Shown here: in pieces, positions 1 through 64,000 of the stretch
Numbering within the stretch: the stretch's first letter is position 1
How the letters are laid out: each line of letters begins with the position of its first letter
Notes under the pieces: generated by a model
Seen by the model: the letters and a program-made list of their open reading frames with translations, nothing else
Database searches by the model: none
What the model was told of the DNA's origin: nothing
Source of the DNA: Vermamoeba vermiformis
Lineage: Eukaryota
Length of the DNA: 64,000 nt
Assembly (NCBI GenBank): GCA_045837725.1
Contig: JBEWZL010000263.1
Coordinates: forward strand, 124,001-188,000
Direction of reading: 5' to 3'
Translations under genes and position numbers: made by a program

Positions 1-908
1 TTGAAGGTGCTGGGCGGTGTGTTGTCGCTGTCGTTCACTGAATCAGCACTGTCATTCACTGAACCAACACTGCTGTCACGTGTCACTGACTTCTGATTGG
101 TCGACTGAGCACGTGTACTCGGGTGCGGAGTGGCACTGTGACACGTGGACCAGCCATTGGTCAGTATCATCGGTGAGCTGTCAATCTGCAGCTCTGACGA
201 GTGACACGTGTCATCGTCCAGTCGCAACTTGTCTGGGTGAAGTCGCTGCGGGATGTCACGCGTCAGTTCGCACCCTGGCGTGCTGCCTGCAAACATGACA
301 CGTGACCGAGTGCACGGTGTGACAGGTGTTTCATGAACGACAGCATTTGACACGTTGACAGCGCTCACTGGCTGTTGCTCGTGATTGACACTCGAGACAG
401 GTCTCTTGTTGACACGGTGAGTGCCGCGCTGGTGCAGCAGTTGTTGCTGTTCAGTGATGTACTTGGTCTTATTGCCTAATATGGTGCGTGCTGTCTCGCT
501 GCGATGGGATTTCGGCTCGCGTTTGACAGTACGATGCGGATTGTTCCGTTGCTCGTGCACGCGGTGCTCATCGAGTCGTGTGTGTCGTGCAGTGCGAGCA
601 CGTGGTCGCGGTGACTGCGTGCTGTCAATGTCCTCCACGTGCTCGTTCGGAGCATTCAGCGCTTCGAAGGCTAGCTGGTGCAAGTGTTGCGCCAGGGGAT
701 TGTCTGATATAGCGTGTGGTACGTATATATCGCCACTTGCACTGGCATATTTGCGGCTGGGTATTACGCGGTGTTCTTGCTTCGGACGTCGTTTTCGAAC
801 AAAATCCAGAGAGAGCGTCTTGCCGTTGATGCACGGCTGAATATTCTTGGTACCAGAGGTGCCTAATAAACTCGATACAAATTTTCGATGCGCCTTATTC
901 GTACTCAT
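1..908 (-). CDS. Hypothetical protein, 5' part (runs off window start)
   Basis: ATG at 908 (MSTNKAHRKFVSSLLG...) opens a stop-free frame of about 302 codons to base 1. It is absent from the ORF track because it has no stop. Ser/Thr/His-rich, no family recognised. Confidence 0.65.
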   Translation of the reverse strand, partial: MSTNKAHRKFVSSLLGTSGTKNIQPCINGKTLSLDFVRKRRPKQEHRVIPSRKYASASGDIYVPHAISDNPLAQHLHQLAFEALNAPNEHVEDIDSTQSPRPRARTARHTRLDEHRVHEQRNNPHRTVKREPKSHRSETARTILGNKTKYITEQQQLLHQRGTHRVNKRPVSSVNHEQQPVSAVNVSNAVVHETPVTPCTRSRVMFAGSTPGCELTRDIPQRLHPDKLRLDDDTCHSSELQIDSSPMILTNGWSTCHSATPHPSTRAQSTNQKSVTRDSSVGSVNDSADSVNDSDNTPPSTF

Positions 909-1052
909 GGCTTGTGGTGTTGTGTCGCGCAAATGGCGTGTGAAAAACAAATTGCGCAGAATTTCTTAGAAATCATCTGTTTGAATTTGGCGCGAAACAG
1001 TGCCCACAGCTCTACCACACTGTATTGCCACAGACAGCATTAGATAATCAAT

Positions 1053-2010
1053 ATGGTAGGATGCACACGCGCAACTAGCGTGATATGCGTATCAGATCGC
1101 CATACTATTGCCTAATTAATGCACTACTAATCACCCTATTATCGCCGACTAGTGGCGTCAAGTCAACAAGCTAGCTGCTGCCACTGTGAGTTCACTGCGT
1201 GCTCCCATCCGCAGTACGCTTGCATCTCTCTTCGCTTCACGCGCATCACCGATTAAAAAACGAAACATAGTCATCAATAATATTACCAATATTGTACATA
1301 ACAGCAGACAATATTCAGAGATGAAGGCAAATGATCCGCGTCGGATCTTGCTCGATCTCGAAGCAGAAATAGAGCGCGAACGAGAGGAGTGGCGCCGTGA
1401 CCCCGAAGAGCAGCCGAATGAGTCGCGCTGGCGCAGGTACTGGCGACACGTGCGTCGATTTGCGCGTGCCCACGACCACCAACTGACCCACGTGCTGCTG
1501 GCGTGCGTGATCCTGGGCCTGGCACTGCGCCTGAGCAGCGTGGAGACGCGCCACGACGAGGAGGTGGAGACACTGCGCGCACTGCTGATGACACTGCTGG
1601 CCCTGGTGGAGGAGCAGTCCGTGCAGCACCAACTCGCGGTGAATGCTGAGCTGCAGGAACAGTTGACAGCTGTCACGACACGTGTCACTCAGCTGTCGGC
1701 ACTCAACAAGCAGCAGTTGACGCAGTTGTCACGTGATCTGCTGCTATTAATAGCTCAGCTGCAGGCACAGCTCAACCACGCCACACAACACGCGCACCAT
1801 TCACTGAACACCACCAGTCACGTGATCGCACAGCTCAATCACGTGCTCGACACGCGCAACAAACGACGCAGCGCCAAAAATAGCACGGACAACAATAATA
1901 GCAGTGCTGCGGCTAATAATAGCACCGCAGAGATCAGCGGAACAATTCCCAGCAGCGCACCGACCCCCGCACCAAATGTGGCAAAGAGCGAGGACGGGCG
2001 CGTGTTCTAA
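1053..2010 (+). CDS. Hypothetical single-TM coiled-coil protein, possibly mitochondrial
   Basis: ATG|gtagg intron 1056-1152 joins in frame to WRQVNKLAAATVSSLRAPIRS (R/S-rich, acid-free presequence-like). Hydrophobic VLLACVILGLAL is followed by L/Q heptads; stop 2010. Confidence 0.6.
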
Positions 2011-2068
2011 ATATAGGCCCTTCTACAGGGAAATAAAAGCTATTTATAGACGAGTATGGCACAGGTAG

Positions 2069-3357
2069 TTACAAATACGGCGTTTTCTGCTGCGAGGTGG
2101 CAGTGGTGGAGCGCTGTTCCGCGTCAGTGAGCTGCTCGGTGATGCTTTGCAGTTGTTTCATGTCGGTGGTGAGCAGCTCCATGATGACTTTCAGACCCTG
2201 CCGCTGCTCGTTCAAGAAGTGCGCAATCTTGTCGAGTGTCTCTTCATCGATCGGCTCGGACTGATAGCGCTGTCGCTCCTCGTTCTGCATCACGTGCTGC
2301 ATGGTGACAGTGGCCTGCAGTTCGTGGAGCAGTGTCTTGTACTGGTGCGGCTTGTTCAACTCGCGCATCATGCCCTCGCAGCGACTCTTGTACTGCTCCT
2401 CGCTGCTGCTCGCGTGCCAGCCCTGATTGGCCAGCAGCTCTTTCTTCTTCATCACGCGGATCACGCGCTGTGCCAGACTCATCTGCGTGCGACGGTACTG
2501 ATCGAGCTTGACCGTGGTCTCGAGCTCGTGCTGTCGCATCAACTGACTGATCAGCGCTTGGATGTTCTTCAACGCCACGCTGTGTTGCGCACTCATCTTG
2601 TCCTGCTCACTCACGCGCAGCTTCAGCTCTTTGAAGCCGATAGCTTGCACGGGGATCATGCTGTAGTGGGGACTGGTGTTAGTGGACGCGTATTAATAGG
2701 GGCACTCAACCTGTGCTGCACTCACCACTGCGGATCTGGCACGTTCTGCAAGGCATATTGCCACAACTTCTCGGGAAATTTCTCTGGCCGTCTCTCGCGC
2801 AGGGCCAGCACGTGCTGCGGCGGAACAATGTTGTAGAACACGTGTCGGAACTGACAGTACGCGCTGTTCGGATCCCACTGTCGCGCGATTTGTTCGAGCT
2901 CATCGAGGGGATTCTGCGTCAATAGTGCACCAGTGGGCTGCGCGGAGGTGTTGGTGGTGAATGGCGTCATGGTGGACTGCGCGGATGTGGCTGGCGTGGT
3001 GGGGGCAAACATGCTGCAATTAATTAGTAAGAATACGATCAGGCGTATCTGTGTTATGGCTATGCTTGTGTTTGATGTTGTTGAAATAATTTAATGTAAT
3101 TTAAAATAATTAATTATTAATAATATTGGGCGGCAAATTATTTACCTCGGGGTAGATCCAGCTCCAAAAGAAAAAGTGCTCGTTGCAGGAGCAGATTGTG
3201 CTGAAAAAAATGAGCTAGTAGTGGGTGTAGCAGCTGTCGTTGACGGTGTACCAAATGAGAAGGTAGATGTGCTCCCACTCGGCTGCGTTGTCGCCGAGGG
3301 TGAAAACAGCGACGAAGTGGAGCCAGTACTCGTGCCAGTGCCGAATGTGAACGCCAT
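2069..3357 (-). CDS. NUP54: Nucleoporin Nup54/Nup57
   Basis: FG-repeat N-terminal exon (FTFG, FSFG), then CQFRHVFYN and PVQAIGFKELKLR motifs and a C-terminal coiled coil; at least 2 GT-AG introns. Confidence 0.88.
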
Positions 3358-3462
3358 CGTGTGTGTAGTGTGGTGTTACGATTGAGCACTGATGTTCGCT
3401 AGTTGGTCGTGTCACAAAATGAAATTTTCTCCGTGAAAAATTGATGACCAATCTTCACGGAG

Positions 3463-3870
3463 GCATGTCATAACATCATGACAGCGTGATCTTCTGACTG
3501 GCGACAACTGATTGCTGGCACTAATCTCCTGCCTAAGGATAACTGATTCAGACCAATGCAGGTGCCTGGATTGTCCAGGAGGTCAAACAATCAATTTGCA
3601 GATTTCTTTATAATGCAGATAGACTGCCATTTGGGCAGTCATGCAGTCCACTGTCATTTGCAGAATGCTGCTAAGGGGCCTAGTAAGAACATTCCAGTCA
3701 TTAACTTCTTACAGAATCCAATAAAGTACCCAGAAGGTTTTATAACGGCTCTTGATGGTGTGAAAGGATGGCACCAGGGAACAGCAACAATTCCAGCTCC
3801 TGTCCATGGCAAAACAGAGGAAATGGGATTATGACCAACAGCTTTGGAAGAGAGGTCCAGAGTTGCATTA
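3463..3870 (-). pseudogene. Degenerate ORF remnant of unknown family
   Basis: One minus frame reads SHFLCFAMDRSW...YKTFWVLYWIL*EVNDWNVLTRPLSSILQMTVDCM...KLIV*PPGQ. In-frame stops at 3829-31, 3709-11 (TAA) and 3583-85 (TGA) are each one C>T from sense. Confidence 0.3.
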
Positions 3871-4434
3871 ATAGGTGTTAACTTAACATAAATAAAACAC
3901 CCATATCCTGTGTGGATGAGCCAGCCAATGTGAGATGTCCAGCTTATACTGTCTGCCATAAGCATCTGCAGACCCAGCCTTCCATCAGTAGCATCAGTTG
4001 GCTTTGGGCTAAGTGCTGGAGGCTGAAAATGCTAAGGGGAAAGAGTATTTCTATATGCCATGTATGTGGTTAAGCATATTCCTTCCATAAAAAAGTTTGC
4101 CCCATGCTGGACAAAGTTACAACATAAAAAAGTATGATGCAAAAATTTTTGGACGGTTAGGTGACAATGACTTGTAGCTAAAGTTCAGTGGTGCATAAAA
4201 TACGTATAGTTGTGTTGTGCAATATATGTGTTGATGGATGGGTTCATACTTAATGAAAATTTACAAATTGCTGTCACTACAATATCATTGACAATTACTC
4301 ATATCTTCTTGTTATATAGTGATAGTTCTATGTATTTCCAAAGTTTAAAGGTTTTGCAGCATATAGAACAAAGTTCTGTTACTTCAGTTCTTTGCAGAAC
4401 AAAGACATTTTCAGCCTCCAGTGGCTTGCCCAAG

Positions 4435-4516
4435 GAGGTCGGCCAGGCCAAGTTGGCCAGTGTGGCCGGCCAAGCCTTTGTGGCCAGGCCAAGTTGGCCA
4501 GTCCGGCCGGCCAGGT
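4435..4516 (+). repeat. GGCC-rich block (copy A)
   Basis: GGAGGTCGGCCAGGCCAAGTTGGCC... Same orientation as 5185-5277. Inverted relative to 8076-8172 (shares GCCTTTGTGGCC and GGCCAGTCCGGCCGGCCA) and to 5094-5121. Confidence 0.85.
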
Positions 4517-4625
4517 ATGTAGGTATGGTACAAGGCACCAACTGGTGTGTCTGTACATATGAGGCATTAGTATACATATTACTGCACCATTGGCTGATAA
4601 CAAACCACTAGTAACTGACATCCAG

Positions 4626-4833
4626 AAAAATAAAAAAATGGCAGACAGCAGGAATTGAACCTGGGACTGTATGGCTACTCAGATTTTTTCTAAGTCCAAT
4701 AAATAAAAATCCATGCAGATACCAGGAATTGAACCCAGGGCAACCACACCCCCATACAAACTTACCATAAAATTTTGCCTACAGCAGGAATTGAACCTGC
4801 TCCTGCATCATACCTGGCAAAATTACTAAGTCC
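4626..4833 (-). repeat. Three tandem tRNA-3'-half-like / B-box units
   Basis: GGTTCAATTCC on the minus strand at 4651-61, 4725-35 and 4787-97, each in a T-arm-like stem followed by about 7 nt, A/CCA and a T-rich run. Confidence 0.7.
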
Positions 4834-4862
4834 AACCGGCCGGCCTGGCCGGACCGGCCGCC

Positions 4863-4925
4863 CTTCTTGGGTCCACTGGTGCTAATGGCAAAGTTTGGTA
4901 TAAGTTGGTCAATTACTAACATCAG
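4863..4925 (+). repeat. 63-bp direct repeat, copy 1 (copy 2 at 8198-8260)
   Basis: CTTCTTGGGTCCACTGGTGCTAATGGCAAAGTTTGGTATAAGTTGGTCAATTACTAACATCAG; 58/63 identical to copy 2. Confidence 0.92.
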
Positions 4926-5184
4926 CGGATGCAGCGACCCCAGACGCAATGTCCACGGACGGATGAAAATTTTTTGGAGGATGGGATGCTGCCTATACCT
5001 ATCGAAGTTTCAACTTGTCTGGGCCAGATAACTTAGCTGGGCTGACATCTCACCCTGCTGGCTAGTCATCCACACTGGATTGGCCCTCCTCCCAAAGGCT
5101 TGGCCAGCCACACAGGCCAACCCTGGCCAAACTAGGCTGAAGATCTGTGCAGAACATTCCCAGGCCTCCAGCACTAAGTCCAAA

Positions 5185-5277
5185 GGGGGACGGCCGGGCC
5201 AAGTTGGCCTGGGCGGCCGGTTTGGCCTGGGCGGCCGGAGTGGCCAGGGTGGCCGGTCCGGCCAGGCCGGCCGGTGG
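5185..5277 (+). repeat. GGCC-rich block (copy B), 18-nt periodic
   Basis: GGGGGACGGCC start, GGCCGG-N3-GGCC-N5 period; colinear inverted match to 8076-8172. Confidence 0.85.
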
Positions 5278-5428
5278 GACTTAGTAATTTTACCAGGTAG
5301 GCTGCAGGAGCAGGTTCAATTCCTGGTGACTGCTGCCAATTTTTTATTTTTTGGACTTAGCAAAATTCAATGGCCTTTGAGTCAAGGGTTCAAATCCTGG
5401 TGTATGCATGAATTGCTAATTATTTTTT
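5277..5428 (+). repeat. Two tandem tRNA-3'-half-like / B-box units
   Basis: Unit GGACTTAG...GGTTCAAWTCCTGG...TGC(C)A...TTTTTT; B boxes at 5313-23 and 5387-97. Confidence 0.7.
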
Positions 5429-5984
5429 AGTTTGTGACCACAACTCAACCATCCATAAAACAATACTAAACAGCTTATATTAATCATTAACTATCTTATA
5501 TAACCTTGGTAAGTCTTATTTTCAAGTATTTTGAGCAGATCTGAGCATTTGACAAAAAATCGTCTGAGGTTGGCTGGCTTGCAGGCGCTCTATCTCAGTT
5601 AGTAATTCATGCACATGCGTGCACATGCGTTCATTAGATAGAGCTCTAAATTTGCAAGTAAATTAAAAAAAATTTATCGATTTTGGATGCGTAGATGCGG
5701 AAATTGCTTAAAATCACTCCTGCTAGGCAGCAACCTCTTCCTATTAATTCCGCATTATCTCGGGTTGTATTGCTTTGTTTTTCAATATCTTGGTGTCGTT
5801 TTGATAGGAAATTCAATTTCGCATTCATTCAAAAAAAGTTCGAGTCAATTTGATGCAGCACAAGCTGAGAAATTAGCGTTTTTGTACATTTGCAGATCAT
5901 GTTAAGCAAGCAGTCATAACACACTGTCACTAATGGTGATATTCATCAGTTTACCAGCTCTCACAACTGATTAAAGTAGTTGTA

Positions 5985-7973
5985 ATGTACAGGTAAGTGA
6001 TATTGAATTGCATCGATTCAGTATTAATATTCGTCTACCAGATCCCCAAAGAAAATAAAACGCACAAGCAAAAAACAGTTCAAAGTCCTCAAGTTAGAGA
6101 CAAAACTATTATCAGCCAACGCTCAAGTAGTATTATATGAGTACATTAAAGACAAATTGGAGGTGGCCTCTCAAGGACGCAGTGTGCCTTTTCGCCTACT
6201 GCCGTAAGTCAATGTTTTTCATTTTGAACCGTGAATAACTTTGTACTAGGAGCCACCTAACTCCTGCTGATGCCACCAAAATATTCTTACATTGGCTAAT
6301 GAATTACAAGCCATTGCGATATTATGCAGCATGGTTAGAGGATCTGGTGCCGAAAAGTAGCTTTAATGAGTTCATCTATCGAATGCTTGAAATTGTACGT
6401 GCAAATCATTGTGTGCAGCTTATATTTATTCAATTGAATTGCAGCTAAAGGACTTTCCAAATGAGCATATCTCTTCAACGGCAGAGCAACGCGAGAGAGC
6501 TTCGCAAGCAGAGTTGTTAGGGTTATTTACGCGCATTCGAGCTGCAATGGACGGCACGCACACCCCTGTACAAGTTACAAAAGCAGTGCGTAAAGCCTTG
6601 AACAAAAAAGGAAACAAGTATCACAGTTTTAAGCTAAAGACACAAGCTTTAACAACCTTGGTAAGCAAGGATACTTCTTACAATTGTTCTAATTCTGTTA
6701 GGCGTGCACTGACATGGCAAATCGCTTTTTCTATGTCTCGGATTCGCATCCAGCTGGTGAATACAATGACCAAAAGCTGCTATCAACATACATCGAAGAC
6801 TACAAAACTGTCATGCAAAAAGGAGAAGTGACAATTGCTGATGGAGCTTTCTCAAAGGATGCACCAAGTACCATGTTTTGGGGTAAGAATAGCAATATTA
6901 TTTAGTTTTATTTTGACGGTGATTAGTTCCCATTCGAAAACCTCAAGGAGGAGAATTATCTGCTGTACAAGCACTTAGCAATGATGCCCATCGCCTCATT
7001 AGAAGTAGCATAGAAAGAAGCTTTGGTTTACTCAAAACTTTGTTTAAAGTTTTGAGAAAAAAGTACAAGCACAGACTAGACACCTACAACTTGGTCTTCA
7101 AAATTTGTGTTGCACTGTACAACATTCAGCTGACTGCATCAACTGTGAACTACAGCAACCATCCAATTATGACGTAAGACAATGTACAAACACAATGAAG
7201 TACTAATAGTATTGCAGCTATGAGCCAGTGCTAAATCAGGAATTAGATGGTGAAGAACAGTCAGAAAATGAAGAGGAAATGGCTTTTAACTCATTGCCTT
7301 TCTTTAAGCAGCTTGCTGTGTGGGATGGTGAAGAGCCTGAACTTCAACCGCCACAGCCACCAGAGGACAGCAGTGAATCTGGAGATGAACAGATGGTTAA
7401 TGCATTCAATATGGCCATTGATGAACGAAACTTGGCAGCTTTGAAGGATGCTGACATCAGTGATGATGATGACAATGCGTTTCCTGCCCATCATGAAAGC
7501 ATGGATGATGAGGAGTATGTGAATGATGCTTACGACGAGCCTCCAGACTACGAGATATCTGAACAAGATCTGAACACCAACAAGCGGCAAAGAAGAAAGC
7601 TTCTGAATAAGCTCAGGCACTCGCCAGCTATGTTACAGAATTCAAAGCTTATTACAAGTTATGGAAAGACTTCTCAAATGCATCAAAGAGAATGCAAAAC
7701 TTGCACAATAGTTCTGCGCAGAACCCAGTTGCCTTCAATAACAGATCATTCAGAGAGGCGCTCCATGCTGTTTCTCAAGCTAATAAGGCTATAACGGATG
7801 CAGACAAGCGGTTCACAATGTTTTCTGTCCTGACACCTGCTGACATGGAGTTGTTGAGAGATCTGGCGGAGAAAGACGAGTCAGATGCTTCTTCTAACAG
7901 CAATCAAGCCCCTGCTGTAGATAGTGATGAAAGTGGACCCTCCCAGACACCTTCCAAAAAGCAAAAAGTGTAA
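5985..7973 (+). CDS. IS5/ISL2EU/PIF-Harbinger-type DDE transposase (DDE_Tnp_4-like) with acidic C-terminal extension; extension probably frameshifted near 7600
   Basis: Six GT-AG introns splice an HTH-like segment (LTPADATKIFLHWL), then RIRAAMDGTH (D1), YHSFKLK, HPAGEYND, TIADGAF (D2), PIRKPQGGELS, RSSIERSFGLLKTLFKVL (E) and CVALYN. The main frame stops at 7794; an overlapping frame ends PSKKQKV at 7973. Confidence 0.88.
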
Positions 7974-8075
7974 CTTCCATAGACAATGTCCCTTAATGTT
8001 CAGAGAGTGTGTATCAGTAGTTTTATAGTGTAGTTAATATAAATATGCAAGTTTTAGTCACTTATCTCATATACC

Positions 8076-8172
8076 CACTTGGCCGGCCGGACTGGCCGGG
8101 CCGGCCACTCAGTCCAAGCCGGCCACAAAGGCCCGGCCGGCCATCTTGGCTTATCTGGCCTGGCCGTCCCCC
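8076..8172 (-). repeat. GGCC-rich block (copy C, inverted)
   Basis: Reverse complement starts GGGGGACGGCCAGGCC and aligns to copies A and B. Confidence 0.85.
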
Positions 8173-8197
8173 AAAGATTTTGATGCCAATAATGGTA

Positions 8198-8336
8198 CTT
8201 CTTGAGTCCGCTGGTACTAATGGCAATGTTTGGTAGAAGTTGGTCAATTACTAACATCAGTGGTGTGCCACCAAGGATGGACAGACAAAAAAAAAAGGGA
8301 TGTTGCCTTGGGCAGAACAACCCCTATGCTTATACC
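8198..8336 (+). repeat. Terminal module copy 2: 63-bp core, GGAC/AGAC tract and imperfect hairpin
   Basis: Core repeat, then GGATGGACAGACA, an A-run and GGGATGTTGCC-TTG-GGCAGAACAACCC. Copy 1 has CGGACGGATG...GGGATGCTGCC at 4983. Confidence 0.75.
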
Positions 8337-8463
8337 ATACGTGGCACTGAGTCTCCTAGGTTTTTTCGAGAACATGCTTTAACCTTGAAGGCTAGAAGAC
8401 AAGCCCCTAATGTCATGTCAGTTAATCCTGCATGTAAAGGTAGCTCAGCTGTCACGTGAAATA

Positions 8464-9509
8464 TTACTTCTTCTCTTTATTGGGCTTTACTTGCTCAGGA
8501 TCTACAGCAATAGATTTCATGTGCGGAATTACTTTCTTGTTGATCTGCTCACGCGTCAGCACCATGAACACACGACTGTCTTTGGTGTACGCAGCAAGGG
8601 TCATTTTATCTTCTTCATCGCTCGCTGGTCTCTTGCGCTCGCAGCTGAACATGCCAGCAGCGTGTTGGGCATAAGTGGCCTCTTCGAATCGATACCACTC
8701 CACTGCGCCTATTTTTAGCTCATTCGACACGCGCCGTTTCTTCTTCTTCGGTCCCTCATCCTCGTCCTCTTCAGGCAGGGGCTTAGTGACTGTGTACTGC
8801 GAGGTGATGAGCAGATAATATTCAAAGTCGTAGCTCTTCTGTCCGCTCTGCACGCAGCGCTCAATCTCGCGATGGAGATACAGATGCAGATGCGGAATGA
8901 GTTCGTCGGGCACATTGAGCAGCCGCTGATTGAGCACCAGTCCGACGCGTTCAGAGCTCAGTACCTTCTGCCAGAGTGCGCCCTGTTTGTTGTCTGTCAA
9001 CACACCGTGCTGCTGCGCGTTCTGTTTGACAAACGACAAGATCTGCTGGGTGCACTGCTGGTCGCGGTACTTGTGCACTGGCAGCGCGGTAATGTAGCCC
9101 ACGCCGTCATCCTCGCCCTCAATTTTGATGATGCTGCCGACAGGATTGTTCTCGCTCACCACGAGCTCAGCCAGCTCTCTGTTGTTGAAGGTCGGATCGT
9201 CGATCAGATCTGTCGCCAAGTTCTTGACCATGTGATAGTCTATCTCTGCTGGGTCCATGAACACAAAGTCTACTACGACTTCTTCTTGCTCTGCTTCTTC
9301 TTCCGAGCTCTGCATTATCGAGCATTACAATTAAAATAATTTTAAATGGATCCGGATCCAAAATAAATTAGAAACGAGTGCTGCAGTGAAATGTGATTAA
9401 TATCATTAATTAAATAAGCGTTCATTAACTCTAATGCTGCGCCATTCTAATGCTATTGTGCACGTACCTCCTCTGCCTTCTTTCGCTTTTTCGCGTTGTT
9501 GTCGCTCAT
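8464..9509 (-). CDS. BCP1: BCP1/BCCIP family protein
   Basis: VVDFVFMDPAEIDYHMVKNL, VGSIIK, VGLVLNQRLLNVP and FEYYLLI motifs; first exon MSDNNAKKRKKAEE|gt. Confidence 0.88.
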
Positions 9510-9650
9510 TCTACTGTATTATGCACGTACTATTAATGTTAATTATAACTCTAATGGACAGATGTGCCGCGCTGTTGTAATAATAATAAGACAATAATAG
9601 CAACAGTAATTTTCGCACGACTCCCAGCGATGCATTAACTTTGCAACTAT

Positions 9651-12002
9651 TTATTCCTCGCGCTTGAATTTCTCCGCAAATGCGACAGTATTGAGCAGTT
9701 GTGGGACAGCATCGAGCACGTGACTGGCGGGTTCCCACTGCCGCAAGAGCAGCACGAACTGATGCGTGTCTAAAAATAGCTGCAGTGACATCTTGTCCTC
9801 GTCGCTCAGCTCGCCAGTGCCACCACTCGTCACGCGCTTCATCTTGGCGAGGAATTCGTGCGTCTTGAGCACTGCTGCCACCTGACTGGCCACCAGGCCC
9901 TGGTAGAGATCACGTGACTCGCTCAGCACGCGATCGCGCCACTCAGCCACGACCACGTGCTGGCCCAACAGTGGCACTATCACGTGATCGAGCCACGTGC
10001 GCAGGGGCTGAAACGCGTCTTGTACATATAAGGAAGGTGCGGTGGGGGCTGCGCGGCCAGTGAGGCGATAGTGCCCTGGTATCTGCTTCAGCGACTGCAG
10101 GCCCTGGTTGATGGCACCTGTCACGTGCTGCACTACTGCGGGGGTCACGTGATCGATCAAGGCGCGTGTGTTGTCACGTGCGGCTGCCAGCATGCCAGCA
10201 ACAATGTCACGTGACAGCGGACCAATCACGTGCTCAATCTCCCGCGCGAGATCGTTCTCGATCTGAGCCTCAAGCCAAATATAGTCATGCAGTATGCTGA
10301 TCTTCGTGCTGACTGCTGTCACATCAGTTTTGGTCAGTGATTGGTCCACGTGACTGAGCACGTGACTGTGAAATTTGTGCAACAGTTGCAAAGAGAATTT
10401 GAGCAGTCGATGCGCTATCGATGCTAAAAATAGCTCTTTGTCCCAGCACTTCACCAGGGCACTCCAAATCTCGCGCGTGATCTCCATCGTACACTGCGGA
10501 GGTGCCTCGCTGACAGGTGTCGCGAGAGTTCTGACATGTGTCACGACAACATCACGTGACAGACACGTGTCGAGTGGCGTGCTCAGTTCGCGCAGACGCA
10601 GCTGACTGTACACTGTCACGTGCCAGCGTGCCACAAATGATCTATAATTAGCGTGCGCGCGGAACTCACTGACCTCGCTGGCACTGGTCATCAAGCGTTC
10701 AAACTGATCCAAAAATAGCATTGCGGCTGTGTAGTTCTGCAACGAATTAGCGACACGTGTCAAACACTGAACTCCACAACTTACCAAGTGAAATGTTGCA
10801 ATGATTCCCGAACTGAAAGCACGTGTCAGATCGAGCTCTAATCTCCGCGCAATCTCGGGCCAAATCACGTGGACCAACATGTTGTGTCCCGTCACGTGCT
10901 GCAGATCAATCAACACGCTGATTCACTGAATTAGTTCAGTACTAAAAATAGCTCAGCGCACTCACCGCAACTCCCGTTCAGTGAATTGAATCAGCCGGTC
11001 GAACAGTGGGCGCAAATCCTCCACGTCAATGCCCAAAAATAGCTTTTCAATGCGTGGTCGCACGAATTGACTTTGCAACAATTCATTGAGCACGTGACTG
11101 CCGTCCTCGAGTTGCCGATAGATTCTGACACCTGTCACCAATCTGTCAAATGGCGTCAAGTGCTCGCTGTGTCCTCCTTCCTTATTTGGCAATGGTGCCT
11201 CAGCCAGCACGTGCAGCATGATGCGTGCCAGCAGTGCCACCAGCTGCTGTTCAATGCGTTGAATGCGTTGCGCGTGTTTCAGCATCAGCGGCAGTTCTCG
11301 CACCGCGCGCACGTGATATTTGACACTTGTCACTTGATTCGCAATGCGTTCTAAAATGAGCACCTCGTCCTCGTCACTGTCCTCAGGGGGGTTGCCAAAT
11401 AAGGCAATCAACCGCTCCACCTGTGTGATGCTGTGTTCAGTGTCTAAAAATAGTCGCAACAATTGCTTTTTCGTGCTGAGTGCCTGTCGCTGCGTGAGTG
11501 TCACGTGCAACTGCTCCACGTGCGTGTCAATCACGTGACTGATCTCCGTCATATCTCCGTGCAGTGCCATCAGCTTGGGTCTGAGCAGTTGAATGAGTGA
11601 CAGCAAGTGATGCTGTCGTCGATGCAGGGTGAGGAAGTGCGCGTACTGGCTCTCAATCACGTGACTCACTGCCAGCGACAGCTTGTCGTGGTAGCTGATT
11701 GCAGGGCATATGTTAGCATCGTTGCTGCACATCACGCAGCTGTCTTACCTAGTGAGCAGTGTGACGAGTGCTGCGAGTGATCGATCAGGGCCAGTCATCA
11801 CGCGCAGTCGATTCACCAGGGCCTGCACACTCTGCTCCACACTGCTGCCTTGCGTGGTGTCGGACAGCGAGGCTTGAATCTCGGCTTCAATCCACCACTG
11901 CTCGGCACTCAGCGCAGTGCCTGTCACGTGACTCACTTTGTCGTCATCCACCAGGGCCATCATGCTCTCGAGCGAGGCACTTGCTGGTGTATTTGTGGAC
12001 AT
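9651..12002 (-). CDS. COG2: Conserved oligomeric Golgi complex subunit 2
   Basis: FSSGIIATFH, RWHVTVYSQLR, IPGHYRLTGRAAPTAPSLYV and SDEDKMSLQLFLD match the COG2 C-terminal domain; at least 3 introns. Confidence 0.85.
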
Positions 12003-12348
12003 CTGAAATTGAATAATAATAATTAATATTATTAATAATTGACGACAACATCCAATTATTACTCAATGATAATGTTTAATCGTCAACAAATTATAGCAAA
12101 TTTATTGGAGCATTATCAAAAAAAAGTCTGATCTGCTTACCTGTTTTTACTACTCTTGAACAACAATTACGATTATGAACGAGAATATTACAATTTACTT
12201 AAGGTAATTACCAAGGCGGAGCGTTACATATGTGTTTGTCACAATAAATGTAATTGAAGGAATGGCTTCGAAAGATAGCGAAAGCTGGTACAACCACAGT
12301 GCTATTGTATAATAGTATAATTTTATTTTTTTCGATTACACCATTATT

Positions 12349-12923
12349 TTAGAGGAGAGATTCGTATTTAACAGGGGCGATGGTTTCAATGTTAGCCTTG
12401 GCCTTGATAAATTGAGCAGCGGCGGGAGCTCCGGGAGTTCTCTTCAAACCAGTGGCTTTTTCTATAATTGAATAATCATAGATGAATATTGGTACGATAA
12501 TGATAACAAATAGTAGAACGAATATAAGTAAGGACGATCAGCTAAACAGATCTTACCTCCTTTCTTAAGAGCGCGCTTCTTGGCGTCATTCTCCTTTCGT
12601 CGCTTAAGGAATTCAACGTTGCTCTTGGAGGGGCGAACGTGTTCAATGCGAACGTGGATTCGCTTGGGGATGATGCGGTTCTTCACTTGTTTGTGAATCT
12701 CAACACCAATGGCGCGAGGAGTAACGTTCCAAACGCGACCAGTGCGGCCGTGGTAGTACTTGTGGGGCATACCCTTGTGAACAGCACCATTGCCCTTGAT
12801 GTCAACCAATTGACCAGTCTTGTAAATGTTCAAGTAGGTGGAGCTCTTCAAGGGACCGTTAGTACGGAAATCTCTTCTGAACAAGTATCTAGTGTGAGCT
12901 CTGTAACCAAACGAGTGAGGCAT
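12349..12923 (-). CDS. RPL21: 60S ribosomal protein L21
   Basis: [15 protein letters not shown]...[13 protein letters not shown]...[10 protein letters not shown]; last exon about 12460-12349; 5'UTR intron about 12924-13161. Confidence 0.97.
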
Positions 12924-13585
12924 CTAAATTAAAAAAAAAATAATTATTACCACGATATTAATTATTTTGATAACAGTAACAATCGGTCAGCAAAATTAAA
13001 ATATTATTATTATATTTCCATATTAATTGACCATATGATTATTGATTTAATAAGTGCTGATCGTTTTAATCCTCAACAGCTGAATCTACTCGTTGAACAT
13101 ATTCCTTGGGTTAAATACAAATGCAGCTTTCGGTTTTATTAGCTTCGCGTATTATAATTACCTTTAAGGATTATATGGGACCGCTGCTAAGTGAACAACA
13201 AATGACGATAACAAAGAAGATTGTTTTTTCTGCCATTGATAAATTTGATAAAAAAAACTGACCAATTGTATTGGTTGACCAGAAATTTCATTTCAAGTAG
13301 TTTCGCTAAGCCGGTATAATGACACCAACGGTCCTTGCATAGATCTATTAATAAGCTACTCAACCAATTGGTGATTTGTTGAGAGATTCGATTTTTTTCA
13401 GATGCGATCTGTTTCTTTCTCTACGAGGCTAAATAGTACTATTGATCTTATCTATAATTATAGTTAGTTTTATTTAATTGTCCTGATGGACAAATCCGTA
13501 GTTTTACATCGGGTATGCTTTGTACATATTGGTGAGTGAATAGTCGGGTGGGGGTATGGTTACTATGAACATCTATTTACAGTAA

Positions 13586-15479
13586 TTAATGCTTGAACTT
13601 CTGCGGCGAGGCTGCGAATCCACCCTGTGGCGAGGCGAAGAGCACTTCTACGAGGAGTGGAATGTGATCGGAGCACATGAACGGGTTGGGCAGAGCACCG
13701 TAGCTGGAGAGTACGATGGACGGGTCCACGCCCTTGAGCACGCGCAGAGGAGTGAAGGCGTGCGGAGTGTACCAGATGTAGTCCAGCACTCCGACAAACT
13801 CGCTGGTGAAGTTCGTGAAGGGAGGTTCACCACCCACCTGTGCATATGAACTGCGCAGCGGTATGTTGTGATTGAGCCCTGTGCCCGTAGCAGCAGTGTA
13901 GGAGCCGTACTGATAGTCCACAAAGTCCTGGTGATTGTTGTCCACGTGTCCAGTGTGCAGCAGTTGATAGACACCGCTGTCGGGCATCGAGTTGAAGTCA
14001 CCGCACAGCAGCATGGGCAGCCAGCCTTGCGACTGTTTGCCGCGCTCTTTGTTGATCTGCGCGAGATAGCGTGCATTGAGTTCTTCGAGCTGTTCGAGCA
14101 TGAGCTGTGTCTGCATCAGCTTGACATCGCAGTACTCGGGGTCCCAGTGAATGTGCGTGGTCACCACCATGATGCGATCGTGTGGCAATCGAGCGCGAGC
14201 ACGTGATTTGACGCGCAACAGCACTGCGAGGGCAATGTTGTCCTTGGTCATCAAGCGATTCAGACCCGAGTCGTGGCTGTTGTTCGTCTTCTTGCCCGTG
14301 AGTTGTTCGTACTTGTGCATGGCGAGTTGTTGGAACTCAATCAGCTGCAGATCGAGCAGATCAAACAGCTCGGACTTGAAGAATATAGCGCACCCATCCA
14401 CTCGTCGCACGTCCTCCTTCGTGCGCGCACGTGACTTGGGTCGGAACACACCGAGGTAGCCCAATCGCTCCATTTCAGGCTCGAAGTAGGTCGTGAAGCT
14501 CTCATTCTCGACCTCTTGCAGACAAATCACATCCGCATTGCACTGATTCAGCTCGTTCAGCAGCCGTTGCTTGCGATAGTCCCAGTGCAGGGCCCAGCGC
14601 GGACAATAGACCGTGGCTGGTCCCGTGTAGCTGTCGGCGAGTATGTTGTAGCACATGACGCGCAGTGTGGCCTTCATGTCGGCATTGCTGAGTGCCGTGT
14701 TGTACTGCCACTCGCGCGGTGGTGGTGGATCACCCGCTGATGTGAATAAGAGATTAATAGGGCTGTAGGTGATTGGGGCAGTGTAACGCTGCTGACCGAA
14801 AGAGCTCCTCGTTATTCAAAAAATTATTGATTAATTTGATCGTCAATAAATTATCGATGAACACCTTCGTAGATATATATTGGTAATATTAATATAACGA
14901 TCAAAATATTCTGATATTTTAATTATTTCGGTTTGATCGCTTACTCGGCATTTTTTCTCGCAGAAATGAAGTGATAAACATAGCATCTTGTTGCAATACG
15001 TCAATAGAAGGTGATATAATGGGGTTGCCATCGATTTCGAGCTTCTCCAGTCGAAATAACTTGCCCATCTCGACGGGCAGCTCGCGGATCTGGTTGTGTA
15101 CAAGCGACAAGACCTGGAGTTGCAACAAATTACTGATATCTGGTGGTATCCACATAATTTGATTGTAAGAGAGGTCCAGACGACGCAATGATAGCAACAC
15201 AGTGAAGAGCTCCACCGGCAGCAAGGTGAGTTGGTTGTGGTTCAGATACAGCTCTGTTAACTGCGAGAACTGTGCAATACTCGGGGATATAATGCGCAAT
15301 CCGTTGTAGCTGATGTCTAGACGTGACCACTCTTCAATATGGTGTATGACGCGCTTGGGTTTGTAAATTGCTTCTTGCGCATCTCGATGCGAGCGATATT
15401 GCTCTTTGACAAGAGGTTCGAGTACCTTTATCTCCACTAGGTCCTCACCCTCACCGACGACACTAAGCGGCGTGTACAT
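13586..15479 (-). CDS. CCR4: CCR4/CNOT6 deadenylase (LRR + EEP nuclease)
   Basis: N-terminal LRRs; CYNILAD, ICLQEV, DGCAIF, THIHWDP, GDFNS, LDYIWY and SDHIPL motifs. Confidence 0.95.
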
Positions 15480-15720
15480 CGCGCTGTGTTGTCGAGGGCT
15501 CGTTGATTATCGATAATAGCAACTAACGCACAAATCGTGCTTTACGACAAAAATCTCTGTTCTCAACCAGGGCTCTTTTTGCGATCACGTGGTTGGGGTA
15601 AGCACCACACTGAGGCATAATAAACAAGGTCTAAGTCAATGTAGTTCATAAATACGCGTTTTCTTTTAACAAATTTGAAGTACAAAGAGGGTTTTGGTTC
15701 TATAAATAGCAGCGGTGTGT

Positions 15721-18328
15721 TTAACTCAAGAAGAGCTTGTTGATGAGCAGCAGCGTCATCTTCACATTGAGGGTGATGCGGTCTTCCAGCTCCAGCTCAG
15801 GCACGTTCTGTTCTTTCTTTTCGAGCAGCTCATCCAGCAGCAGTTGTTTCTTGGCGACAGAAATGCCAGCCATCTTGGCTTCAATATCGAACTTGCCCAT
15901 GTCAGGCATGGTGATGAAGAACTTCATCTTGCCTGCAATGCCGGGGTCACCTTCCTCAACGATGACACCCTTCTTCTGCAGCTCTTTGAAGGTGAATTTG
16001 AACGGCTTCTTCTTGCGCTGCTTCAACTTCTTGGCTGCGTTCTCGCGACACTTCTCCAAGTACTTCTCGAACTCGCTGATCTGCAGCGTGATGAACTCTT
16101 GGTGCGCCTTGACACTCTTCAGCGTGGCTTTCAAGCGCGCGACTTCACGGCGCTGTTGTTCGCGTCGCTCAGAGCGATTGATGACTTCGAGTGCCACGTC
16201 CTTGAGGAAGGAAGTGTAGCGATCTTCTTTGCTCACCAGGCCCTTCTCTTCCAACACCTTCAAGTTGTCCATGATCTTGTTGATGTTCTTGGACAGCTGC
16301 TTGTTGTCAGACTCCTTTGCGAACTCCTTGCCGTCCTTGAGCACGGTGATGAGGGTCTGATTCTGCGCGGGCTTGATGGGCACCACTTTGAACACTTGAA
16401 TCACCAGCTCTTTGGTGGTCTCGTACACATTCTCTTCGCTCACCAGACCTGCTTCCACATTGCTCTTGAACTTGTTCTCGAGGGTCAGTTGAATCTCGCG
16501 CTCAGTGTCCTCTTCGTCCTCTTTGGGCACCTCACCGAGGTCTGCCAAAATGTTGCGGAGCGGATCTGTCTTCTCGGGGGCGACTTGATCGGCATATGTA
16601 GTGAGCAGCGAGTGGATGTCAATCAACTCTTGAATGGAGACAATGATGATGGGCTTGCTCTTAATGGTGAGATCAATGTAGCGATTGACTTGCAAGTACT
16701 CTTCGGGATCAGACACATCCACCAAGTCCTGGAAGTAGCTGAGCACGGCAGGCTTGCTCTTATTGATCCACGTGTTCATGGCGTAGAACTCGTTGCTGGG
16801 CTTGAACTGACCGAACAAGAAGAGCGACTGCAGCACCTTGCTGATGGCAATCAACTTCTTGCGCACCACCACACTCGACATGTTCTTGTCACCCACGCCG
16901 TAGTCATCGGGCTGCACAATCATCGTGTTCACGAAGCGATAGAACGAGAAGTAGCCAATGGTTCTGAACACCTCTTCGGGCTTGGTCTTGGGGAATCGTT
17001 CGAGGGTGATGTTGCGGATCTGCTTGCAAATCAATCGCAGACCGTAGGGCAAGTTCTGCAGTGTGTTCAACATGGCATCGAGCACCTTTTGACACGCGTC
17101 AGTCAGTGTTGCAACGCGCTTCTGCACTTCAGCTTGCACGGTGGGGTCTTTCATGGCCTCTTCCTCGCTCACTGCACCACCACGCAACTTTTGGTAGATC
17201 TGCTCGTGCATCAGTGCCTGTGTTATCGCAGCCATAGTCACAGTCAGTACTTACAGTAGCAGCGTTGAGTTCCAAGCTCGACTCGTCCTCCACGAGTGAC
17301 TTCATGACGGGACCGAGCGCACTCTTCAAGTACTCGACGCCCTGTTTGCGTCTGTTGTAGGCAATCACCATGGTCGGAATCACTGACGCAGCACCAGCTT
17401 CTTGCAGCACATTGACATTGGCAATGTTCATGATCTCTTTGCGAATGGCCAAGCGGAACAACTCGAGCAAGAGATATTCTTCACGGGGACTGAACGCGTC
17501 ACCGAACAGCGTGAGCAACAGCTTGTCGAGCAATCGCTTCATCTGTTCGGGAGACACCACGTAGAGCAATTCAGCAAAGTACTTGGGCTCAGTCTGCAAG
17601 CTGTACAGCAGATGTGCGTACGACTCGAGCTTCTTGCGATCTTTGTCCAGACCGGGGTAAATTTCACCGCTTTCGTTCTGCTTGGGTTGCTTCTTGACTT
17701 TTTTGACTTTTTTCAACTCGCGGTCAATCTCTTGCACTGAAGTTCTGTTCTGAATCAGCAACGCGATTCGTTTTTCGAGCTTTTCCAAATCCAATTCGAG
17801 ATTTCTGTTGTGTCTAATTTCACGCACTAATTGACGCTTCAACTCTTGAATATCAGCAATAAAGTCCTGCTCCTCTTTGTCAGACATGTTGAGCATCAGC
17901 AAGTTGTGAATCTCAGCAGGCGACAGATTGCCGCTGCGAAGACGGTCCTTTTGCAGTCTATATTCAACCATTTCGCGCAACAACATGCGTGCTTCGAGGG
18001 TCATCATCAAGCACTTGCGTTCAGTGTTGAATACTTGCGCAGGTAACAACGCGGCAATCTCAGCATCAAGTCCAGTCTGCGGCACGCCAATGGGCTGCAC
18101 GTCGCGCAGTGATTCGAGAGCACGACGCTCCTCCTCACCACGATTGTTGCGTGGAGATTCTTCTGATGATGAGTCGTCCTTCTCTTCCTTGTGAGTATTT
18201 TTGTTTTTGAGTACGACTTCTTCTGAGCTTGATGAATCGTCATTGGAAGAGCTACTTTTTTTATTATTATTTGTCGCGTCATTATCGCGAGATGTTTTGC
18301 TTTCAACGGATTTTTCGGTATCGCTCAT
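15721..18328 (-). CDS. IQGAP-related RasGAP-domain protein (Dictyostelium RgaA/GapA type)
   Basis: LEKRIALLIQNR, LQTEPKY, FSPREEYLLL, LPYGLRLICKQI and FYRFVNTMIVQPD motifs plus RasGAP_C ending LLLINKLF; one intron near 17200-17253. Confidence 0.92.
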
Positions 18329-18684
18329 CTTGGCGCCGTACCTGTGGTATATTGAGTTAATAAGTACATTGGCATGCAGTAAAAATGCAATAGAATACGA
18401 ACCTATTAATACGTTGCTTTCAGCTGGTACCTTTATTGAAAACAAATCATTTCCATTCAAAAAAACGGCTCAAAAATCTTGTCGATAAAGTTGATAAAAT
18501 CCTTCGCGCGCATTTTCAGAAAACTCAGCGATGGGGACTACTATGCGTACAATGTCTGATATGACAACAACTTAGGCACGAATAATGATAACACCCCGTT
18601 ATATCGTTCGGTAGCGCAAATGTTCGGTTAGGTTTGAACGAGTCGAGTGGTGTTTATTTACAATAATAACAGCTGCAGTGTTCG

Positions 18685-20057
18685 TTACACGGTGCTGACT
18701 TTGGGAGCGTTTTTCTTCGCGGCAACGGACTGCTCGTACTTGATCTGTCCGTACCAGATACTCGCTAGAGTGCTCGTACTCAAGCCCAATGCTGCAGCTA
18801 TAGTCATGGGCATACCACCGAATAAAAAGAAGCCCATGACAGTCGCTAAAATATTCTTGATCTGTCCAGTAATGGATGTGGTGAGCGGTGAGTTGACGAT
18901 TGAGCAGAGGAATATGAGGTAATTGAGCAAGAATGCTTGAACGGACGACATCAGGAAGCAGAACTATATGATAGCATATTAGTCATATTTACTGAAGTGT
19001 GCCGCGCACGTACCAAGAAGCCCAAATCCGTCCACTTATCGTACTGCAGTATGTCGCTGAGTTCCGTGAAGCCTACAATGACAACGTAGAGCGGGAATGA
19101 GAACAAGTTGTTGTAGAACATGAGTCCAAAGGTGTTGAGATTGGTCTGGTCCTTGGCGTCTTTAATCGCGAGCAAATAGCCCGCAGTGAAGAGACAGTTG
19201 ACGAAGATGAGCACGTAGCCGAGCAGATGGAATTCGAGATCACCCCACCCTGCTGCGATGGCACCTGTTGCGCGGTCAGTGAGAGGTCAGTGCGCGGGTG
19301 TCGAGTACAGTACCGATCAACATCAAGTAGATGGAGAACTGTTCATCACGCGGTATGACACGTGTCAAAAAGTGTTGTTCACCAATTAGCGTGATCCAAG
19401 TGGTCAAGCGACGCAGCACACTAGCGCAGGTCAGTCACACAGCCACACACACACACAGCAGCACGTACCTGTACATGGCAATGTTGACGTAGGTCAGACT
19501 GGCCAGGCCCGTGGTCACCATGCCACCAAAGCTCAGCGTCAGCCACTTGAGCTGCACAGAGGGGTCAGTGACACACTACTCGAGGACAGCGCGGCACTTA
19601 CCTTGTACGCAGTGGACCAGGAGAAGGCCGGGTATTCAATGAGACTAGTGCGCTTCATGCCCTCCAAGAAGAGCAGCGAGAAGAACATTTGACCGAGTGC
19701 GAGTGTGTTGGCGTAGGGGAAGTGGTAGTGTGAGAGCACGGCTTTGTTGAAGATGGTGATGCTGATCGATACAACGCCTGCAACGAGGGGTGTTAGTGCG
19801 GTGCATTCAAGGGGTAGATAATGTGGTGTTAGTGTGCAGATACTCCGCTGACGTCAATTACAAAAATAATTAAAAATAATTTAAATTCTGACCAAATATA
19901 AAATTGAGCTGCCTTCAATAGCAAGCTGAATATCAATAATTGCGCACATAATTAAATAAATTTTACCATAAGCGATCGCTACAGCCAGTCCAACATATTG
20001 ACCCAAGAACTGTCTCACTACACGCGGTATCAGTTTGTTAGCTCTATCTTCTTCCAT
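18685..20057 (-). CDS. Nucleotide-sugar transporter (SLC35D/GONST-like)
   Basis: ITIFNKAVLS, MYSVLRRLTT, GLMFYNNLFS and VNSPLTTSITGQIKN motifs; multi-TM; about 5 introns. Confidence 0.88.
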
Positions 20058-20229
20058 CAGGCAGGTAGTATGATACAATGGAAGGCTAGTGTGTTGCTTG
20101 TGCAACTGCAACAAAGATAATTAACTCAGGCCAACTTAGGCATCACAACTGAAATTTCACAATAATCACGTGGCCAGGCAGTGCAGTACACGAAAAGATA
20201 TTTAACACGGGACTATAATACAAATACAC

Positions 20230-21894
20230 TTAGTGCTCGTTCAAGTGCAAGCGATGCGTGTGCAGCGAGAGTTCCAAGTCCTGCACGACACTCAGGGCCC
20301 CCAAGAGCTGTTCGCACTGTTTGACAGCTGTCACCTCTTCATGAACGACGCCGCTCAGACTGGACAGCATGGCACTCACTTCGCTCCACTGCGCGCACAG
20401 GTCAGTACGTGGCACGTGATACCAGAGTGCGACACTTACCTTGTCGAGCTGTGCACTGCTGTCACCAATCACGTGCTCGAGATCAGCACCGCACTCGTTC
20501 AGTGAATGCAGCACTGAGTCGTCGAGTGTCACGTGACTGACTGGCATGCGGTGCGTGTTGTACTGCAGCACAGTGGACAGCTCTTCGTAGCGTGTCAAAC
20601 TGTCACTCGCACAGCTGTCCACGTGCTCTACCAGGGCACTGAGCTGCGCGTTGAGCAGTTCTTCGAGCAGATAAATCTCCTGCTTGAGCTCCAAGTCACT
20701 GCGATCACGTGACACTGCTGTCTTCAATTCGCTCAATCGCTCGTGCGCGGTGTGAATCAGTTGCTAAATAAGGCAAGGTGTCAGTCACGTGCCTCGAAAC
20801 AGTGCCAGTCCGTACCTCAGCGCGCAGTTGTCGAGCAGCGAGTGCGTGACTGAGCTTGGCATTCACAAAGCACCACTGCAACAGCGCCGTGTTGAGCAGT
20901 GACGTGTCAGACCTGTCACTGGCTGGCACTGACGACAGCACGGGGGACACGTCACTCTTCTTGCTGTCACTCGGCACTGTGACACGTGTCGTCGAGGTGC
21001 TGGGTGCGGAGGGGCGTGTGACAGCTCTGTTGATGGGTGCCGTGGTGGTGCGTGTCAAAGTGCCACTGACGCGCGTGCTGGTGACAGCTTTGACAGTGCT
21101 GGTGCTGGCACGCAGCTGTGTTCTATTAATAGACGCGGTGTTGTCAATGCGCTGCAGACTGCTCCGTGCAGGTGCCTCGTTGACAGGTGTCGCAGTGACA
21201 CTCGCAGTCGAGTCACGTGGTGCAGTCTTGGAGGGAAATTCCGCCGACTGACTGGTGATGGAGGCACGTGACGCGAGTGAGGTCCGAGCCCTGGCTGTGA
21301 GAGCGGTGAGTGACAGGTGTCAAACAGTGGTGCGTACCAGTGAGGGATTGGCCGTAGTCGAGTCGTCGCTTGGTGGCACTGGGGGGCTGTGCGGCCGTGG
21401 TGGATTTGACTGGCACCGTGCTGGGGGGCAATGTTAGTGCTAACATCGAGGGGTACATATATATATATGCGCGTCCTAGTGTCGAGTGCACTGCTGTGAC
21501 GTACCTCTTCACATCGCGCTTCTTCTCTGCGCTGCGTGTGGGCGTGGGCTGCATGTAGCGCGATTGCACGTACTTGACTGGCATGATGTGAGTGTGGGTA
21601 CGAGAGGGGTGTAATAGCGAGGTATAGAATGCATATAGTACTGCACTGCTATGTACTACTCACCTTTGCGAGCACTGCCCTTGCTAGCGCTCTTAGAAGC
21701 AGAATTGCTCTCCTCAGATTTGGTCTTGTTCGAAGGGGGAGTCATAGGCACAAATCCCGTATTCTCGCGTCCTGTAAATATGGCGAATTTATCTGCATCG
21801 AAATCGTCGATCAGATCTGTTGCTGGAGGGAGATGAAGATCGTTAGTGCTGAAGAAGTGCTTCAATGAGTGGTCTTACTCAGTAACTCCGTCAT
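20230..21894 (-). CDS. Augmin subunit 8 / QWRF-like protein
   Basis: VQSRYMQ motif, S/T/R-rich linker, LLQWCFVNAKL (QWRF-like) and a C-terminal helical region. Upstream exons from ATG 21894 splice in frame. Confidence 0.65.
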
Positions 21895-22033
21895 TGTCGA
21901 TGATATAGATTAAATATACAGTAGTGTATGGCACTTGTGTTGTATTGCTGTTGAGCGAGTGAAATTAAATTAATTTTAAAACCCAATTGCGCGGGAATTT
22001 ATTTTGAACAGCTGATCAGATCGCACACCACAA

Positions 22034-23163
22034 ATGAACTTGCGTGAACTCGATGCGACGATCCAACGACATGTTGCCTATAATCAACAGATATTGTTGT
22101 GCGTCTCGATGACCACTGAAGTCGCTGTCTCACTCGCGGAACAGGGCGATGATCAGGAGGTAGTACTTAATTGTCATAGCGACGAATATTATTATTTTAT
22201 TTTGTGACTAATGCTAGCTCATAACTGCCACTGAATAAGATGAAATAACAAAGTATTAATTATTTTTCAATTTCTGTGAATTTAATTGCAATAATTATTC
22301 TCAATACTGACGCACTGCCAGGCCAATAAGCTCGAAGACACTATACGCGAATATTTGAAGCAAGAACAAGAGATGAAACATCACCTCACGGCACTCGGTG
22401 AGATCAAGAATCAACTCTCGCGCGGGGAGGTAATGCGCTCCTATTGAGCCTCGTACTGGCACTATACTAACACCGCACTGACACCTCACACCGCACAGCT
22501 CAATCTCGACAGTGATCCGCAAGACCCGTCAGTGGATGAACTGACACAACTGGTGCAACAGCGCGTGACAGCACTGAGCAGCACGAGCGAGCAGTGGTGC
22601 AAGTCACACCCCAAGTGGCGCGAGTTCAAGCAGCGCGTGTGGAGTGTGCACCACCCTGATGAAGCACTGCCTGACGATGAGGACAACGAGGTGATTGCCA
22701 TGCACCACAACGCGGCTGCTGAGACCAATTACCTCTGTCCCATCACGCGTGCCGTCTTGGTGCGGCCTGTCAGAAAGTACGTAGTGGATGTGTGTATATA
22801 TCTCTATATATATCCTCTATCTATCTCTATATATCTCTGTATATCTGTATATCTATATATATCCCATCACACCCTCTCCAATACTGACCACGAGTCTCCA
22901 GCGCGCTGTGCGGACACGTGTACTCGCACGAGGCCATGCAGCAGTACTTGAAGGGCAGCAGAGGGACCAAGCGCTGTCCAGTGGTGGGTGAGTGCAGCAG
23001 TCGCGGTGCATATATATACCAGTGTGCTCACAGTGCTGCAGGGTGTGCGCAGAATGTGACCGAGGCGCAGTTGGAGCCAGATCTGGATCTCGAGCGGCGC
23101 ATTGAACGCATGAAGAAGAAGAACAAGCGCCGCGACAACAACGCTAATGTCGTCGATCTGTAG
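22034..23163 (+). CDS. NSMCE2: SUMO E3 ligase NSE2/Mms21 (SP-RING)
   Basis: CPIT...PVR..RCGHVYSHEAM...CPVVGC SP-RING after an N-terminal coiled coil; about 4 introns. Confidence 0.85.
22795..22863. repeat. (TA/TC)n compound microsatellite in NSE2 intron
   Basis: TATATATCTCTATATATATCCTCTATCTATCTC... read directly. Confidence 0.85.
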
Positions 23164-23255
23164 GGCAAGCAGTGGGCTGTAGTGTATATAGTTGTAGGCA
23201 ACGAGGTAATGAACTCTTTTTGTACAGTACAGCAGTGTGCCACCACAAGACATTG

Positions 23256-24011
23256 CTACAATTTAATGGTGTACAGTACACAAAAACTGCTCTCAGCCCA
23301 CTTGGCCGGACTGTCAGAGCCCAACACGCTGGTCCGCTGCTCCGCACTCCTCAATTCTCCGCCTTTCCTTTTTAGGCGCGTGCGAGCGTTGGCGTACCAC
23401 ATGGTGACCTGTTTGACACTCAGGCCAGTCAGCGCACTCACGCGCTCGCGCACACTCGTCGTGGGATAGGGCTCGCTGTCAAAACCTGTCAATGACGTGT
23501 CAGGTGCGCAGAGGTCAGCAGATGACACGTGTCACTCACAGAGCTTGAGATATTCATCGACCAGGGTGCGCTGTGCCACCGTGATCACGTGACAAATCTT
23601 CGCGCACAGCAGTTGTTCCATTTGATGTCCGAATTGCAGCATGGCCTATATAGGAATGTTAGACAAAGTGGTGCAAGTGTCAGTGTCACGTGCCAGCAAT
23701 CACGTGTCCATTACCTGGTCCAGTGGTTTCGCGCCTCCAGGCCCACAGTGAGTGCCGTGTAGTCGACAGAAGACAACATATCTCTGAGCTAGAGTTCATC
23801 AATCAGTGTCAGTCAGTACCCCCCACACACAGTCCCCTACCTTCCTCTCGTATCTGTTCTTCACATCTTCGAACATCGCGTCTTGTTCCTGCACGGCAAT
23901 GCGGATCATCTCGCGCTGCAGGGCGGTGAGGCACTCCAACTCCAAGCCGAGCTCAGCGAGCAGTGCATAGACGATCTTCAGTCCGCGCGTAGGTCTGTTG
24001 GGTATTGTCAT
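23256..24011 (-). CDS. Atypical TALE-like homeodomain protein (HD-A)
   Basis: Spliced ITVAQRTLVDEYLKLCFDSEPYPTTSVRERVSALTGLSVKQVTMWYANARTRLKRK with a helical N-terminal region. One internal splice donor is uncertain. Confidence 0.8.
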
Positions 24012-24134
24012 CGTGTATATAATGCAATAATACGCCAATTCAGGGCACTGTGTTTTTGGTCAGTTCGGAAATTTCACTCAAGTTTCACACATTATTGCGT
24101 GTGATCGGTTCAGACTAGCGACTGAGGCCGCAAC

Positions 24135-24582
24135 ATGAGTGATCCAAGAGCAGTCGCCTTTGTAGCGTCATTTATCAAGGACTTCGAGGCAGAGTGCCAG
24201 CAGACAGTGGCAGAGTTCAACAAGAGCAAAATAGTGCCCTTAGAACCGGACCAGAAGCCTGTGAATAAGATCAATGCCGAGATTAAACAGGTGTTAATTA
24301 AGTAATAATATTCGAGCTAATTCAGCTGACGAGAAACTAATAATCCTAAGGTGGTTGGAGCAACATCTGGACAATCCCTATCCCACTGACGCAGAGAAGC
24401 AAGAGCTGTGTCGTAATACAGGTATAAATATGAATCAACTAACGAACTGGTTCATCAATGCGCGACAACGACTGGTGCCGAAATTGAAAGCGAAACGTAC
24501 TGCAGATCCGAGCCACGTGTTTGATACAGAGCACATTAATAAGAAACGACGTGTGGAGGGTGTTGATCGCATGGAGATGTAG
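24135..24582 (+). CDS. TALE homeodomain protein (HD-B)
   Basis: Intron 24302-24349 gives KQVLIKWLEQHLDNPYPTDAEKQELCRNTGINMNQLTNWFINARQR, a canonical 3-aa loop extension with I50. Confidence 0.93.
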
Positions 24583-24672
24583 TTTTTCAGCGCAGTTCAT
24601 TAGTGTTAGCGACCTTAAACAAGATAATTTCTGTAAATAAACAATTAATCAGATCCGCTTCTGTTCTTAACC

Positions 24673-26974
24673 ATGAAACACAGTGCGCGCAGTATACAAA
24701 CTGAATGCGACAGTATTAGACAGTTGTTGATAGATGTCGGCAATTCACTGGGACTGCAAGGTGATGTGGATCACGGTAAAAGTACGTTTTGAAGCACATC
24801 TGCTTCCATAATTTCGAATAATATGCCATTGACATATTTATAATGCATTAATTATATGGCTCAATTATGTAACCGATTGTTGAATTTTAAAAATCCCCAC
24901 GCGTTCAAACAATTAATTAATCGCTGGCAGTCCATCCACACGGGCCAATCAACATTGATGCGTTACAAATGCAGTTCACTGAACGCGTGACACGTGTCAA
25001 AACAGCACTCACGCGCGCACGTCATTGGTCCGCAGCTGACGCCAGCAAGCGACTGTTGAATTTGAGCAAAGTAAGCGCAGTGTTTGCAAGAATTCAGCTG
25101 ATTTCCTAATTAGGACAAGTCCCTGGAAGATGTCAAACTGAAGTCGCTGAAGAGCAGTGTCAGCACGTGTCAACAACTGGCCGCGAGCTATTTGGAGCGC
25201 GAGACACGTGCCAGCAGCGGTGATCACGTGATCAGCGAGCGACTGAAACAAATAGTTGCAAAGTTAGAGCACGACAAGTTCAGACTATATTTGGAAACAG
25301 CTGACCACGGTGACGACCTCTTAGTGACAGCTGTCAACACCACGCCCAAAATTAGCGTCACCATCACGTGTCCGAGCTATCTGATCGATGTACGGGACTG
25401 CGAATATTTCCTAATTAGGCTAACTCTGTGACAGATAGTGATCCACAACAGCGCAGTGCAGAGTTTGACACTTCAGCTGTCAGTGCAGGACTTTGAACGA
25501 CACGACGAACACTTTGCCGATAAATTGTTGCAAACACTCACGCGCCAGCAGTTCAGTGAATTTGAACGACTGCTGATCAATCTCCATCGGAGATATCAAG
25601 CACTGGATGACACGCGCGATCTATTTTTAGCTCAGGGCCCTGCATCCACAGCAGTTGATGTCAAACGAATTCTTTTCACGTTCGAGGATGACATTGCACG
25701 CATTTGTCAGCACGAGAGGTACGTTACCACCAAATTAGGCAATGACGCGACTGACACCTTGACAGCACGGTGTTCGGTGCAGAACTGAGTTTGACACGTC
25801 ATCACGGCCAGTTGATGTGCGAGGACAGTCGCGGCCGATATCTCCGCTATCACTGCACTGCACTGGCCCTGGTCGAGGCACGTGATCGACTCGCACACCT
25901 GGCACGTGATCATGCTGGCACTTACTGTCTCGCACTCAATGTGGAACTGGACAGCACCTTGTCGAGGCTGATGACTGACACGTGTCAATTGCCCGTTGAC
26001 ACGCAGATTGATTCACTGAACGGCAGTGTCAACGCGAGACTCGGACACAGCGTCGTGTTCAAGAGTGATCACGTGACTCGTGTGCCGAGGACTGCGAATG
26101 ACACGTGTCAAACAGCGACTCTGAGCTATGTGATGACGCTCGACCAGGGCCTCGTGCTCGCCACTGAGAGTCTGCAAGCCATTCACAGTGTCATTACAGG
26201 TCGCGGAGTGACAGGTGTCATCAGCCAGGTCGATCTGAATCACGTGCTCAACGACGACATGACAGCACTGCTCTCGACGGAGAGTGGCAATCTCGGTGTG
26301 TCACTGATTGATCTATTAATAGCGCAAGCACGTGATCAGGCACGTGACACGTTGACAGTACAGAATGACATTCATGAACTGCAGGCTGACATTGTAAGTG
26401 GCACGCTGACACTCAGTGCCGTACTGACCTTACTTTGACAGCACCTCGATCACGTGCTCGATGACCTGTCAACACGTGTCACACACCGCTACGTGATGAG
26501 TCACGTGACACCCTCTGACATCCCTGCGGTGACTATAAATAGAATTCCCTTCACGCACATCTCGCAAGTGCACCCCGTGCTGCAGATTCTGCGCCAACAG
26601 GTCAGTATTTCCTAATATGGCAAGTGTGGTACTGACCAATCGCGTGACAGCTCGTGTTCAGTGAATTGCTCGCCTCGTGTTTCATCAGTCCGCTGCAAAG
26701 GCCAGTGAATGATGCGTTGACACGTGCCACGTGCGAAGTGATCGAGATTGTGACACTGCGGAACAATTATCTCCTGCTCAATCTCGTGCCACGTGGCAGT
26801 CACACAGTTGTTCCGCTCAGCGTGGAGATCAACGTGCAGCTCAATGGCGAGATTGCAGTGTCCAGTGCAGAACCGAGTCTGACACCGATAGTGACACGTG
26901 TCAGTGAGGTGTTGACAGTGACGCGTAATATTCCGCTGTTCGTTCATGAATTGCTTGTCAATCTGTCAAAGTAA
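24673..26974 (+). CDS. MED1: Mediator subunit Med1
   Basis: ITCPSYLIDV, QQFSEFERLLINL and IPFTHISQVHPVLQILRQQLVFSELLASC resemble Med1 N-domain motifs; about 6 introns. Confidence 0.72.
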
Positions 26975-27097
26975 ATAGTTTGTTGTACATAGCACATACA
27001 ATTTATTCACTTCTGTGCACAACACCGCACATACATTATTATTATCAACTACCCCATATATATTACTATCCCCCCTCTCTCCCTATACTCCTTCACT

Positions 27098-27757
27098 ATG
27101 ACCGCACAGCCACGTGTCATCAAGCTCACTGACGACCTTGCTTTTGGCGCGCAGCCGTCAGAGAATGAACTCAAGTCCCTCGCACAGGACGGCATTAAAT
27201 CGGTGATTAATATGCGCGAGACTCACGAGAAGGGTGAGTCCGCAGTACTTAATTAGAATATTTTAATTATTTTTTTGAATTATTTTCTCGGATCTGAATT
27301 TCAAATTTCCCCGTCTGTCATAAGATCACTATTAACAGTATCTACTACAGGATTCATAGACGATGAACAGAATTTAGTCGAGTCACAAGGTCTGAAATAC
27401 GATCTGGTGCCAATCAGAGTACGTCAATCAACTCTGTTAGATGCACTCTATACTCATATTGTACTGCAGGACGCGAATGACTTCACCGCTGAATACACCA
27501 ACAATATTATCAACAAGATTGAAGCTATGCCCAAGCCAATTCTCGTGCACTGCAATGTCGGGTAAGTCACATCCAGTACACCAGCGCAGTACTCACTCCT
27601 CTCTAGCCTCACTGCAGCAATAGCCTCGCTCTTGTATGTAGGCAAGGCAATGAAGGTCGATGCTGATCAAGTCTTTGCTTGGGCAACAGATCTGGGTTAC
27701 AACCTCGCCTTTCATGCGCAGCTGTATCAGTTCATCAAAGACTACATGAAGCAGTAA
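27098..27757 (+). CDS. DUF442/BLH-type phosphatase-like (sulfur-transferase-like) protein
   Basis: GAQPSENELKSLAQDGIKSVINMR and PKPILVHCNVGLTA motifs; 3 introns. Confidence 0.75.
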
Positions 27758-27924
27758 TCATGTGTCGTGCATTAAATATAATTGTATATTTGATACTCTT
27801 TACTATAATACACTAGAATACAAGCGAGTTTTCAGTGCAGATCTGTTTCCAGTACAAAATCAAATCAGATCTGCATGGCCTCGCGTCACTATAACATAAC
27901 CGTAATGCTACTATCGCCAATTGC

Positions 27925-28585
27925 TTATATCACGCGATCTGTGTAGCCGTAAGTCATAGTCTCTTCTAACAGCTCAGATCGTTCTTCGAGATCCTGATCG
28001 CGCATTGATTTGAGCACGTGTTCAGCGGAGGGCTCTTGCAGCTCCCCAGCAATGATCAGCTCGTCCAATATAGTGTACACGCGATCAAAGTAGAAGACGA
28101 GATCGAGCTCACACACCGAGCCAAAGTACTTGTCGAGCACCACGCAGAACTGATGCAGCACTTCGAGCGCGAGGAGTTCATTGTCAGTGCGATCCATGCC
28201 CAGTATGAAATATACACTCGCGTATCTATTATAATAGAAGTGAGTAGCTGCTTACAGTTAACAGCGGATCTAGACTGAGCAGTTGGAATTAAATTATTTG
28301 AAATATTCGTAAAATTGTAAATTCAACGCCAACGAGTGCTATTATGATAATATATACCTGCGATAAGCAACAATATGTTCTTTGTACTCGTAGAAATTGC
28401 ACTGTTTGCGATCGCGTTTGGGGATGGAGGAAGAGACTTCGCGCACAATTCTGTTCTTGTCTTTCTGCGTGAATGTAGTGTACCACTTGGCTAGTCGCAC
28501 TTTGCCTTGTCGATTCAGAAACAATATGTAGTTGATCTGCGGACACAGTGTTAGTTGAGTTACTGCGCACCACTGCTCTTACCAT
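27925..28585 (-). CDS. AP1S: AP-1 adaptor complex sigma subunit
   Basis: NRQGKVRLAKWY, YRRYASVYF and DNELLALEVLH...DKYFGSVCELDLVF motifs; ATG-only first exon. Confidence 0.9.
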
Positions 28586-28720
28586 TGTGAATGTATACTA
28601 TCGATGGTCGATTGATTATTATTGTTGTTATTATAATTATAAGTATCACTTGTGGCCTCGTGTTACAACAGTTGTGACATTTGGATTTATTTTACAAGCT
28701 CTGATTGGTGCTCAGTAACA

Positions 28721-29447
28721 TCAAGCAGTGGTGAATAGCGCTACAATAGGACACTCTACGCGTTCATAATCAAGCTGTTTCATACGCACCGAATCAGTGC
28801 GCAGGCCCGCGTTGAAGTCGATCCACTCCACTGCGCGCAACGACTCGTCCATGTAGCTCTGCAGTCCCAGTACACTGCCCTGGTGCGCGGTGAGTATAGA
28901 GAGGGCTATATATATATATGACACTAGGCACACTTACAAAGGGTGGTACTGCACCGGGCAAGCACTTGGTCAACTGCGATCCGTGTCAGTACAAGCATTA
29001 CCAAATAAGGCAATAGTGAATCACGTGACTGACCTTGATCACTTCTTCTTCAGTCGCGAAGCTGATGGACTTGACTTGCAACAGCTTCTTTACTGCTTTC
29101 GAATCCAATTTCTTGACTGCACTCATCACAAACAACACGTAGCGGATCTGCTCGGCCTTGTCTTTGGTCTTCATCACAATAGCTTTAGCACCGCACTCGA
29201 GCTTAGAATTGCTGTTATTGTACGCATTAGTGATAATTAGGTTGAAATAAAAGGTTTATTTACCGGATCTGCGCCGCTTGTTCTGAAGTGCGCACTGGTT
29301 CATGATGTGTATGTTGATATTCGATATTATTCTCCTAATTAGGTGAATTAATTACTGTCGTTGGCTCTAGATCTCTGAGCGTTATTTGTCTACCTTCAAT
29401 TTGAGCTTAATGTTCTCAAATACCGTGCTGTCTTCGCTCTCACTCAT
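28721..29447 (-). CDS. YbaK/ProX aminoacyl-tRNA deacylase domain protein
   Basis: HEPVRTSEQAAQIR, KKLDSKAVKKLL, SFATEEEV, CLPGAVPPFG and IDFNAG motifs. Confidence 0.82.
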
Positions 29448-29620
29448 CGCTGATTAATACGCGCTATATTAATGTGATCTATAGTAATTACTTTGCACTA
29501 GCAGTTGTGGTGCGGTGTTAGTGCATTGAATAATTTTATTCACAGAACGGCAATTATTTACAGATTTCCACAAATGTACACGAGGGCCCTTTGACAGGTG
29601 TCAAACAGCGTACTGCACCA

Positions 29621-32600
29621 CTAAGCGAGTCCAAAGCCCTGGTAGTTCTGTATCGCCGTCAACAGCATGGCGTGCAGTTTGTCGTAGCTGTCGTACTCGG
29701 GCAACAGCAGCATGGAGAAGCACGTGTGACCCGTCGGCAGTCTGCGGCACGGTGAGCATGTCTAAATTAGGCAATCACGTGATCACGTACCTGTTCGAGT
29801 CAGGGCCATTGCGTTGTATCGTCATTGTCACCTCGCCCAGGCCCTTGAGTGGCGCGCGGTCAGTGCCAGTCACGAAGGCGAGAAATTTCTTCTTGTTTTC
29901 TTCGCTCAGTCCACGCACCACTTGCCATAAATGGCGAATCACGGGACTGTGCGGCTCGTAGTCCACATAGCGCGCACGTGACTCGAGTGCGTCGAAGTCG
30001 AGCACTGGTGAGCCACAGATGAGCTGTTCGAGTTCAAAGGGACGACATAACTATATTAGGAAAGTGCACGGTGAGTAGTGCGATAGGAGTATTCGTGATT
30101 ACTATATTTGGCAGTACCTTCAAGACATCAGAGCCGCACACAAGATGAAATCCCGCGCTGAATGCTGAGAATGCGCGCTCGATTGAGATATTGAGGAGAT
30201 AATCCACGTACAAATCCACGAATTCTAAATTAGGCAAGTCAGTCATTGCAGATATTTTCATTTCTTTTGTTACCGTGTCGATTCTGATTGGTCACTGCGA
30301 CATCATCACCGCGCAGCAAGAGATCACCATATATGGTATTGTTGTTTCTATTTTTGTCGCGCTTGACTTGCATGAGATCCACAGTGACAGGTGCGCCATT
30401 GATCTGCACTTGTATCTCGAATGTCATTGCGAGGTCTTCAACATCGCCCTCATAGGCCAGCAGTTGTTCGAGACCACGTGTCAGTTCGGGATTAAATTGC
30501 TTTAATTCGCGCAGTGTCACCTTCTCGCCGAGCAGTTTGCTATAAATAGCCTGTGGGAACTGCACGTCAAGGATGACACCGTTGTACATCGCGAGACCGA
30601 TCATCTAAATTAGGCAAGTGCTTAGATACCAGTGAGTGACACGTGTCAACCAGTGACTTACGAGACCTGTCAACTCGAACAAGTGTCGCTTGTGACGCAC
30701 GTGACCGTCGAACCAAATATGGCGATGTTCATTGTCGTACACGAACAGACCCATCTCAGGGCGGAACAATTCATGAACGATGAGCTGACAGAATTCTTTG
30801 GTGACACCGCCCTGGTCGACACCCTCCTCGTTCATGAACTTCACTTTGAGCGGCTTTTTCAAGTCAGTCAACTTCTGTTTGATCTGTTCGAGCGTGTCTT
30901 CAATCACGTGATCGCGTCGCACTGTCAGGTACAAATGTGTCGCGGCAGCCTTTGCAACAATTTCTTCATTGACTAATTCGGAAGTGAGGCCCTGACCCTG
31001 CTGCATGCCTGGGAACGAGCCCTCCTTCATGATTTCACTGAACGCGGCCAGTGTGATGGCATCCTGTCACATGTCAGTTGAGTGTTTGCAAGAATTTTGC
31101 TGTCACGTGACACACCTCGACTTTCGAGCTCATTTCCAAGAAGGAATCAATGTGGAACAACTTGGCCTTGATGACTGGCGTGAACAGGAATGGATAGTCG
31201 AACAGCGACATCGAGCACTTGCCACTTGCCATATATGGTAATGTTAGTAACACGCTGCAATACACATCCATAAAAGGCAACTGACCTCTTCCACAGCTTG
31301 TACTCGTCTTTGAGATTGGTGAGTTCACTGTTGACACGCGTGTCATAGAACAGCTGCGCCTCAATGATCACGTGCTCGTCATTTGCCTTATATAGTCGTT
31401 GCAGAATCAGCAGGGCATTGCGCAGCTCTTCACTGGTGCGGAACAATTGTGGCGTGAAAAATGTGTCAAACGAGTGCTGCACAGTCTGCACTATTTTTAG
31501 AAATCTGTTCGGTGGCAATCTGTCAAGGAGAGAGTGAGTGAGTGCTAAAAATAGCTGCAGTGGCACGTACAGCGCAATCATCTTGACGAGCATGTGCAGC
31601 GTACTCTCGGGCAGCACACGCATGGCGCGGATCAGTCGCTTCAACACGTGCACGTAGCTCTCTGAACGTGTCAGCAGAGGGTTCTAAAAATAGATTAGAG
31701 TCAGTACACAGTCACGCCGTTCAGTGAAATCACGTGCCTGCAGCAGGATCAAGAACACGCGCAGTTCTCGTGGATGCACGACAGTCTTGGCCCAGGGCGT
31801 GAGACGAAAGACAATAATCTCAAAGGCCTGCGTCAACTCGTGCTCCCAGTGCTTCTATTTTTAGATCTGTCAGTCAACGGTGTGCAGCAGCGACACTTAC
31901 ATTCAGCACTAATTTCTTGTAAATGCGCGGCAGTGCTTCAATGTCGAGTGCTGCATAAGAGGTTAGTCACGTGATCTACCAGGGCCATTGAGCGTCACTG
32001 GCACGCACCGTCAAATTCGCGTCGGATCAGTGTCTCTTCGTCCACCAGTGCGTCACTGCTCGCTGTGGGTTTGCTCTAAAAATAGATGTTAGTTACGGTT
32101 TCATGTTACCCAAATATAGGTTAACATATCCGAATATAGTCCTACCTTCAAAAAGCTGTCGCACAGAGCCACAGGACTCGAGAACAGTGCGCGAATCAGT
32201 TTCGCAGCCTCGTCCGTGTCACGTGTCAACACGAGTATCAGCTGACTGACACTCACCGGTGCGACATCCTCGTTGACATCTGTCACTTCTGCATCGTCAC
32301 TGACACGCCACTTGGACCACACGAGTGGTGGACTGTGCGGCACGTGATCGTCGTGTATCACCGACTCGAGACCAGGCACGTGACGCTTGGCAGAGGGAAT
32401 GGCGCGCGAGGACTGCAGCAGCGAGAACAAGAAGGGCGTGGAGCGCGGGTTGGTGACTGGTGAGCGCGTGAGTGCGGGGGAAGTGGGCGTGGAGTGCGCG
32501 AGGGGCGTGGTCGGTGTGCGGCGTGTGGCTGAGAGGTGTGTTGTTCAGTGAACGGTGTGCCACTCCTGGTGACCCGACCTCACTCGTGGTGGGGGCTGTG

Positions 32601-33262
32601 GCCGTATTCGATGGCGCGGTGCCAGTCACGTGCTTGGTCACGTGATTCGGACTCGGAGAATTGAGCAGTGGTGCGCACAAGTGGTGGCGGGACTTGGCTG
32701 CGAGTGTTGCGGCCCAGACTGCTGCATCGGTGTCGGAGAGGCGCGGACACTCTACGGCATGGTGTTAGTACAAATAGTGGAGTACGTGGTGGTACGAGAC
32801 TGAGGAGTGGTGAGATGCGATTGAACTCAATGAGATTATGATTTACGGACATTTCAGTAAATCTTAAATTACGATCGCATGCAATGAATAAGCACTATTA
32901 ATATCACACTATTGTCCTACTATCGAATAGACGTGGTTAATTACCTGGACATGAGCGACAGAATTTATTTTTGCAATTTTCCTTGCCGCATCCTTTTGTT
33001 AATTGATTGTAATACCTAAAAACGATATTATAAGCACGATGTCGATTAATAATAAGCAAATTTCTCACCGAGCAACAAGTTTTTCATATCGTTTTCGAGT
33101 TTGAGCCTCGTTGAGCGAAGGAGAGCCGATCTTGTCGAGACTAGCACTGCGCGTTATCTGTATTTTAGGCCGCGCATTGATAGGCAATGAGGGTGTCTTA
33201 ACACCAGATCCGCTCACTGCTCCACTGCTCTCTTGGGAGGTAGATGGAGGTGTTTTTTCCAT
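29621..33262 (-). CDS. HECT E3 ubiquitin ligase (UBE3A/HERC4/HECTD2-like)
   Basis: [54 protein letters not shown] and QGFGLA*. Linkage of the 5' exons (33262-32100) is inferred. Confidence 0.9.
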
Positions 33263-33515
33263 GTAGTGGTGTTGCGTATCATAAACAGTAGTGCAGTTGT
33301 GGTACTCGCAGTGTTTGGACTTATTAAAGGCCCCCCTAATATCAGCACCACGTGCCCTCCTCTCTGATCACGTGCTCCGATTCAGTCACGTGACTGCACA
33401 CGCCATGTCTTTCCAACGAATCTGCGTCAGTTTTACACTTACACACAGTTGTTCGCACACACAACTCACACTGAATTCGCTACTCACTCGCAGCTTCCAT
33501 ACACTACGCCACATC

Positions 33516-33959
33516 ATGAGCAAGGTTCACGTAAGTACTGCGCGGCATGAGCTCCATCCAACGAGGAATTAATTCGGGCAATTCTGTGCATTAGGTCGAA
33601 TACTGCACGTCCTGAGGTTACGGGTCCCGCTTCCAGCGTAAGTATAAGTATTCGGCGTTAGTTGTCGCTGGTTCTAGAAGCCGAATCTGATCTTCTGTTG
33701 CAACAGGAGTAAAACAAGAGATCGAGAAGGCTTTTCCCGGTGCTAAAGTAGAAGGCAACACTAAGGGCAGCCCTCGTACAGGTGCTTTCGAAATTACCGA
33801 CGAGAAGGGCAATGGTGCGTATTGAGTGCATTTATTCGCGGACAATTTCGTTAATTAATTCCGGAATGGCTAGTCTACCACTCCAAGCTGACCAATGGTG
33901 GATTCCCCATGCCTGGTGATGTCACCAAGGCTATGAAGGACAAGGGCTACACTGTCTAA
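33516..33959 (+). CDS. Selenoprotein W-like (Rdx family), CxxU motif
   Basis: Exons 33516-33530, 33595-33637, 33707-33814 and 33874-33959 give MSKVHVEYCTSUGYGSRFQRVKQEIEKAFPGAKVEGNTKGSPRTGAFEITDEKGNVYHSKLTNGGFPMPGDVTKAMKDKGYTV, with in-frame TGA at 33613-15. Confidence 0.93.
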
Positions 33960-34036
33960 GACAGGAGCTCTGTAACTGCGAGGTCTTTGGCGTAGCATCT
34001 AAGAGGTGAGTGCAGTGGCTTGAGAAAGTGAGATCG

Positions 34037-34100
34037 GCGATTGAATGAAGGGCTAGACATCAAGACCGCGCTGTCACGTCTAGCCCCGAACTAATCTGCT
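34037..34100 (+). promoter_or_regulatory. SECIS element (form 2)
   Basis: ATGAA (34045) + GGGCTAGAC pairing with GTCTAGCCC + CGAA (to 34090). Apical AA precedes a GAC/GTC mini-stem; lower helix GATT/AATC. Confidence 0.9.
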
Positions 34101-34250
34101 GGCTATTCACGCTTGTGATTTCAGCGAGCTCTGGCCGATCAGTTCTCAGCTGCTGCGCTCAGCTCTGTTTAGATCCGCTGCAGACACTCGCCGTTGATGG
34201 TTGTACATACGTGCTCTAAGTATGTGCTGCACCAATAAATGACTTTACAC

Positions 34251-35674
34251 CTAGCGCTGGTCCAGTTTTCGCTTGCGTTGTTCTCGCTCGAATTCTTTGC
34301 GCGAATCTGCTCGCGTACCGGCATTGAATACGCGTCCAAATTTAGGCAGCCAGTGCGGATCCGAGTCATCGGCTTGCTCGCCAACACTCACACCCTGTTG
34401 CTCGAGTCGTACTCGATTCGCGTGTTCAGCGCCGATTCTGTTGGGGTTCTTGTTCTGGATGCGGTGTTTTTGGCGCGCAATGGCCAGCAGATTGACTGTC
34501 GGACCCACTTGAACACTTTCAGGCTCCTCGTCTTCTGTCTCCCATGGGGGTCGTGCTCCTGTATGGATATTTCCTTTTTTGGCTAATTCAGGGTCGACGT
34601 GAATAGTAGCGAGTTCTAAATTACCAAATTAGGCAAGTGCGTACAAATGTGGCTGTGTTGCACCAGTACGTACTGTTGTGGTGAGTGCGCGCGACAGTCA
34701 CGTGCTGCACACTCTCGCCGAGCACTGAACTGCCCTGCACCTCGCCCTCAATCTCCGCATCGAGATCAATGCTCCACGCGCGCCAGTCAGCAGCACGTGA
34801 CTTGACAATGCCTCCACGCCACACACGCGTGCCTTGGTGCCACCCTGTGGGGTTCTGCGCGATACCGTCCTTGCTCCACACCGTGCGGGCCTCTGTTTGA
34901 CACCTGTCAGTACTGGTGACGATGCCGATCAGTGTTTGACACTTTGACACTTACCACGTGGCACTGAGCTGTCACTGACTGAGTCAGATGTGTGGGTCAG
35001 AGTGTTCGGCGCGTCACGTGCTTCACTCGGCTGGTCAGTGTCACGTGTCACGGCTGTCAAGTGCAGTCCTCCATCATGATCACGTGCGCGACAGGCCCGC
35101 ACGAAGAGTCCCAATTTGTACTTGAGCAGCGCCTTTTTGAGCCAATAGCGCTGTGGCTGATAGAGCGGTGGGGGCGTGTAGTCTGCAAAGTACTGCTGCA
35201 CCTGCTGCTTGTGCTTCTTGCCGGCCAAGTGCTTCCACAGTGTCGTGCTGCATAGTTATATCGCATTAGCATAGTGTATAGATATATAGAGTGTTAGTGT
35301 ACTGGATCTGTGTGGAATGGGCAAAGAGAAAGCAAAAAAATTAATAATAATTGACAATAAATTCCAACACGAGCCAATCCATTATAGACATACATATTGG
35401 GCCTATTATTATCATCGCCCTCCTCTTCAATATTTTTTAAAGGCGAATAATCCTCGCAAAAATAACATTCAAAAGACGCAACGTCAAATTCGAGATCTTG
35501 CGCCGTGACATCATCAGTGGGTGACAATAAGTGTTCGAGTGCTACTTCTACCGATGCTAGTTTGTCTTCCAAGCGTTGTTTGTGTCGCGGATTGAATCTG
35601 TGCTTCTTCCACTCATAATCGGTGAAGTTACGATAACAGACACGACAATAGTGGAATGGTCGTGGTGTACTCAT
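34251..35674 (-). CDS. CCDC84: CCDC84/CENATAC (TITAN-like) zinc-finger splicing factor
   Basis: N-terminal YCRVC...H...H finger, GNIHTGARPPW, NPNRIGA and WLPKFGRVFNAGTRADSRKEF motifs. Confidence 0.85.
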
Positions 35675-35866
35675 AGCACTGACTATATCGATCTGTTGCT
35701 GGTGTTAATAGATGCCTATTGTGCCATGCCACGTGTTAGTGATGTCATTCAGCTGAAACAAATGAATGAATTGTTTCACGGCTAATTAATTCAGCACTGA
35801 ATTCAGCACCACACCTCACTGGCACAATATATCTCATTATACTTGCACTATTGATACATTTGTGCG

Positions 35867-37159
35867 ATGAGTATCATATTATTCTTGTTGATACTGATTC
35901 TCACCTTCATTGGTATGAAAGCACTTGTATTAATTGAAAATGAGTGCAATATTCACGATTATATTACAATAGGCTATAAATATTATTTTGGTGGCAAGAT
36001 TGAGTACTACGACAGCAGTTCCACCAAAATACTGCCAACATTTTTCATTTCCCACGGGAATCCGTCACTGCCGCTCGAGAAGGAGTTCAAATTGTACAAA
36101 TTTCTGCACAATTTCCAAAAAGACCAGCTGCGCGGCTATGCCAAGCCCAAAGGTGCGTGGATCTGTTGTTTCTAGTGTCGATTCAATTTCAAGATTGAAT
36201 ATTGCTCGATGACATATTTCATGCACAGGGCTATATTAATCACGAATACAGGCATTGAAGTGGTCTCAGCGCATGCCGTGGCATATCCGCACAAGATCTC
36301 GCTCAGTCCGAAGCAGTTGTACGACTTCACTGCGGGCAAAGACGCGCCGACCCTGAAGCTAGTACGTGGTGCATATTAACTGAATATAGAGACGACTGCT
36401 CACACACTGCACTAGAAATATCAGCCGCGCGGTGACGAACACCTCTCCAGCCGTGTCGCAGAACTGTTGCGCGCCCAGAACATGGACTGTCTGCTCGATC
36501 CCAAATTAGGCAAGTCACTTCGATCGGTATCGGTGCGCGGTATTATTAACACGCATGTGCAGGCATGGATCACGGCACGTGGGTACCGCTGTCCATCATG
36601 TAAGAGTAGTATGTGACACGTGTCATTCGCTGACTCGCACGCACAGGTTCCCGCGCGCAGACATCCCCGTGGTGATCGTGACGCTGCACCCCGCACTCGA
36701 GGCACACTATCACGTCACTCTCGGCCAGGCACTCGCACCGCTGCGTCGTGAGGGTGTGTTGGTAAGTGTTTCAGTGAACCAGTACCGTTCAGTGAACGCG
36801 TATTGCCCAATTTAGCCACTGACCTCCCCGTGCAGATCATCGGCAGCGGTCAAACCACGTTCAACCAGGGCGCAGAGGGCTCGTACTGGCGCACTGATCA
36901 GCCGCCTGCGTGGAGTGTGGCCTTTGACGACTGGTTGACACGTGTCACAACGAGTGTCACGGGCGAGGAGCGACGTCACGAGCTGATCCACTTCGACAAG
37001 CACGAGGTGTCGTCACGTGCACATCCACCAGGGCACACTGAGCACCTCATGCCTTTTATGGTCAATTACGGCACTCTCAGTTCAGAGAACGCGCCCGTCA
37101 GCAAGGTACATTGCAGTTATCAGGGAAATTTCAGCATGAGTTGTTTTGCGTTCTATTAG
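35867..37159 (+). CDS. LigB/DODA-type extradiol dioxygenase-like protein with N-terminal hydrophobic anchor
   Basis: PTFFISHGNP, VVSAH, WDHGTWVPL, ADIPVV, GQALAPLRREGVLIIGSG and AHP..TEHLMP motifs. Confidence 0.87.
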
Positions 37160-37488
37160 TGCCACTTGCCTTTTATGGAAGGCATGTTGATGAAAGGAGC
37201 TCCTTTCACCACCATTATTTGATGAGTTCCGTGCAGTCTAATCTAACACTGTAAATGCTGCTATTCCAATAAACTTGCTGTTTGTTCACTGAACCACAAG
37301 TTCGTGAACGGCTGAAGTCACGTGATTTCCAAATTAGGCAAATTCCGAAAATGGCAGCCAAACGTGACTTTTGGTGTTTCAGCGCAAATACGCACGATCA
37401 ACATTAACAGCCCACACATTGACTAGTGCGCAGTATATATAACTGCTATTAACAGTGGACTAGTGCATTGATTTGATTTGACAGCGCA

Positions 37489-39984
37489 ATGGAACAGATG
37501 GAGACCCAGCAATCGTCGAACACGCAATCAGGTAGTGGCTCAGTGACTAATAATTACAACAACATTTATCACAAATACTGCGCGATACACGATGCATATT
37601 GAGCTGTGTTGGAATGACAACACCTTATTTCTCGAATATCGATAAATAATTAATTTTGAAAATCATTTTCATGGGCTCAAATTGATAAATATGAACACGT
37701 TACACTAGCGCTTATCTCATTTAAAATTAACTCCGTTTCTCCGTACCTTAACCCCTCGATCTGACCCCTCCCCCAGCCCTCTCAGAGCCCTGGCAGACCC
37801 TGCACAGCGCGTACCGACTAGTGTGGAATATGAAGTTCAGCGAGGCCGAGGCACTGCTGCTCAATCACGTGCAGAGTGCTGCTGATCCCTGGTACTTGAG
37901 TGCTTACGCTGAGGTCTGTACGGCACTCCAATAAGCACATTACTATCATACCCTTATACTGCCCTCACTGACCCCTCGTCCACTCACACCCGCGCAGATC
38001 CAGTTCTATCGCTACACATTCAACGAGACGACAGACAACGAGACCGCACTCAACACGCGTCTAGCACAGCTCGAACAGCGCGCCAATGACATGCACGCTG
38101 CGTCACAGCTCGAGGGCGGATTTGTACGTGATTGGGTGCTATTTATAGCCGCGCACGTGACTTGTACTAATTTGGCAATCAGTTCTCGAATTTCTTCTCG
38201 CGCGCTGGACCGGCGAAAGATCCCGCGCAGTTTGTGGCATATTTGCAAAGCTTAGTGGTGAGTAAATGACACGTGTCAAAGACGATGCAGCACTGACTGA
38301 CACGTGACAGCTGTTGGGCTATGTGAATCTCTGTTATGGCATGGTAAGGGCGTGCAATCACTGGCTGCTGGCACTGACTGCTAAATATAGGTTGAATTCC
38401 GCAAACAATCCATTGTTAAAGGTCAGTGCTTGACACCTGTCACTGCTGTTCAGTGAATGACACCCGTCAACAGGCGGCTACTACCTGCGCAAGAGTTGGA
38501 AGTACTTTGAAGAGGCGGAACAACTCGACCGGCGAGCACGCGAAGAACAGATTGCCGTTCATGAACAGATTCGCGGACTAATTGACTTCGGCTTCGGAGT
38601 ATTTCACTTTGCCATCTCACTCGTGCCGCGCACAGTGCAGTGGCTGGTGGCACTGCTCGGCTTTGAAGGTCAGCGGTCCCTGTCACTCACACACCTGCGC
38701 CGTGCAGCTGACTCGCAGTGTTTAAAGCGTATGTTTGACACGTGTCACTGCGTGGTGCACTAACGCTCCATATTTAGACATTGAAGCACGTGTGGTGCTG
38801 ATCGCGCAGCAGTGGTACTTTGACGACCAACAAGATGCAGCGCAGTCTGCTCTCGACACACTGCTCGCTGAGAACGAGTGAGCTATATATTAGCACTGCT
38901 ATATTTGGCAATCACTAACCACCGCTCATAGCTCTTCGCTGCTGAACTACTTGTCGGGATTCATCGCGAGATCGCGCGGAGATTTGGAGCGAGCAGTCAC
39001 GTGCTTCTCCAAAGTGTTCACAGCCCCCGCAGAGTTCAAACAGTTGCAACTGATTGGCAAGTATCACCTCGGCTACACGTACTTCTTGCTGCAGGATCAC
39101 GTGCACTCCGCGGAGTATTTGCAACAATTCATCGATCAAGGTACGACAAATAACCTAATTAGGAAGTGTTAGAGTAACACTCGCTTGACAGATGTCAGTG
39201 TGTCAGGCAAGAGATTCAGACCCTATGCAGGTATGTCACGTGATTTGTCTTAAAAATAGCCCTCACACTGCACTCTAGCCTTCATGCTGGGCTTCGACTA
39301 CTGGATGCTGGACATGCGTGACAAAGTGCCACCACTATACGCGCAGATCAAGCAGTGGGTGCGCGACAATCAGTCCTTTGACAAGGTACGAAGGGTCAAT
39401 TAATTAATTTGTATAGTGACATTAGATTATTGTATTAATTGATGTTGTGTTGACAAGTACGCACTTCGCCGCGCTGAGAACTTCTTGCGGACTGGCAAAT
39501 TCACCAAGTTCGAGGAGCTATTTATAGGCGCTGCTGCTCTGCATGAAGGAAAGAATTATTCCGCGAGTTTGAAGATGATCGAACAAGTTATTCCGCTGCT
39601 GAAAGAAGAGCCCAACAATCGCGATCAATACGCGCTGTTTTATTGGCTGAAGGGCTCGTGTTTGCGCGGACTGAAGAAACTCGACCGTGCCACCAGCATG
39701 TTCGAGGTACGGTGCTAAATATAGACTTTGATGAGTGGCTAACTGTCGTGCAGCACGCCATTGCGCAAGATCAACTCGCCGTTCATGAACGACACGCAAT
39801 ACCGTACTCGTGGGTAGAACTCGGTGAGATGGCACTCGAGGCTGGAGATCTCGCCAAAGCAGAAGAATTTCTAAATAAGGCGAAGAACTACAAGAAGTAC
39901 GACTGGGAGACATTGCTCAGCTATCGCATCACTGGCAACTTGCAAAAAGTCAGCAAGAAACGCGCTGAGAGCAATGCGAAGTGA
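37489..39984 (+). CDS. TTC39: TTC39/IML2 family TPR protein
   Basis: WNMKFSEAEALL, GYYLRKSWK, FGFGVFHFAISLVP...LLGFEG and NYKKYDWETLLSYRI motifs; many introns. Confidence 0.82.
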
Positions 39985-40225
39985 GTGTAATTACAAAGTA
40001 AATGTACATAGTGAGAGCAGTGTAATAAATGACAATAGGGACTCGTATTAATGAGTAGTTGATGTACAGGCTTAATGACTGAAAGGTAGTAGTATCTAAT
40101 ACTATTAGACTAACTCATGAAGCAATGATTACAAGAATAGCTGATTGAATAGCGATGAGTTTGTAACAGGTGCAGCTATAAATAGGTGTATGTACAAATA
40201 AGGAAGTGGCTATAAACAGATGCAA

Positions 40226-41453
40226 TTACTTGTCCTGAGGTTTGACAGCAAACAAGAAGTAGTTGACAGTAGTGTCGCTGGTCTCGCTCCACGCCTCTTT
40301 GAGGGGATTGTACTTCATGCCCTTCACTTCGCGCACTTCCAGACCTCGATTTGACACTTTTGACAGCAGCTCTTGTGGTCTAATGTACTGCGACCAGTGA
40401 TGCGTGCCCCTACAACGCATTAGTGTCACGTGATGTGTGCTACAAGTTGACATGTGACACTTACACTGACACCCAGCGCAACAAATATTCCGCGGCACCA
40501 ATCGTCAACAGCCACGACTTGAGTGTGCGATCAATGGTGGAGAGGACCAGTGCACCTCCAGGCTGTGAATGAGTCAGTACGCGACACTAGCTTCATATTC
40601 ACGTTGCAGTATTAACTAACCTTGACGAGGCCCTGCAGCGAATCGAGCAGCAGATCCACGCTCTTGACGTGCTCAATCACTTCCAAACAACACACCACAT
40701 CATATGCTGCTCCCACGCGTGCCTTCAGTGACTCAGCGGTGCCGTGTTCATATGTCACGTGATCGCCGTGCTCACCTGCGCGCTCGTGGTGTGCACGTGC
40801 TGCAGCGATGTTTGGCTCAGCTGCATCGATGCCTGTCACGGTGGCACCGAGACGAGCGAGTGACTGGCGAGTAGAGCGTTAGTGTTATATTTACCACATT
40901 ATTATTATTGTCAAATAATTACCTCGGCCAACAGACCAGCGCCACAACCCACATCCAGAATTTTGAGGCCTTGTAACGGCTTTGGACTGTAAGGATCGAG
41001 ATTGAAGTGCTTGCACAGATGATTGCGAATAAAGCCTACTCTTTTAGGATTCATTTGATGAAGCAGCTTCATTTCGCCTGTTTATCGATTAAATAAAATT
41101 AATTTTCTGAACACGAAGGAAATTTGAGAATATTTCATTAGAAAATTCAGTAATAATGGCTTAGAGGAATAATATCGAGGTAATCGGATATATAATGAAC
41201 GTTAGTTACCTGTAGGGTCCCACCATCGTTCAGCCATTTTACCAAATTTTTCAATCTCGTCTGGAATAATCGTGGATGCATCAGCAATATATTGTCGCTT
41301 TTGGGCGGCATTCGTGCTGATTTTTGAATTATTGTTTGCGATTAAATTGTAATTTTTCTTCGCGAGCAATACAGATGTGGTCGCTCCCGCACGCGTGACA
41401 GTGCCTAGACTGGTTTGCAATGGTTTGGAGAGGATGACTAATCTATTTAACAT
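40226..41453 (-). CDS. COQ3: Ubiquinone biosynthesis O-methyltransferase
   Basis: Presequence, EIEKFGKMAERWWDP, LHQMNPKR, ILDVGCGAGL, CLEVIEHV and GTHHW motifs. Confidence 0.94.
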
Positions 41454-42132
41454 AACTAAATATATAACACTATTTACAGGGGTGTTTGATCGTTGGTGAA
41501 AGATTGTTTGAATTGAAAATCATTTTACTGAATTCAGTGGTGCATCCGGTACACAATCAAATACAAGCATTAGCCTAGCGTAAAGAAAGACATTCGTTTG
41601 GTGTTATAATTTATCTCAAGGTAACGCGCTGTCAAGATCTTTGTAAATAGGAAAATTTGTTCTTAACTTCTCGACTTGGGGCTTGTTTTTATTCATTAAA
41701 TTACCACGTAATTAAACATTTAAATCGTACAGCTACAATTACCATGTTTGTTGCCGAACAATCAAAAAGATACTTAATATTGATTGAAAAACTTCGCGGG
41801 TTTATTTTCACTAGACTAGTCTTCTTTGTTTCAACGCCCAATTATTAACTAATTAATTTAAATGCTACAATAATACCTATTTTTGAATTTTTGCTTTCTT
41901 GTGCGTGGGATCTGGTAAGGATCCGGAGAATCGCTTTTCAATCGATGCACATAATCTTTATGATTCTATCGCAATATATCGCATCGGTAGCTATAGTTGT
42001 ATGGCTCTATTGATGGTCAGTAACTCCGGGGTGGTTTTTGTTGGGGACCGGAAAAGGAAAGTATACCGCGAATTAAAACAACACCAAAATATGAGGGAAT
42101 AAGAAGGGGATTTTATAAGGGGCCGGGACTTT

Positions 42133-43209
42133 ATGTCCTCATTCGAGACTGCAGTGATTGGATGTGTCCTCTATGTCGTGTCGCTGATTGTAATTCAACG
42201 CTTGATGCGCAACAGAGAGCCAATTAGACTAGAGACACTAAATCTTATTCACAATATATTCCTCTGCATTGCTTCGTTCGTAATGTTGGCTGGATTGGGT
42301 AAGGATCGGCATTAATTTCTTATTTTATTCTCGATTTAACGAGCTCAGCGCGTACGTGACGTATTAAATATTAAACAAATTATCGTCATAAATTTCCAAT
42401 ATTCAAATAGGCGCCTCTTAAACAAACAGTTTTGATATGACAACTTGACACTTGTAGATCTACCCTTTGTAATTCACTGCTCAGCAAACACTCGAATACT
42501 AATAGTATCTTATTCGACAGTTATTAGCTTGTTATGGATCACCATCGACGACGGGTTTGTTGCCGCTAACTGCGATCCGGAGCGAAAATACTTGAAAGGT
42601 ACTTGCTCAAGTATAAATACAGTACACAATACCAACTCTGATCATAGGTTCACTGCCGTTCTGGTCCTACGTGTTCTATTTGAGCAAGTACTACGAGTGG
42701 CTCGACACCGTGTTCTTAGCACTGAAGAAGAAACACTTGTCCTTCCTGCACACTTATCACCACTTCATCACGCTGTGGATCTGCTGGATTCAACTCGCCA
42801 CTGTACGTCACTCAATATGCATAATATATTGTAATATGCAAATGATATTAATGGCGATCAATAGGACTCAGTTGTTTTCTACGAACCTCTCGTGCTGAAC
42901 TCGCTGATCCACTGCTTCATGTACTACTACTACGCATGCCAATTGCTGCACATCCCCGTGTGGTGGAAGCGACACTTGACTATGGGTCAAATGATTCAAT
43001 TCTTCTTGGACATTGCACTCACCATACCCAAGGCGTACATGGTGCACCAGGGACGATGTACTGGCTCGGTGGCCATGTTCTTCTTCGCCTCGTTCAATCT
43101 CGGTGCTTATTTCTTCTTGTTTTTGAACTTCTATCGCAAGACATACAACGCTGAAAAGAATAGGGCTGAGAAGGGCCAGACTGGATCCGACGACAAGAAG
43201 CACGACTAA
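42133..43209 (+). CDS. Fatty-acid elongase (ELO/GNS1); true start may lie upstream
   Basis: HNIFL, FYLSKYYEWLDT, SFLHTYHH, NSLIHCFMYYYY, WWKRHLTMGQMIQF and a C-terminal KKxx ER signal. Confidence 0.92.
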
Positions 43210-43332
43210 TACTGTACTATTATTACTCATAAACTAGTAGTGTAGTCAAAAACATTTATTTACATGCAAAATTTTTGTTATGTACATTCGCCGCTAAAAA
43301 TACACCTTTGAATTGAGATTGCAATTCCTCAT

Positions 43333-44882
43333 TTAGATCTCAATTTTCTTCACCACGACAGGTGCAGGAGCGTCAACTGATGAGCCCAAATTGAACACGC
43401 GTGCTACACTCGACCAGAATGAAGTGCGCGCACTCTTTCTGCGACGCACGGGCAAGTTGATGGAGGATTGTTGCGCGCTCTGTTTGTACCAGCCCCCCAA
43501 TGAGAGTGCCCAACACACGAGCACCACTGTGAAGCACAGCGCAGCGAGGGCTAGAATGACGGCGGTGGGGGTGAATGTGAAGGTTGAGTCAGTGGCAGTG
43601 CTGAGCCAGTTCAAGGTGCGTGAAGTGCCAGCGGAGGTGAGTTGATTGAGTGCGGGGCCAGTGGACTCGGAGAACAAGAACGGCACGGTGAAGAAGAGCA
43701 CGAACAAGAGCGAGGCGTTGTAGTTGTTGAAGGCTGGCAGCATGTTGAAGTCAGCGGCGGAGAAGTCGAATGAGGACGAGTGCGCAGGGTACGAGCTCGA
43801 TATCACGGCATCACTCGTAGCAGATTCGGTGTAGCTGTAGCTCTTGGTGGGGGTCGCAAAGTCAACCGGCAGTGAAGGATAGGCAGTGAATGAAGGCACG
43901 GCACCGTATTCAGTGCTAGGCAAGGCCTGCTCAGCGAGGGCCATCGCAGTCATGGGGATCGAGATTTCACCGTGCACTTCCATTTGAGGCAAGGGAGAGG
44001 ACTGCTGCACGTACTGAGGGAAGGAAGCAGAGTCGCTAGACTCAGACGAGGGGCTAGCTTCGAACAAGACAGGCTCTTCTTGTTCGTTTGACTCATCTCT
44101 CTCCTCAAAAGCGGAAATATTCGGTACAGCTTCGCCCATGGCTGAGCGGAGTTTGATCACCTCTTCATAGAGACGCTTGTTCATCTTGATAATTTTCTGT
44201 GCTAGAGTTAGTACCCCGGACAAAAATCCACGGAGCAATTAAATGCCCGATCAAGAATCGTTCTCGATCTTGCTTACCTTGTTATCCTTTTCGAGCTTTG
44301 CATTAGTAAGTGCTAATTGAGTAGTCGTGACTTGCAAACGTCTCAATGTTTGAACTGTGCAATGTAAAATAGAGGCTTTGTTGCATTCAACCTCGCGACA
44401 TTCGGGCAATAGTTCTTTTAGGGCCATAATTTCCGTGTTAATTCTCATTCTGCCCTTTTTGGAGGTCAAATTGTGCTTAGTCTTTTGATCCTCCATGCCT
44501 CCGTTTGTCTTTCTGTTAAGAGAAATTTAGTACCCAAGTCCACCCAAATCAAAAAAATCAATTATAATTACCTTCTTTTCGCTGCTCTCTCATCTTCGTC
44601 GGAGGTTGAGGCAGAACTTGGTGATAATTGTTCAAAACTGCCTGAATTATCGAGCATAGGAGGCTGCTGAACCAGGTTCAAAGCCATTTGATCGACAAAA
44701 GTATTGGGAAGAGGTTCTTTTCTCTTGCGACCAGCGCGCTTTTTCGGCTGAGTGCCGTCAGCATTAAATGTAATTAATGTTTCCATTGGTGGTGTTGTTA
44801 AAGGCTTGATATTCTCGACAACAAACACTTGCTGCGGATGTGGTGACGCAGTGTAAGGATTGATCGTAAAATAGTTCATCAT
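43333..44882 (-). CDS. Membrane-tethered bHLH-leucine-zipper transcription factor (SREBP-like topology)
   Basis: Three exons: KTKHNLTSKKGRMRINTEIMALKELLP...NKASILHCTVQTLRRLQ, a long L-heptad zipper and two C-terminal hydrophobic segments. Confidence 0.82.
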
Positions 44883-45320
44883 CTTCTCGCGTGGTACTAG
44901 TCAACTGAGACAATAGCGATAAAAGGAGCGTTTGCGCGACCAAAATAAATGGCGCGTGACGGCAAAGCTTGAAATGCACCATAAAAGGTAAAAATAAGAA
45001 ATGTTTTCACTGATTTTTCGTGTGCTGGACCAATCGCGTAACAGCACGTCGAGAATCCTCCGGTGTACGGTTTACCGTTCGATAAATTAATTTGCGAACA
45101 CCACGACCATAGTTCGTAAAATGTGGTGCACCAAGGGAGCCGCAGAGTTGCAGATCGTCCGACGGTTTACTTGACGGATTCAGGAAAGGAGGTCTGCGAA
45201 TTCAATTGTCAATGTAACCGGCCGGAACCAGGGGTCTAAGAAACTTCCTACGTTTACACAATCTTGAGTTCAATCGAAAACAATCTCGTCCATTTTTTTT
45301 CGCAACCAACTTCAACCAAC

Positions 45321-47305
45321 ATGCCCCGCTTTATACTTGGTGCTTTGCTATTGCTATTTTTATTCGATACTTGCGTAGCTCGTGCGGTGGTTACAGCGTA
45401 TTATAACCCTCAAGCCCAGCAATGGTCCTTTGAGCTCGTTGAAGATGCATCTGGGGTTGCAACTGCAGTATTTTACGATGAAATGAATATCACTGGTTGG
45501 GATCGCCTTTACGTTCGATCAAATCCCAGCTATTCGAACGATTTGCAAGCCTACGCAGCTGGTGAGTCTAAATCCAAGTGACAGTTGGATTGTCACAAGA
45601 AAATCAAAATAATATAATATTATATTTGCCATTAACGTCAAGTGGCAATAACTTATTTATCATCAGGGTACGTGGAAGGAATTATTTCAGCGTTGAAAAT
45701 TAATCAGTGGTATCAAAACTTCTTTGCGGGAGTATTTGGAGACAAAGCGCCAACCAAGCAATTTACTGCGTTCATGACTGCGCAATATCAATGGACTATG
45801 AATCGCGCAGTACAAGGATGCAGCTCCGATAAACAACAGTAAGGTCCAGATCTATTTGATTTCTGTCTCATTCCTTTATCAATAGCCCTGAACGTGAGTA
45901 CTGGTGCCAAGCACTGACAGTGCTGCAGCAGATTGAAGGTCTCACTGACGGCTATGGCGAGATCTATCCCTCGCAAGTAAGTGACTTGCTAAAGAGTGTC
46001 ACCTGTACTCACCTTCATGCAGCTCTCAGTGCTCGACATGTACACGCTCAATGCAGCAGGAGATCTCGAGAACTTGGTAGGACTGTACAATAAGGAGAAT
46101 TATCGCGGCTCTGCTCTCGCTCGTCGACGTGAATTTTTCAATGAAATTGGACTCGACTGTTCAGCGTTCATTAAGGTGACTGACACTGATCTCTTCTTCG
46201 GCCACACAACTTGGACCGAGTACTCGTCGATGAATCGCATTTACAAGCACTATGAACTCAACTACAGCTATCAATCCACCACTGCTCGTCGTGTTGGATT
46301 CTCTTCACGACCAGGTTTCGTCTCGTCCAAGGATGACTTCTATCAAATGGACAGGTAATGTCGTTGCCAATGGTTTGGTATTATGTCTTACTAACTATAA
46401 TCAGCGGTCTCGTGTCACAAGAGACTACCATCTCTCTCATAAATGAAACCTTGTACCAAGCTGTCACGTACAAATCGGTGCTGTGTTTCATGCGTTCAGT
46501 ACTTGCAAATAGAATGGCGCGCAGTGCTCGCGAATGGACTGAAATCTTTGCAAAGTATAACTCGGGAACGTAAGTGAACAGTTGTATTGTGCAGGTGTAC
46601 CTTTCTAACAATGCCTCTTCAGTTACAACAATCAGTGGATGGTCATTGACTTGAACAAGTATTCGCCAGGTCTGCCAATAGTACGCGACACCTTCTGGAT
46701 CATCGAACAAATCCCCGGCATGACGCGCAGTGCTGACATGAGTGACTTCCTCGCGCAGAACGGCTACTGGCCTTCATTCAACGAGGCCTATTTTGCCGAT
46801 ATCTACGCAGTATCTGGTCTGCCCAATCCGTCGCCAATCAACGGCCAGGGCGGTAGCTACATCAATGACCCGCGCTTCAAAATCTTTACTCGCGATCAGA
46901 GCCAAGTGACGTCCATGGCCGGCATGATGCACATCTTGCAGTACAACGATTGGCAGAACGATCCGTTGCAGAAGGGCAGTCCCGCTGAGGGCATTGCATC
47001 GCGCTATGATCTGATTCAGAACAAAACACTTGCATTCGGTGGCATCGATTCCAAGGCAAGTGTCAACCGTGATCCGTTCTGTCGGTTCTGCAACATCTAA
47101 TCTTACACAGATCACGTCATATAATTTGATGTTACCTGCCATGGGATCGGAAAAGGGTCCGATGTTTGTGGTGGCTTATTCAGGACCAACGCACCAAGGT
47201 CAAGATCCATTCGTGTGGACTTCAAAATTCACCGACAAACACGTGGGGCAACCTGATGTATGGGACTTTGATTGGCGAGTAATCTCTTCGAACAGTGCCA
47301 TGTGA
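45321..47305 (+). CDS. Phospholipase B-like (PLBD) Ntn hydrolase, secreted/lysosomal
   Basis: Signal peptide; AAGYVEG, CSAFIKV, GHTTW, SSKDDFY, NSGTYNNQW, IASRYDL and GGIDSK motifs. Confidence 0.94.
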
Positions 47306-47458
47306 TGACCTCGTATAAATAACTCTTCTTTGGTATAATGGGAATCGGTGACATTTCTGGGAGCGTTCACTGAAAAAACTGGCTGAAAGTTTTTCAATCG
47401 ATTTTGATTTAACTTGTTATTACCTTATAGTACACCATATAACTAACAATCAGACAAA

Positions 47459-51312
<3,854 letters not shown>

Positions 51313-51386
51313 GCAGTGTGTTCATTTAAGTAAACATTATTTTATTTTCACATTTGCTTCTGTACATCGACTAGTGACAACGAGCG

Positions 51387-52756
51387 ATGGGATTAAGATC
51401 AAAGATAACGCTAATAGTGCTCATTGGGTTGATTGCGACTGCATTAGTAAGCATAGCGTAATCTTCAGCTAGATCTGCCGTTTAACAACCTAATTTATTA
51501 ATTACCAGTCACGAGATTTTCCATGCCCGTTCTCAAGAGTATTAAGCCTGCAGAACCCTCCACTAACGGGTAATATTTCCACAACTATATTTTATGTTGA
51601 ATTTCTCAGCGCCAATATACTATCATCGAATTAATTACCGTTAATAATTCACAAATACTGTTAAAATTACAACTGTAATTTTCAGGGCCGGATGTGCGCG
51701 TGTTACAAAATTTGCTCAACAGATCCTCTTTCGTTAAGCCTGCCGTTGCTATTACAATGAACTACGACCAAGACACTGCCCACGCTGTCAAACAGTTCCA
51801 AGTTGGTCACAAATTGTACGTATTCTGTGCCGTGCCATCCAGTTCACTCACATTCGCTACAGACGCGTGACGAAAGGCGTGGTTGAGCAGCGCACTGCAG
51901 ATCTGTTGCTCAAGTTGCACACTGACGACCATTATACCGATGATGGCAGTATATTGCCGGGCTACAAGTACAAGGTGAGTGCGCTGACACGTGTCAAACA
52001 CAGACCGACACTGACTGATCACGTGCTCAGGTATACTTGCCGGTATATCGCAATCGATCGATCGAGACCAAGGGCACGCTGTTCGATGCCACCATGCAGC
52101 CGCTGTTCACCTTCCACGCACGGGCTCACGGACAGAACGACGCGCACGGCAACGCACTCGGCATGGTGGGTATTTGACACGTGTCACAGTACAGGTCAGT
52201 GATTGACACGTGATGGCAGTTCTGTTCGAGTGGCAACACCCCGACTGGTCTGTTTGAATTTGACTTGAACTCACCCGGTACGTGTCCCTGCAGCTATTAT
52301 TAGATCGGTGTATATTGACCTCCCCCCGCAGAGGATGATCCAGTCTCGTTTGGTCCCTATCCCGTCAATCGTGTCACCAATGGACTGCGCGGCAATGGTT
52401 TTGTCACCACGAATGACGTCCGCACTGTGCGCAATGGCATCTTGCTGCACACTGGTGAGTGCTCGAAGTGACACGTGTCACTAGTAGTGCAGTAGAATTG
52501 ACGCGATGACAGGTGAGTGGCAGAACTGGACCCCCTCGCAGCCAATGCCCAACTCGAACGGCTGCATCCACAGCCACCCTGACGAGATCAAGCAGGTAAT
52601 GTGGCGCTGTCGTCTTTGCGTCATTCTTCTCATGCCTGGTAATAGATTTGGCATATTCTCGTGTCTTTGGGCGTACAAGTGCGCAATAATACCGATGGCA
52701 AGCTGCCTTATCCGTACAAACCTCAAGGCTTGATCTCGATCGAGCAACAGGATTAG
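51387..52756 (+). CDS. Secreted peptidoglycan-binding-domain + YkuD/L,D-transpeptidase-fold protein
   Basis: Signal MGLRSKITLIVLIGLIATAL; PGBD-like RVLSLQNPPLTGPDVRVLQNLL...TAHAVKQFQ; then GNTPTG and GILLHTG-x11-NSNGCIH; about 8 introns. Confidence 0.78.
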
Positions 52757-52888
52757 AGAACAGTTGTAGATTGTAGATTAGTAGCACCAAATAACAAGAG
52801 CCAAGTCTTATTAAATATAATGCTGGTTCATAAAATGTGATTCAACACAAGTAACGCGCGAGTAATTCATTTTGTTACGCGATCCCCA

Positions 52889-55800
52889 ATGAGTACACCA
52901 CAAGACTGGAGCAGTTACGAGTCAGATACACTGCCACGTGCTGAATCAGCCACTACATCGAGCAGTCGCTACACTACAACGAGCGGCAGTAACGATACTG
53001 ACACCTCTGGGTATCATTACGCGACGGATGCAGATCTGAGAAGCATGGATTACGGCGATACTCATGAAGCGTCCAATAATAATACCCATGATCATATTGA
53101 AGATCATGGCACTTTAAAGGATAAGGATCGAAGTCACCTCGACTTTGAGATGAAGGGATCTGACAAACTCGTTTGGCACAACAAGTTTATTCAAATAATG
53201 GACGAATTAAAAAAAGTTGACGTCAAGAATACCCTGCCTTATAGTGAACGAGAGCGCATCTGGCGGGAGTTGGGAAATTTGGCTAAGGTAATTAAATTTT
53301 CAATAATTTCGTTTAATTTAATTATTTATTTCACTTGTTATCGCGCATTTAATTGTGTTTGATTATTTATTCAATTATATCATGATGGCGCGAGCTGATT
53401 TAATGTCACACACTACCGCAGGATTTCCTCTACGCCGCGCAGACCTACGGCAAGATTATCATCAGCGAAGTGTTCTTGCCGAATGAAAAGAAGACTATAG
53501 CACCCATCACTAACAAAGGAATATGCGGCGGTGAAAAGTGAGCGATCAGATCACGCCATTACAACCGCACTAACAGCCTTGTCTAGATACATCGTGAACT
53601 CGATGCTGTTCAAATTTGCAGTCGATCACCGCCAGTTATTTGCAGGCGACGAGACAGCGACGATCAAAGTGGCAGGACTGGATCTGGTGAGTCTCAACTA
53701 CTGGACCGAGCACGGCCGTCAAGTGGGTCTGTTGCCCCCGCTCTCCGTGCTGCTCGACTACCGCGGCTTCAGAGTGCTGGCCCAGGCCATCTTGCCGCTC
53801 GGTCCTGAGTCCCTCAAGTGCGGCAGTGCTGATGCTGGTGAGCACGTGATCAGTCCTCCCCCCGCCCTCGCTGGTACGCACTCGAATAGTGTCGCATTCA
53901 ACGGCTCTAACTGCAGCCCCCTAGACAAAATATCACACTGCGCGAAACAGCTGAATCTGAAAGAGCACTACGTCGTGCAGCGGTCCATTGATGTGCCCAC
54001 CAGCACGAGCTCGCCGTACCTCAACACCAGTGCCGTGACAGGTGTCAATAACAGCAGCGATGATTTGACGCAGATACACGCTGAGGCCTACAATCAGAGC
54101 AACAGTTCGCTGCTCGACGATGACGCGCAGCATCAACTGACCAATCAGAGCACTGCGCACGATGAGACACAGCGCTACGCCCTGCCATCGCTGAATATGA
54201 CACTAGTCAAGGTACACGCGGCCATTGACCTCGAGTTCCATCAAGGCACTGATGGGCGCTATTACATGTTGGACTTTTCGCGCAGTTTCCCGCCACAAGA
54301 TGCGCACATTCAATCGCAGTACGTGCAGGCAATCAACACGCTATTAGTACGAGCTCTATAATAACTGTCATTATTACAGTGTCAAAATGCGACACTTGTT
54401 CAAATTGCTGCGCCCTGAATTCGTGCGACACTACATGAAGCCACTCAATGCTGACGCCTATTCCAAGTTCATTCGCATTGACAAGAGTAAGCGGCAGTTA
54501 AATTGATGTCACTCTTGCTGACTATATTTAGAAAATATTCCCATGACTGACGATGAGCTATCACGTGTCGTAGAACTTCGTCAACAACAAATCTCCGACG
54601 AGCGAGATATCTCCGAGGCCACGCGCCACTTGATTGAGGTCGTGGTGCCCAAATTCGTGCGCCGATTCAAGAAGATTCACTCGCTGTTGGGCCACACTGA
54701 GCGCCACTTGTTTGCGCGCCACTGGTTCTACATCTTCTTGCACTTCTACGGCATCAACACGCGCATGTTGGGGTTTGTGCGCGGGCTCGTCAAAGTCGAG
54801 GCTCTGTTTGCAGGCGAATCAGACTTCATCCCGCGCGGTGACTCGTACATCTCGATCGAGTTCATCACGGACAAGCTGCGCAATATGAGTGGCAACACCT
54901 CGCGCGGCTCACTCATGAACAGCTCGGACTCGGCAGCGCTGTCATCGACTCCGACCAGTGCGCGCACTGACACCTCACAGCGCGCCAATTACGCATTCAC
55001 GATGAGCAGCTGGTCGATGATACTGCTGATCAAAATGTTGGCGCGGTGCATCAAGAACAAAATCCGACAAATGTTGCGCGATGAAATGCGACGCGTCAAG
55101 TACATGGGCGAGCGACCCTACATAGAAGCAGTGGTCAAGTCCCTCAATCTCATCTTCGGAGATCACGCGGCCTCAGAGGAGTACTGGCAAGGCACGCTGA
55201 AGCCAGTGTTGGAAGAGCAGTTCTTGAGTGCCCTCACGCCCGAAGAGCAGGCCATGTCCTCGCTCAAACACTACATTCGCGAGTTCCCGTGCTACAACTA
55301 CTACATGGTCGATGTCAAGACTGGCCGTCATCAGCCCGACACGATCAGATCTAACGGCCTCTGTCTCTTGTTCTCCGAGGTCGTGGATCTGCTCGGACTC
55401 ACTTTCAATCAGAGCTACAAACAGTTCGCGACCAATGCTGATCTGTTCAGCTACGAGCAGCCCTTCGATGTGATGGATGTCGTGACTATCAACGAGAAGA
55501 TTAAGACCATTCACGTCCTCGCGCATTCGCAGGGTGTCGTGCTCAGAATGCGCGCCAATGCCGCTGAAAAGACGAGAGGTAAGTAACTTGAGGTCTAATT
55601 TTAGCTCATCGGTCACTTGCAGGCAGTGAATTCGCTCGCAGTTTGTACGAGGCATCATTGGACTATGTAAGTAGCACAATACACTGTACGAGCCATGCTG
55701 ATATCAACCAGTTCCGCATGAGTCTCAAAGCCATGCCACGTGATCACCGCACTTGGCGCAACACCGCGGATGTGTTTCAACAACTCAAATTCTACAACCT

Positions 55801-56425
55801 CGCGGAACTGTTCTACATCTTCAGCTTGAAAGGTGAGTCCTATTGGTCACGTAACAATATCTAATGCACTGGCCCAGTGCTGCCCACGGAGAGTGTGACG
55901 CTGTACAAGTTGGCGCACTTCTACGCTGATTGTCGCAACAAACACAAAGAGGCCGAGCAGAAGTTCAAGGTACGAGTCTACTAGTAGTAGTGCTGTGAAA
56001 CAATTGCAGCACTCTGTTTGACCCTTTGACGATTATGACACCTGTCACAGGAATCACTCGCCTCTGAGCCCACAGTGGTGGCTACAGTCGGTCTCGTGAC
56101 ACTGCTCAGTCGTGCTGGTCGCTTGCAAGAGGCCCACGCGCTGTTGACCGAGGCACGAGTCACGTGGTCGGACAGCTGGGCCCTCGAGTGGCACACTGCA
56201 CGCACCTTGGTGCAGCTCGGTGACATTCAGGGCTCAGTGCCGCACATTGAACGCGCACTGCAGCTCGGAGCCCCGTCATCGCTGATTGTGCCTGACTACA
56301 ACGCCCTGCTCGATCGGGTGGGTGATCCATTGGGCGAGGTGAATATTCGCTTGCCCGTACCCGAACAGGATCACTTGTCATCGATGGATCTCACTACGAC
56401 CTTCCGATTCATGAAAAAGAATTAA
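52889..56425 (+). CDS. Clu-domain protein with C-terminal TPR-like repeats
   Basis: DFLYAAQTYGKIIISE, GGEKYIV..MLFKFA, LLDYRGFRVLA, GSADAG, GTDGRYYMLDFSRSFPP, LLRPEFV and LHFYGINTRMLG motifs. Confidence 0.85.
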
Positions 56426-56819
56426 TCTCTGATTAGCCCAATGTAGATAACAAGGTAAGTCCTAATGTCCCACAGTTAAATATTGCGGTGCAAATTCATT
56501 CACAGTGGCAAAGTTGTGGTGTCACGGGAATTGCACAATCAAATGCCAATATTTCCATTGAAGTTTATCATTTTTAACGATGCAGCAATTAATCTGCGCG
56601 CCGAGATGAATGAGATGAAATTCGGCTTGATAATTTATCGACCAGATCTGTTTTCGCGCAGATCTGCCGGAAAATTTTCCAAATTTAATTATCACCTGCA
56701 GTTGGCGGCAATACCAACAATATAATGCTTCGAGTGATTTATTATCATTTAGTCAATTCAGCAAACAACAACTAACAAGAAGTCAAATAGACATTTTTGG
56801 TTATAATTAAGCAAAGTCA

Positions 56820-58229
56820 ATGTTGGCCGTCAGAAGATTAGCAAACTATGTCACAGGTCTGAGTGCCGAGTCATTCAATGTCAACAAGTGGGTCAACACT
56901 TCACTCGCGTAAGTCTTGCGTGATCTAAGCCACCTAACACCAGATCTAACTGTATTCTTCAGCGGCAATTCAGGGCTCATCTCAAAGTGTCTCGGTGCAC
57001 TCGACGACGCATGGATATCAGTGTACAGCAGATCTAGCCGCAACACTTCCTTTGGTGAAGGTATATTGTTCGGATCCACGAACTGTAGACCTGATTAGTT
57101 CTCGCGATCTGACGAAGTATACCACTAGGTTGGGGCTGGTTCAAAAATGACATTAGCTTCTTCGACACTGCTCAACGGATCACTGTGCGCTGGCAGAGCG
57201 AGTGGCAGAACAAAGGCGCGTACTTCATTCGCACGGGTGTGTTCTGCTCGCCCATCACAGTCGAGGAGGGAATTCACGCTGATTGCACGGAAGGTATGGC
57301 GTATGAATTAACATCTATGGTGGCCTTGATTTATGAAATTTCCGCAGCATTATTCGAAATAATGGTCCCCTCTCTCGAGCGCACAGACTTTCCTATCTGC
57401 GTGCAATTAGCCGCGACGAACGATCAAGGACTGTGGAAGCGACGCAGATTTGTCGCACAACCCCTCATCGAGCACGGCATTGGCTCCGTGATATTAGAGA
57501 ATGCGTATTACGGCGCCAGACGTCCCAAGGCCTACACACTGCCCTTCGGTGCCTTGCCCAAAGTGAGTGACTTGTATCTCATGGGCAAGGCGACTATTGA
57601 AGAGGGTCGCAGTCTGTTGCGCTGGTTGCGCGAGGACTACGGGCACAAAGGACCGCTCGGTGTCACTGGCATCTCCATGGGTGCAGCGATGGCCACAGCT
57701 ATTGGGTGTAGCGCACCATTCGAGTACGTGTGAATAATGCACCTTGAAATAGCAACAATTCTGACCTGTTAACAGAGTGGCCGTGGCGTCATGTCTGCCC
57801 GCTCATTCACCTGTGCCCATCTACACGGAAGGTGTGCTGAGCAAGGCCGTGCACTGGGAGATACTGCGCGGTGAAATGAATTTTGAGAGCGAAGACGACG
57901 CTAAAAACCACATGCAAAGCTTCCTCAATCTGGCTAGCCTCGACGAAATCCTCAAATTTCACAAAACACCTTTCGCTTACGTACAAATCTCAGCGGTGAA
58001 TGACAGGTACATTCCCAACGATTCCGCACAGCTCTTGTACGACGTGGTAGCAGAACGCTGTCGCACTCACGCGCACGAATTGACCTGGATTCGTGGCGGA
58101 CACGTGTCAAGTGTTTTGATTGACCGCAACAAGATCATTGATGCTATTGTGCGCTCATTTGAATTGCTGAAAGAAAGACAACAAGAAAAAAAGAAAAAGA
58201 ACAAACTCAAGCCGCTGCTTGAACTGTAA
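56820..58229 (+). CDS. ABHD18: ABHD18/DUF2048 alpha/beta hydrolase
   Basis: CVQLAATNDQ, LENAYYGARRP, VSDL, GISMG nucleophile elbow and GGHVS; mitochondrial-like N-terminus. Confidence 0.85.
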
Positions 58230-58367
58230 ATAAAGTGTAAATATTTAAACATGATTTAATGTTACTGTACAACAACTAAGACTAGCTTCTAATTCCTGAA
58301 AAAACTATTTACAATCTGTACATCAGAACTGACTACATCAGTTACACTGGCCAATGTCATGATCGAA

Positions 58368-60956
58368 TTATTCGACAGAAGGAACTTCAACGGCTTCAGG
58401 TTCAGCATTTTCACTCTTTTCTACGATGTTTTCTACGGTGTTTTCGACCTTTTCTTGCACAACCTCTTCCACTTTGGCCTCGGTATCTTCTTTCTTTTCT
58501 TCGGTCTTCTCTTCAGTGGTATTGGCATTGGTATTGTTTTCAATCTGGTTCGTGTTGTTGACTGCTTCGGCGAGCTTTTGTCTGTTGATCGAAAAACTCT
58601 TCAAGTCAATCACGAGCACACTAATATTATCAGTGCTGCCGTGATCCAAGGCGTAGTTTCTCAGCCTCTCAGCAGCAGCTTGCATGTCGGTCTCATCGCG
58701 AATCAAGTTGACAGCTTGTTGATCGCTGATCACATCCCACAGACCATCACAAGCTAAAATCAATAACTCATCGGTATCATTAATCTCGTGCTTGATGATG
58801 TCAGGCACTGCAATGACAGGTGTCAATAAGGCATCACCAATGGCTCGGGACACGGAAAGCAATCCTTTGACACGACCACCGTTCACGAATCCTCCAGCTT
58901 CTTTGATACGCTTCAATTCATCAGGATGTTCTGCAAGCATAATTAGTCATTGTACAGCATTACATTGTGAATTATACGTACCAGGCTTGTGATCGGTTGA
59001 CAAGCGCTGAGCTTTGCCAGCTTGAGCCAACACAACACGACTGTCACCAACATTGGCAATGTAGAAGAAGTGGTCGATAAAGTATGCTGAGAGAGCGGTG
59101 CAGCCAACATACTTGGCCCAGCCCTGAATCGAGCGATCAATCTCCACGTAGGCTTGTGTCATGGCCTCGCCAATCTGGTCTTCACCGAGTGTTGACAACT
59201 TGTGCTTGAGACACACAGCGAGAGACTTGGCGCAGTAATCTGCGACTTCACGCCCTCCGTGACCATCTGTTCAATGGCGTTAATTCGCGATATTAAAGCT
59301 TGAGATAACTTACCAAATAAGGCAAACAAATCTTCGTTGTCTTTCTCGCGGAACTGACCGTGCACAATGACTGCATCCTCCATGGACTCGCGGCGACCAA
59401 TCGTGTCACTCAGACCGAAACGGAAGCGATTGCTCAGAGTGACTTTGGGGAACTTTTCAAAGTTGACAAATGCCAACCACTAGCGATGATTAGACACGAG
59501 TGTTAAGAGCTGTGATGACACTTACTGGGAACTCCTCCAAGGGATCAAGTTGTTTCTTGGGTCCAGTCTTGGAGTAACTGCGATTGAATCTATTTGGCGG
59601 GCTTGAAGGACTCGTGCTGAGGTTGGCGTTGGAGCCAGCATTGGTGTTGTTCTTGTTGATGATTCGTGTGCGACTGATTGCGTGTTTGCGACGATAAGGC
59701 ACGGCATTCAAGAGGTCGTCCATGACATTGGTGATCGAATAGTTGCGCTCTAGCAGCTTCTCGACCTCGTTCATATGCGCTGCGGACAATTTGTTGCCTG
59801 AAATAAGGTCGTCAGTGTCCTGTCACGTGACTACTAGTGAATGACAGGCGTACCGTCCAAGTCAAGTCCAATCACGTGATAATGCGCGTCCAAGAACTGC
59901 TTGATGAGCTCGAGACTGGCGTCAGTCAACGCGTTGTTCTTGAGATCAATGTGCCGCAACACATCGTTCATGTCGCTCTTCAGTGCCTCGACGACTGCAT
60001 CACTCAGCTTGGTGCCGCGGAGGTGCAGTGCTTTGAGCGAGTTGTTCTGGCCCAGCGCACCGAAGATAGACTCGGCCACGTGATCACCGAGTGAATTCTC
60101 CGACAAGTCTAGCGTGTAGAGCGATGCGTCTTTAACGAGCGAGACCAACTATGATAAATAATAATTGTCATCAGAATCAGAAGAATTAATGCAAAGACTA
60201 GCGTGAAAATTATTAATAAAATTGACCTATTCATAGCTGTATAATTGATATAATATTGACAATATTCAAAATTATATGATCGTATGCATACCGATTCTCC
60301 AGCCGCAGAGGTGATGGAACAATTTACGAGGGACACATCCGTGATTGCTAAGTGTTCTAATAATACACGGGTTATAAATAGGCTATCGATTAATGCTTGT
60401 GCCATACTTACTTTTAATTGTTTCACATAGCGCAATAGCAGCGACGTCGCCTAAATACGAATTTTCAAGAGAGATCGCAAAAGTTCTTTTGTCCGCAGGA
60501 ATTGCTTGAAGTGCATTATATAGTGTATCGCCGGCCTATTAATATTGCTATTTAGTCGTGGTTATACGCGATTCACAATGAGCTCATTAATAATTATAGC
60601 TGATCTGAATTTCCATTATTATTATTTTAAATACTAGAACATCGATCTTATTCGCAAGATCGTGACCAACAATCGTCAATAATCCATATAAAAGTATATA
60701 GTGAATAATATAGGCCTGTTGTATTGAAAAGATTCGATAAAATACCTCGTTGCTTCTTGCATCTGGCTTCGTCTTTAACAGCTCGGTATATCGTTCACGG
60801 AAAGTATTCAATATCTTAGCTGCCTCTACATATGCAAGAAAATCAAGGTTAAAAATCCTTCAGCGAGAAGCGACTTTGAAATTGAATCCGCCGATCCGAC
60901 AGAATCTTACCTTCATTTGATACCTTCCCAAATATCTTACTGAAAAATCCACCCAT
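58368..60956 (-). CDS. RNI-like LRR + PP2C protein phosphatase
   Basis: MGGFFS start (possible myristoylation), LRRs (LDLSENSLGD, IDLKNNALTD), then MED, FDGHGG, ANVGDSR, DHKP, ACDGLWD and GSTDNIS motifs. Confidence 0.88.
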
Positions 60957-61144
60957 GTTGGTTAGCAGCAAATCGTTGTTTGATTAGCTGGCCAGTTAAA
61001 CACCAGCCAAACCAGTCCGCGGACAAGTCACGTGGGCCAGAAACAAAAAGCCTCCTTGGCTCGGAAATCACTTCTCTTTATTCCTTGATATCATTACACA
61101 TTCTTCTATTCTTTTTTTTTTGTGCATTGTTCAGCCCTTAAGCC

Positions 61145-64000
61145 ATGTTTACGGTATCCCGCGTTGCGATTTCTAAGCTCAGATGTAGCTTTGTTTTGTT
61201 AAGCCGTAATGGTGTTAGATATTCTTCGTCACGGCCTTCACCCCGCCCCCGAGGTAGTACGAATTTTAATGCTCATCTAAATCATTGAAGGGACATCTGA
61301 TTGCTAATCTGTATCTTCCTTAGCACCCGAGCAAAAGTCCTCCAATAATAACAAATCTTATTCACAACAAAGTTTGGAACGCATTCAGCAGGCGAGAAAG
61401 ACGACGTAAGTTCATTCTGGATTATTATTATTTAGCATAGAATGATAATTTACGTTTTGAAGCTTCCTTCAGCATTTCTCATTGCTAATGTAATATTCTG
61501 AATAGCGGTAACTCTGGTTCTCACGAGTCTCTTGAAAATAATGCCCAATTCAATGATAACGCGAACAGAGGACTGAATGACTTGAGGTGAGTTAACCTTG
61601 CTCAGAGAGTAGCTGTTTTAACGCCCAGTATACAGAAAAGAATTTATCAGGCGTTCAGAGACGGATCCTGCCATACAAAGCCGAAGAAAAGGAGTAGGAT
61701 CGGCTGACCCCAAAAACGACCAATAACAAAGCTGCTACGTAGTTCCGACTTCACGGTTACGAAAGCTCTCTTATTGCGTGATTCGACACATCAAACTGGC
61801 AAGTCAAACCAATGTCCGCGGACAAACGAGAGGGACATTTGTTTTTGCGCAAGAATGCGCCCAACAATCTTTTCTGTGCTGTCTGCGGACACGGCGCCGT
61901 GTTCCTTTCTTCCCATTCTTTTTGCCATTCGACAAGGGTGGTTTCTACCGCCCAAACTCCTGCACGCCTTCGAAAATATATATAAAAGACTCGTTCGGAT
62001 TTTTGGGGATTAGCTCTCCGGATTAAGATGAACAACTTTGGGGAATTTGTATTTAAACTGAAGAATCATGTAACACCAGTAGCAAAGTCATTTTTGCTGG
62101 CGCTGTTCCATGGAGACAAAGGGGATCTACAGCTTTGGCTCGAAAAAATGAGAAATCAGAGTCCAGGGTTCAAAGACCTCGACGACTTGCGATATTTGCT
62201 CAAAGTTCTATACATCAGTTGGCAGTCAACATGGGCTAGTCTGTTCCCGCTTCACAAGCACTTTGATACGTGGATTCGTCAGGCATCACAGCTGCTCCTT
62301 TCAGACGCGCATACGAGCACAACATTAACTTGGGCGGACGCAGAAGAGCAATACCGAGGATTGGTTAAATTTTTAACAGCGCTGGCAGAGCTGCCAGAAC
62401 CGTACAAAGTTGAAACGCAGTCCACGATAAAACAGATAGAACAATGGTGGTCCTCGCTACCTAAAGTCGGCAAGATGGTAGCTAGTAATGGAGTATGTAC
62501 AATTGCAATATTTAATGCGAATCACAAGATACAAAAAATCTTGTATTGCAATTATAATCGACCCAAATTATTGCTTACTAACGGTCCCGTAACAGATATT
62601 AATCACCGCAATTGATCTCCCGTTGAAGCAAGGACCAGGCTCAGCAGAGAAACAACACGCCGTGTTATTTGAAGGAGTTAACACACAACTCTCCGCGGAG
62701 GCCGTGGAGCTCGTCACTGGAATACTGCCCGAGAGGGTCGAGAACTGCGAACAAGGTCTTATTGTAAAATTAAAGTCGCAAGAGGAGCACGATAAGATGT
62801 TAGAACTGTCGGGGCACATCGTGTTGAGGCAGGGAAAGGTTAGTAGCTATTCTTTGATCAATGCTTTACTGCGGAAAAACTGCAACTAATTCTTTCGGCG
62901 GATTTATTCTTTTTTCTTTTGACAAATTTTGACTTGTTTGCTGCATTAGGTCATCATCAAACCGTGGAGTTCATCCAAGCCTACAGCCTTGCGCCATGTG
63001 TTCACCATCACGCTACCAGGAGCCACACTGACTGACGCCAAGAATATCGCTGACATCGTATTGAATGTGCAACTCATCTCCGAGCCAGTCGTGTCGGCCA
63101 ACGGTGTGATCGAATACGAAGTGGCGCCTGACTCTGCGGCGTTATTGAAGCAGATCCAAACATGTTTCTTTAAGGGAGCACCAGTACGTCCAATTCCACT
63201 ATTTCCGAATAAGTGACTGACATTTCACAGCGCAAAATTGAAGAAAAAGATGTGGAGGTCACAGTTGAGATACCCGATGCAATTATCTACGGTATTCCTG
63301 AAGGACTTGATGAAGCTAAAATTGTCGCGTCCCTCGAGTTGATGGTCGACGCAGATATGACGGGCAAAGTGACGTACGTGGAGCTGCTGCAACTAGCGAT
63401 CCTTTACAAGCCCGAGCGAGACGTTGATTGGTTCAGTCTATCGCTCGTGCTGCGCGGCAAGAAGGTCACTGTCGCTCCCTTTTCCCAATATATCGTTAGA
63501 CTTTCAAATATTCCTATCGACCTCTACACTGAAGACAAGCTCACTGCGAAGCTCGCAGAAGATGTTCCCGCCAATAGCATCCAAGGCGTGTATTTAGATG
63601 CAAAAAATCAAACAGCGTACGTGCACTTGAAGAGCGCTGAAGCGAAGGATATCTTAGTTAAGAAAGAAATGATAGAGATCGGGGTAAGTTGTCACAATCA
63701 TACTCGCGTAGGTTTTAACCTTTCAATGCAGTTCAACTTGGAATCCAAATCATCGTACGTCGAGTTGCGAGTCATCAACTTGCCACCGAGCACGAGAATC
63801 AGCGAGATTGTCAAGCCTCTTGGAAGACTAATCTCAGCACGAATTGGTACAGTACGCGTTGACGAAGACACGCACACGGCGTTCGTGCCTGTGCCTTCAA
63901 ACGTAGTTCAACGCGCACTGGACCTACAACACTTCATGGTAAATAACAAGCAAGTGCAGATCATAGCAGACGTCGACAGCTCTACGTCAGTCACGATCAC
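61145..64000 (+). CDS. Large hypothetical protein, possibly mitochondrial with divergent RRM-like repeats (3' partial; exon linkage uncertain)
   Basis: Presequence-like MFTVSRVAISKLR. Later exons contain VRLSNIP...TAYVHL and LRVINLP...TAFVPV (RNP2/RNP1-like); open to the window end. Confidence 0.45.

Follow-up and report, generated by a model that had tools for sequence, protein, structure and literature searches.

Exact palindromic words are iterated in exons and introns of genes in a Vermamoeba vermiformis genomic segment

The palindrome TGACANNTGTCA is present in 32 exact copies in the window analysed here (the whole 64-kb stretch of Vermamoeba vermiformis DNA), and it is the lesser member of a larger vocabulary of words in which CACGTG, with 159 sites, is dominant. 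The enrichment of the 12-mer is robust under every null model applied, and the words are specified at the level of nucleic acid, against codon usage. The original prediction of a HIP-like system built on this 12-mer is, as a whole, supported in part. The evidence base is the 64-kb window and about 6 kb from one relative.

Results

Enrichment and architecture of the 12-mer

A motif search of the window returned all 32 coordinates of the original prediction as exact matches to TGACANNTGTCA, 15 of them being TGACACGTGTCA; 10 further centres are GG/CC, 3 are GC and 4 are other dinucleotides. The expectation of about 0.06 copies that had been given for uniform composition agrees with our base-composition estimate (0.066 versus 32 observed). 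Dinucleotide shuffles (n = 100) yield a mean of 0.19 copies and never more than 3, and Markov models predict 0.21 to 0.66 (orders 1–4), 1.30 (order 5) or 4.35 (order 6); orders 7–8 memorise the 64-kb sequence and are uninformative. The excess had been expected to vanish under codon- or dicodon-preserving nulls if it were an artefact, and it persists: 51 coding-like ORFs (28,326 nt) contain 18 copies, as against a mean of 1.13 in a protein-preserving synonymous shuffle (largest 5, n = 300), 1.12 under a dicodon (codon-Markov) model and 0.02 under codon permutation.

The architecture is equally strict. A spacer of two nucleotides accounts for 32 sites, and each other spacer from 0 to 24 for 0–3; the arms are inverted in 32 cases, everted in 2 and directly repeated in 9. 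When all 5-NN-5 palindromes are compared, only the TGACA arm is outstanding (32 versus 0.52 expected from half-site counts). One-mismatch sites are fewer than exact matches, the profile being 32 exact, 23 with one mismatch and 55 with two, for a chance ratio of 1:30:405. The sequence flanking the 12-mers carries almost no information, and self-BLAST of the window found no repeat covering any site, so that the check for shared flanks left by MITE footprints did not refute the prediction.

Location of the sites

According to the predicted gene model made in this analysis, on which the exon/intron assignment rests, 17 of the 32 copies are exonic, 12 intronic and 1 intergenic, and 2 span a splice junction. 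The sites, given without strand, are as follows:

202..213, TGACACGTGTCA, labelled exon of the minus-strand gene 1-908, phase D-T-C-H
1664..1675, TGACAGCTGTCA, labelled exon; strand uncertain because coding-like ORFs lie on both strands
10532..10543, TGACATGTGTCA, COG2 exon (V-T-H-V); TATCCCATGTCA in the relative
11126..11137, TGACACCTGTCA, COG2 exon (V-T-G-V); 4 of 12 bases differ in the relative, no indel
11321..11332, TGACACTTGTCA, COG2 exon (V-T-S-V); 1 base different in the relative
19356..19367, TGACACGTGTCA, predicted 205-nt intron, model uncertain
20322..20333, TGACAGCTGTCA, exon (V-T-A-V)
21311..21322, TGACAGGTGTCA, labelled exon (L-T-P-V)
23523..23534, TGACACGTGTCA, minus-strand intron 23486-23539, 5 nt from start; folds onto a near-copy at the intron 3′ end
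24988..24999, TGACACGTGTCA, first exon of gene 24969-26974 (V-T-R-V)
25325..25336, TGACAGCTGTCA, exon (V-T-A-V)
25976..25987, TGACACGTGTCA, exon, second phase (D-T-C-Q)
26099..26110, TGACACGTGTCA, exon, second phase (D-T-C-Q)
26209..26220, TGACAGGTGTCA, exon (V-T-G-V)
26892..26903, TGACACGTGTCA, exon (V-T-R-V)
29592..29603, TGACAGGTGTCA, the sole site outside a predicted gene
30637..30648, TGACACGTGTCA, minus-strand intron 30605-30661, 13 nt from start
32274..32285, TGACATCTGTCA, exon (V-T-D-V)
34898..34909, TGACACCTGTCA, minus-strand intron 34893-34954, 5 nt before the 3′ splice site
36614..36625, TGACACGTGTCA, predicted intron 36579-36660
36936..36947, TGACACGTGTCA, exon (L-T-R-V)
38267..38278, TGACACGTGTCA, intron 38258-38310, 9 nt from start
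38431..38442, TGACACCTGTCA, intron 38422-38473, 9 nt from start
38736..38747, TGACACGTGTCA, intron 38729-38777, 7 nt from start
39186..39197, TGACAGATGTCA, spans the predicted 3′ splice junction of intron 39141-39191 (TGACAG/ATGTCA, junction at the slash)
50165..50176, TGACAGGTGTCA, exon, GH2 beta-galactosidase-like gene (V-T-G-V)
51985..51996, TGACACGTGTCA, intron 51975-52030, 10 nt from start
52175..52186, TGACACGTGTCA, intron 52166-52219, 9 nt from start
52469..52480, TGACACGTGTCA, intron 52455-52523, 14 nt from start
54036..54047, TGACAGGTGTCA, exon, CLU-domain gene (V-T-G-V)
56036..56047, TGACACCTGTCA, 3′ end of predicted intron 55970-56050
58814..58825, TGACAGGTGTCA, exon, PP2C-domain gene (L-T-P-V)

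A wider vocabulary dominated by CACGTG

The 12-mer had been presented as the main phenomenon, a place that belongs to CACGTG: its 159 sites, which prefer T at −1 and A at +1, spread over exons and introns in the same way as the 12-mer, as do several other words. Next to CACGTG, the vocabulary includes (K)TGACA-SS-TGTCA(M) and TTCA-S-TGAA. CACGTG is the E-box/G-box, a site of bHLH, bHLH-ZIP and some bZIP proteins; the core hexamer and the preferred flanking T and A are alike, whereas its density here (up to 11.5 per kb in a coding gene) sets the amoeba word apart. Coding DNA holds 104 copies versus 40.9 in the synonymous shuffle and 16 under codon permutation; of these 104, 89.5 are predicted by the dicodon model, into which the His-Val codon pair is already built. 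No neighbour of CACGTG at a single step is scarcer than the transition pair CATGTG/CACATG, with 18 copies observed versus 69 (order 1) or 37.6 (order 2) expected (observed/expected 0.26 and 0.48), a scarcity that repair bias would predict. Neither CATG itself (observed/expected 1.06) nor CpG in coding DNA (about 1.0) is depleted. Non-palindromic words display no clear sense/antisense bias, at small counts (CTATTTTTAG 5:3, TTCACTGAA 4:7, ACTGCGCG 7:5, GTGCTGCA 6:7).

Uneven distribution among genes

CACGTG occurs at 3.10 per kb in exons, 3.16 in introns and 0.68 in intergenic DNA. Compared with introns, intergenic DNA has 4.6 times fewer CACGTG and 20 times fewer 12-mers at similar G+C content (0.41 versus 0.43 in introns). 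The words do not fill the genome: only some genes carry them, within the gene body, and between genes they are 5–20 times rarer. "Saturates" overstated a 12-mer density that varies from gene to gene between 0 and 3 per kb. Neighbouring genes range from 0 to 11.5 CACGTG per kb (chi-square 153.7, 31 df). The pattern recurs from gene to gene in the relative, and word density is uncorrelated with intron density (rho 0.09). The genes and the exon on which the argument turns are:

8464..9509, minus strand, BCCIP gene adjoining COG2, contrast; 0 CACGTG
9651..12002, minus strand, COG2 gene, densest carrier; 27 CACGTG (11.5 per kb), three 12-mers
12349..13200, minus strand, RPL21-like gene, contrast; 0 CACGTG, 0 12-mer
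15721..18328, minus strand, IQGAP/rgaA-like gene, contrast; 1 CACGTG, 0 12-mer in 2.6 kb
24322..24579, plus strand, exon encoding a TALE (KN) homeodomain of the MEIS/TGIF/PKNOX type, recognition helix NWFINARQR
24969..26974, plus strand, gene with 19 CACGTG, six 12-mers and 41 TGACA/TGTCA half-sites in a 1,749-nt CDS

In COG2, 25 of the 27 CACGTG lie in exons, 19 of them translated as His-Val; an AT-rich candidate 5′-UTR intron of the same transcript contains no word. One ORF (25755-26435) of the gene at 24969-26974 was scanned against Pfam and gave no match. The RPL21-like gene, whose introns (95 and 238 nt) are AT-rich, is very highly expressed; BCCIP has low expression and a rate of divergence equal to that of COG2 (79% nucleotide identity to the relative). 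As originally noted, the 12-mer is absent from the RPL21-like gene, the IQGAP-like gene and the repeat-bearing region at 4–8 kb; the bHLH gene also named there was not located in the window.

Codon choice and protein composition

The 12-mer is read in several frames, as had been claimed: 14 sites are of the form xTG ACA nnT GTC Axx (V/L-T-x-V) and 4 encode D-x-C-Q/H, and the third phase would contain a stop. CACGTG is translated as His-Val, x-Arg-x or Thr-Cys/Trp. Where the peptide of a motif-rich gene permits a word, the word is usually chosen: 14 of 17 12-mer-capable contexts use the 12-mer by synonymous choice and 96 of 125 CACGTG-capable contexts use CACGTG, with six control hexamers at 5–30%. 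His-Val in these genes is encoded by CACGTG in 50 of 56 cases, versus 52% expected from codon usage, and by CATGTG once. The dipeptide is not enriched in motif-poor genes (15 versus 13.5 expected), although CACGTG contrasts between rich and poor genes are partly circular because the classes were defined by CACGTG density, and it is not enriched in distant COG2 homologues either (121 versus 129). The survival of the excess under codon and dicodon nulls, the 14 of 17 contexts and the intronic copies bear out the contention that the signal lies in nucleic acid and not in protein.

The words have also shifted protein composition, as proposed. In a clade of at least five species, COG2 contains 5.5–6.2% histidine and 2.2–2.6 His-Val per 100 amino acids, compared with 1.9% and 0.12 in 148 distant homologues, that is, threefold more histidine and 20-fold more His-Val.

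Conservation and turnover

None of five 12-mers is common to the relative at about 80% nucleotide identity, a small sample in which about 0.5 would be expected under neutral decay. The five orthologous comparisons differ by 1–4 mismatches without gaps, which shows that the words arise by base substitution and not by insertion. CACGTG, by contrast, is kept at 18 of 30 sites, versus 36% of all hexamers (Fisher p 0.007). The His and Val codons of conserved His-Val pairs are identical in 28 of 30 cases, versus 574 of 956 other synonymous codons (p 8e-5), and 7 of 12 His-Val positions are invariant across five species. CACGTG sites are retained even at synonymous positions, and 12-mers turn over fast. 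A simple mutational sink, as originally envisaged, predicts retention, which is seen for CACGTG and not for the 12-mer.

Discussion

Our tentative reading, held with slightly less than even confidence, is that these words are recognised on DNA by protein dimers and became fixed through biased conversion or through selection, functioning in that sense like HIP1. On this reading they form a lineage-specific vocabulary of short, exact, double-strand-symmetric words in amoebozoan nuclear genes, of which a subset carries them within the gene body, in exons as well as in internal introns. A sequence-specific protein dimer would recognise each word in double-stranded DNA: two TALE homeodomains of the MEIS/TGIF type for the 12-mer, and for CACGTG either a modification enzyme or a dimer resembling bHLH or bZIP proteins. 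The TALE homeodomain encoded at 24322-24579, within the motif-rich stretch at 19–40 kb, is a candidate reader of TGACA half-sites. Exact words would be fixed more often than near-matches, either through a bias in repair or gene conversion that acts on near-cognate sequence, or because selection favours gene bodies with a high density of bound sites. A genome-wide drive, however, leaves unexplained both the differences of 0 to 11.5 per kb between genes and their recurrence in the relative, and BCCIP, which matches COG2 in low expression and rapid evolution, has no CACGTG. The intergenic scarcity fits a transcript-tied process no less than one that depends on chromatin in gene bodies, and CACGTG might be retained simply by purifying selection for some function.

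The words might instead act in pre-mRNA, selected for splicing, folding or recognition by RNA-binding proteins, with self-complementary copies pairing and intronic copies pairing with a branch-point/3′ splice-site module, TGACAG. Restriction to gene bodies at equal CACGTG density in exons and introns would follow. Moreover, 8 of 12 intronic 12-mers begin 5–14 nt past the intron start, in 4 of the 9 short introns that bear a palindrome, the 12-mer folds onto a near-copy located at the branch point or 3′ splice site (mean z −1.07, versus −0.05 in 57 word-free introns), CTATTTTTAG and CCTAATTAG are found at intron 3′ ends, introns often end in TGACAG, and GTACGT is frequent at 5′ splice sites. 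We nevertheless consider this rather unlikely: introns overall lack excess structure (mean z −0.19, n = 76), a lone 12-nt palindrome yields just a 4-bp hairpin, word density is independent of intron density, the candidate COG2 5′-UTR intron is word-free, and non-palindromic words, at small counts, are about equally frequent in sense and antisense, a comparison to which perfect palindromes are blind, so that they may still have an RNA-level role. Composition, codon and dipeptide usage and splice-signal words would suffice without any special process if the dicodon result for CACGTG, the frequency of TGACAG as an intron end and the resemblance of GTGAC/CTGAC to branch points were the whole case; the 12-mer excess (32 versus 1.3 at order 5), its strict spacer, the synonymous-shuffle excess of CACGTG and the unenriched His-Val of motif-poor genes and distant homologues make this very improbable. 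Footprints of a MITE, an introner or an in-frame 12-bp insertion have as little probability: 12 is divisible by three and many carriers are uniform introns of about 50 nt, but the flanks are unshared and the orthologues indel-free, and a MITE or introner origin is therefore rejected.

Strict methylation-linked repair of the HIP1 kind, in which a methyltransferase and T:G-mismatch repair restore CACGTG from its deamination products, is unlikely. In its favour are the depletion of CATGTG/CACATG with CATG intact, the 50-to-1 preference in His-Val codons and the undepleted CpG, and PMC4390886 links HIP1 to orphan methyltransferases. It leaves aside the 17 12-mers without a central CG, the CpG-free words and the differences between genes. 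Nor did the window reveal a gene for a methyltransferase or for repair, its single ORF with a methyltransferase domain (40615-40878) matching general small-molecule families. Ordinary cis-regulatory TALE or bHLH sites, controlling their host or nearby genes (for example, the TALE homeobox gene at 24.1–24.6 kb), are more improbable still. The words do match classical dimer sites (for TALE, PMC6158717), the TALE gene lies in a motif-rich stretch and CACGTG positions are conserved; yet a single gene holds up to 27 sites, mostly in coding exons, where they have altered amino acids, sites are scarcest in the intergenic home of promoters, exact 12-mers exceed one-mismatch ones, and none of the five 12-mers is positionally conserved.

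Iterated words have bacterial parallels. DNA uptake sequences of Neisseria and Haemophilus are likewise 10–12-nt words enriched to about 1 per kb, including coding DNA, and reflect a fixation bias and not per-site function; they differ in being non-palindromic and in requiring natural competence, and we know of nothing comparable in amoebae. The TALE analogy is right as architecture. In PMC6158717, two TGIF1 homeodomains bind ATTGACAGCTGTCAAT in a crystal, and the dimer site TGACAGCTGTCA shares half-sites, orientation and 2-bp spacer with the amoeba word. The window encodes a homeodomain of the MEIS/TGIF/PKNOX class, relatives of which bind this very arrangement as a pair of monomers. The amoeba centres, however, are mostly CG (15) or GG/CC (10) and just 3 are GC. 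The sites number roughly 1 per 2 kb, about half of them in coding exons, and they are neither positionally conserved nor more than exceptional between genes. The comparison with HIP1, the highly iterated palindrome GCGATCGC of cyanobacteria, is fair in the sense of "works like", with the amoeba words standing outside the HIP1 family. As portrayed in PMC4390886 and PMC13756078, HIP1 too is short, exact, far above expectation in coding DNA regardless of frame and conserved, with overlapping words the next most enriched. Here, by contrast, the setting is a eukaryotic nuclear genome with spliceosomal introns, several words are involved instead of one, they are limited to the gene bodies of a subset of genes, they have no known cognate methyltransferase and the 12-mer turns over.

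We found no description of these amoeba-genome words in the literature, and coding-embedded palindromes of such density have so far been described only in cyanobacteria. Here, palindromes occur in exons and introns of an amoeba at densities that override codon choice and change the composition of the encoded proteins.

An iterated palindrome in strict architecture

An exact-match scan of the window recovered all 32 copies of the palindrome TGACA-NN-TGTCA (TGACANNTGTCA) at the positions that the original prediction had listed, where base composition predicts 0.066. Dinucleotide shuffles yield 0.19 copies, and Markov expectations, which are analytic rather than simulated, reach 1.30 at the fifth and 4.35 at the sixth order; higher orders are uninformative because a 64-kb sequence is then memorised. 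The enrichment also withstands codon and dicodon nulls: 51 coding-like ORFs (28,326 nt) carry 18 copies, compared with a mean of 1.13 after protein-preserving synonymous shuffling (maximum of 5 in 300 runs), 1.12 under a first-order Markov model at the codon level and 0.02 under codon permutation. As had been claimed, the coding copies occupy more than one reading frame, both possible phases being used: 14 read V/L-T-x-V and 4 read D-x-C-Q/H. A short exact palindrome thus occurs far above any composition-based expectation, as in the case of HIP1, the highly iterated palindrome of cyanobacteria.

The arms are separated by 2 bp at 32 sites, with 0–3 sites in the window for each other spacer from 0 to 24 bp, and the TGACA arms are everted at 2 sites and directly repeated at 9. 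At the centre, 15 copies have CG, 10 have GG/CC, 3 have GC and 4 have another dinucleotide. The mismatch profile is steep, with 32 exact, 23 one-mismatch and 55 two-mismatch sites against a chance ratio of 1:30:405. Among palindromes of the 5-NN-5 form, the TGACA arm alone is exceptional (32 versus 0.52 expected from half-site counts). General palindrome formation by template switching is ruled out, with 95 non-TGACA palindromes of this form against ~78 expected.

CACGTG and other recurrent words

CACGTG, the E-box/G-box core (a bHLH or bZIP site) and here a putative target of dimeric factors, occurs 159 times in the window, against 14 expected from composition, 25–32 from Markov orders 1–2 and 66 from order 3. 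Nearly all of the commonest 8- to 12-mers are based on CACGTG or TGACA/TGTCA. Since only 15 of the 159 CACGTG sites, but also 10 of the 38 CAGGTG/CACCTG hexamers, fall within a 12-mer, the latter is a separate word that does not simply follow from CACGTG. Further repeated words include TTCA-S-TGAA (21 copies), CTAWWWWTAG (14 copies) and CCTAATTAGG (6 copies versus 0.01 expected).

Coding ORFs contain 104 copies of CACGTG versus 40.9 ± 4.5 after synonymous shuffling and 16 ± 3.9 after codon permutation, distributed over all three phases (52, 40 and 12); for the half-sites TGACA/TGTCA, the corresponding values are 192 versus 91 and 68. No periodic spacing of CACGTG or CpG was seen except for a weak modulo-3 effect. 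The transition neighbours of CACGTG are depleted in the window, which fits a repair bias; general CATG avoidance is excluded as the reason for the depletion of CATGTG (CATG observed/expected 1.06).

Palindromic hexamers depart strongly from expectation in the window, both upwards and downwards. CACGTG (6.4-fold), TAATTA (5.6-fold) and ATTAAT (4.9-fold) lie above it, and CCCGGG (0 versus 2.9), AACGTT (3 versus 18), GCATGC (7 versus 36) and CCTAGG (1 versus 4.8) below it. No exon contains TAATTA, all copies of which lie in introns or intergenic DNA.

Genes and gene models of the window

Pfam searches identified ordinary eukaryotic genes, namely those for COG2, BCCIP, an endonuclease/exonuclease/phosphatase-family (EEP) protein, a RasGAP/IQGAP-like protein and Nup54, as well as clathrin adaptor sigma, GH2 beta-galactosidase, CLU, PP2C, phospholipase B, ELO and ABHD18. 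Of the named relatives of the IQGAP-like protein, the nearest is rgaA of Balamuthia mandrillaris (46% identity), on which basis we assign the organism to the amoebozoans at no finer level. Rfam and tRNA scans returned nothing, and a protein search with a 354-aa ORF gave no matches. Two features of the original prediction were not recovered: a bHLH gene was found neither by a basic-region pattern nor by Pfam on 40 ORFs, and Pfam detected no transposase domain in the supposed transposon at 4–8 kb.

GT..AG introns on the minus strand, with lengths of 95, 238 and 55 nt, are confirmed by RNA reads and contigs. A simple gene predictor made for the window recovered the RNA-supported introns 12462-12556, 14737-14944 and 17200-17254, missed the 238-nt RPL21 intron and made at least one false call, at 10613-10669. 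It assigns 36.2 kb to exons, 10.1 kb to introns and 17.7 kb to intergenic DNA, with 119 introns, mostly of 41–62 nt. The following features deserve separate description.

4441-5407 and 8083-8260: inverted and direct repeats of 32–98 nt (e.g. 4785-4864 versus 5246-5328, 93–94% identity); the 4–8 kb repeat region is AT-rich and word-free, and its ORFs have no Pfam match
10613-10669 (-): 57-nt stretch of COG2 with full intron signals (GTGAGT, GCTAAT, TATAG/GACAG), present in the proteins of all five relatives, among them the mRNA-derived COG2 protein P0002 (EVSEFRAHANYRSFVARWHVT), and hence an intron-like exon
10737-10784 (-): 48-nt COG2 intron, in frame and stop-free, containing TGACACGTGTCG where the relative has an exact 12-mer; the window ORF and P0001, a genomic ORF call, read through it, and P0002 lacks its 16 residues
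12003-12139 (-): candidate COG2 5'-UTR intron, GTAAGC...TTTCAG immediately before the ATG, AT-rich and word-free, unlike the word-bearing COG2 introns within the coding part
12681-13197: RPL21-like gene, with many RNA read joints between opposite strands in all three raw-read runs, which may be cDNA snap-back artefacts of a very abundant transcript
15706-17259: IQGAP-like exon, open on both strands (517 aa plus, 509 aa minus), of which the minus frame alone matches RasGAP and has strong coding statistics
24100-24600 (+): TALE (KN) homeobox gene, MEIS/TGIF/PKNOX type, lying well inside the motif-rich 19–40 kb stretch
48832-51312 (+): LacZ-type GH2 beta-galactosidase (LacZ_4, Bgal_small_N), split by short introns, in an amoebozoan

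Intron 3' ends carry fixed modules, CCTAATTAG or, directly at the splice junction, CTATTTTTAG or TGACAG (e.g. 25370-25438, 39141-39191, 49017-49065), and GTACGT often serves as the 5' splice site. Exons hold 8 further copies of CTATTTTTAG; in COG2 this module always encodes Leu-Phe-Leu with the same codons.

The words are concentrated in the bodies of particular genes

Both major words lie mostly within predicted genes, with the reservation that the exon, intron and intergenic counts are uncertain because the predictor misses and miscalls introns. The contrast between introns and intergenic DNA is not due to composition, given their nearly equal G+C contents (0.427 versus 0.407). Eight of the 12 intronic 12-mers begin 5–14 nt past the intron start. 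For non-palindromic words, the small counts give no clear sense/antisense bias.

Table. Location of the two words according to predicted gene models, and CACGTG sites in adjacent genes
12-mer, exon: 17 sites, 0.47 per kb
12-mer, intron: 12 sites, 1.18 per kb
12-mer, intergenic: 1 site, 0.06 per kb
12-mer, across a splice junction: 2 sites
CACGTG, exon: 112 sites, 3.10 per kb
CACGTG, intron: 32 sites, 3.16 per kb
CACGTG, intergenic: 12 sites, 0.68 per kb
CACGTG, across a splice junction: 3 sites
BCCIP: 0 CACGTG sites
COG2: 27 CACGTG sites
RPL21-like: 0 CACGTG sites
EEP-domain gene: 3 CACGTG sites
IQGAP-like: 1 CACGTG site

The density of CACGTG ranges from 0 to 11.5 per kb among predicted genes (chi-square 153.7, 31 df, p = 3e-18) and tracks, gene by gene, the density of 12-mers (rho 0.73) and of half-sites (rho 0.64). 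The same gene pattern is seen in the covered parts of a relative, where BCCIP, COG2, the RPL21-like gene and the EEP-domain gene carry 1, 18, 0 and 1 CACGTG sites, respectively. Introns of word-free genes are AT-rich (G+C 0.28–0.38 versus 0.46–0.58 in word-rich genes). Intron density is excluded as a correlate of word density (rho 0.09). Expression, as judged from low-depth RNA reads of a strain with 95–99% similarity, fails to separate word-rich from word-poor genes cleanly: genes of high and of low coverage are word-poor (RPL21-like, 90–150x; IQGAP-like, 1–3x), and BCCIP and the EEP-domain gene have RNA coverage as weak as that of COG2, yet are word-poor.

Origin and turnover of the sites

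The evidence base consists of the 64 kb of the window and about 6 kb of one related species, of which contigs L001 and L002 align to positions 8526-14461 with 78–88% identity. In all five orthologous comparisons of 12-mers, the near-match of the relative aligns without gaps and differs by 1, 1, 1, 3 or 4 substitutions, so that the 12-mers were born by substitution and not by insertion. Self-BLAST of the window revealed no repeat family at any 12-mer site, repeats being restricted to 4.4–5.4 kb and 8.1–8.3 kb, and the weight matrix of the flanks is flat except for K (G/T) at -1. Thus, the shared flanks by which mobile elements would have betrayed themselves are missing, and footprints of MITEs, introners, transposons or other insertions are excluded by the lack of a repeat family, the flat flanks and the absence of indels between orthologues.

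Conservation differs between the two words, with maintenance of CACGTG and turnover of the 12-mers. The relative keeps CACGTG at 18 of 30 window sites (60%) versus 36% for all hexamers (p = 0.007), and 18 of its own 20 copies are common to the window, leaving 12 private sites in the window and 2 in the relative. At conserved His-Val positions of COG2, 28 of 30 His and Val codons are unchanged, versus 574 of 956 other synonymous codons (p = 8e-5); of 12 His-Val positions, 7 do not vary among five species with 79–86% protein identity. By comparison, none of the five 12-mers is common to the window and the relative, and TGACA half-sites are conserved at background level (12/26 versus 42%). The combination of many 12-mers with little positional conservation suggests that exact copies are born at a high rate, owing to a bias in fixation or conversion, and are not mainly old sites that were kept.

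Effect on protein composition

Motif-rich genes use CACGTG in 96 of the 125 peptide contexts able to encode it by synonymous choice, and the 12-mer in 14 of 17 such contexts, compared with 5–30% for six control hexamers. His-Val occurs 56 times in these genes versus 18.2 expected, 50 of the 56 being spelled CACGTG, and 15 times versus 13.5 expected in motif-poor genes, with 7 spelled CACGTG, a contrast that is partly circular because the gene classes were set by CACGTG density; the results for the 12-mer and the control hexamers are unaffected by this definition. A test independent of the classes is provided by 148 distant COG2 homologues (23–36% identity), in which His accounts for 1.91% of residues (maximum 3.77%) and His-Val for 0.12 per 100 aa (maximum 0.57; 121 observed versus 129 expected). 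The four COG2 proteins of the clade contain 5.5–6.2% His and 2.2–2.6 His-Val per 100 aa.

Possible mechanisms

Collectively, the words are a nucleic-acid-level phenomenon, born by substitution, restricted to gene bodies and symmetric with respect to the duplex. The 12-bp palindrome with its strict spacer and steep mismatch profile would be the footprint of a dimeric reader. Its similarity to a TALE dimer site, pointed out in the original prediction, is borne out: the inverted TGACA half-sites with a 2-bp spacer match the reference DNA ATTGACAGCTGTCAAT, on which, according to PMC6158717, two TGIF1 homeodomains are bound in the crystal. The window itself encodes a homeodomain of the MEIS/TGIF/PKNOX class (PF05920, E = 3.5e-20; best PDB matches MEIS1/2, TGIF and PKNOX1; helix 3 NWFINARQR versus NWFINARRR), a candidate reader which, judging from its sequence, may bind the 12-mer. 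Despite the shared architecture, the 12-mer is not distributed or conserved like a cis-regulatory element, given that 17 of 32 copies are exonic, 1 of 32 is intergenic and 0 of 5 are common to the relative.

We tentatively consider, while regarding it as rather unlikely, a HIP-type molecular drive in this amoebozoan clade, whereby dimeric readers and gene-body repair or gene conversion would make exact palindromes. TGACA-NN-TGTCA would be recognised by a TALE homeodomain of the MEIS/TGIF class, and CACGTG by another factor or a modification enzyme; together with repair or conversion, possibly among many genome copies, these readers would turn near-matches into exact palindromes, the bias being so strong that in susceptible genes almost all sites within reach of a synonymous change become fixed. 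Such a drive would rewrite proteins, tripling the histidine of COG2 and raising His-Val 20-fold. Dimeric readers leave the differences between genes and the scarcity of intergenic words unexplained, and these suggest either a link with the chromatin of gene bodies or a function of the words in the transcript. Action of the words in RNA is favoured to some extent by where they lie in introns and by the stems formed in 4 of 9 introns, but is opposed by the strand-symmetric occurrence of the other words, by introns without general structure and by the word-free candidate 5'-UTR intron of COG2.

Relationship to known systems and implications

The window words work like HIP1 (PMC4390886) but are not members of the same family. 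HIP1 is linked to cognate orphan methyltransferases that recognise its internal sequence, whereas no methyltransferase is known for the window words. In contrast to the genome-wide spread of that prokaryotic element, which the original prediction cited as a precedent, the words of the window belong to a eukaryote with spliceosomal introns, are several in number, patchy by gene and scarce between genes. In the main texts of the literature searched, we found no description of TGACACGTGTCA as a genomic motif or of HIP-like or overrepresented palindromic words from Amoebozoa or other eukaryotes; likewise, nothing relevant was found on CACGTG as a highly iterated palindrome, in coding regions or in amoebae.

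Coding-embedded highly iterated palindromes have been a puzzle of cyanobacteria for 30 years. If they had a eukaryotic counterpart, they could not be bound to bacterial restriction-modification biology. The present case offers contrasts that could isolate the cause, namely introns, chromatin, neighbouring word-bearing and word-free genes and several related species, and the TALE homeodomain encoded in the window is a candidate reader open to direct testing. It is also a clear case of nucleic-acid-level pressure altering protein composition, which bears on codon models, selection tests and the prediction of genes in genomes of this kind, where exons hold complete intron-like signals. If the molecular drive is real, the pressure of DNA words, and not protein function, would set part of the composition of the proteome.

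Follow-up and report, generated by a model that had tools for sequence, protein, structure and literature searches.

Tandem B-box modules as a subterminal component of a PIF/Harbinger transposon family in Vermamoeba vermiformis

Introduction

B boxes follow the consensus GGTTCRANNCC, and A boxes follow the consensus TRGCNNAGTGG. Clusters of B boxes with TFIIIC barrier activity are found at ETC sites and at the inverted-repeat boundaries of fission yeast heterochromatin. tRNA-derived SINEs, which transpose via RNA, carry an A box as well as a B box and end in LINE-like or A-rich tails, and some of them have been reported as boundaries. Among DNA transposons, PIF/Harbinger elements usually prefer TWA as the target site, and protein-binding repeats are expected in their subterminal regions. 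To our knowledge, the role of an insulator or roadblock that spreads TFIIIC sites has so far been tied to tRNA genes and SINEs.

Here, we analyzed a stretch of 64,000 nucleotides from Vermamoeba vermiformis (contig JBEWZL010000263.1, positions 124,001 to 188,000), which is called the window below and to which all coordinates refer. We show that five B-box-bearing units in this window form an integral part of the subterminal region in one PIF/Harbinger family, and we weigh what could have preserved them.

Results

Five units share an exact B-box core

The units are located within 803 bp, three on the minus strand (M1, 4626-4697; M2, 4698-4768; M3, 4765-4833) and two on the plus strand (P1, 5277-5346; P2, 5353-5428), where the original prediction had placed them, and all five could be aligned in one orientation. 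The module is about 70 bp long and consists of GGACTTAG, about 28 variable nucleotides, a T-arm-like segment and an oligo-T run. The consensus B box proposed for each unit was recovered as a 13-nt core, GGTTCAAWTCCTG, which is exact in all five units (4649-4661 in M1, 4723-4735 in M2, 4785-4797 in M3, 5313-5325 in P1 and, as GGTTCAAATCCTG, 5387-5399 in P2), is absent from the rest of the 64-kb window and fits every specified position of the B-box consensus. Every unit has GGTTCAAWTCC as its B box, and the slightly wider pattern GGTTCRAWTCC occurred six times in the window, where 0.06 matches were expected; five of these sites are the units, and the sixth, at 48112, stands without a surrounding unit.

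The features proposed on either side of the B box were also largely found. The common start GGACTTAG, predicted for most units, is present in four of the five, the exception being M2, and one extra copy is located at 5174-5181 on the minus strand, outside all units. The predicted T-rich run is present in 5/5 units as at least four T starting 10-23 nt past the B box, and these runs are weak evidence for a Pol III terminator because the region is AT-rich. A covariance model built from the five units recovered, at E<1, just those five in the 64 kb.

Comparison between the units showed 66% mean column identity over an ancestral module of ~72 nt. The acceptor-like 3' strands, which had been described as variable, turned out to be alignable variants of one sequence, which argues that all five units are diverged paralogous copies of one ancestral module. 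The A/CCA ending ascribed to each unit did not hold either, and CCA was found in M1 and P1 alone.

The units are located in two insertions of one family

The original prediction described divergent arrays around a central spacer inside a DNA transposon, upstream of its transposase. The transposon was confirmed and can now be assigned to PIF/Harbinger (DDE_Tnp_4), but there are two elements, not one. These are two copies in opposite orientation, here termed E1 and E2, and the spacer (4863-5184) is host repeat DNA.

E1 (5185-8172, plus strand) carries P1 and P2. Its left terminal inverted repeat (5185-5274, plus) and its right one (8083-8172, minus) are formed by arrays of a GGCC 9-bp repeat (G2 and G3, respectively) and make an inverted pair of 90 nt with 76% identity, and the identical 11-mer GGGGGACGGCC is found at both termini, at 5185 on the plus strand and at 8172 on the minus strand. 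A 3-bp AAA duplication flanks the element at 5182-5184 and 8173-8175, and empty paralogous sites with a single AAA were present in contigs of the DNA run X1; this duplication departs from the TWA preference. The exon at 6929-7174 matched PF13359 (DDE_Tnp_4) with E=3.7e-9 and 36.8 bits against a cutoff of 24.8, and none of the other seven pieces scanned with Pfam gave a transposase match. The inverted ends, the AAA flanks and the DDE_Tnp_4 match therefore identify E1 as an autonomous PIF/Harbinger element.

The transposase exons were placed by eye on open frames with GT..AG boundaries (5985-5992, 6042-6205, 6251-6395, 6446-6660, 6702-6883 and 6928-7174, all plus), a model that is inferred and includes the putative start codon at 5985. 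The motifs DGTH, SDSHP and IERSFG can be read in these frames, and an acidic C-terminal region extends from the exons to about 7970. Past the DDE domain, the frame runs through this long acidic region and then shifts to an open frame at 7611-7973, and neither of the two matched Pfam; 7219-7973 may extend the C-terminus, represent a second gene or belong to a frameshifted copy. No Myb/SANT/MADF-like Pfam match (E<=0.1) was obtained in 7219-7791 or 7611-7970, frames that were picked by eye. P1 and P2 are located directly inside the left end of E1 and are directed toward the transposase gene, ~555 bp before its inferred start at 5985, so that the proposed location upstream of the transposase is true for E1. 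The start of its first unit, GTGGGACTTAG (5272-5284), resembles the terminus GGGGGACGGCC (5185-5195) at 7/11 positions; unit starts might act as pseudo-termini, or the likeness might be due to chance.

E2 (4434-4862, minus strand) is a ~430-bp non-autonomous, MITE-like member of the same family and carries M3, M2 and M1. The end far from the units is the GGCC 9-bp array G1 (4434-4515, plus), which starts with the terminus-like GGAGGTCGGCC at 4434, belongs to the repeat families D1/D2 and forms the inverted pairs I3, I4, I7 and I8 with 8085-8172. On the unit side, there is a truncated inner part of such an array (G4, 4834-4862, minus). The pattern GGCC-N5-GGCC-N5-GGCC occurs 12 times in the window (0.00 expected), always within 4446-8142. 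At least seven X1 contigs link 4401/4421 to 4863-4879 through 18-40 other letters; 4434-4862 is therefore absent in other copies of the surrounding repeat and represents the insertion E2. E2 is a MITE-like derivative that has lost the transposase, together with its unit-side terminus and ~26 nt of the adjoining repeat.

After flipping, E2 and the left end of E1 are collinear, with the array and M3 first and M1, the counterpart of P2, last. The array plus M3 and the array plus P1 form the inverted pair I1 (4782-4864 vs 5246-5328; 83 nt, 93%), and M3 shares 93% identity with P1 from its 5' end up to and including the B box. M1 matches P2 with 75% identity over 97 nt, from B box to B box. M2 matches P1 in its B box and 3' part. 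M3 and M2 split one P1-like unit between them, and the ~65 nucleotides that E2 has in excess of E1 belong to M3 (its 3' end) and M2 (its 5' part). In both elements, the units are located immediately inside the same end and face inward, as an array that directly adjoins one terminal inverted repeat on its inner side, with two units in E1 and three in E2; in E1, this is the transposase-upstream end. The ends of E1 and E2 are 74-79% alike.

Both copies are inserted in a repeat, here termed R, of which we found spans at 4300-4433, 4863-5010, 5141-5184 and 8173-8330. The left part of its first copy (4300..4433, plus) is the target of E2 and had an X1 depth of 34,000-55,000; the right part (4863..5010, plus) makes up most of the supposed central spacer and had a depth of 75,000-127,000 over 4872-4959. 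The single-copy stretch at 5136-5600 showed a flat summed X1 depth of ~298. With depths of 34,000-127,000 over 4300-4431 and 4872-4959, R is therefore a high-copy repeat, and its summed contig depth in X1 is 100-400 times the single-copy level. E1 is bordered on the left by an R-like flank (5141-5184, plus), which is closed by the AAA duplication and whose likeness to R is seen in repeat D5 and inverted pair I18, and on the right by the second AAA and the right part of a second copy of R (8173..8263, plus).

The segment 4863-4928 is 91% identical to 8198-8263 in the right flank of E1, and the bases spanning empty R sites in X1 contigs match 8173-8197 of the same flank. E1 and E2 therefore occupy one and the same site in two neighboring copies of R and face opposite ways. 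Both Harbinger copies are located at a ...CCAAA/G... site of R, and this shared site, together with the at least seven contigs with an empty site, suggests that the family inserts site-specifically into R. The divergent layout of the units came about by accident, through two insertions, and has no design behind it.

The reading as one palindromic element that bears the units in its arms was rejected, since each half has termini of its own and 4863-5184 belongs to the host repeat. We also rejected GGAGGAGGGCC at 5082-5092 as a terminus, since it aligns to the interior of an array. Further inverted repeats (4002-4031 vs 4406-4433, 82%; 3907-3934 vs 5089-5116, 75%) link sequence left of 4031 with R and the arrays, and 5085-5135 resembles a degenerate GGCC array on the minus strand. 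Remnants of a third element end may be present at this locus.

Copies related to these elements were found elsewhere. Over the E2 units, the X1 depth sums to 2,100-7,000, or 7-24 times the single-copy level, and such a summed contig depth is not a copy number; P2 (5353-5428) and likewise 5312-5600 are at the single-copy level. In organism B (X5), a 314-nt contig covers 5184-5388 with four differences and continues into a different flank, and the end beside a different flank therefore fits the movement of an E1-like element. Contigs from an aquifer metagenome (X3) cover M1-M3 with 3-11 differences. Parts of the 1.2-kb stretch around the units occur in aquifer, biofilm, freshwater, water and canine metagenome runs from 12 studies, which indicates nothing firm on habitat. 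The neighbors of the transposon nest are ordinary eukaryotic genes, such as a ribosomal protein L21e-like ORF (12462-12923, minus, assigned by eye) and an Exo_endo_phos gene for a CCR4-type nuclease (13586-14677, minus, with a very high atlas score).

The B box is conserved while the stems decay

To better understand which part of the unit has been maintained, we compared the alignment columns with at most one gap. Among these 75 columns, 22 are invariant, and 12 of the 22 are included in one 13-column window that coincides with the B box, a clustering matched in 7 of 200,000 column shuffles; the comparison covers five non-independent units from two elements only. The B box is thus clearly better conserved than its flanks (12/13 vs 22/75 invariant columns), so that, on the available data, the equal conservation that would have spoken against the original prediction was not observed for the B box. 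Part of the identity between units is recent and not selected, given the recent 93% patch shared by P1 and M3. Among the rows listed, none of the variant positions that distinguish other DNA runs from the window is located inside a B box, which is only a hint that variants between copies spare the B boxes.

The pairing of the stems showed a different picture. A T arm had been assigned to each unit, and its T-loop/B-box core is present in 5/5, but the 5-bp T stem that should close the 7-nt T loop is fully paired in just two, namely M3 and, with two G-U pairs, M2. There is one mismatch in M1, one in P1 and two in P2, whose T stem is the weakest. The 3' strand of the T stem, CCTG, is invariant, and the 5' strand is variable. 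The covariation check proposed for the T stem gave no sign of stem conservation: the RNAalifold consensus is weak at -4.42 kcal/mol with an unfavorable covariation term of +0.52, and in the extended hairpin that it draws, 3 of 11 pairs changed on both sides and several pairs are broken. Single-unit folds had z-scores of -1.83 to +0.47. The best one is P1, which can form a minihelix-like hairpin (GGCUGCAG..T arm..CUGCUGCC) at -21.1 kcal/mol, and 8 of 200 shuffles folded equally well. An invariant B box next to incompletely paired stems favors a constraint that looks like a DNA motif over one on an RNA helix.

The same data bear on whether the units could be small Pol III genes, in which TFIIIC would recruit Pol III and transcription would stop at the oligo-T, giving hairpin RNAs of 50-70 nt topped by the T arm. 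Such RNAs could correspond to a tRNA 'top half' and be processed like tRNA or fed to small-RNA pathways. The order of the parts fits, since the B box is followed in every unit by its T run and (T)GGACTTAG is located 26-28 nt upstream in 4/5, a spacing like that between A box and B box, and the P1 hairpin and the both-sides changes in the consensus extended hairpin are in line with a folded product. However, we could not recognize an A box 30-60 nt upstream of the B box, as the candidate GGACTTAGNNN agrees by eye with 4-5 of the 9 specified positions of the A-box consensus; the consensus fold is weak, four of the five single-unit folds are unremarkable, and the stems show no upkeep past GG/CC. 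One RNA run with the species label of X1 (X22, a cDNA library in which small RNAs are improbable) gave 0 reads on this stretch, an outcome that carries no weight against transcription. We consider small Pol III genes decidedly unlikely on these sequence comparisons.

Conservation at the level of DNA, not of pairing, would also be expected if the 13-mer were a site for the transposase or an accessory protein of the element, or for another host factor, and owed its B-box likeness to ancestry alone. The B-box motif could in that case be bound by another protein instead, and the subterminal location of the units is where protein-binding repeats are expected in PIF/Harbinger elements. The motif, however, is found at one end of E1 alone, with no match near the right end, and the binding sites of the element itself are better sought in the GGCC 9-bp arrays, which both ends carry. 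This makes another binding protein a very improbable explanation.

The units are not tRNA genes

No tRNA was called by ARAGORN in the 64-kb window, and Rfam gave no gathering-level hit there, in agreement with the original prediction that a cloverleaf is absent. A permissive Rfam scan (E<=10) of 4560-5480 returned 11-17-nt T-arm matches to tmRNA, the best with E=0.12. The same scan produced a match to tRNA-Sec, which we regard as spurious, as the GGCC array was borrowed as an acceptor stem. Split or permuted tRNA genes were rejected on the basis of missing 5' halves, broken stems and tandem paralogy, and distinct tRNA 3' halves with separate acceptor identities were rejected because the strands are paralogous variants. 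With the stems decaying and the 13-nt B box alone invariant, the units are not a tRNA or a tRNA half.

Further copies were sought by a pattern scan of metagenomes with GGACTTAG-N20-36-GGTTCAAWTCC, which retrieved 120 loci. Among these matches, 101 of 120 are located in tRNA-Leu(tag) genes of bacterial type called by ARAGORN. In tRNA-Leu(UAG), GGACTTAG followed by GGTTCAAWTCC with a span of 45-47 nt is the pattern of the anticodon stem/loop plus the T loop, and GGA-CTTAG in these matches is what we take to be the end of the anticodon stem plus the loop. Where the span is at most 48 nt, the anticodon stem is closed by a TCC placed two bases past GGACTTAG in 103 of 107 matches. In contrast, this TCC closure is present in none of the four window units with GGACTTAG, and the window units are without the 5' half, the D arm and the variable arm. 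The units may go back to a class II tRNA-Leu(UAG)-type gene, as a remnant of its 3' two-thirds; given the missing closure and arms, this ancestry is only suggested by the shared pattern.

No homologous locus was found among the sequences retrieved. By blastn (E<=1e-3), none of the 120 metagenome loci is related to the window. A scan for two B boxes retrieved a further 100 loci on genome contigs and 3 on viral contigs, which are prokaryotic tRNA arrays, and 0 of the 223 retrieved metagenome, genome and viral loci were related to the window by blastn.

When five pattern matches that ARAGORN had not called were run through Rfam, one of them (L032) reached the tRNA threshold. One class that ARAGORN did not call recurs in the metagenomes with a span of 53-54 nt and the layout GGGACTTAG...CTCATAACCC...GGTTCAAATCC...CGCAACCA (L012, L032, L043, L053, L054, L091, L095, L102, L108, L116 and L118). 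Among the three members examined in the Rfam scan (L012, L032 and L053), just L032 was at the tRNA threshold. This class is unrelated to the window and may be an intron-bearing or unusual tRNA-like gene.

Discussion

The lack of tRNA identity raises the question of whether anything in the units is still in use. They could be neutral relics: the ancestral element would once have taken up part of a tRNA-type gene, which was then duplicated in tandem and left to decay without a function for the element or the host. Several observations agree with this: the T stems are broken in three of the five units, P2, which is located in the sole autonomous copy, is the most degenerate unit, tRNA models give no match, and rearrangement altered the number of units in E2 and split one P1-like unit into M3 and M2. 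DNA transposons, such as Pack-type elements, are also known to acquire pieces of host genes. However, simple decay does not readily account for 12 of 13 invariant B-box columns at an overall divergence of ~34%, for an identical position of the array in two elements with such diverged ends, or for a T run kept by all five units. We therefore hold the neutral account to be somewhat unlikely.

We favor, tentatively and as slightly short of an even chance, the reading that a captured piece of tRNA was reduced to a TFIIIC-binding B box with a possible role as a barrier or roadblock. The module would probably have begun as a captured piece of a tRNA-type gene, whose stems would then have decayed while the 13-nt B box was held invariant. 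As the B box alone is invariant next to decaying stems, any retained activity would most likely be at the DNA level. Each B box may bind TFIIIC without giving a tRNA product, as at 'extra TFIIIC' sites, and such a cluster, located between the end of the transposon and the promoter of its transposase, could then serve as a chromatin barrier or a transcriptional roadblock, a role that we infer purely from position. Non-autonomous copies such as E2 would spread clusters of B boxes around the genome.

If the B boxes do bind TFIIIC, this would be a DNA transposon with its own insulator or roadblock that spreads TFIIIC sites via short derivatives, and it would show a captured tRNA fragment whittled down to its protein-binding core. 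Extended to its full form, a DNA transposon with a portable TFIIIC barrier whose MITEs seed TFIIIC sites or small Pol III units, the proposal is doubtful from what the letters of this locus can tell. Even with inert units, the locus would remain a clean case of site-specific Harbinger insertion in a high-copy repeat combined with the capture of a host fragment.

Split and permuted tRNA genes (reviewed in PMC3978253) likewise include a stand-alone 3' portion of a tRNA. The units differ from such genes in having neither 5' halves nor leader complementarity, in their broken stems, and in being tandem paralogues instead of carrying distinct acceptor identities. In fish, a MADF protein derived from PIF/Harbinger is reported to promote the 7SL gene next to it, along with the binding of TFIIIC at that place (PMC11893794), which makes it a loose link of Harbinger-derived proteins to Pol III genes and not a precedent. 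In searches of open-access PMC and bioRxiv literature, we found no report of B-box/T-arm arrays in a DNA transposon.

PIF/Harbinger elements and Tourist-like MITEs share with the present family the DDE_Tnp_4 domain, terminal inverted repeats, a 3-bp duplication and a short copy with shared ends. In contrast to them, E1 has long ends of ~90 nt made of 9-bp GGCC repeats and tandem B-box/T-arm modules inside one end, and a Myb/SANT/MADF-like second protein was not recognized in the frames scanned. tRNA-derived SINEs also disperse B-box, tRNA-derived sequence by means of a mobile element. Dispersed single units with their own duplications and a tail, as SINEs would show, were not what we found: the units stand in tandem inside transposon ends, are followed by T runs, are without a recognizable A box and are passengers of a cut-and-paste element. 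ETC sites and the fission yeast boundary elements resemble the units in their clustered B boxes without a complete tRNA gene, and the mode that we propose would be the same by analogy with ETC sites, with TFIIIC bound, no productive tRNA synthesis and a barrier as the outcome. In contrast to ETC sites, the units ride inside a mobile DNA element and end in oligo-T runs.

What the first reader, a model, noticed from the sequence alone, without database searches (positions are those of the whole stretch)
23256..24582. Head-to-head pair of dissimilar TALE-type homeobox genes: candidate mating-type/ploidy cassette
Seen: two small genes with start codons about 123 bp apart, each with a short helical N-terminus and a C-terminal homeodomain. 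HD-B is canonical TALE (WFINAR). HD-A is atypical (WYANAR, loop apparently 4 residues longer than standard). They are not recent duplicates. Known: divergent HD1/HD2 pairs define basidiomycete mating loci, and TALE heterodimers drive the haploid-diploid switch in Chlamydomonas (GSP1/GSM1) and brown algae (ORO/SAM). Inference: a heterodimer cassette for cryptic sex in this protist, and a candidate binder of TGACA-NN-TGTCA. Caveat: short divergent promoters are common in this window.
Basis: partly seen in the sequence, partly recalled or inferred. Interest (0 to 1): 0.8.

Follow-up and report, generated by a model that had tools for sequence, protein, structure and literature searches.

The report
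Conserved head-to-head homeobox gene pair
Two small homeobox transcription-factor genes sit back to back on one short shared promoter in this microbial eukaryote and in a relative, which makes them a good but unproven candidate for a two-part life-cycle switch.

Summary
Two intron-bearing genes start 123 bp apart on opposite strands. Each has an N-terminal helix and a C-terminal homeodomain.

- **HD-B (+)** is a clear TALE of MEIS/TGIF type.
- **HD-A (-)** is an orphan homeodomain (PYP, WYANAR). Whether its loop has four extra residues or none depends on the alignment partner, so "both TALE" is unresolved.
- **Both genes are real and constrained.** A metagenome contig from a relative (L001) keeps the order NSE2-like, HD-A, HD-B, MED1-like, with 120 bp between start codons. 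dN/dS is 0.09 for HD-A and 0.14 for HD-B. A 29-nt block in the promoter is conserved.
- **Expression.** Four RNA data sets cover both neighbouring genes but give only one partial read on the pair. Depths are low, so this is weak evidence.
- **Against a fungal-style multiallelic mating locus.** The first 26 residues of HD-A are invariant in 7 of 7 relatives, and the pair is no more diverged than its flanks.
- **Frame problem.** With canonical splice sites, HD-A exon 2 is out of frame in this window. This could be a strain frameshift, an assembly indel or an alternative donor.
- **TGACA-NN-TGTCA** is mostly the extended form of a pervasive CACGTG motif, so it is not specific evidence for these proteins.

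Heterodimer formation was not shown. Best reading: a co-regulated two-part homeodomain switch for a specific life-cycle stage.

The parts
23256..24011 (-). HD-A gene, start codon to stop codon: orphan homeodomain protein of about 183-191 aa with an N-terminal long helix
   Evidence: Gene model. Ortholog in L001 is intact with 4 exons. dN/dS 0.092 against L001.
23841..24011 (-). HD-A exon 1 (57 aa): one long amphipathic helix with leucine-zipper-like heptads
   Evidence: AlphaFold2 gives a helix over residues 9-56, pLDDT 91.2. 6 of 6 database relatives are 83-93% identical and the first 26 residues are invariant. Heptad positions a/d read L,V,L,L,L,L,Q,M. No Pfam family at E <= 1.
23715..23788 (-). 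HD-A exon 2: 74 nt with the canonical GTAATG donor, which is out of frame. An alternative in-frame donor lies at 23746/23747.
   Evidence: The peptide frame is conserved with L001 over 18 aa at 94% identity. L001's exon 2 is 66 nt and in frame.
23540..23645 (-). HD-A exon 3: linker, degenerate N-terminal arm and helix 1 of the homeodomain
   Evidence: No PDB match for this exon alone at E <= 10.
23256..23485 (-). HD-A exon 4: PYP loop end, helices 2-3 (WYANAR) and a conserved C-terminal tail, ending in TAG
   Evidence: Pfam Homeodomain 5.8e-9 and Homeobox_KN 9.4e-9. Best PDB hits are DUX4 at 1.4e-8, engrailed, then PBX/Exd. Relatives are 81-84% identical including the tail.
24012..24134 (.). 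Shared 123-bp divergent promoter / 5' region
   Evidence: The corresponding region in L001 is 120 bp.
24062..24090 (.). Conserved 29-nt block in the middle of the shared promoter (contains GTTCGGAAATTTC)
   Evidence: 26 of 29 positions are identical to L001, in an intergenic region that is otherwise poorly alignable, at dS about 1. The block is unique in the window even allowing 3 mismatches.
24135..24582 (+). HD-B gene, start codon to stop codon: 132-aa TALE homeodomain protein
   Evidence: The GTAATA donor at 24302 is supported by the L001 ortholog. dN/dS 0.139.
24135..24301 (+). HD-B exon 1: amphipathic helix (residues 4-30), a disordered linker and the start of homeodomain helix 1
   Evidence: AlphaFold2. 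Relatives are 78%, 76% and 46% identical. pN 0.33 here against 0.064 for the HD-A N-terminus. No Pfam family at E <= 1.
24351..24582 (+). HD-B exon 2: TALE homeodomain from W19 on (WFINAR) and a conserved basic/acidic tail, ending in TAG
   Evidence: Homeobox_KN 2.6e-20. Best PDB hits are MEIS1/2 at 4.6e-12, then TGIF and PKNOX1. In-box TALE profile scores 76-80 bits against 41-43 for the typical profile.
22601..23190 (+). 3' part of the NSE2/MMS21-like gene, convergent with HD-A. Its transcripts end about 66 nt from the HD-A stop codon.
   Evidence: zf-Nse 3.5e-5, 24 bits, below the cut-off of 27 because only part of the domain is in the piece searched. Spliced transcript contigs in X5 and X6.
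24664..26612 (+). MED1-like gene downstream of HD-B. Its transcript starts about 82 nt after the HD-B stop codon.
   Evidence: Spliced contigs start at 24664/24665. Pfam Med1 1.9e-5, 24.4 bits against a cut-off of 25, on 26439-26612.

Best explanation
This is a conserved, divergently transcribed pair of small homeodomain transcription-factor genes. HD-B is a MEIS/TGIF-like TALE protein. HD-A is an orphan homeodomain protein with a long, invariant N-terminal helix. They share a 120-123 bp promoter that holds one conserved 29-nt element. I think the two are switched on together at a particular, non-vegetative life-cycle stage (sexual or zygotic, or dormancy or stress) and then act together, most likely as a heterodimer. 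In that reading HD-B contributes a TGAC-type half-site. Shown here: the gene models, the homeodomain identities, purifying selection, conserved linkage, the promoter footprint and the helices. Inferred: co-expression, heterodimer formation, the stage and the DNA target.
For: - **Two homeoboxes 123 bp apart, head to head**, and the only two in the window.
- **Conserved arrangement.** Relative L001 is collinear with window 26465..21662 and has both genes intact, 120 bp apart.
- **Purifying selection.** dN/dS is 0.092 for HD-A and 0.139 for HD-B at dS of about 1 or more.
- **Promoter footprint.** 26 of 29 nt are conserved mid-promoter, and the block is unique in the window.
- **HD-A exon 1.** It is modelled as a single 48-residue helix with a zipper-like a/d pattern. 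Its first 26 residues are invariant in 7 of 7 sequences. A lone long amphipathic helix normally needs a partner helix (inference).
- **HD-B N-terminus** is also an amphipathic helix.
- **Conserved C-terminal tails** in both proteins.
- **RNA.** Of 16 bins over 23209-24600, all are empty in X21, X5 and X6, and 15 of 16 are empty in X23. The same four runs cover NSE2-like and MED1-like, with spliced contigs in X5 and X6.
[quoted passage not shown] Head-to-head linkage of genes for heterodimer partners with co-expression is described for integrin alpha/beta in unicellular holozoans (PMC5560861, passage).
Against: - No direct evidence of binding between the two proteins.
- RNA absence is weak evidence. 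Neighbour depth is only about 1-11 reads (X21, X23) or 6-20 word depth (X5, X6). X21 and X23 are only 90-95% like the window, so diverged reads may have been lost. Transcription factors are often lowly expressed.
- With canonical splice sites, HD-A exon 2 is 74 nt and shifts the frame before the homeodomain in this window. The HD-A copy here may be broken.
- Neither N-terminal exon matches a known dimerisation domain (no Pfam hit at E <= 1).
- Short divergent promoters may simply reflect a compact genome.
- The stage is unknown and the organism is not identified.
Confidence: 0.45

Rival explanations
1. This is a mating-type locus of the basidiomycete b-locus kind. Allelic HD pairs would have N-termini that allow dimerisation only between products of different alleles, so the locus would define mating types.
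For: A divergently transcribed homeodomain pair with N-terminal helices. The HD-B N-terminus evolves faster than its homeodomain (pN 0.33 against 0.147). The pair is not seen in culture RNA. RNA runs carrying the same species label are only 90-95% like the window, so diverged strains exist.
Against: - The first 26 residues of HD-A exon 1 are invariant and the whole exon is 83-93% identical in 6 of 6 relatives. That is the opposite of a hypervariable specificity domain.
- HD-B exon 1 is 76-78% identical in the closest relatives, against 84% for its exon 2, so it is only mildly faster.
- dN/dS is well below 1.
- The pair is no more diverged than its flanks. HD-A is 87% identical at the protein level, while NSE2-like pieces are 77-81% and MED1-like pieces 74-94%.
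- The proteins are far smaller than basidiomycete HD1/HD2, which are about 400-700 aa (recalled).
- Within-species alleles were not available.
Confidence: 0.1
2. These are two unrelated-in-function homeodomain regulators that are neighbours only because the genome is compact. They share intergenic DNA but neither interact nor work in one pathway.
For: The window is gene-dense. Transcripts of the neighbouring genes end or start 66-82 nt from the pair. There is no known dimerisation domain. The two genes differ in composition: GC3 is 0.69-0.71 for HD-A and 0.53-0.56 for HD-B in both species.
Against: These are the only two homeoboxes in 64 kb, and they are adjacent. The arrangement and spacing are kept at synonymous saturation. 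There is one central conserved promoter block. Both proteins have an N-terminal amphipathic helix and a conserved tail.
Confidence: 0.25
3. In this strain the pair is decaying. HD-A is a recent pseudogene through a frameshift at the end of exon 2, as can happen to sex- or stage-specific genes in long-kept clonal cultures. This does not exclude the other readings for the ancestral function.
For: Exon 2 is 74 nt with the only canonical donor, and translation then stops before the homeodomain. L001's exon 2 is 66 nt and in frame. The codons just upstream differ from L001 only at third positions, so that stretch is coding. There is no other AG in intron 2 to rescue the frame (read).
Against: Exons 3 and 4 are open and show no excess of lineage-specific changes: 4 in the window, 6 in L001 and 4 in P0003, over 75 aa. 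An in-frame alternative donor (GTGGGC after 23747) exists and is also present in L001. An assembly indel cannot be excluded because the read-laying run was already used.
Confidence: 0.12

Closest known systems
Basidiomycete HD1/HD2 mating-type genes (bW/bE of Ustilago, A locus of Coprinopsis)
   Same: Two dissimilar homeodomain genes transcribed divergently from a short shared promoter. N-terminal helical regions lie ahead of a C-terminal homeodomain. One partner is a TALE. (Literature: PMC8476127 passages; the gene arrangement is recalled.)
   Different: The proteins here are 132 and about 183-191 aa, not several hundred (recalled). The HD-A N-terminus is invariant across relatives rather than hypervariable. 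No alleles are known. Gene content of the window (Phospholip_B, ABHD18) hints at a non-fungal host, but that rests on recalled family distributions. The flanks are NSE2-like and MED1-like.
Chlamydomonas GSP1/GSM1 and plant BELL/KNOX
   Same: A TALE homeodomain partner system that is off in vegetative cells and acts as a heterodimer at the haploid-to-diploid transition (PMC6219170 abstract and sections 12-13; PMC13353863 passages). HD-B is a bona fide TALE.
   Different: No MEINOX/KNOX, ELK, PBC-like or POX domain was found. The N-termini are single short helices. The two genes are physically linked and share a promoter, instead of being expressed in opposite gametes. HD-A is not clearly a TALE.
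Ectocarpus OUROBOROS/SAMSARA
   Same: Two divergent TALE-type homeodomain proteins without classical MEINOX/PBC domains that control a life-cycle switch. There the interaction is mediated by the homeodomains (PMC6368402 passage), which would also be possible here.
   Different: I saw no statement that ORO and SAM are adjacent (0 occurrences of 'linked' in the find). Expression and phenotype are unknown here.
Animal MEIS/PKNOX/TGIF and PBX homeodomains
   Same: HD-B's best solved-structure matches are MEIS1/2, TGIF and PKNOX1. The end of HD-A helix 1 and its exon 4 resemble PBX/Exd weakly (the helix-1 likeness is my own reading from recalled PBX sequence).
   Different: No Meis_PKNOX_N or PBC domain. 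HD-A's best PDB matches are DUX4 and engrailed, which are typical homeodomains.
Yeast a1/alpha2 and Dictyostelium MatA/MatB
   Same: Small homeodomain or homeodomain-like proteins whose flexible tails decide partner choice (PMC5580921 section 9; a1/alpha2 recalled). Both proteins here have strongly conserved C-terminal tails.
   Different: Those genes lie in alternative idiomorphs, one per mating type. Here both are on one haplotype and are orthologously conserved.

Membership tests
TALE superclass (HD-B) | Three extra residues between helix 1 and helix 2 (W/L pair 8 residues before P24), plus the WFxNxR helix 3 | tested here: met
   Homeobox_KN over all 40 profile positions, E 2.6e-20. TALE profile scores 76-80 bits against 41-43 for the typical profile. 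hhalign scores 120 against 63.
TALE superclass (HD-A) | Three-residue loop extension | tested here: inconclusive
   - Against the TALE profile, one extra residue is needed and the local alignment starts only at PYP.
- Against the typical profile, the alignment is gap-free from the end of helix 1, but a 4-residue insertion is needed earlier in global mode.
- Scores: HMM 40.6 against 40.8 bits; hhalign 69 (TALE) against 60 (typical).
- The tree on helices 2-3 puts the HD-A clade outside the main TALE group.
- The AU test rejects neither grouping: p 0.65 with typical homeodomains, p 0.26 with TALE.
- A fold of the spliced domain could not be made.
KNOX/MEIS class | N-terminal MEINOX (KNOX1/KNOX2 or Meis_PKNOX_N) domain | tested here: not met
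   No Pfam family at E <= 1 on HD-B exon 1 or on HD-A exons 1 and 3. HD-B has only about 40 residues ahead of the homeodomain.
PBC / BELL classes | PBC-A/B domain, or POX (SKY+BELL) domain, N-terminal of the homeodomain | tested here: not met
   No Pfam hit. None of the 50 best non-orthologous relatives of HD-A that I scanned carries such a domain; they are arrays of Homeodomain/Homeobox_KN. Distant PBC-like homology of the kind described in PMC6219170 was not tested with profiles.
Ancient TALE dyads (Joo et al. 2018) | Shared intron positions 44/45 or 48(2/3) within the homeodomain, one in each partner | tested here: not met
   In both genes helices 2 and 3 lie in one exon. The introns fall before W19 in HD-B and in the codon at the exon 3/4 junction just before the PYP loop in HD-A. 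The criterion comes from PMC6219170 section 13.
Basidiomycete-type HD mating locus | Divergently transcribed pair of dissimilar homeodomain genes | tested here: met
Basidiomycete-type HD mating locus | Multiple alleles with hypervariable N-terminal specificity regions | tested here: not met
   This was tested only by proxy across relatives. HD-A exon 1 is 83-93% identical and its first 26 residues are invariant in 7 of 7. HD-B exon 1 is 76-78% identical in the nearest relatives. Within-species alleles are not testable with these tools.
Life-cycle homeodomain heterodimers (any lineage) | Physical heterodimerisation of the two proteins | not testable with these tools
See Tried and rejected.
Life-cycle homeodomain heterodimers (any lineage) | Gamete-, zygote- or stage-restricted expression | tested here: inconclusive
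   Essentially no RNA over the pair in 4 of 4 runs that cover both neighbours; one partial read in X23. Depth is low and no stage series was available.

The most novel reading that the evidence does not exclude
The pair is the haploid-diploid (sexual) switch of a protist lineage with no described sex. Both heterodimer partners would be hard-wired to one bidirectional promoter. That would be a physically linked homeodomain dyad outside the fungi, pairing a TALE with an orphan, possibly non-TALE, homeodomain. It would bear on whether the ancestral eukaryotic switch was TALE plus non-TALE or TALE plus TALE.
Probability: 0.2. Interest if true: 0.8.

Novelty: new variant of a known kind. Interest (0 to 1): 0.52.

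Why it matters
Paired homeodomain proteins that heterodimerise after gamete fusion are thought to be an ancestral eukaryotic device for starting the diploid programme. It is an open question whether the original pair was TALE plus TALE or TALE plus non-TALE, and sampling of more unicellular lineages has been called for (PMC8476127, passages).

This locus is a compact candidate outside the model groups that can be tested directly. It has two tiny genes, one promoter, one conserved promoter element and clear orthologs in environmental relatives. If the pair is induced on mixing strains or on starvation, it would be a handle on cryptic sex or dormancy in this organism.

In four literature searches I found no description of a head-to-head TALE-containing pair outside fungi. 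Those searches cover only the held library and only a few term sets.

Tried and rejected
- **Complex prediction on the two N-terminal exons** (alignments A4 and A5). Verdict: no answer, score 0.02 against a mark of 0.34. The alignments were not used and the partner's fold was uncertain. This is neither support nor evidence against binding.
- **Whole genome.** None is held, so I could not count homeoboxes genome-wide or look for meiosis genes.
- **Earlier findings of this scan.** Nothing by place, by sequence or by words.
- **Protein Atlas.** HD-A exon 1 scored at best 0.85. HD-B exon 1 scored at best 0.89, to bacterial DUF4062 clusters. Both are below the level that means anything.
- **PDB search with HD-A exon 3 alone.** 0 matches at E <= 10.
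- **Rfam and tRNA scans of the window.** 0 matches each.
- **The listing of cluster members** gave no names beyond 'hypothetical protein'.
- **Paper search for TGACACGTGTCA** returned only two unrelated virology papers.
- **Classifying HD-A by a tree on helices 2-3.** With only 35 columns, 48 of 81 inner branches were unresolved. AU tests reject neither placement.
- **Rejected gene models.** For HD-B, the GTTAAT donor at 24293 is not supported by L001. For HD-A, the acceptor at 23783 puts exon 2 in a frame that is not conserved.
- **Not done.** Folding of the full homeodomain of HD-A or of the full-length proteins, because the spliced sequences cannot be handed to the folding tools.
They say nothing about habitat.
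Full report
**What is there**

The window is eukaryotic: short GT..AG introns, and COG2, BCCIP, Nup54, RPL21e and other eukaryotic families.

At 23256-24582 two genes face away from each other. HD-B (+) starts at 24135. It has one 49-nt intron (24302-24350, GTAATA..AAG) and stops at 24582, giving 132 aa. HD-A (-) starts at 24011 and stops at 23256. Its exons are 24011-23841, 23788-23715, 23645-23540 and 23485-23256. The start codons are separated by exactly 123 bp.

Pfam finds Homeobox_KN in HD-B exon 2 (E 2.6e-20). In HD-A exon 4 it finds Homeodomain (5.8e-9) and Homeobox_KN (9.4e-9). The N-terminal exons match nothing at E <= 1. A six-frame scan with two homeodomain profiles finds no third homeobox in the 64 kb.

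**Flanks**

The upstream gene carries part of a zf-Nse (NSE2/MMS21) zinc finger: 3.5e-5, 24 bits, below the cut-off because only part of the domain lies in the piece searched. The downstream gene has a weak Med1 match at 26439-26612: 1.9e-5, 24.4 bits against a cut-off of 25. Transcript contigs place the NSE2-like 3' end near 23190 and the MED1-like 5' end at 24664/24665. The whole pair sits in about 1.47 kb between its neighbours.

**The genes are real and constrained**

Searches with single exons found relatives.
- HD-B exon 2: 2 of 2 candidates, at 84% and 53% identity.
- HD-B exon 1: 2 of 2, at 78% and 76%.
- HD-A exon 1: 6 of 6, at 83-93%.
- HD-A exon 4: 211 proteins at E <= 0.001. Of the 150 listed, four (P0003, P0010, P0011, P0022) are family members at 59-84% identity.

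One metagenome contig, L001 (4776 nt), was recovered. It is collinear with window 26465..21662 at 70-80% nucleotide identity. It holds both genes intact, head to head with 120 bp between start codons, and with the same intron positions.

Between the window and L001:
- HD-A: dN/dS is 0.092 at dS 1.0.
- HD-B: dN/dS is 0.139.
- The HD-B N-terminus changes fastest, with pN 0.33. The HD-A N-terminus has pN 0.064.
- HD-A is 87% identical at the protein level. HD-B is well conserved in the homeodomain and tail but only 46% identical in exon 1.

Both C-terminal tails are conserved in three taxa.

In the otherwise poorly alignable promoter, one central block (window 24062-24090) keeps 26 of 29 nt. It occurs once in the window, even with 3 mismatches allowed.

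**Class of the two homeodomains**

HD-B is an ordinary TALE. It covers the full Homeobox_KN profile. Its best solved relatives are MEIS1/2, TGIF and PKNOX1. It scores 76-80 bits on a TALE profile against 41-43 on a typical profile, both built in the script box from the hits.

HD-A is not resolved.
- It has PYP and WYANAR. The alanine at position 52 is TALE-like (my reading).
- Its best solved matches are DUX4 and engrailed, which are typical homeodomains. PBX/Exd follow.
- The Pfam typical model and my typical profile align it without a gap from the end of helix 1. The TALE profile aligns it only from PYP onward, and both score about 41 bits.
- Profile-profile alignment favours TALE on score: 69 against 60 local, 66.5 against 56.6 global. 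It needs one residue more than TALE, whereas the typical alignment needs four extra residues earlier in helix 1.
- BLASTP against HD-B also places one extra residue.
- Loop lengths vary among the 161 distinct homeodomains in the hits. Counting the distance of the W-hydrophobic pair from P24: 88 at the TALE distance, 1 one residue longer, 25 two longer, 2 three longer, 1 shorter, and 44 without such a pair.
- A tree on helices 2-3 alone (35 columns, poorly resolved) puts the HD-A clade (SH-aLRT 93) outside the main TALE group that holds HD-B. AU tests reject neither joining it to typical homeodomains (p 0.65) nor to TALEs (p 0.26).
- Of the 50 best non-orthologous hits that I scanned, out of the 150 listed, none has a PBC, MEINOX, KNOX, ELK or POX domain. 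They are arrays of several homeodomains.

Neither gene has the old intron positions 44/45 or 48(2/3) discussed by Joo et al. (PMC6219170, section 13; gene models).

**N-termini**

AlphaFold2 on HD-A exon 1 (7-row alignment) gives one helix over residues 9-56 with mean pLDDT 91. Its best heptad register has L,V,L,L,L,L,Q,M at a/d over the first four heptads. On HD-B exon 1 (4 rows) AlphaFold2 gives a helix over residues 4-30 and then a low-confidence linker. The first 26 residues of HD-A are identical in all 7 sequences.

**A frame problem in HD-A**

With the only canonical donor (GTAATG after 23715), exon 2 is 74 nt and the reading frame is lost before the homeodomain. The conserved peptide frame of exon 2 is clear: 18 aa at 94% identity to L001. 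The codons just before the divergent end differ from L001 only at third positions. L001's exon 2 is 66 nt and in frame.

The window therefore has one of three things:
- a recent frameshift;
- an assembly indel within 23715-23734;
- use of the in-frame donor GTGGGC after 23747, which L001 also has as GTGGGA.

Exon 4 shows no excess of window-specific changes: 4, against 6 in L001 and 4 in P0003.

**Expression**

Of 24 runs listed I laid four on 22600-25200 at 90% likeness or more.
- X21 and X23 are RNA-seq runs with the same species label as the best DNA holder. They gave 20 and 34 reads, almost all only 90-95% like the window, so they come from a different strain or species.
- X5 and X6 gave spliced, transcript-like contigs 95-99% like the window. 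They cover NSE2-like (X5 and X6) and MED1-like (X5 and X6).
- Over the 16 bins from 23209 to 24600 the depth is zero in all runs, except 0.74 in one X23 bin (23818-23904, about one partial read in HD-A exon 1).

This fits genes that are off in ordinary cultures. Neighbour depths are low, so it is weak evidence.

**The palindrome**

TGACANNTGTCA occurs 32 times against 0.19 expected. But 18 of the 32 are TGACACGTGTCA, and every such site contains CANNTG by construction. CACGTG itself is the most over-represented hexamer: 159 against 24 expected, and 11-fold by base composition, with flanks that extend it to this palindrome. It occurs in exons and introns of GC-rich stretches and is also enriched in L001 (14 against 1.0).

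bHLH-type factors are the textbook binders of CACGTG (recalled). MEIS/TGIF-type TALEs do bind TGACA and palindromic TGACAGCTGTCA (recalled from the HT-SELEX literature, not seen here). HD-B therefore remains a possible binder, but the enrichment is not evidence for it. The shared promoter has no CACGTG or TGACA/TGTCA. HD-A introns 2 and 3 have them in both species.

**Reading**

A conserved, co-located pair with one central promoter footprint, two amphipathic N-terminal helices and conserved tails is best explained as a co-regulated two-part regulator. The published precedents are homeodomain heterodimers that start the diploid programme (PMC8476127, PMC6219170, PMC6368402, PMC13353863 and PMC5580921; passages or the sections named above).

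A shared promoter predicts that both proteins are made in the same cell. The control point would then be the stage at which the promoter fires, not which gamete carries which partner. That differs from Chlamydomonas and resembles basidiomycetes only in layout.

The invariant HD-A N-terminus and the ordinary divergence of the locus argue against a multiallelic recognition locus. Binding, stage and targets are inferred, not shown.

**Limits**

- The organism is not identified and no genome is held.
- Spliced proteins could not be folded or searched whole.
- Only one relative contig gave DNA.
- Supplements of the cited papers were not opened.

Noticed in passing
whole window; examples at 9717-10898, 25164-26900: CACGTG is the most over-represented hexamer: 159 against about 24 expected, and 11-fold by base composition. 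The preferred flanks are [GA]T-CACGTG-A[CT] or GA-CACGTG-TC. It lies in coding exons as well as introns; the COG2 ORF alone holds about 20. The excess grows with local GC content: 104 observed against 6.5 expected in 1-kb windows of at least 50% GC, and 12 against 3.2 below 45% GC. The relative L001 shows the same excess, 14 against 1.0.
   Followed up: partly
window 23486-23539 and 23646-23714; L001 2716-2758 and 2865-2917: HD-A introns 2 and 3 each carry CACGTG together with TGACA/TGTCA in both species, although the introns themselves do not align. The HD-B intron and the shared promoter carry none. This may be intronic regulatory sites, or just the genome-wide motif.
   Followed up: partly
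window 1-64000: The window is a mosaic of GC-rich (about 0.52-0.56) and AT-rich (about 0.35-0.44) kilobase blocks. The boundary near 24000 separates HD-A (GC3 0.69) from HD-B (GC3 0.53), and the same difference exists in L001 (0.71 against 0.56).
   Followed up: partly
proteins P0003, P0010, P0011: Three database ORFs from close relatives of HD-A are the same through the homeodomain up to GGELRG and then differ completely. The tails of P0010 and P0011 look like read-through of an extra intron after that point (inference from the peptides only). P0011 also seems to change frame inside exon 3.
   Followed up: no
proteins P0004-P0060: The nearest non-orthologous relatives of HD-A are proteins with 3-8 tandem homeodomains, mostly TALE-type. 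A sizeable class has a loop two residues longer than TALE (W..SPEH..PYP; 25 of 161 distinct domains).
   Followed up: partly
window 22600-25200, runs: RNA runs labelled with the same species as the best DNA holder are only 90-95% like the window. Spliced transcripts 95-99% like it turn up in runs labelled with other organisms (X5, X6). The organism or close kin therefore seems to travel in other organisms' samples, and the species label covers diverged strains.
   Followed up: no
window 22786-22864: A TA/TC-rich microsatellite inside an NSE2-like intron. Reads were cut there by the repeat filter.
   Followed up: no
window 24636-24641: AATAAA lies 54 nt after the HD-B stop codon and about 25 nt before the MED1-like transcript start. 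This leaves a very tight 3'/5' junction between the two genes.
   Followed up: no
window 46609-47097, 57113-58226: Phospholip_B (1.8e-47) and ABHD18 (6.4e-37) genes. As far as I recall, these families are common in animals and amoebae and rare or absent in fungi. That is a hint, not a test, that the host is not a fungus.
   Followed up: no
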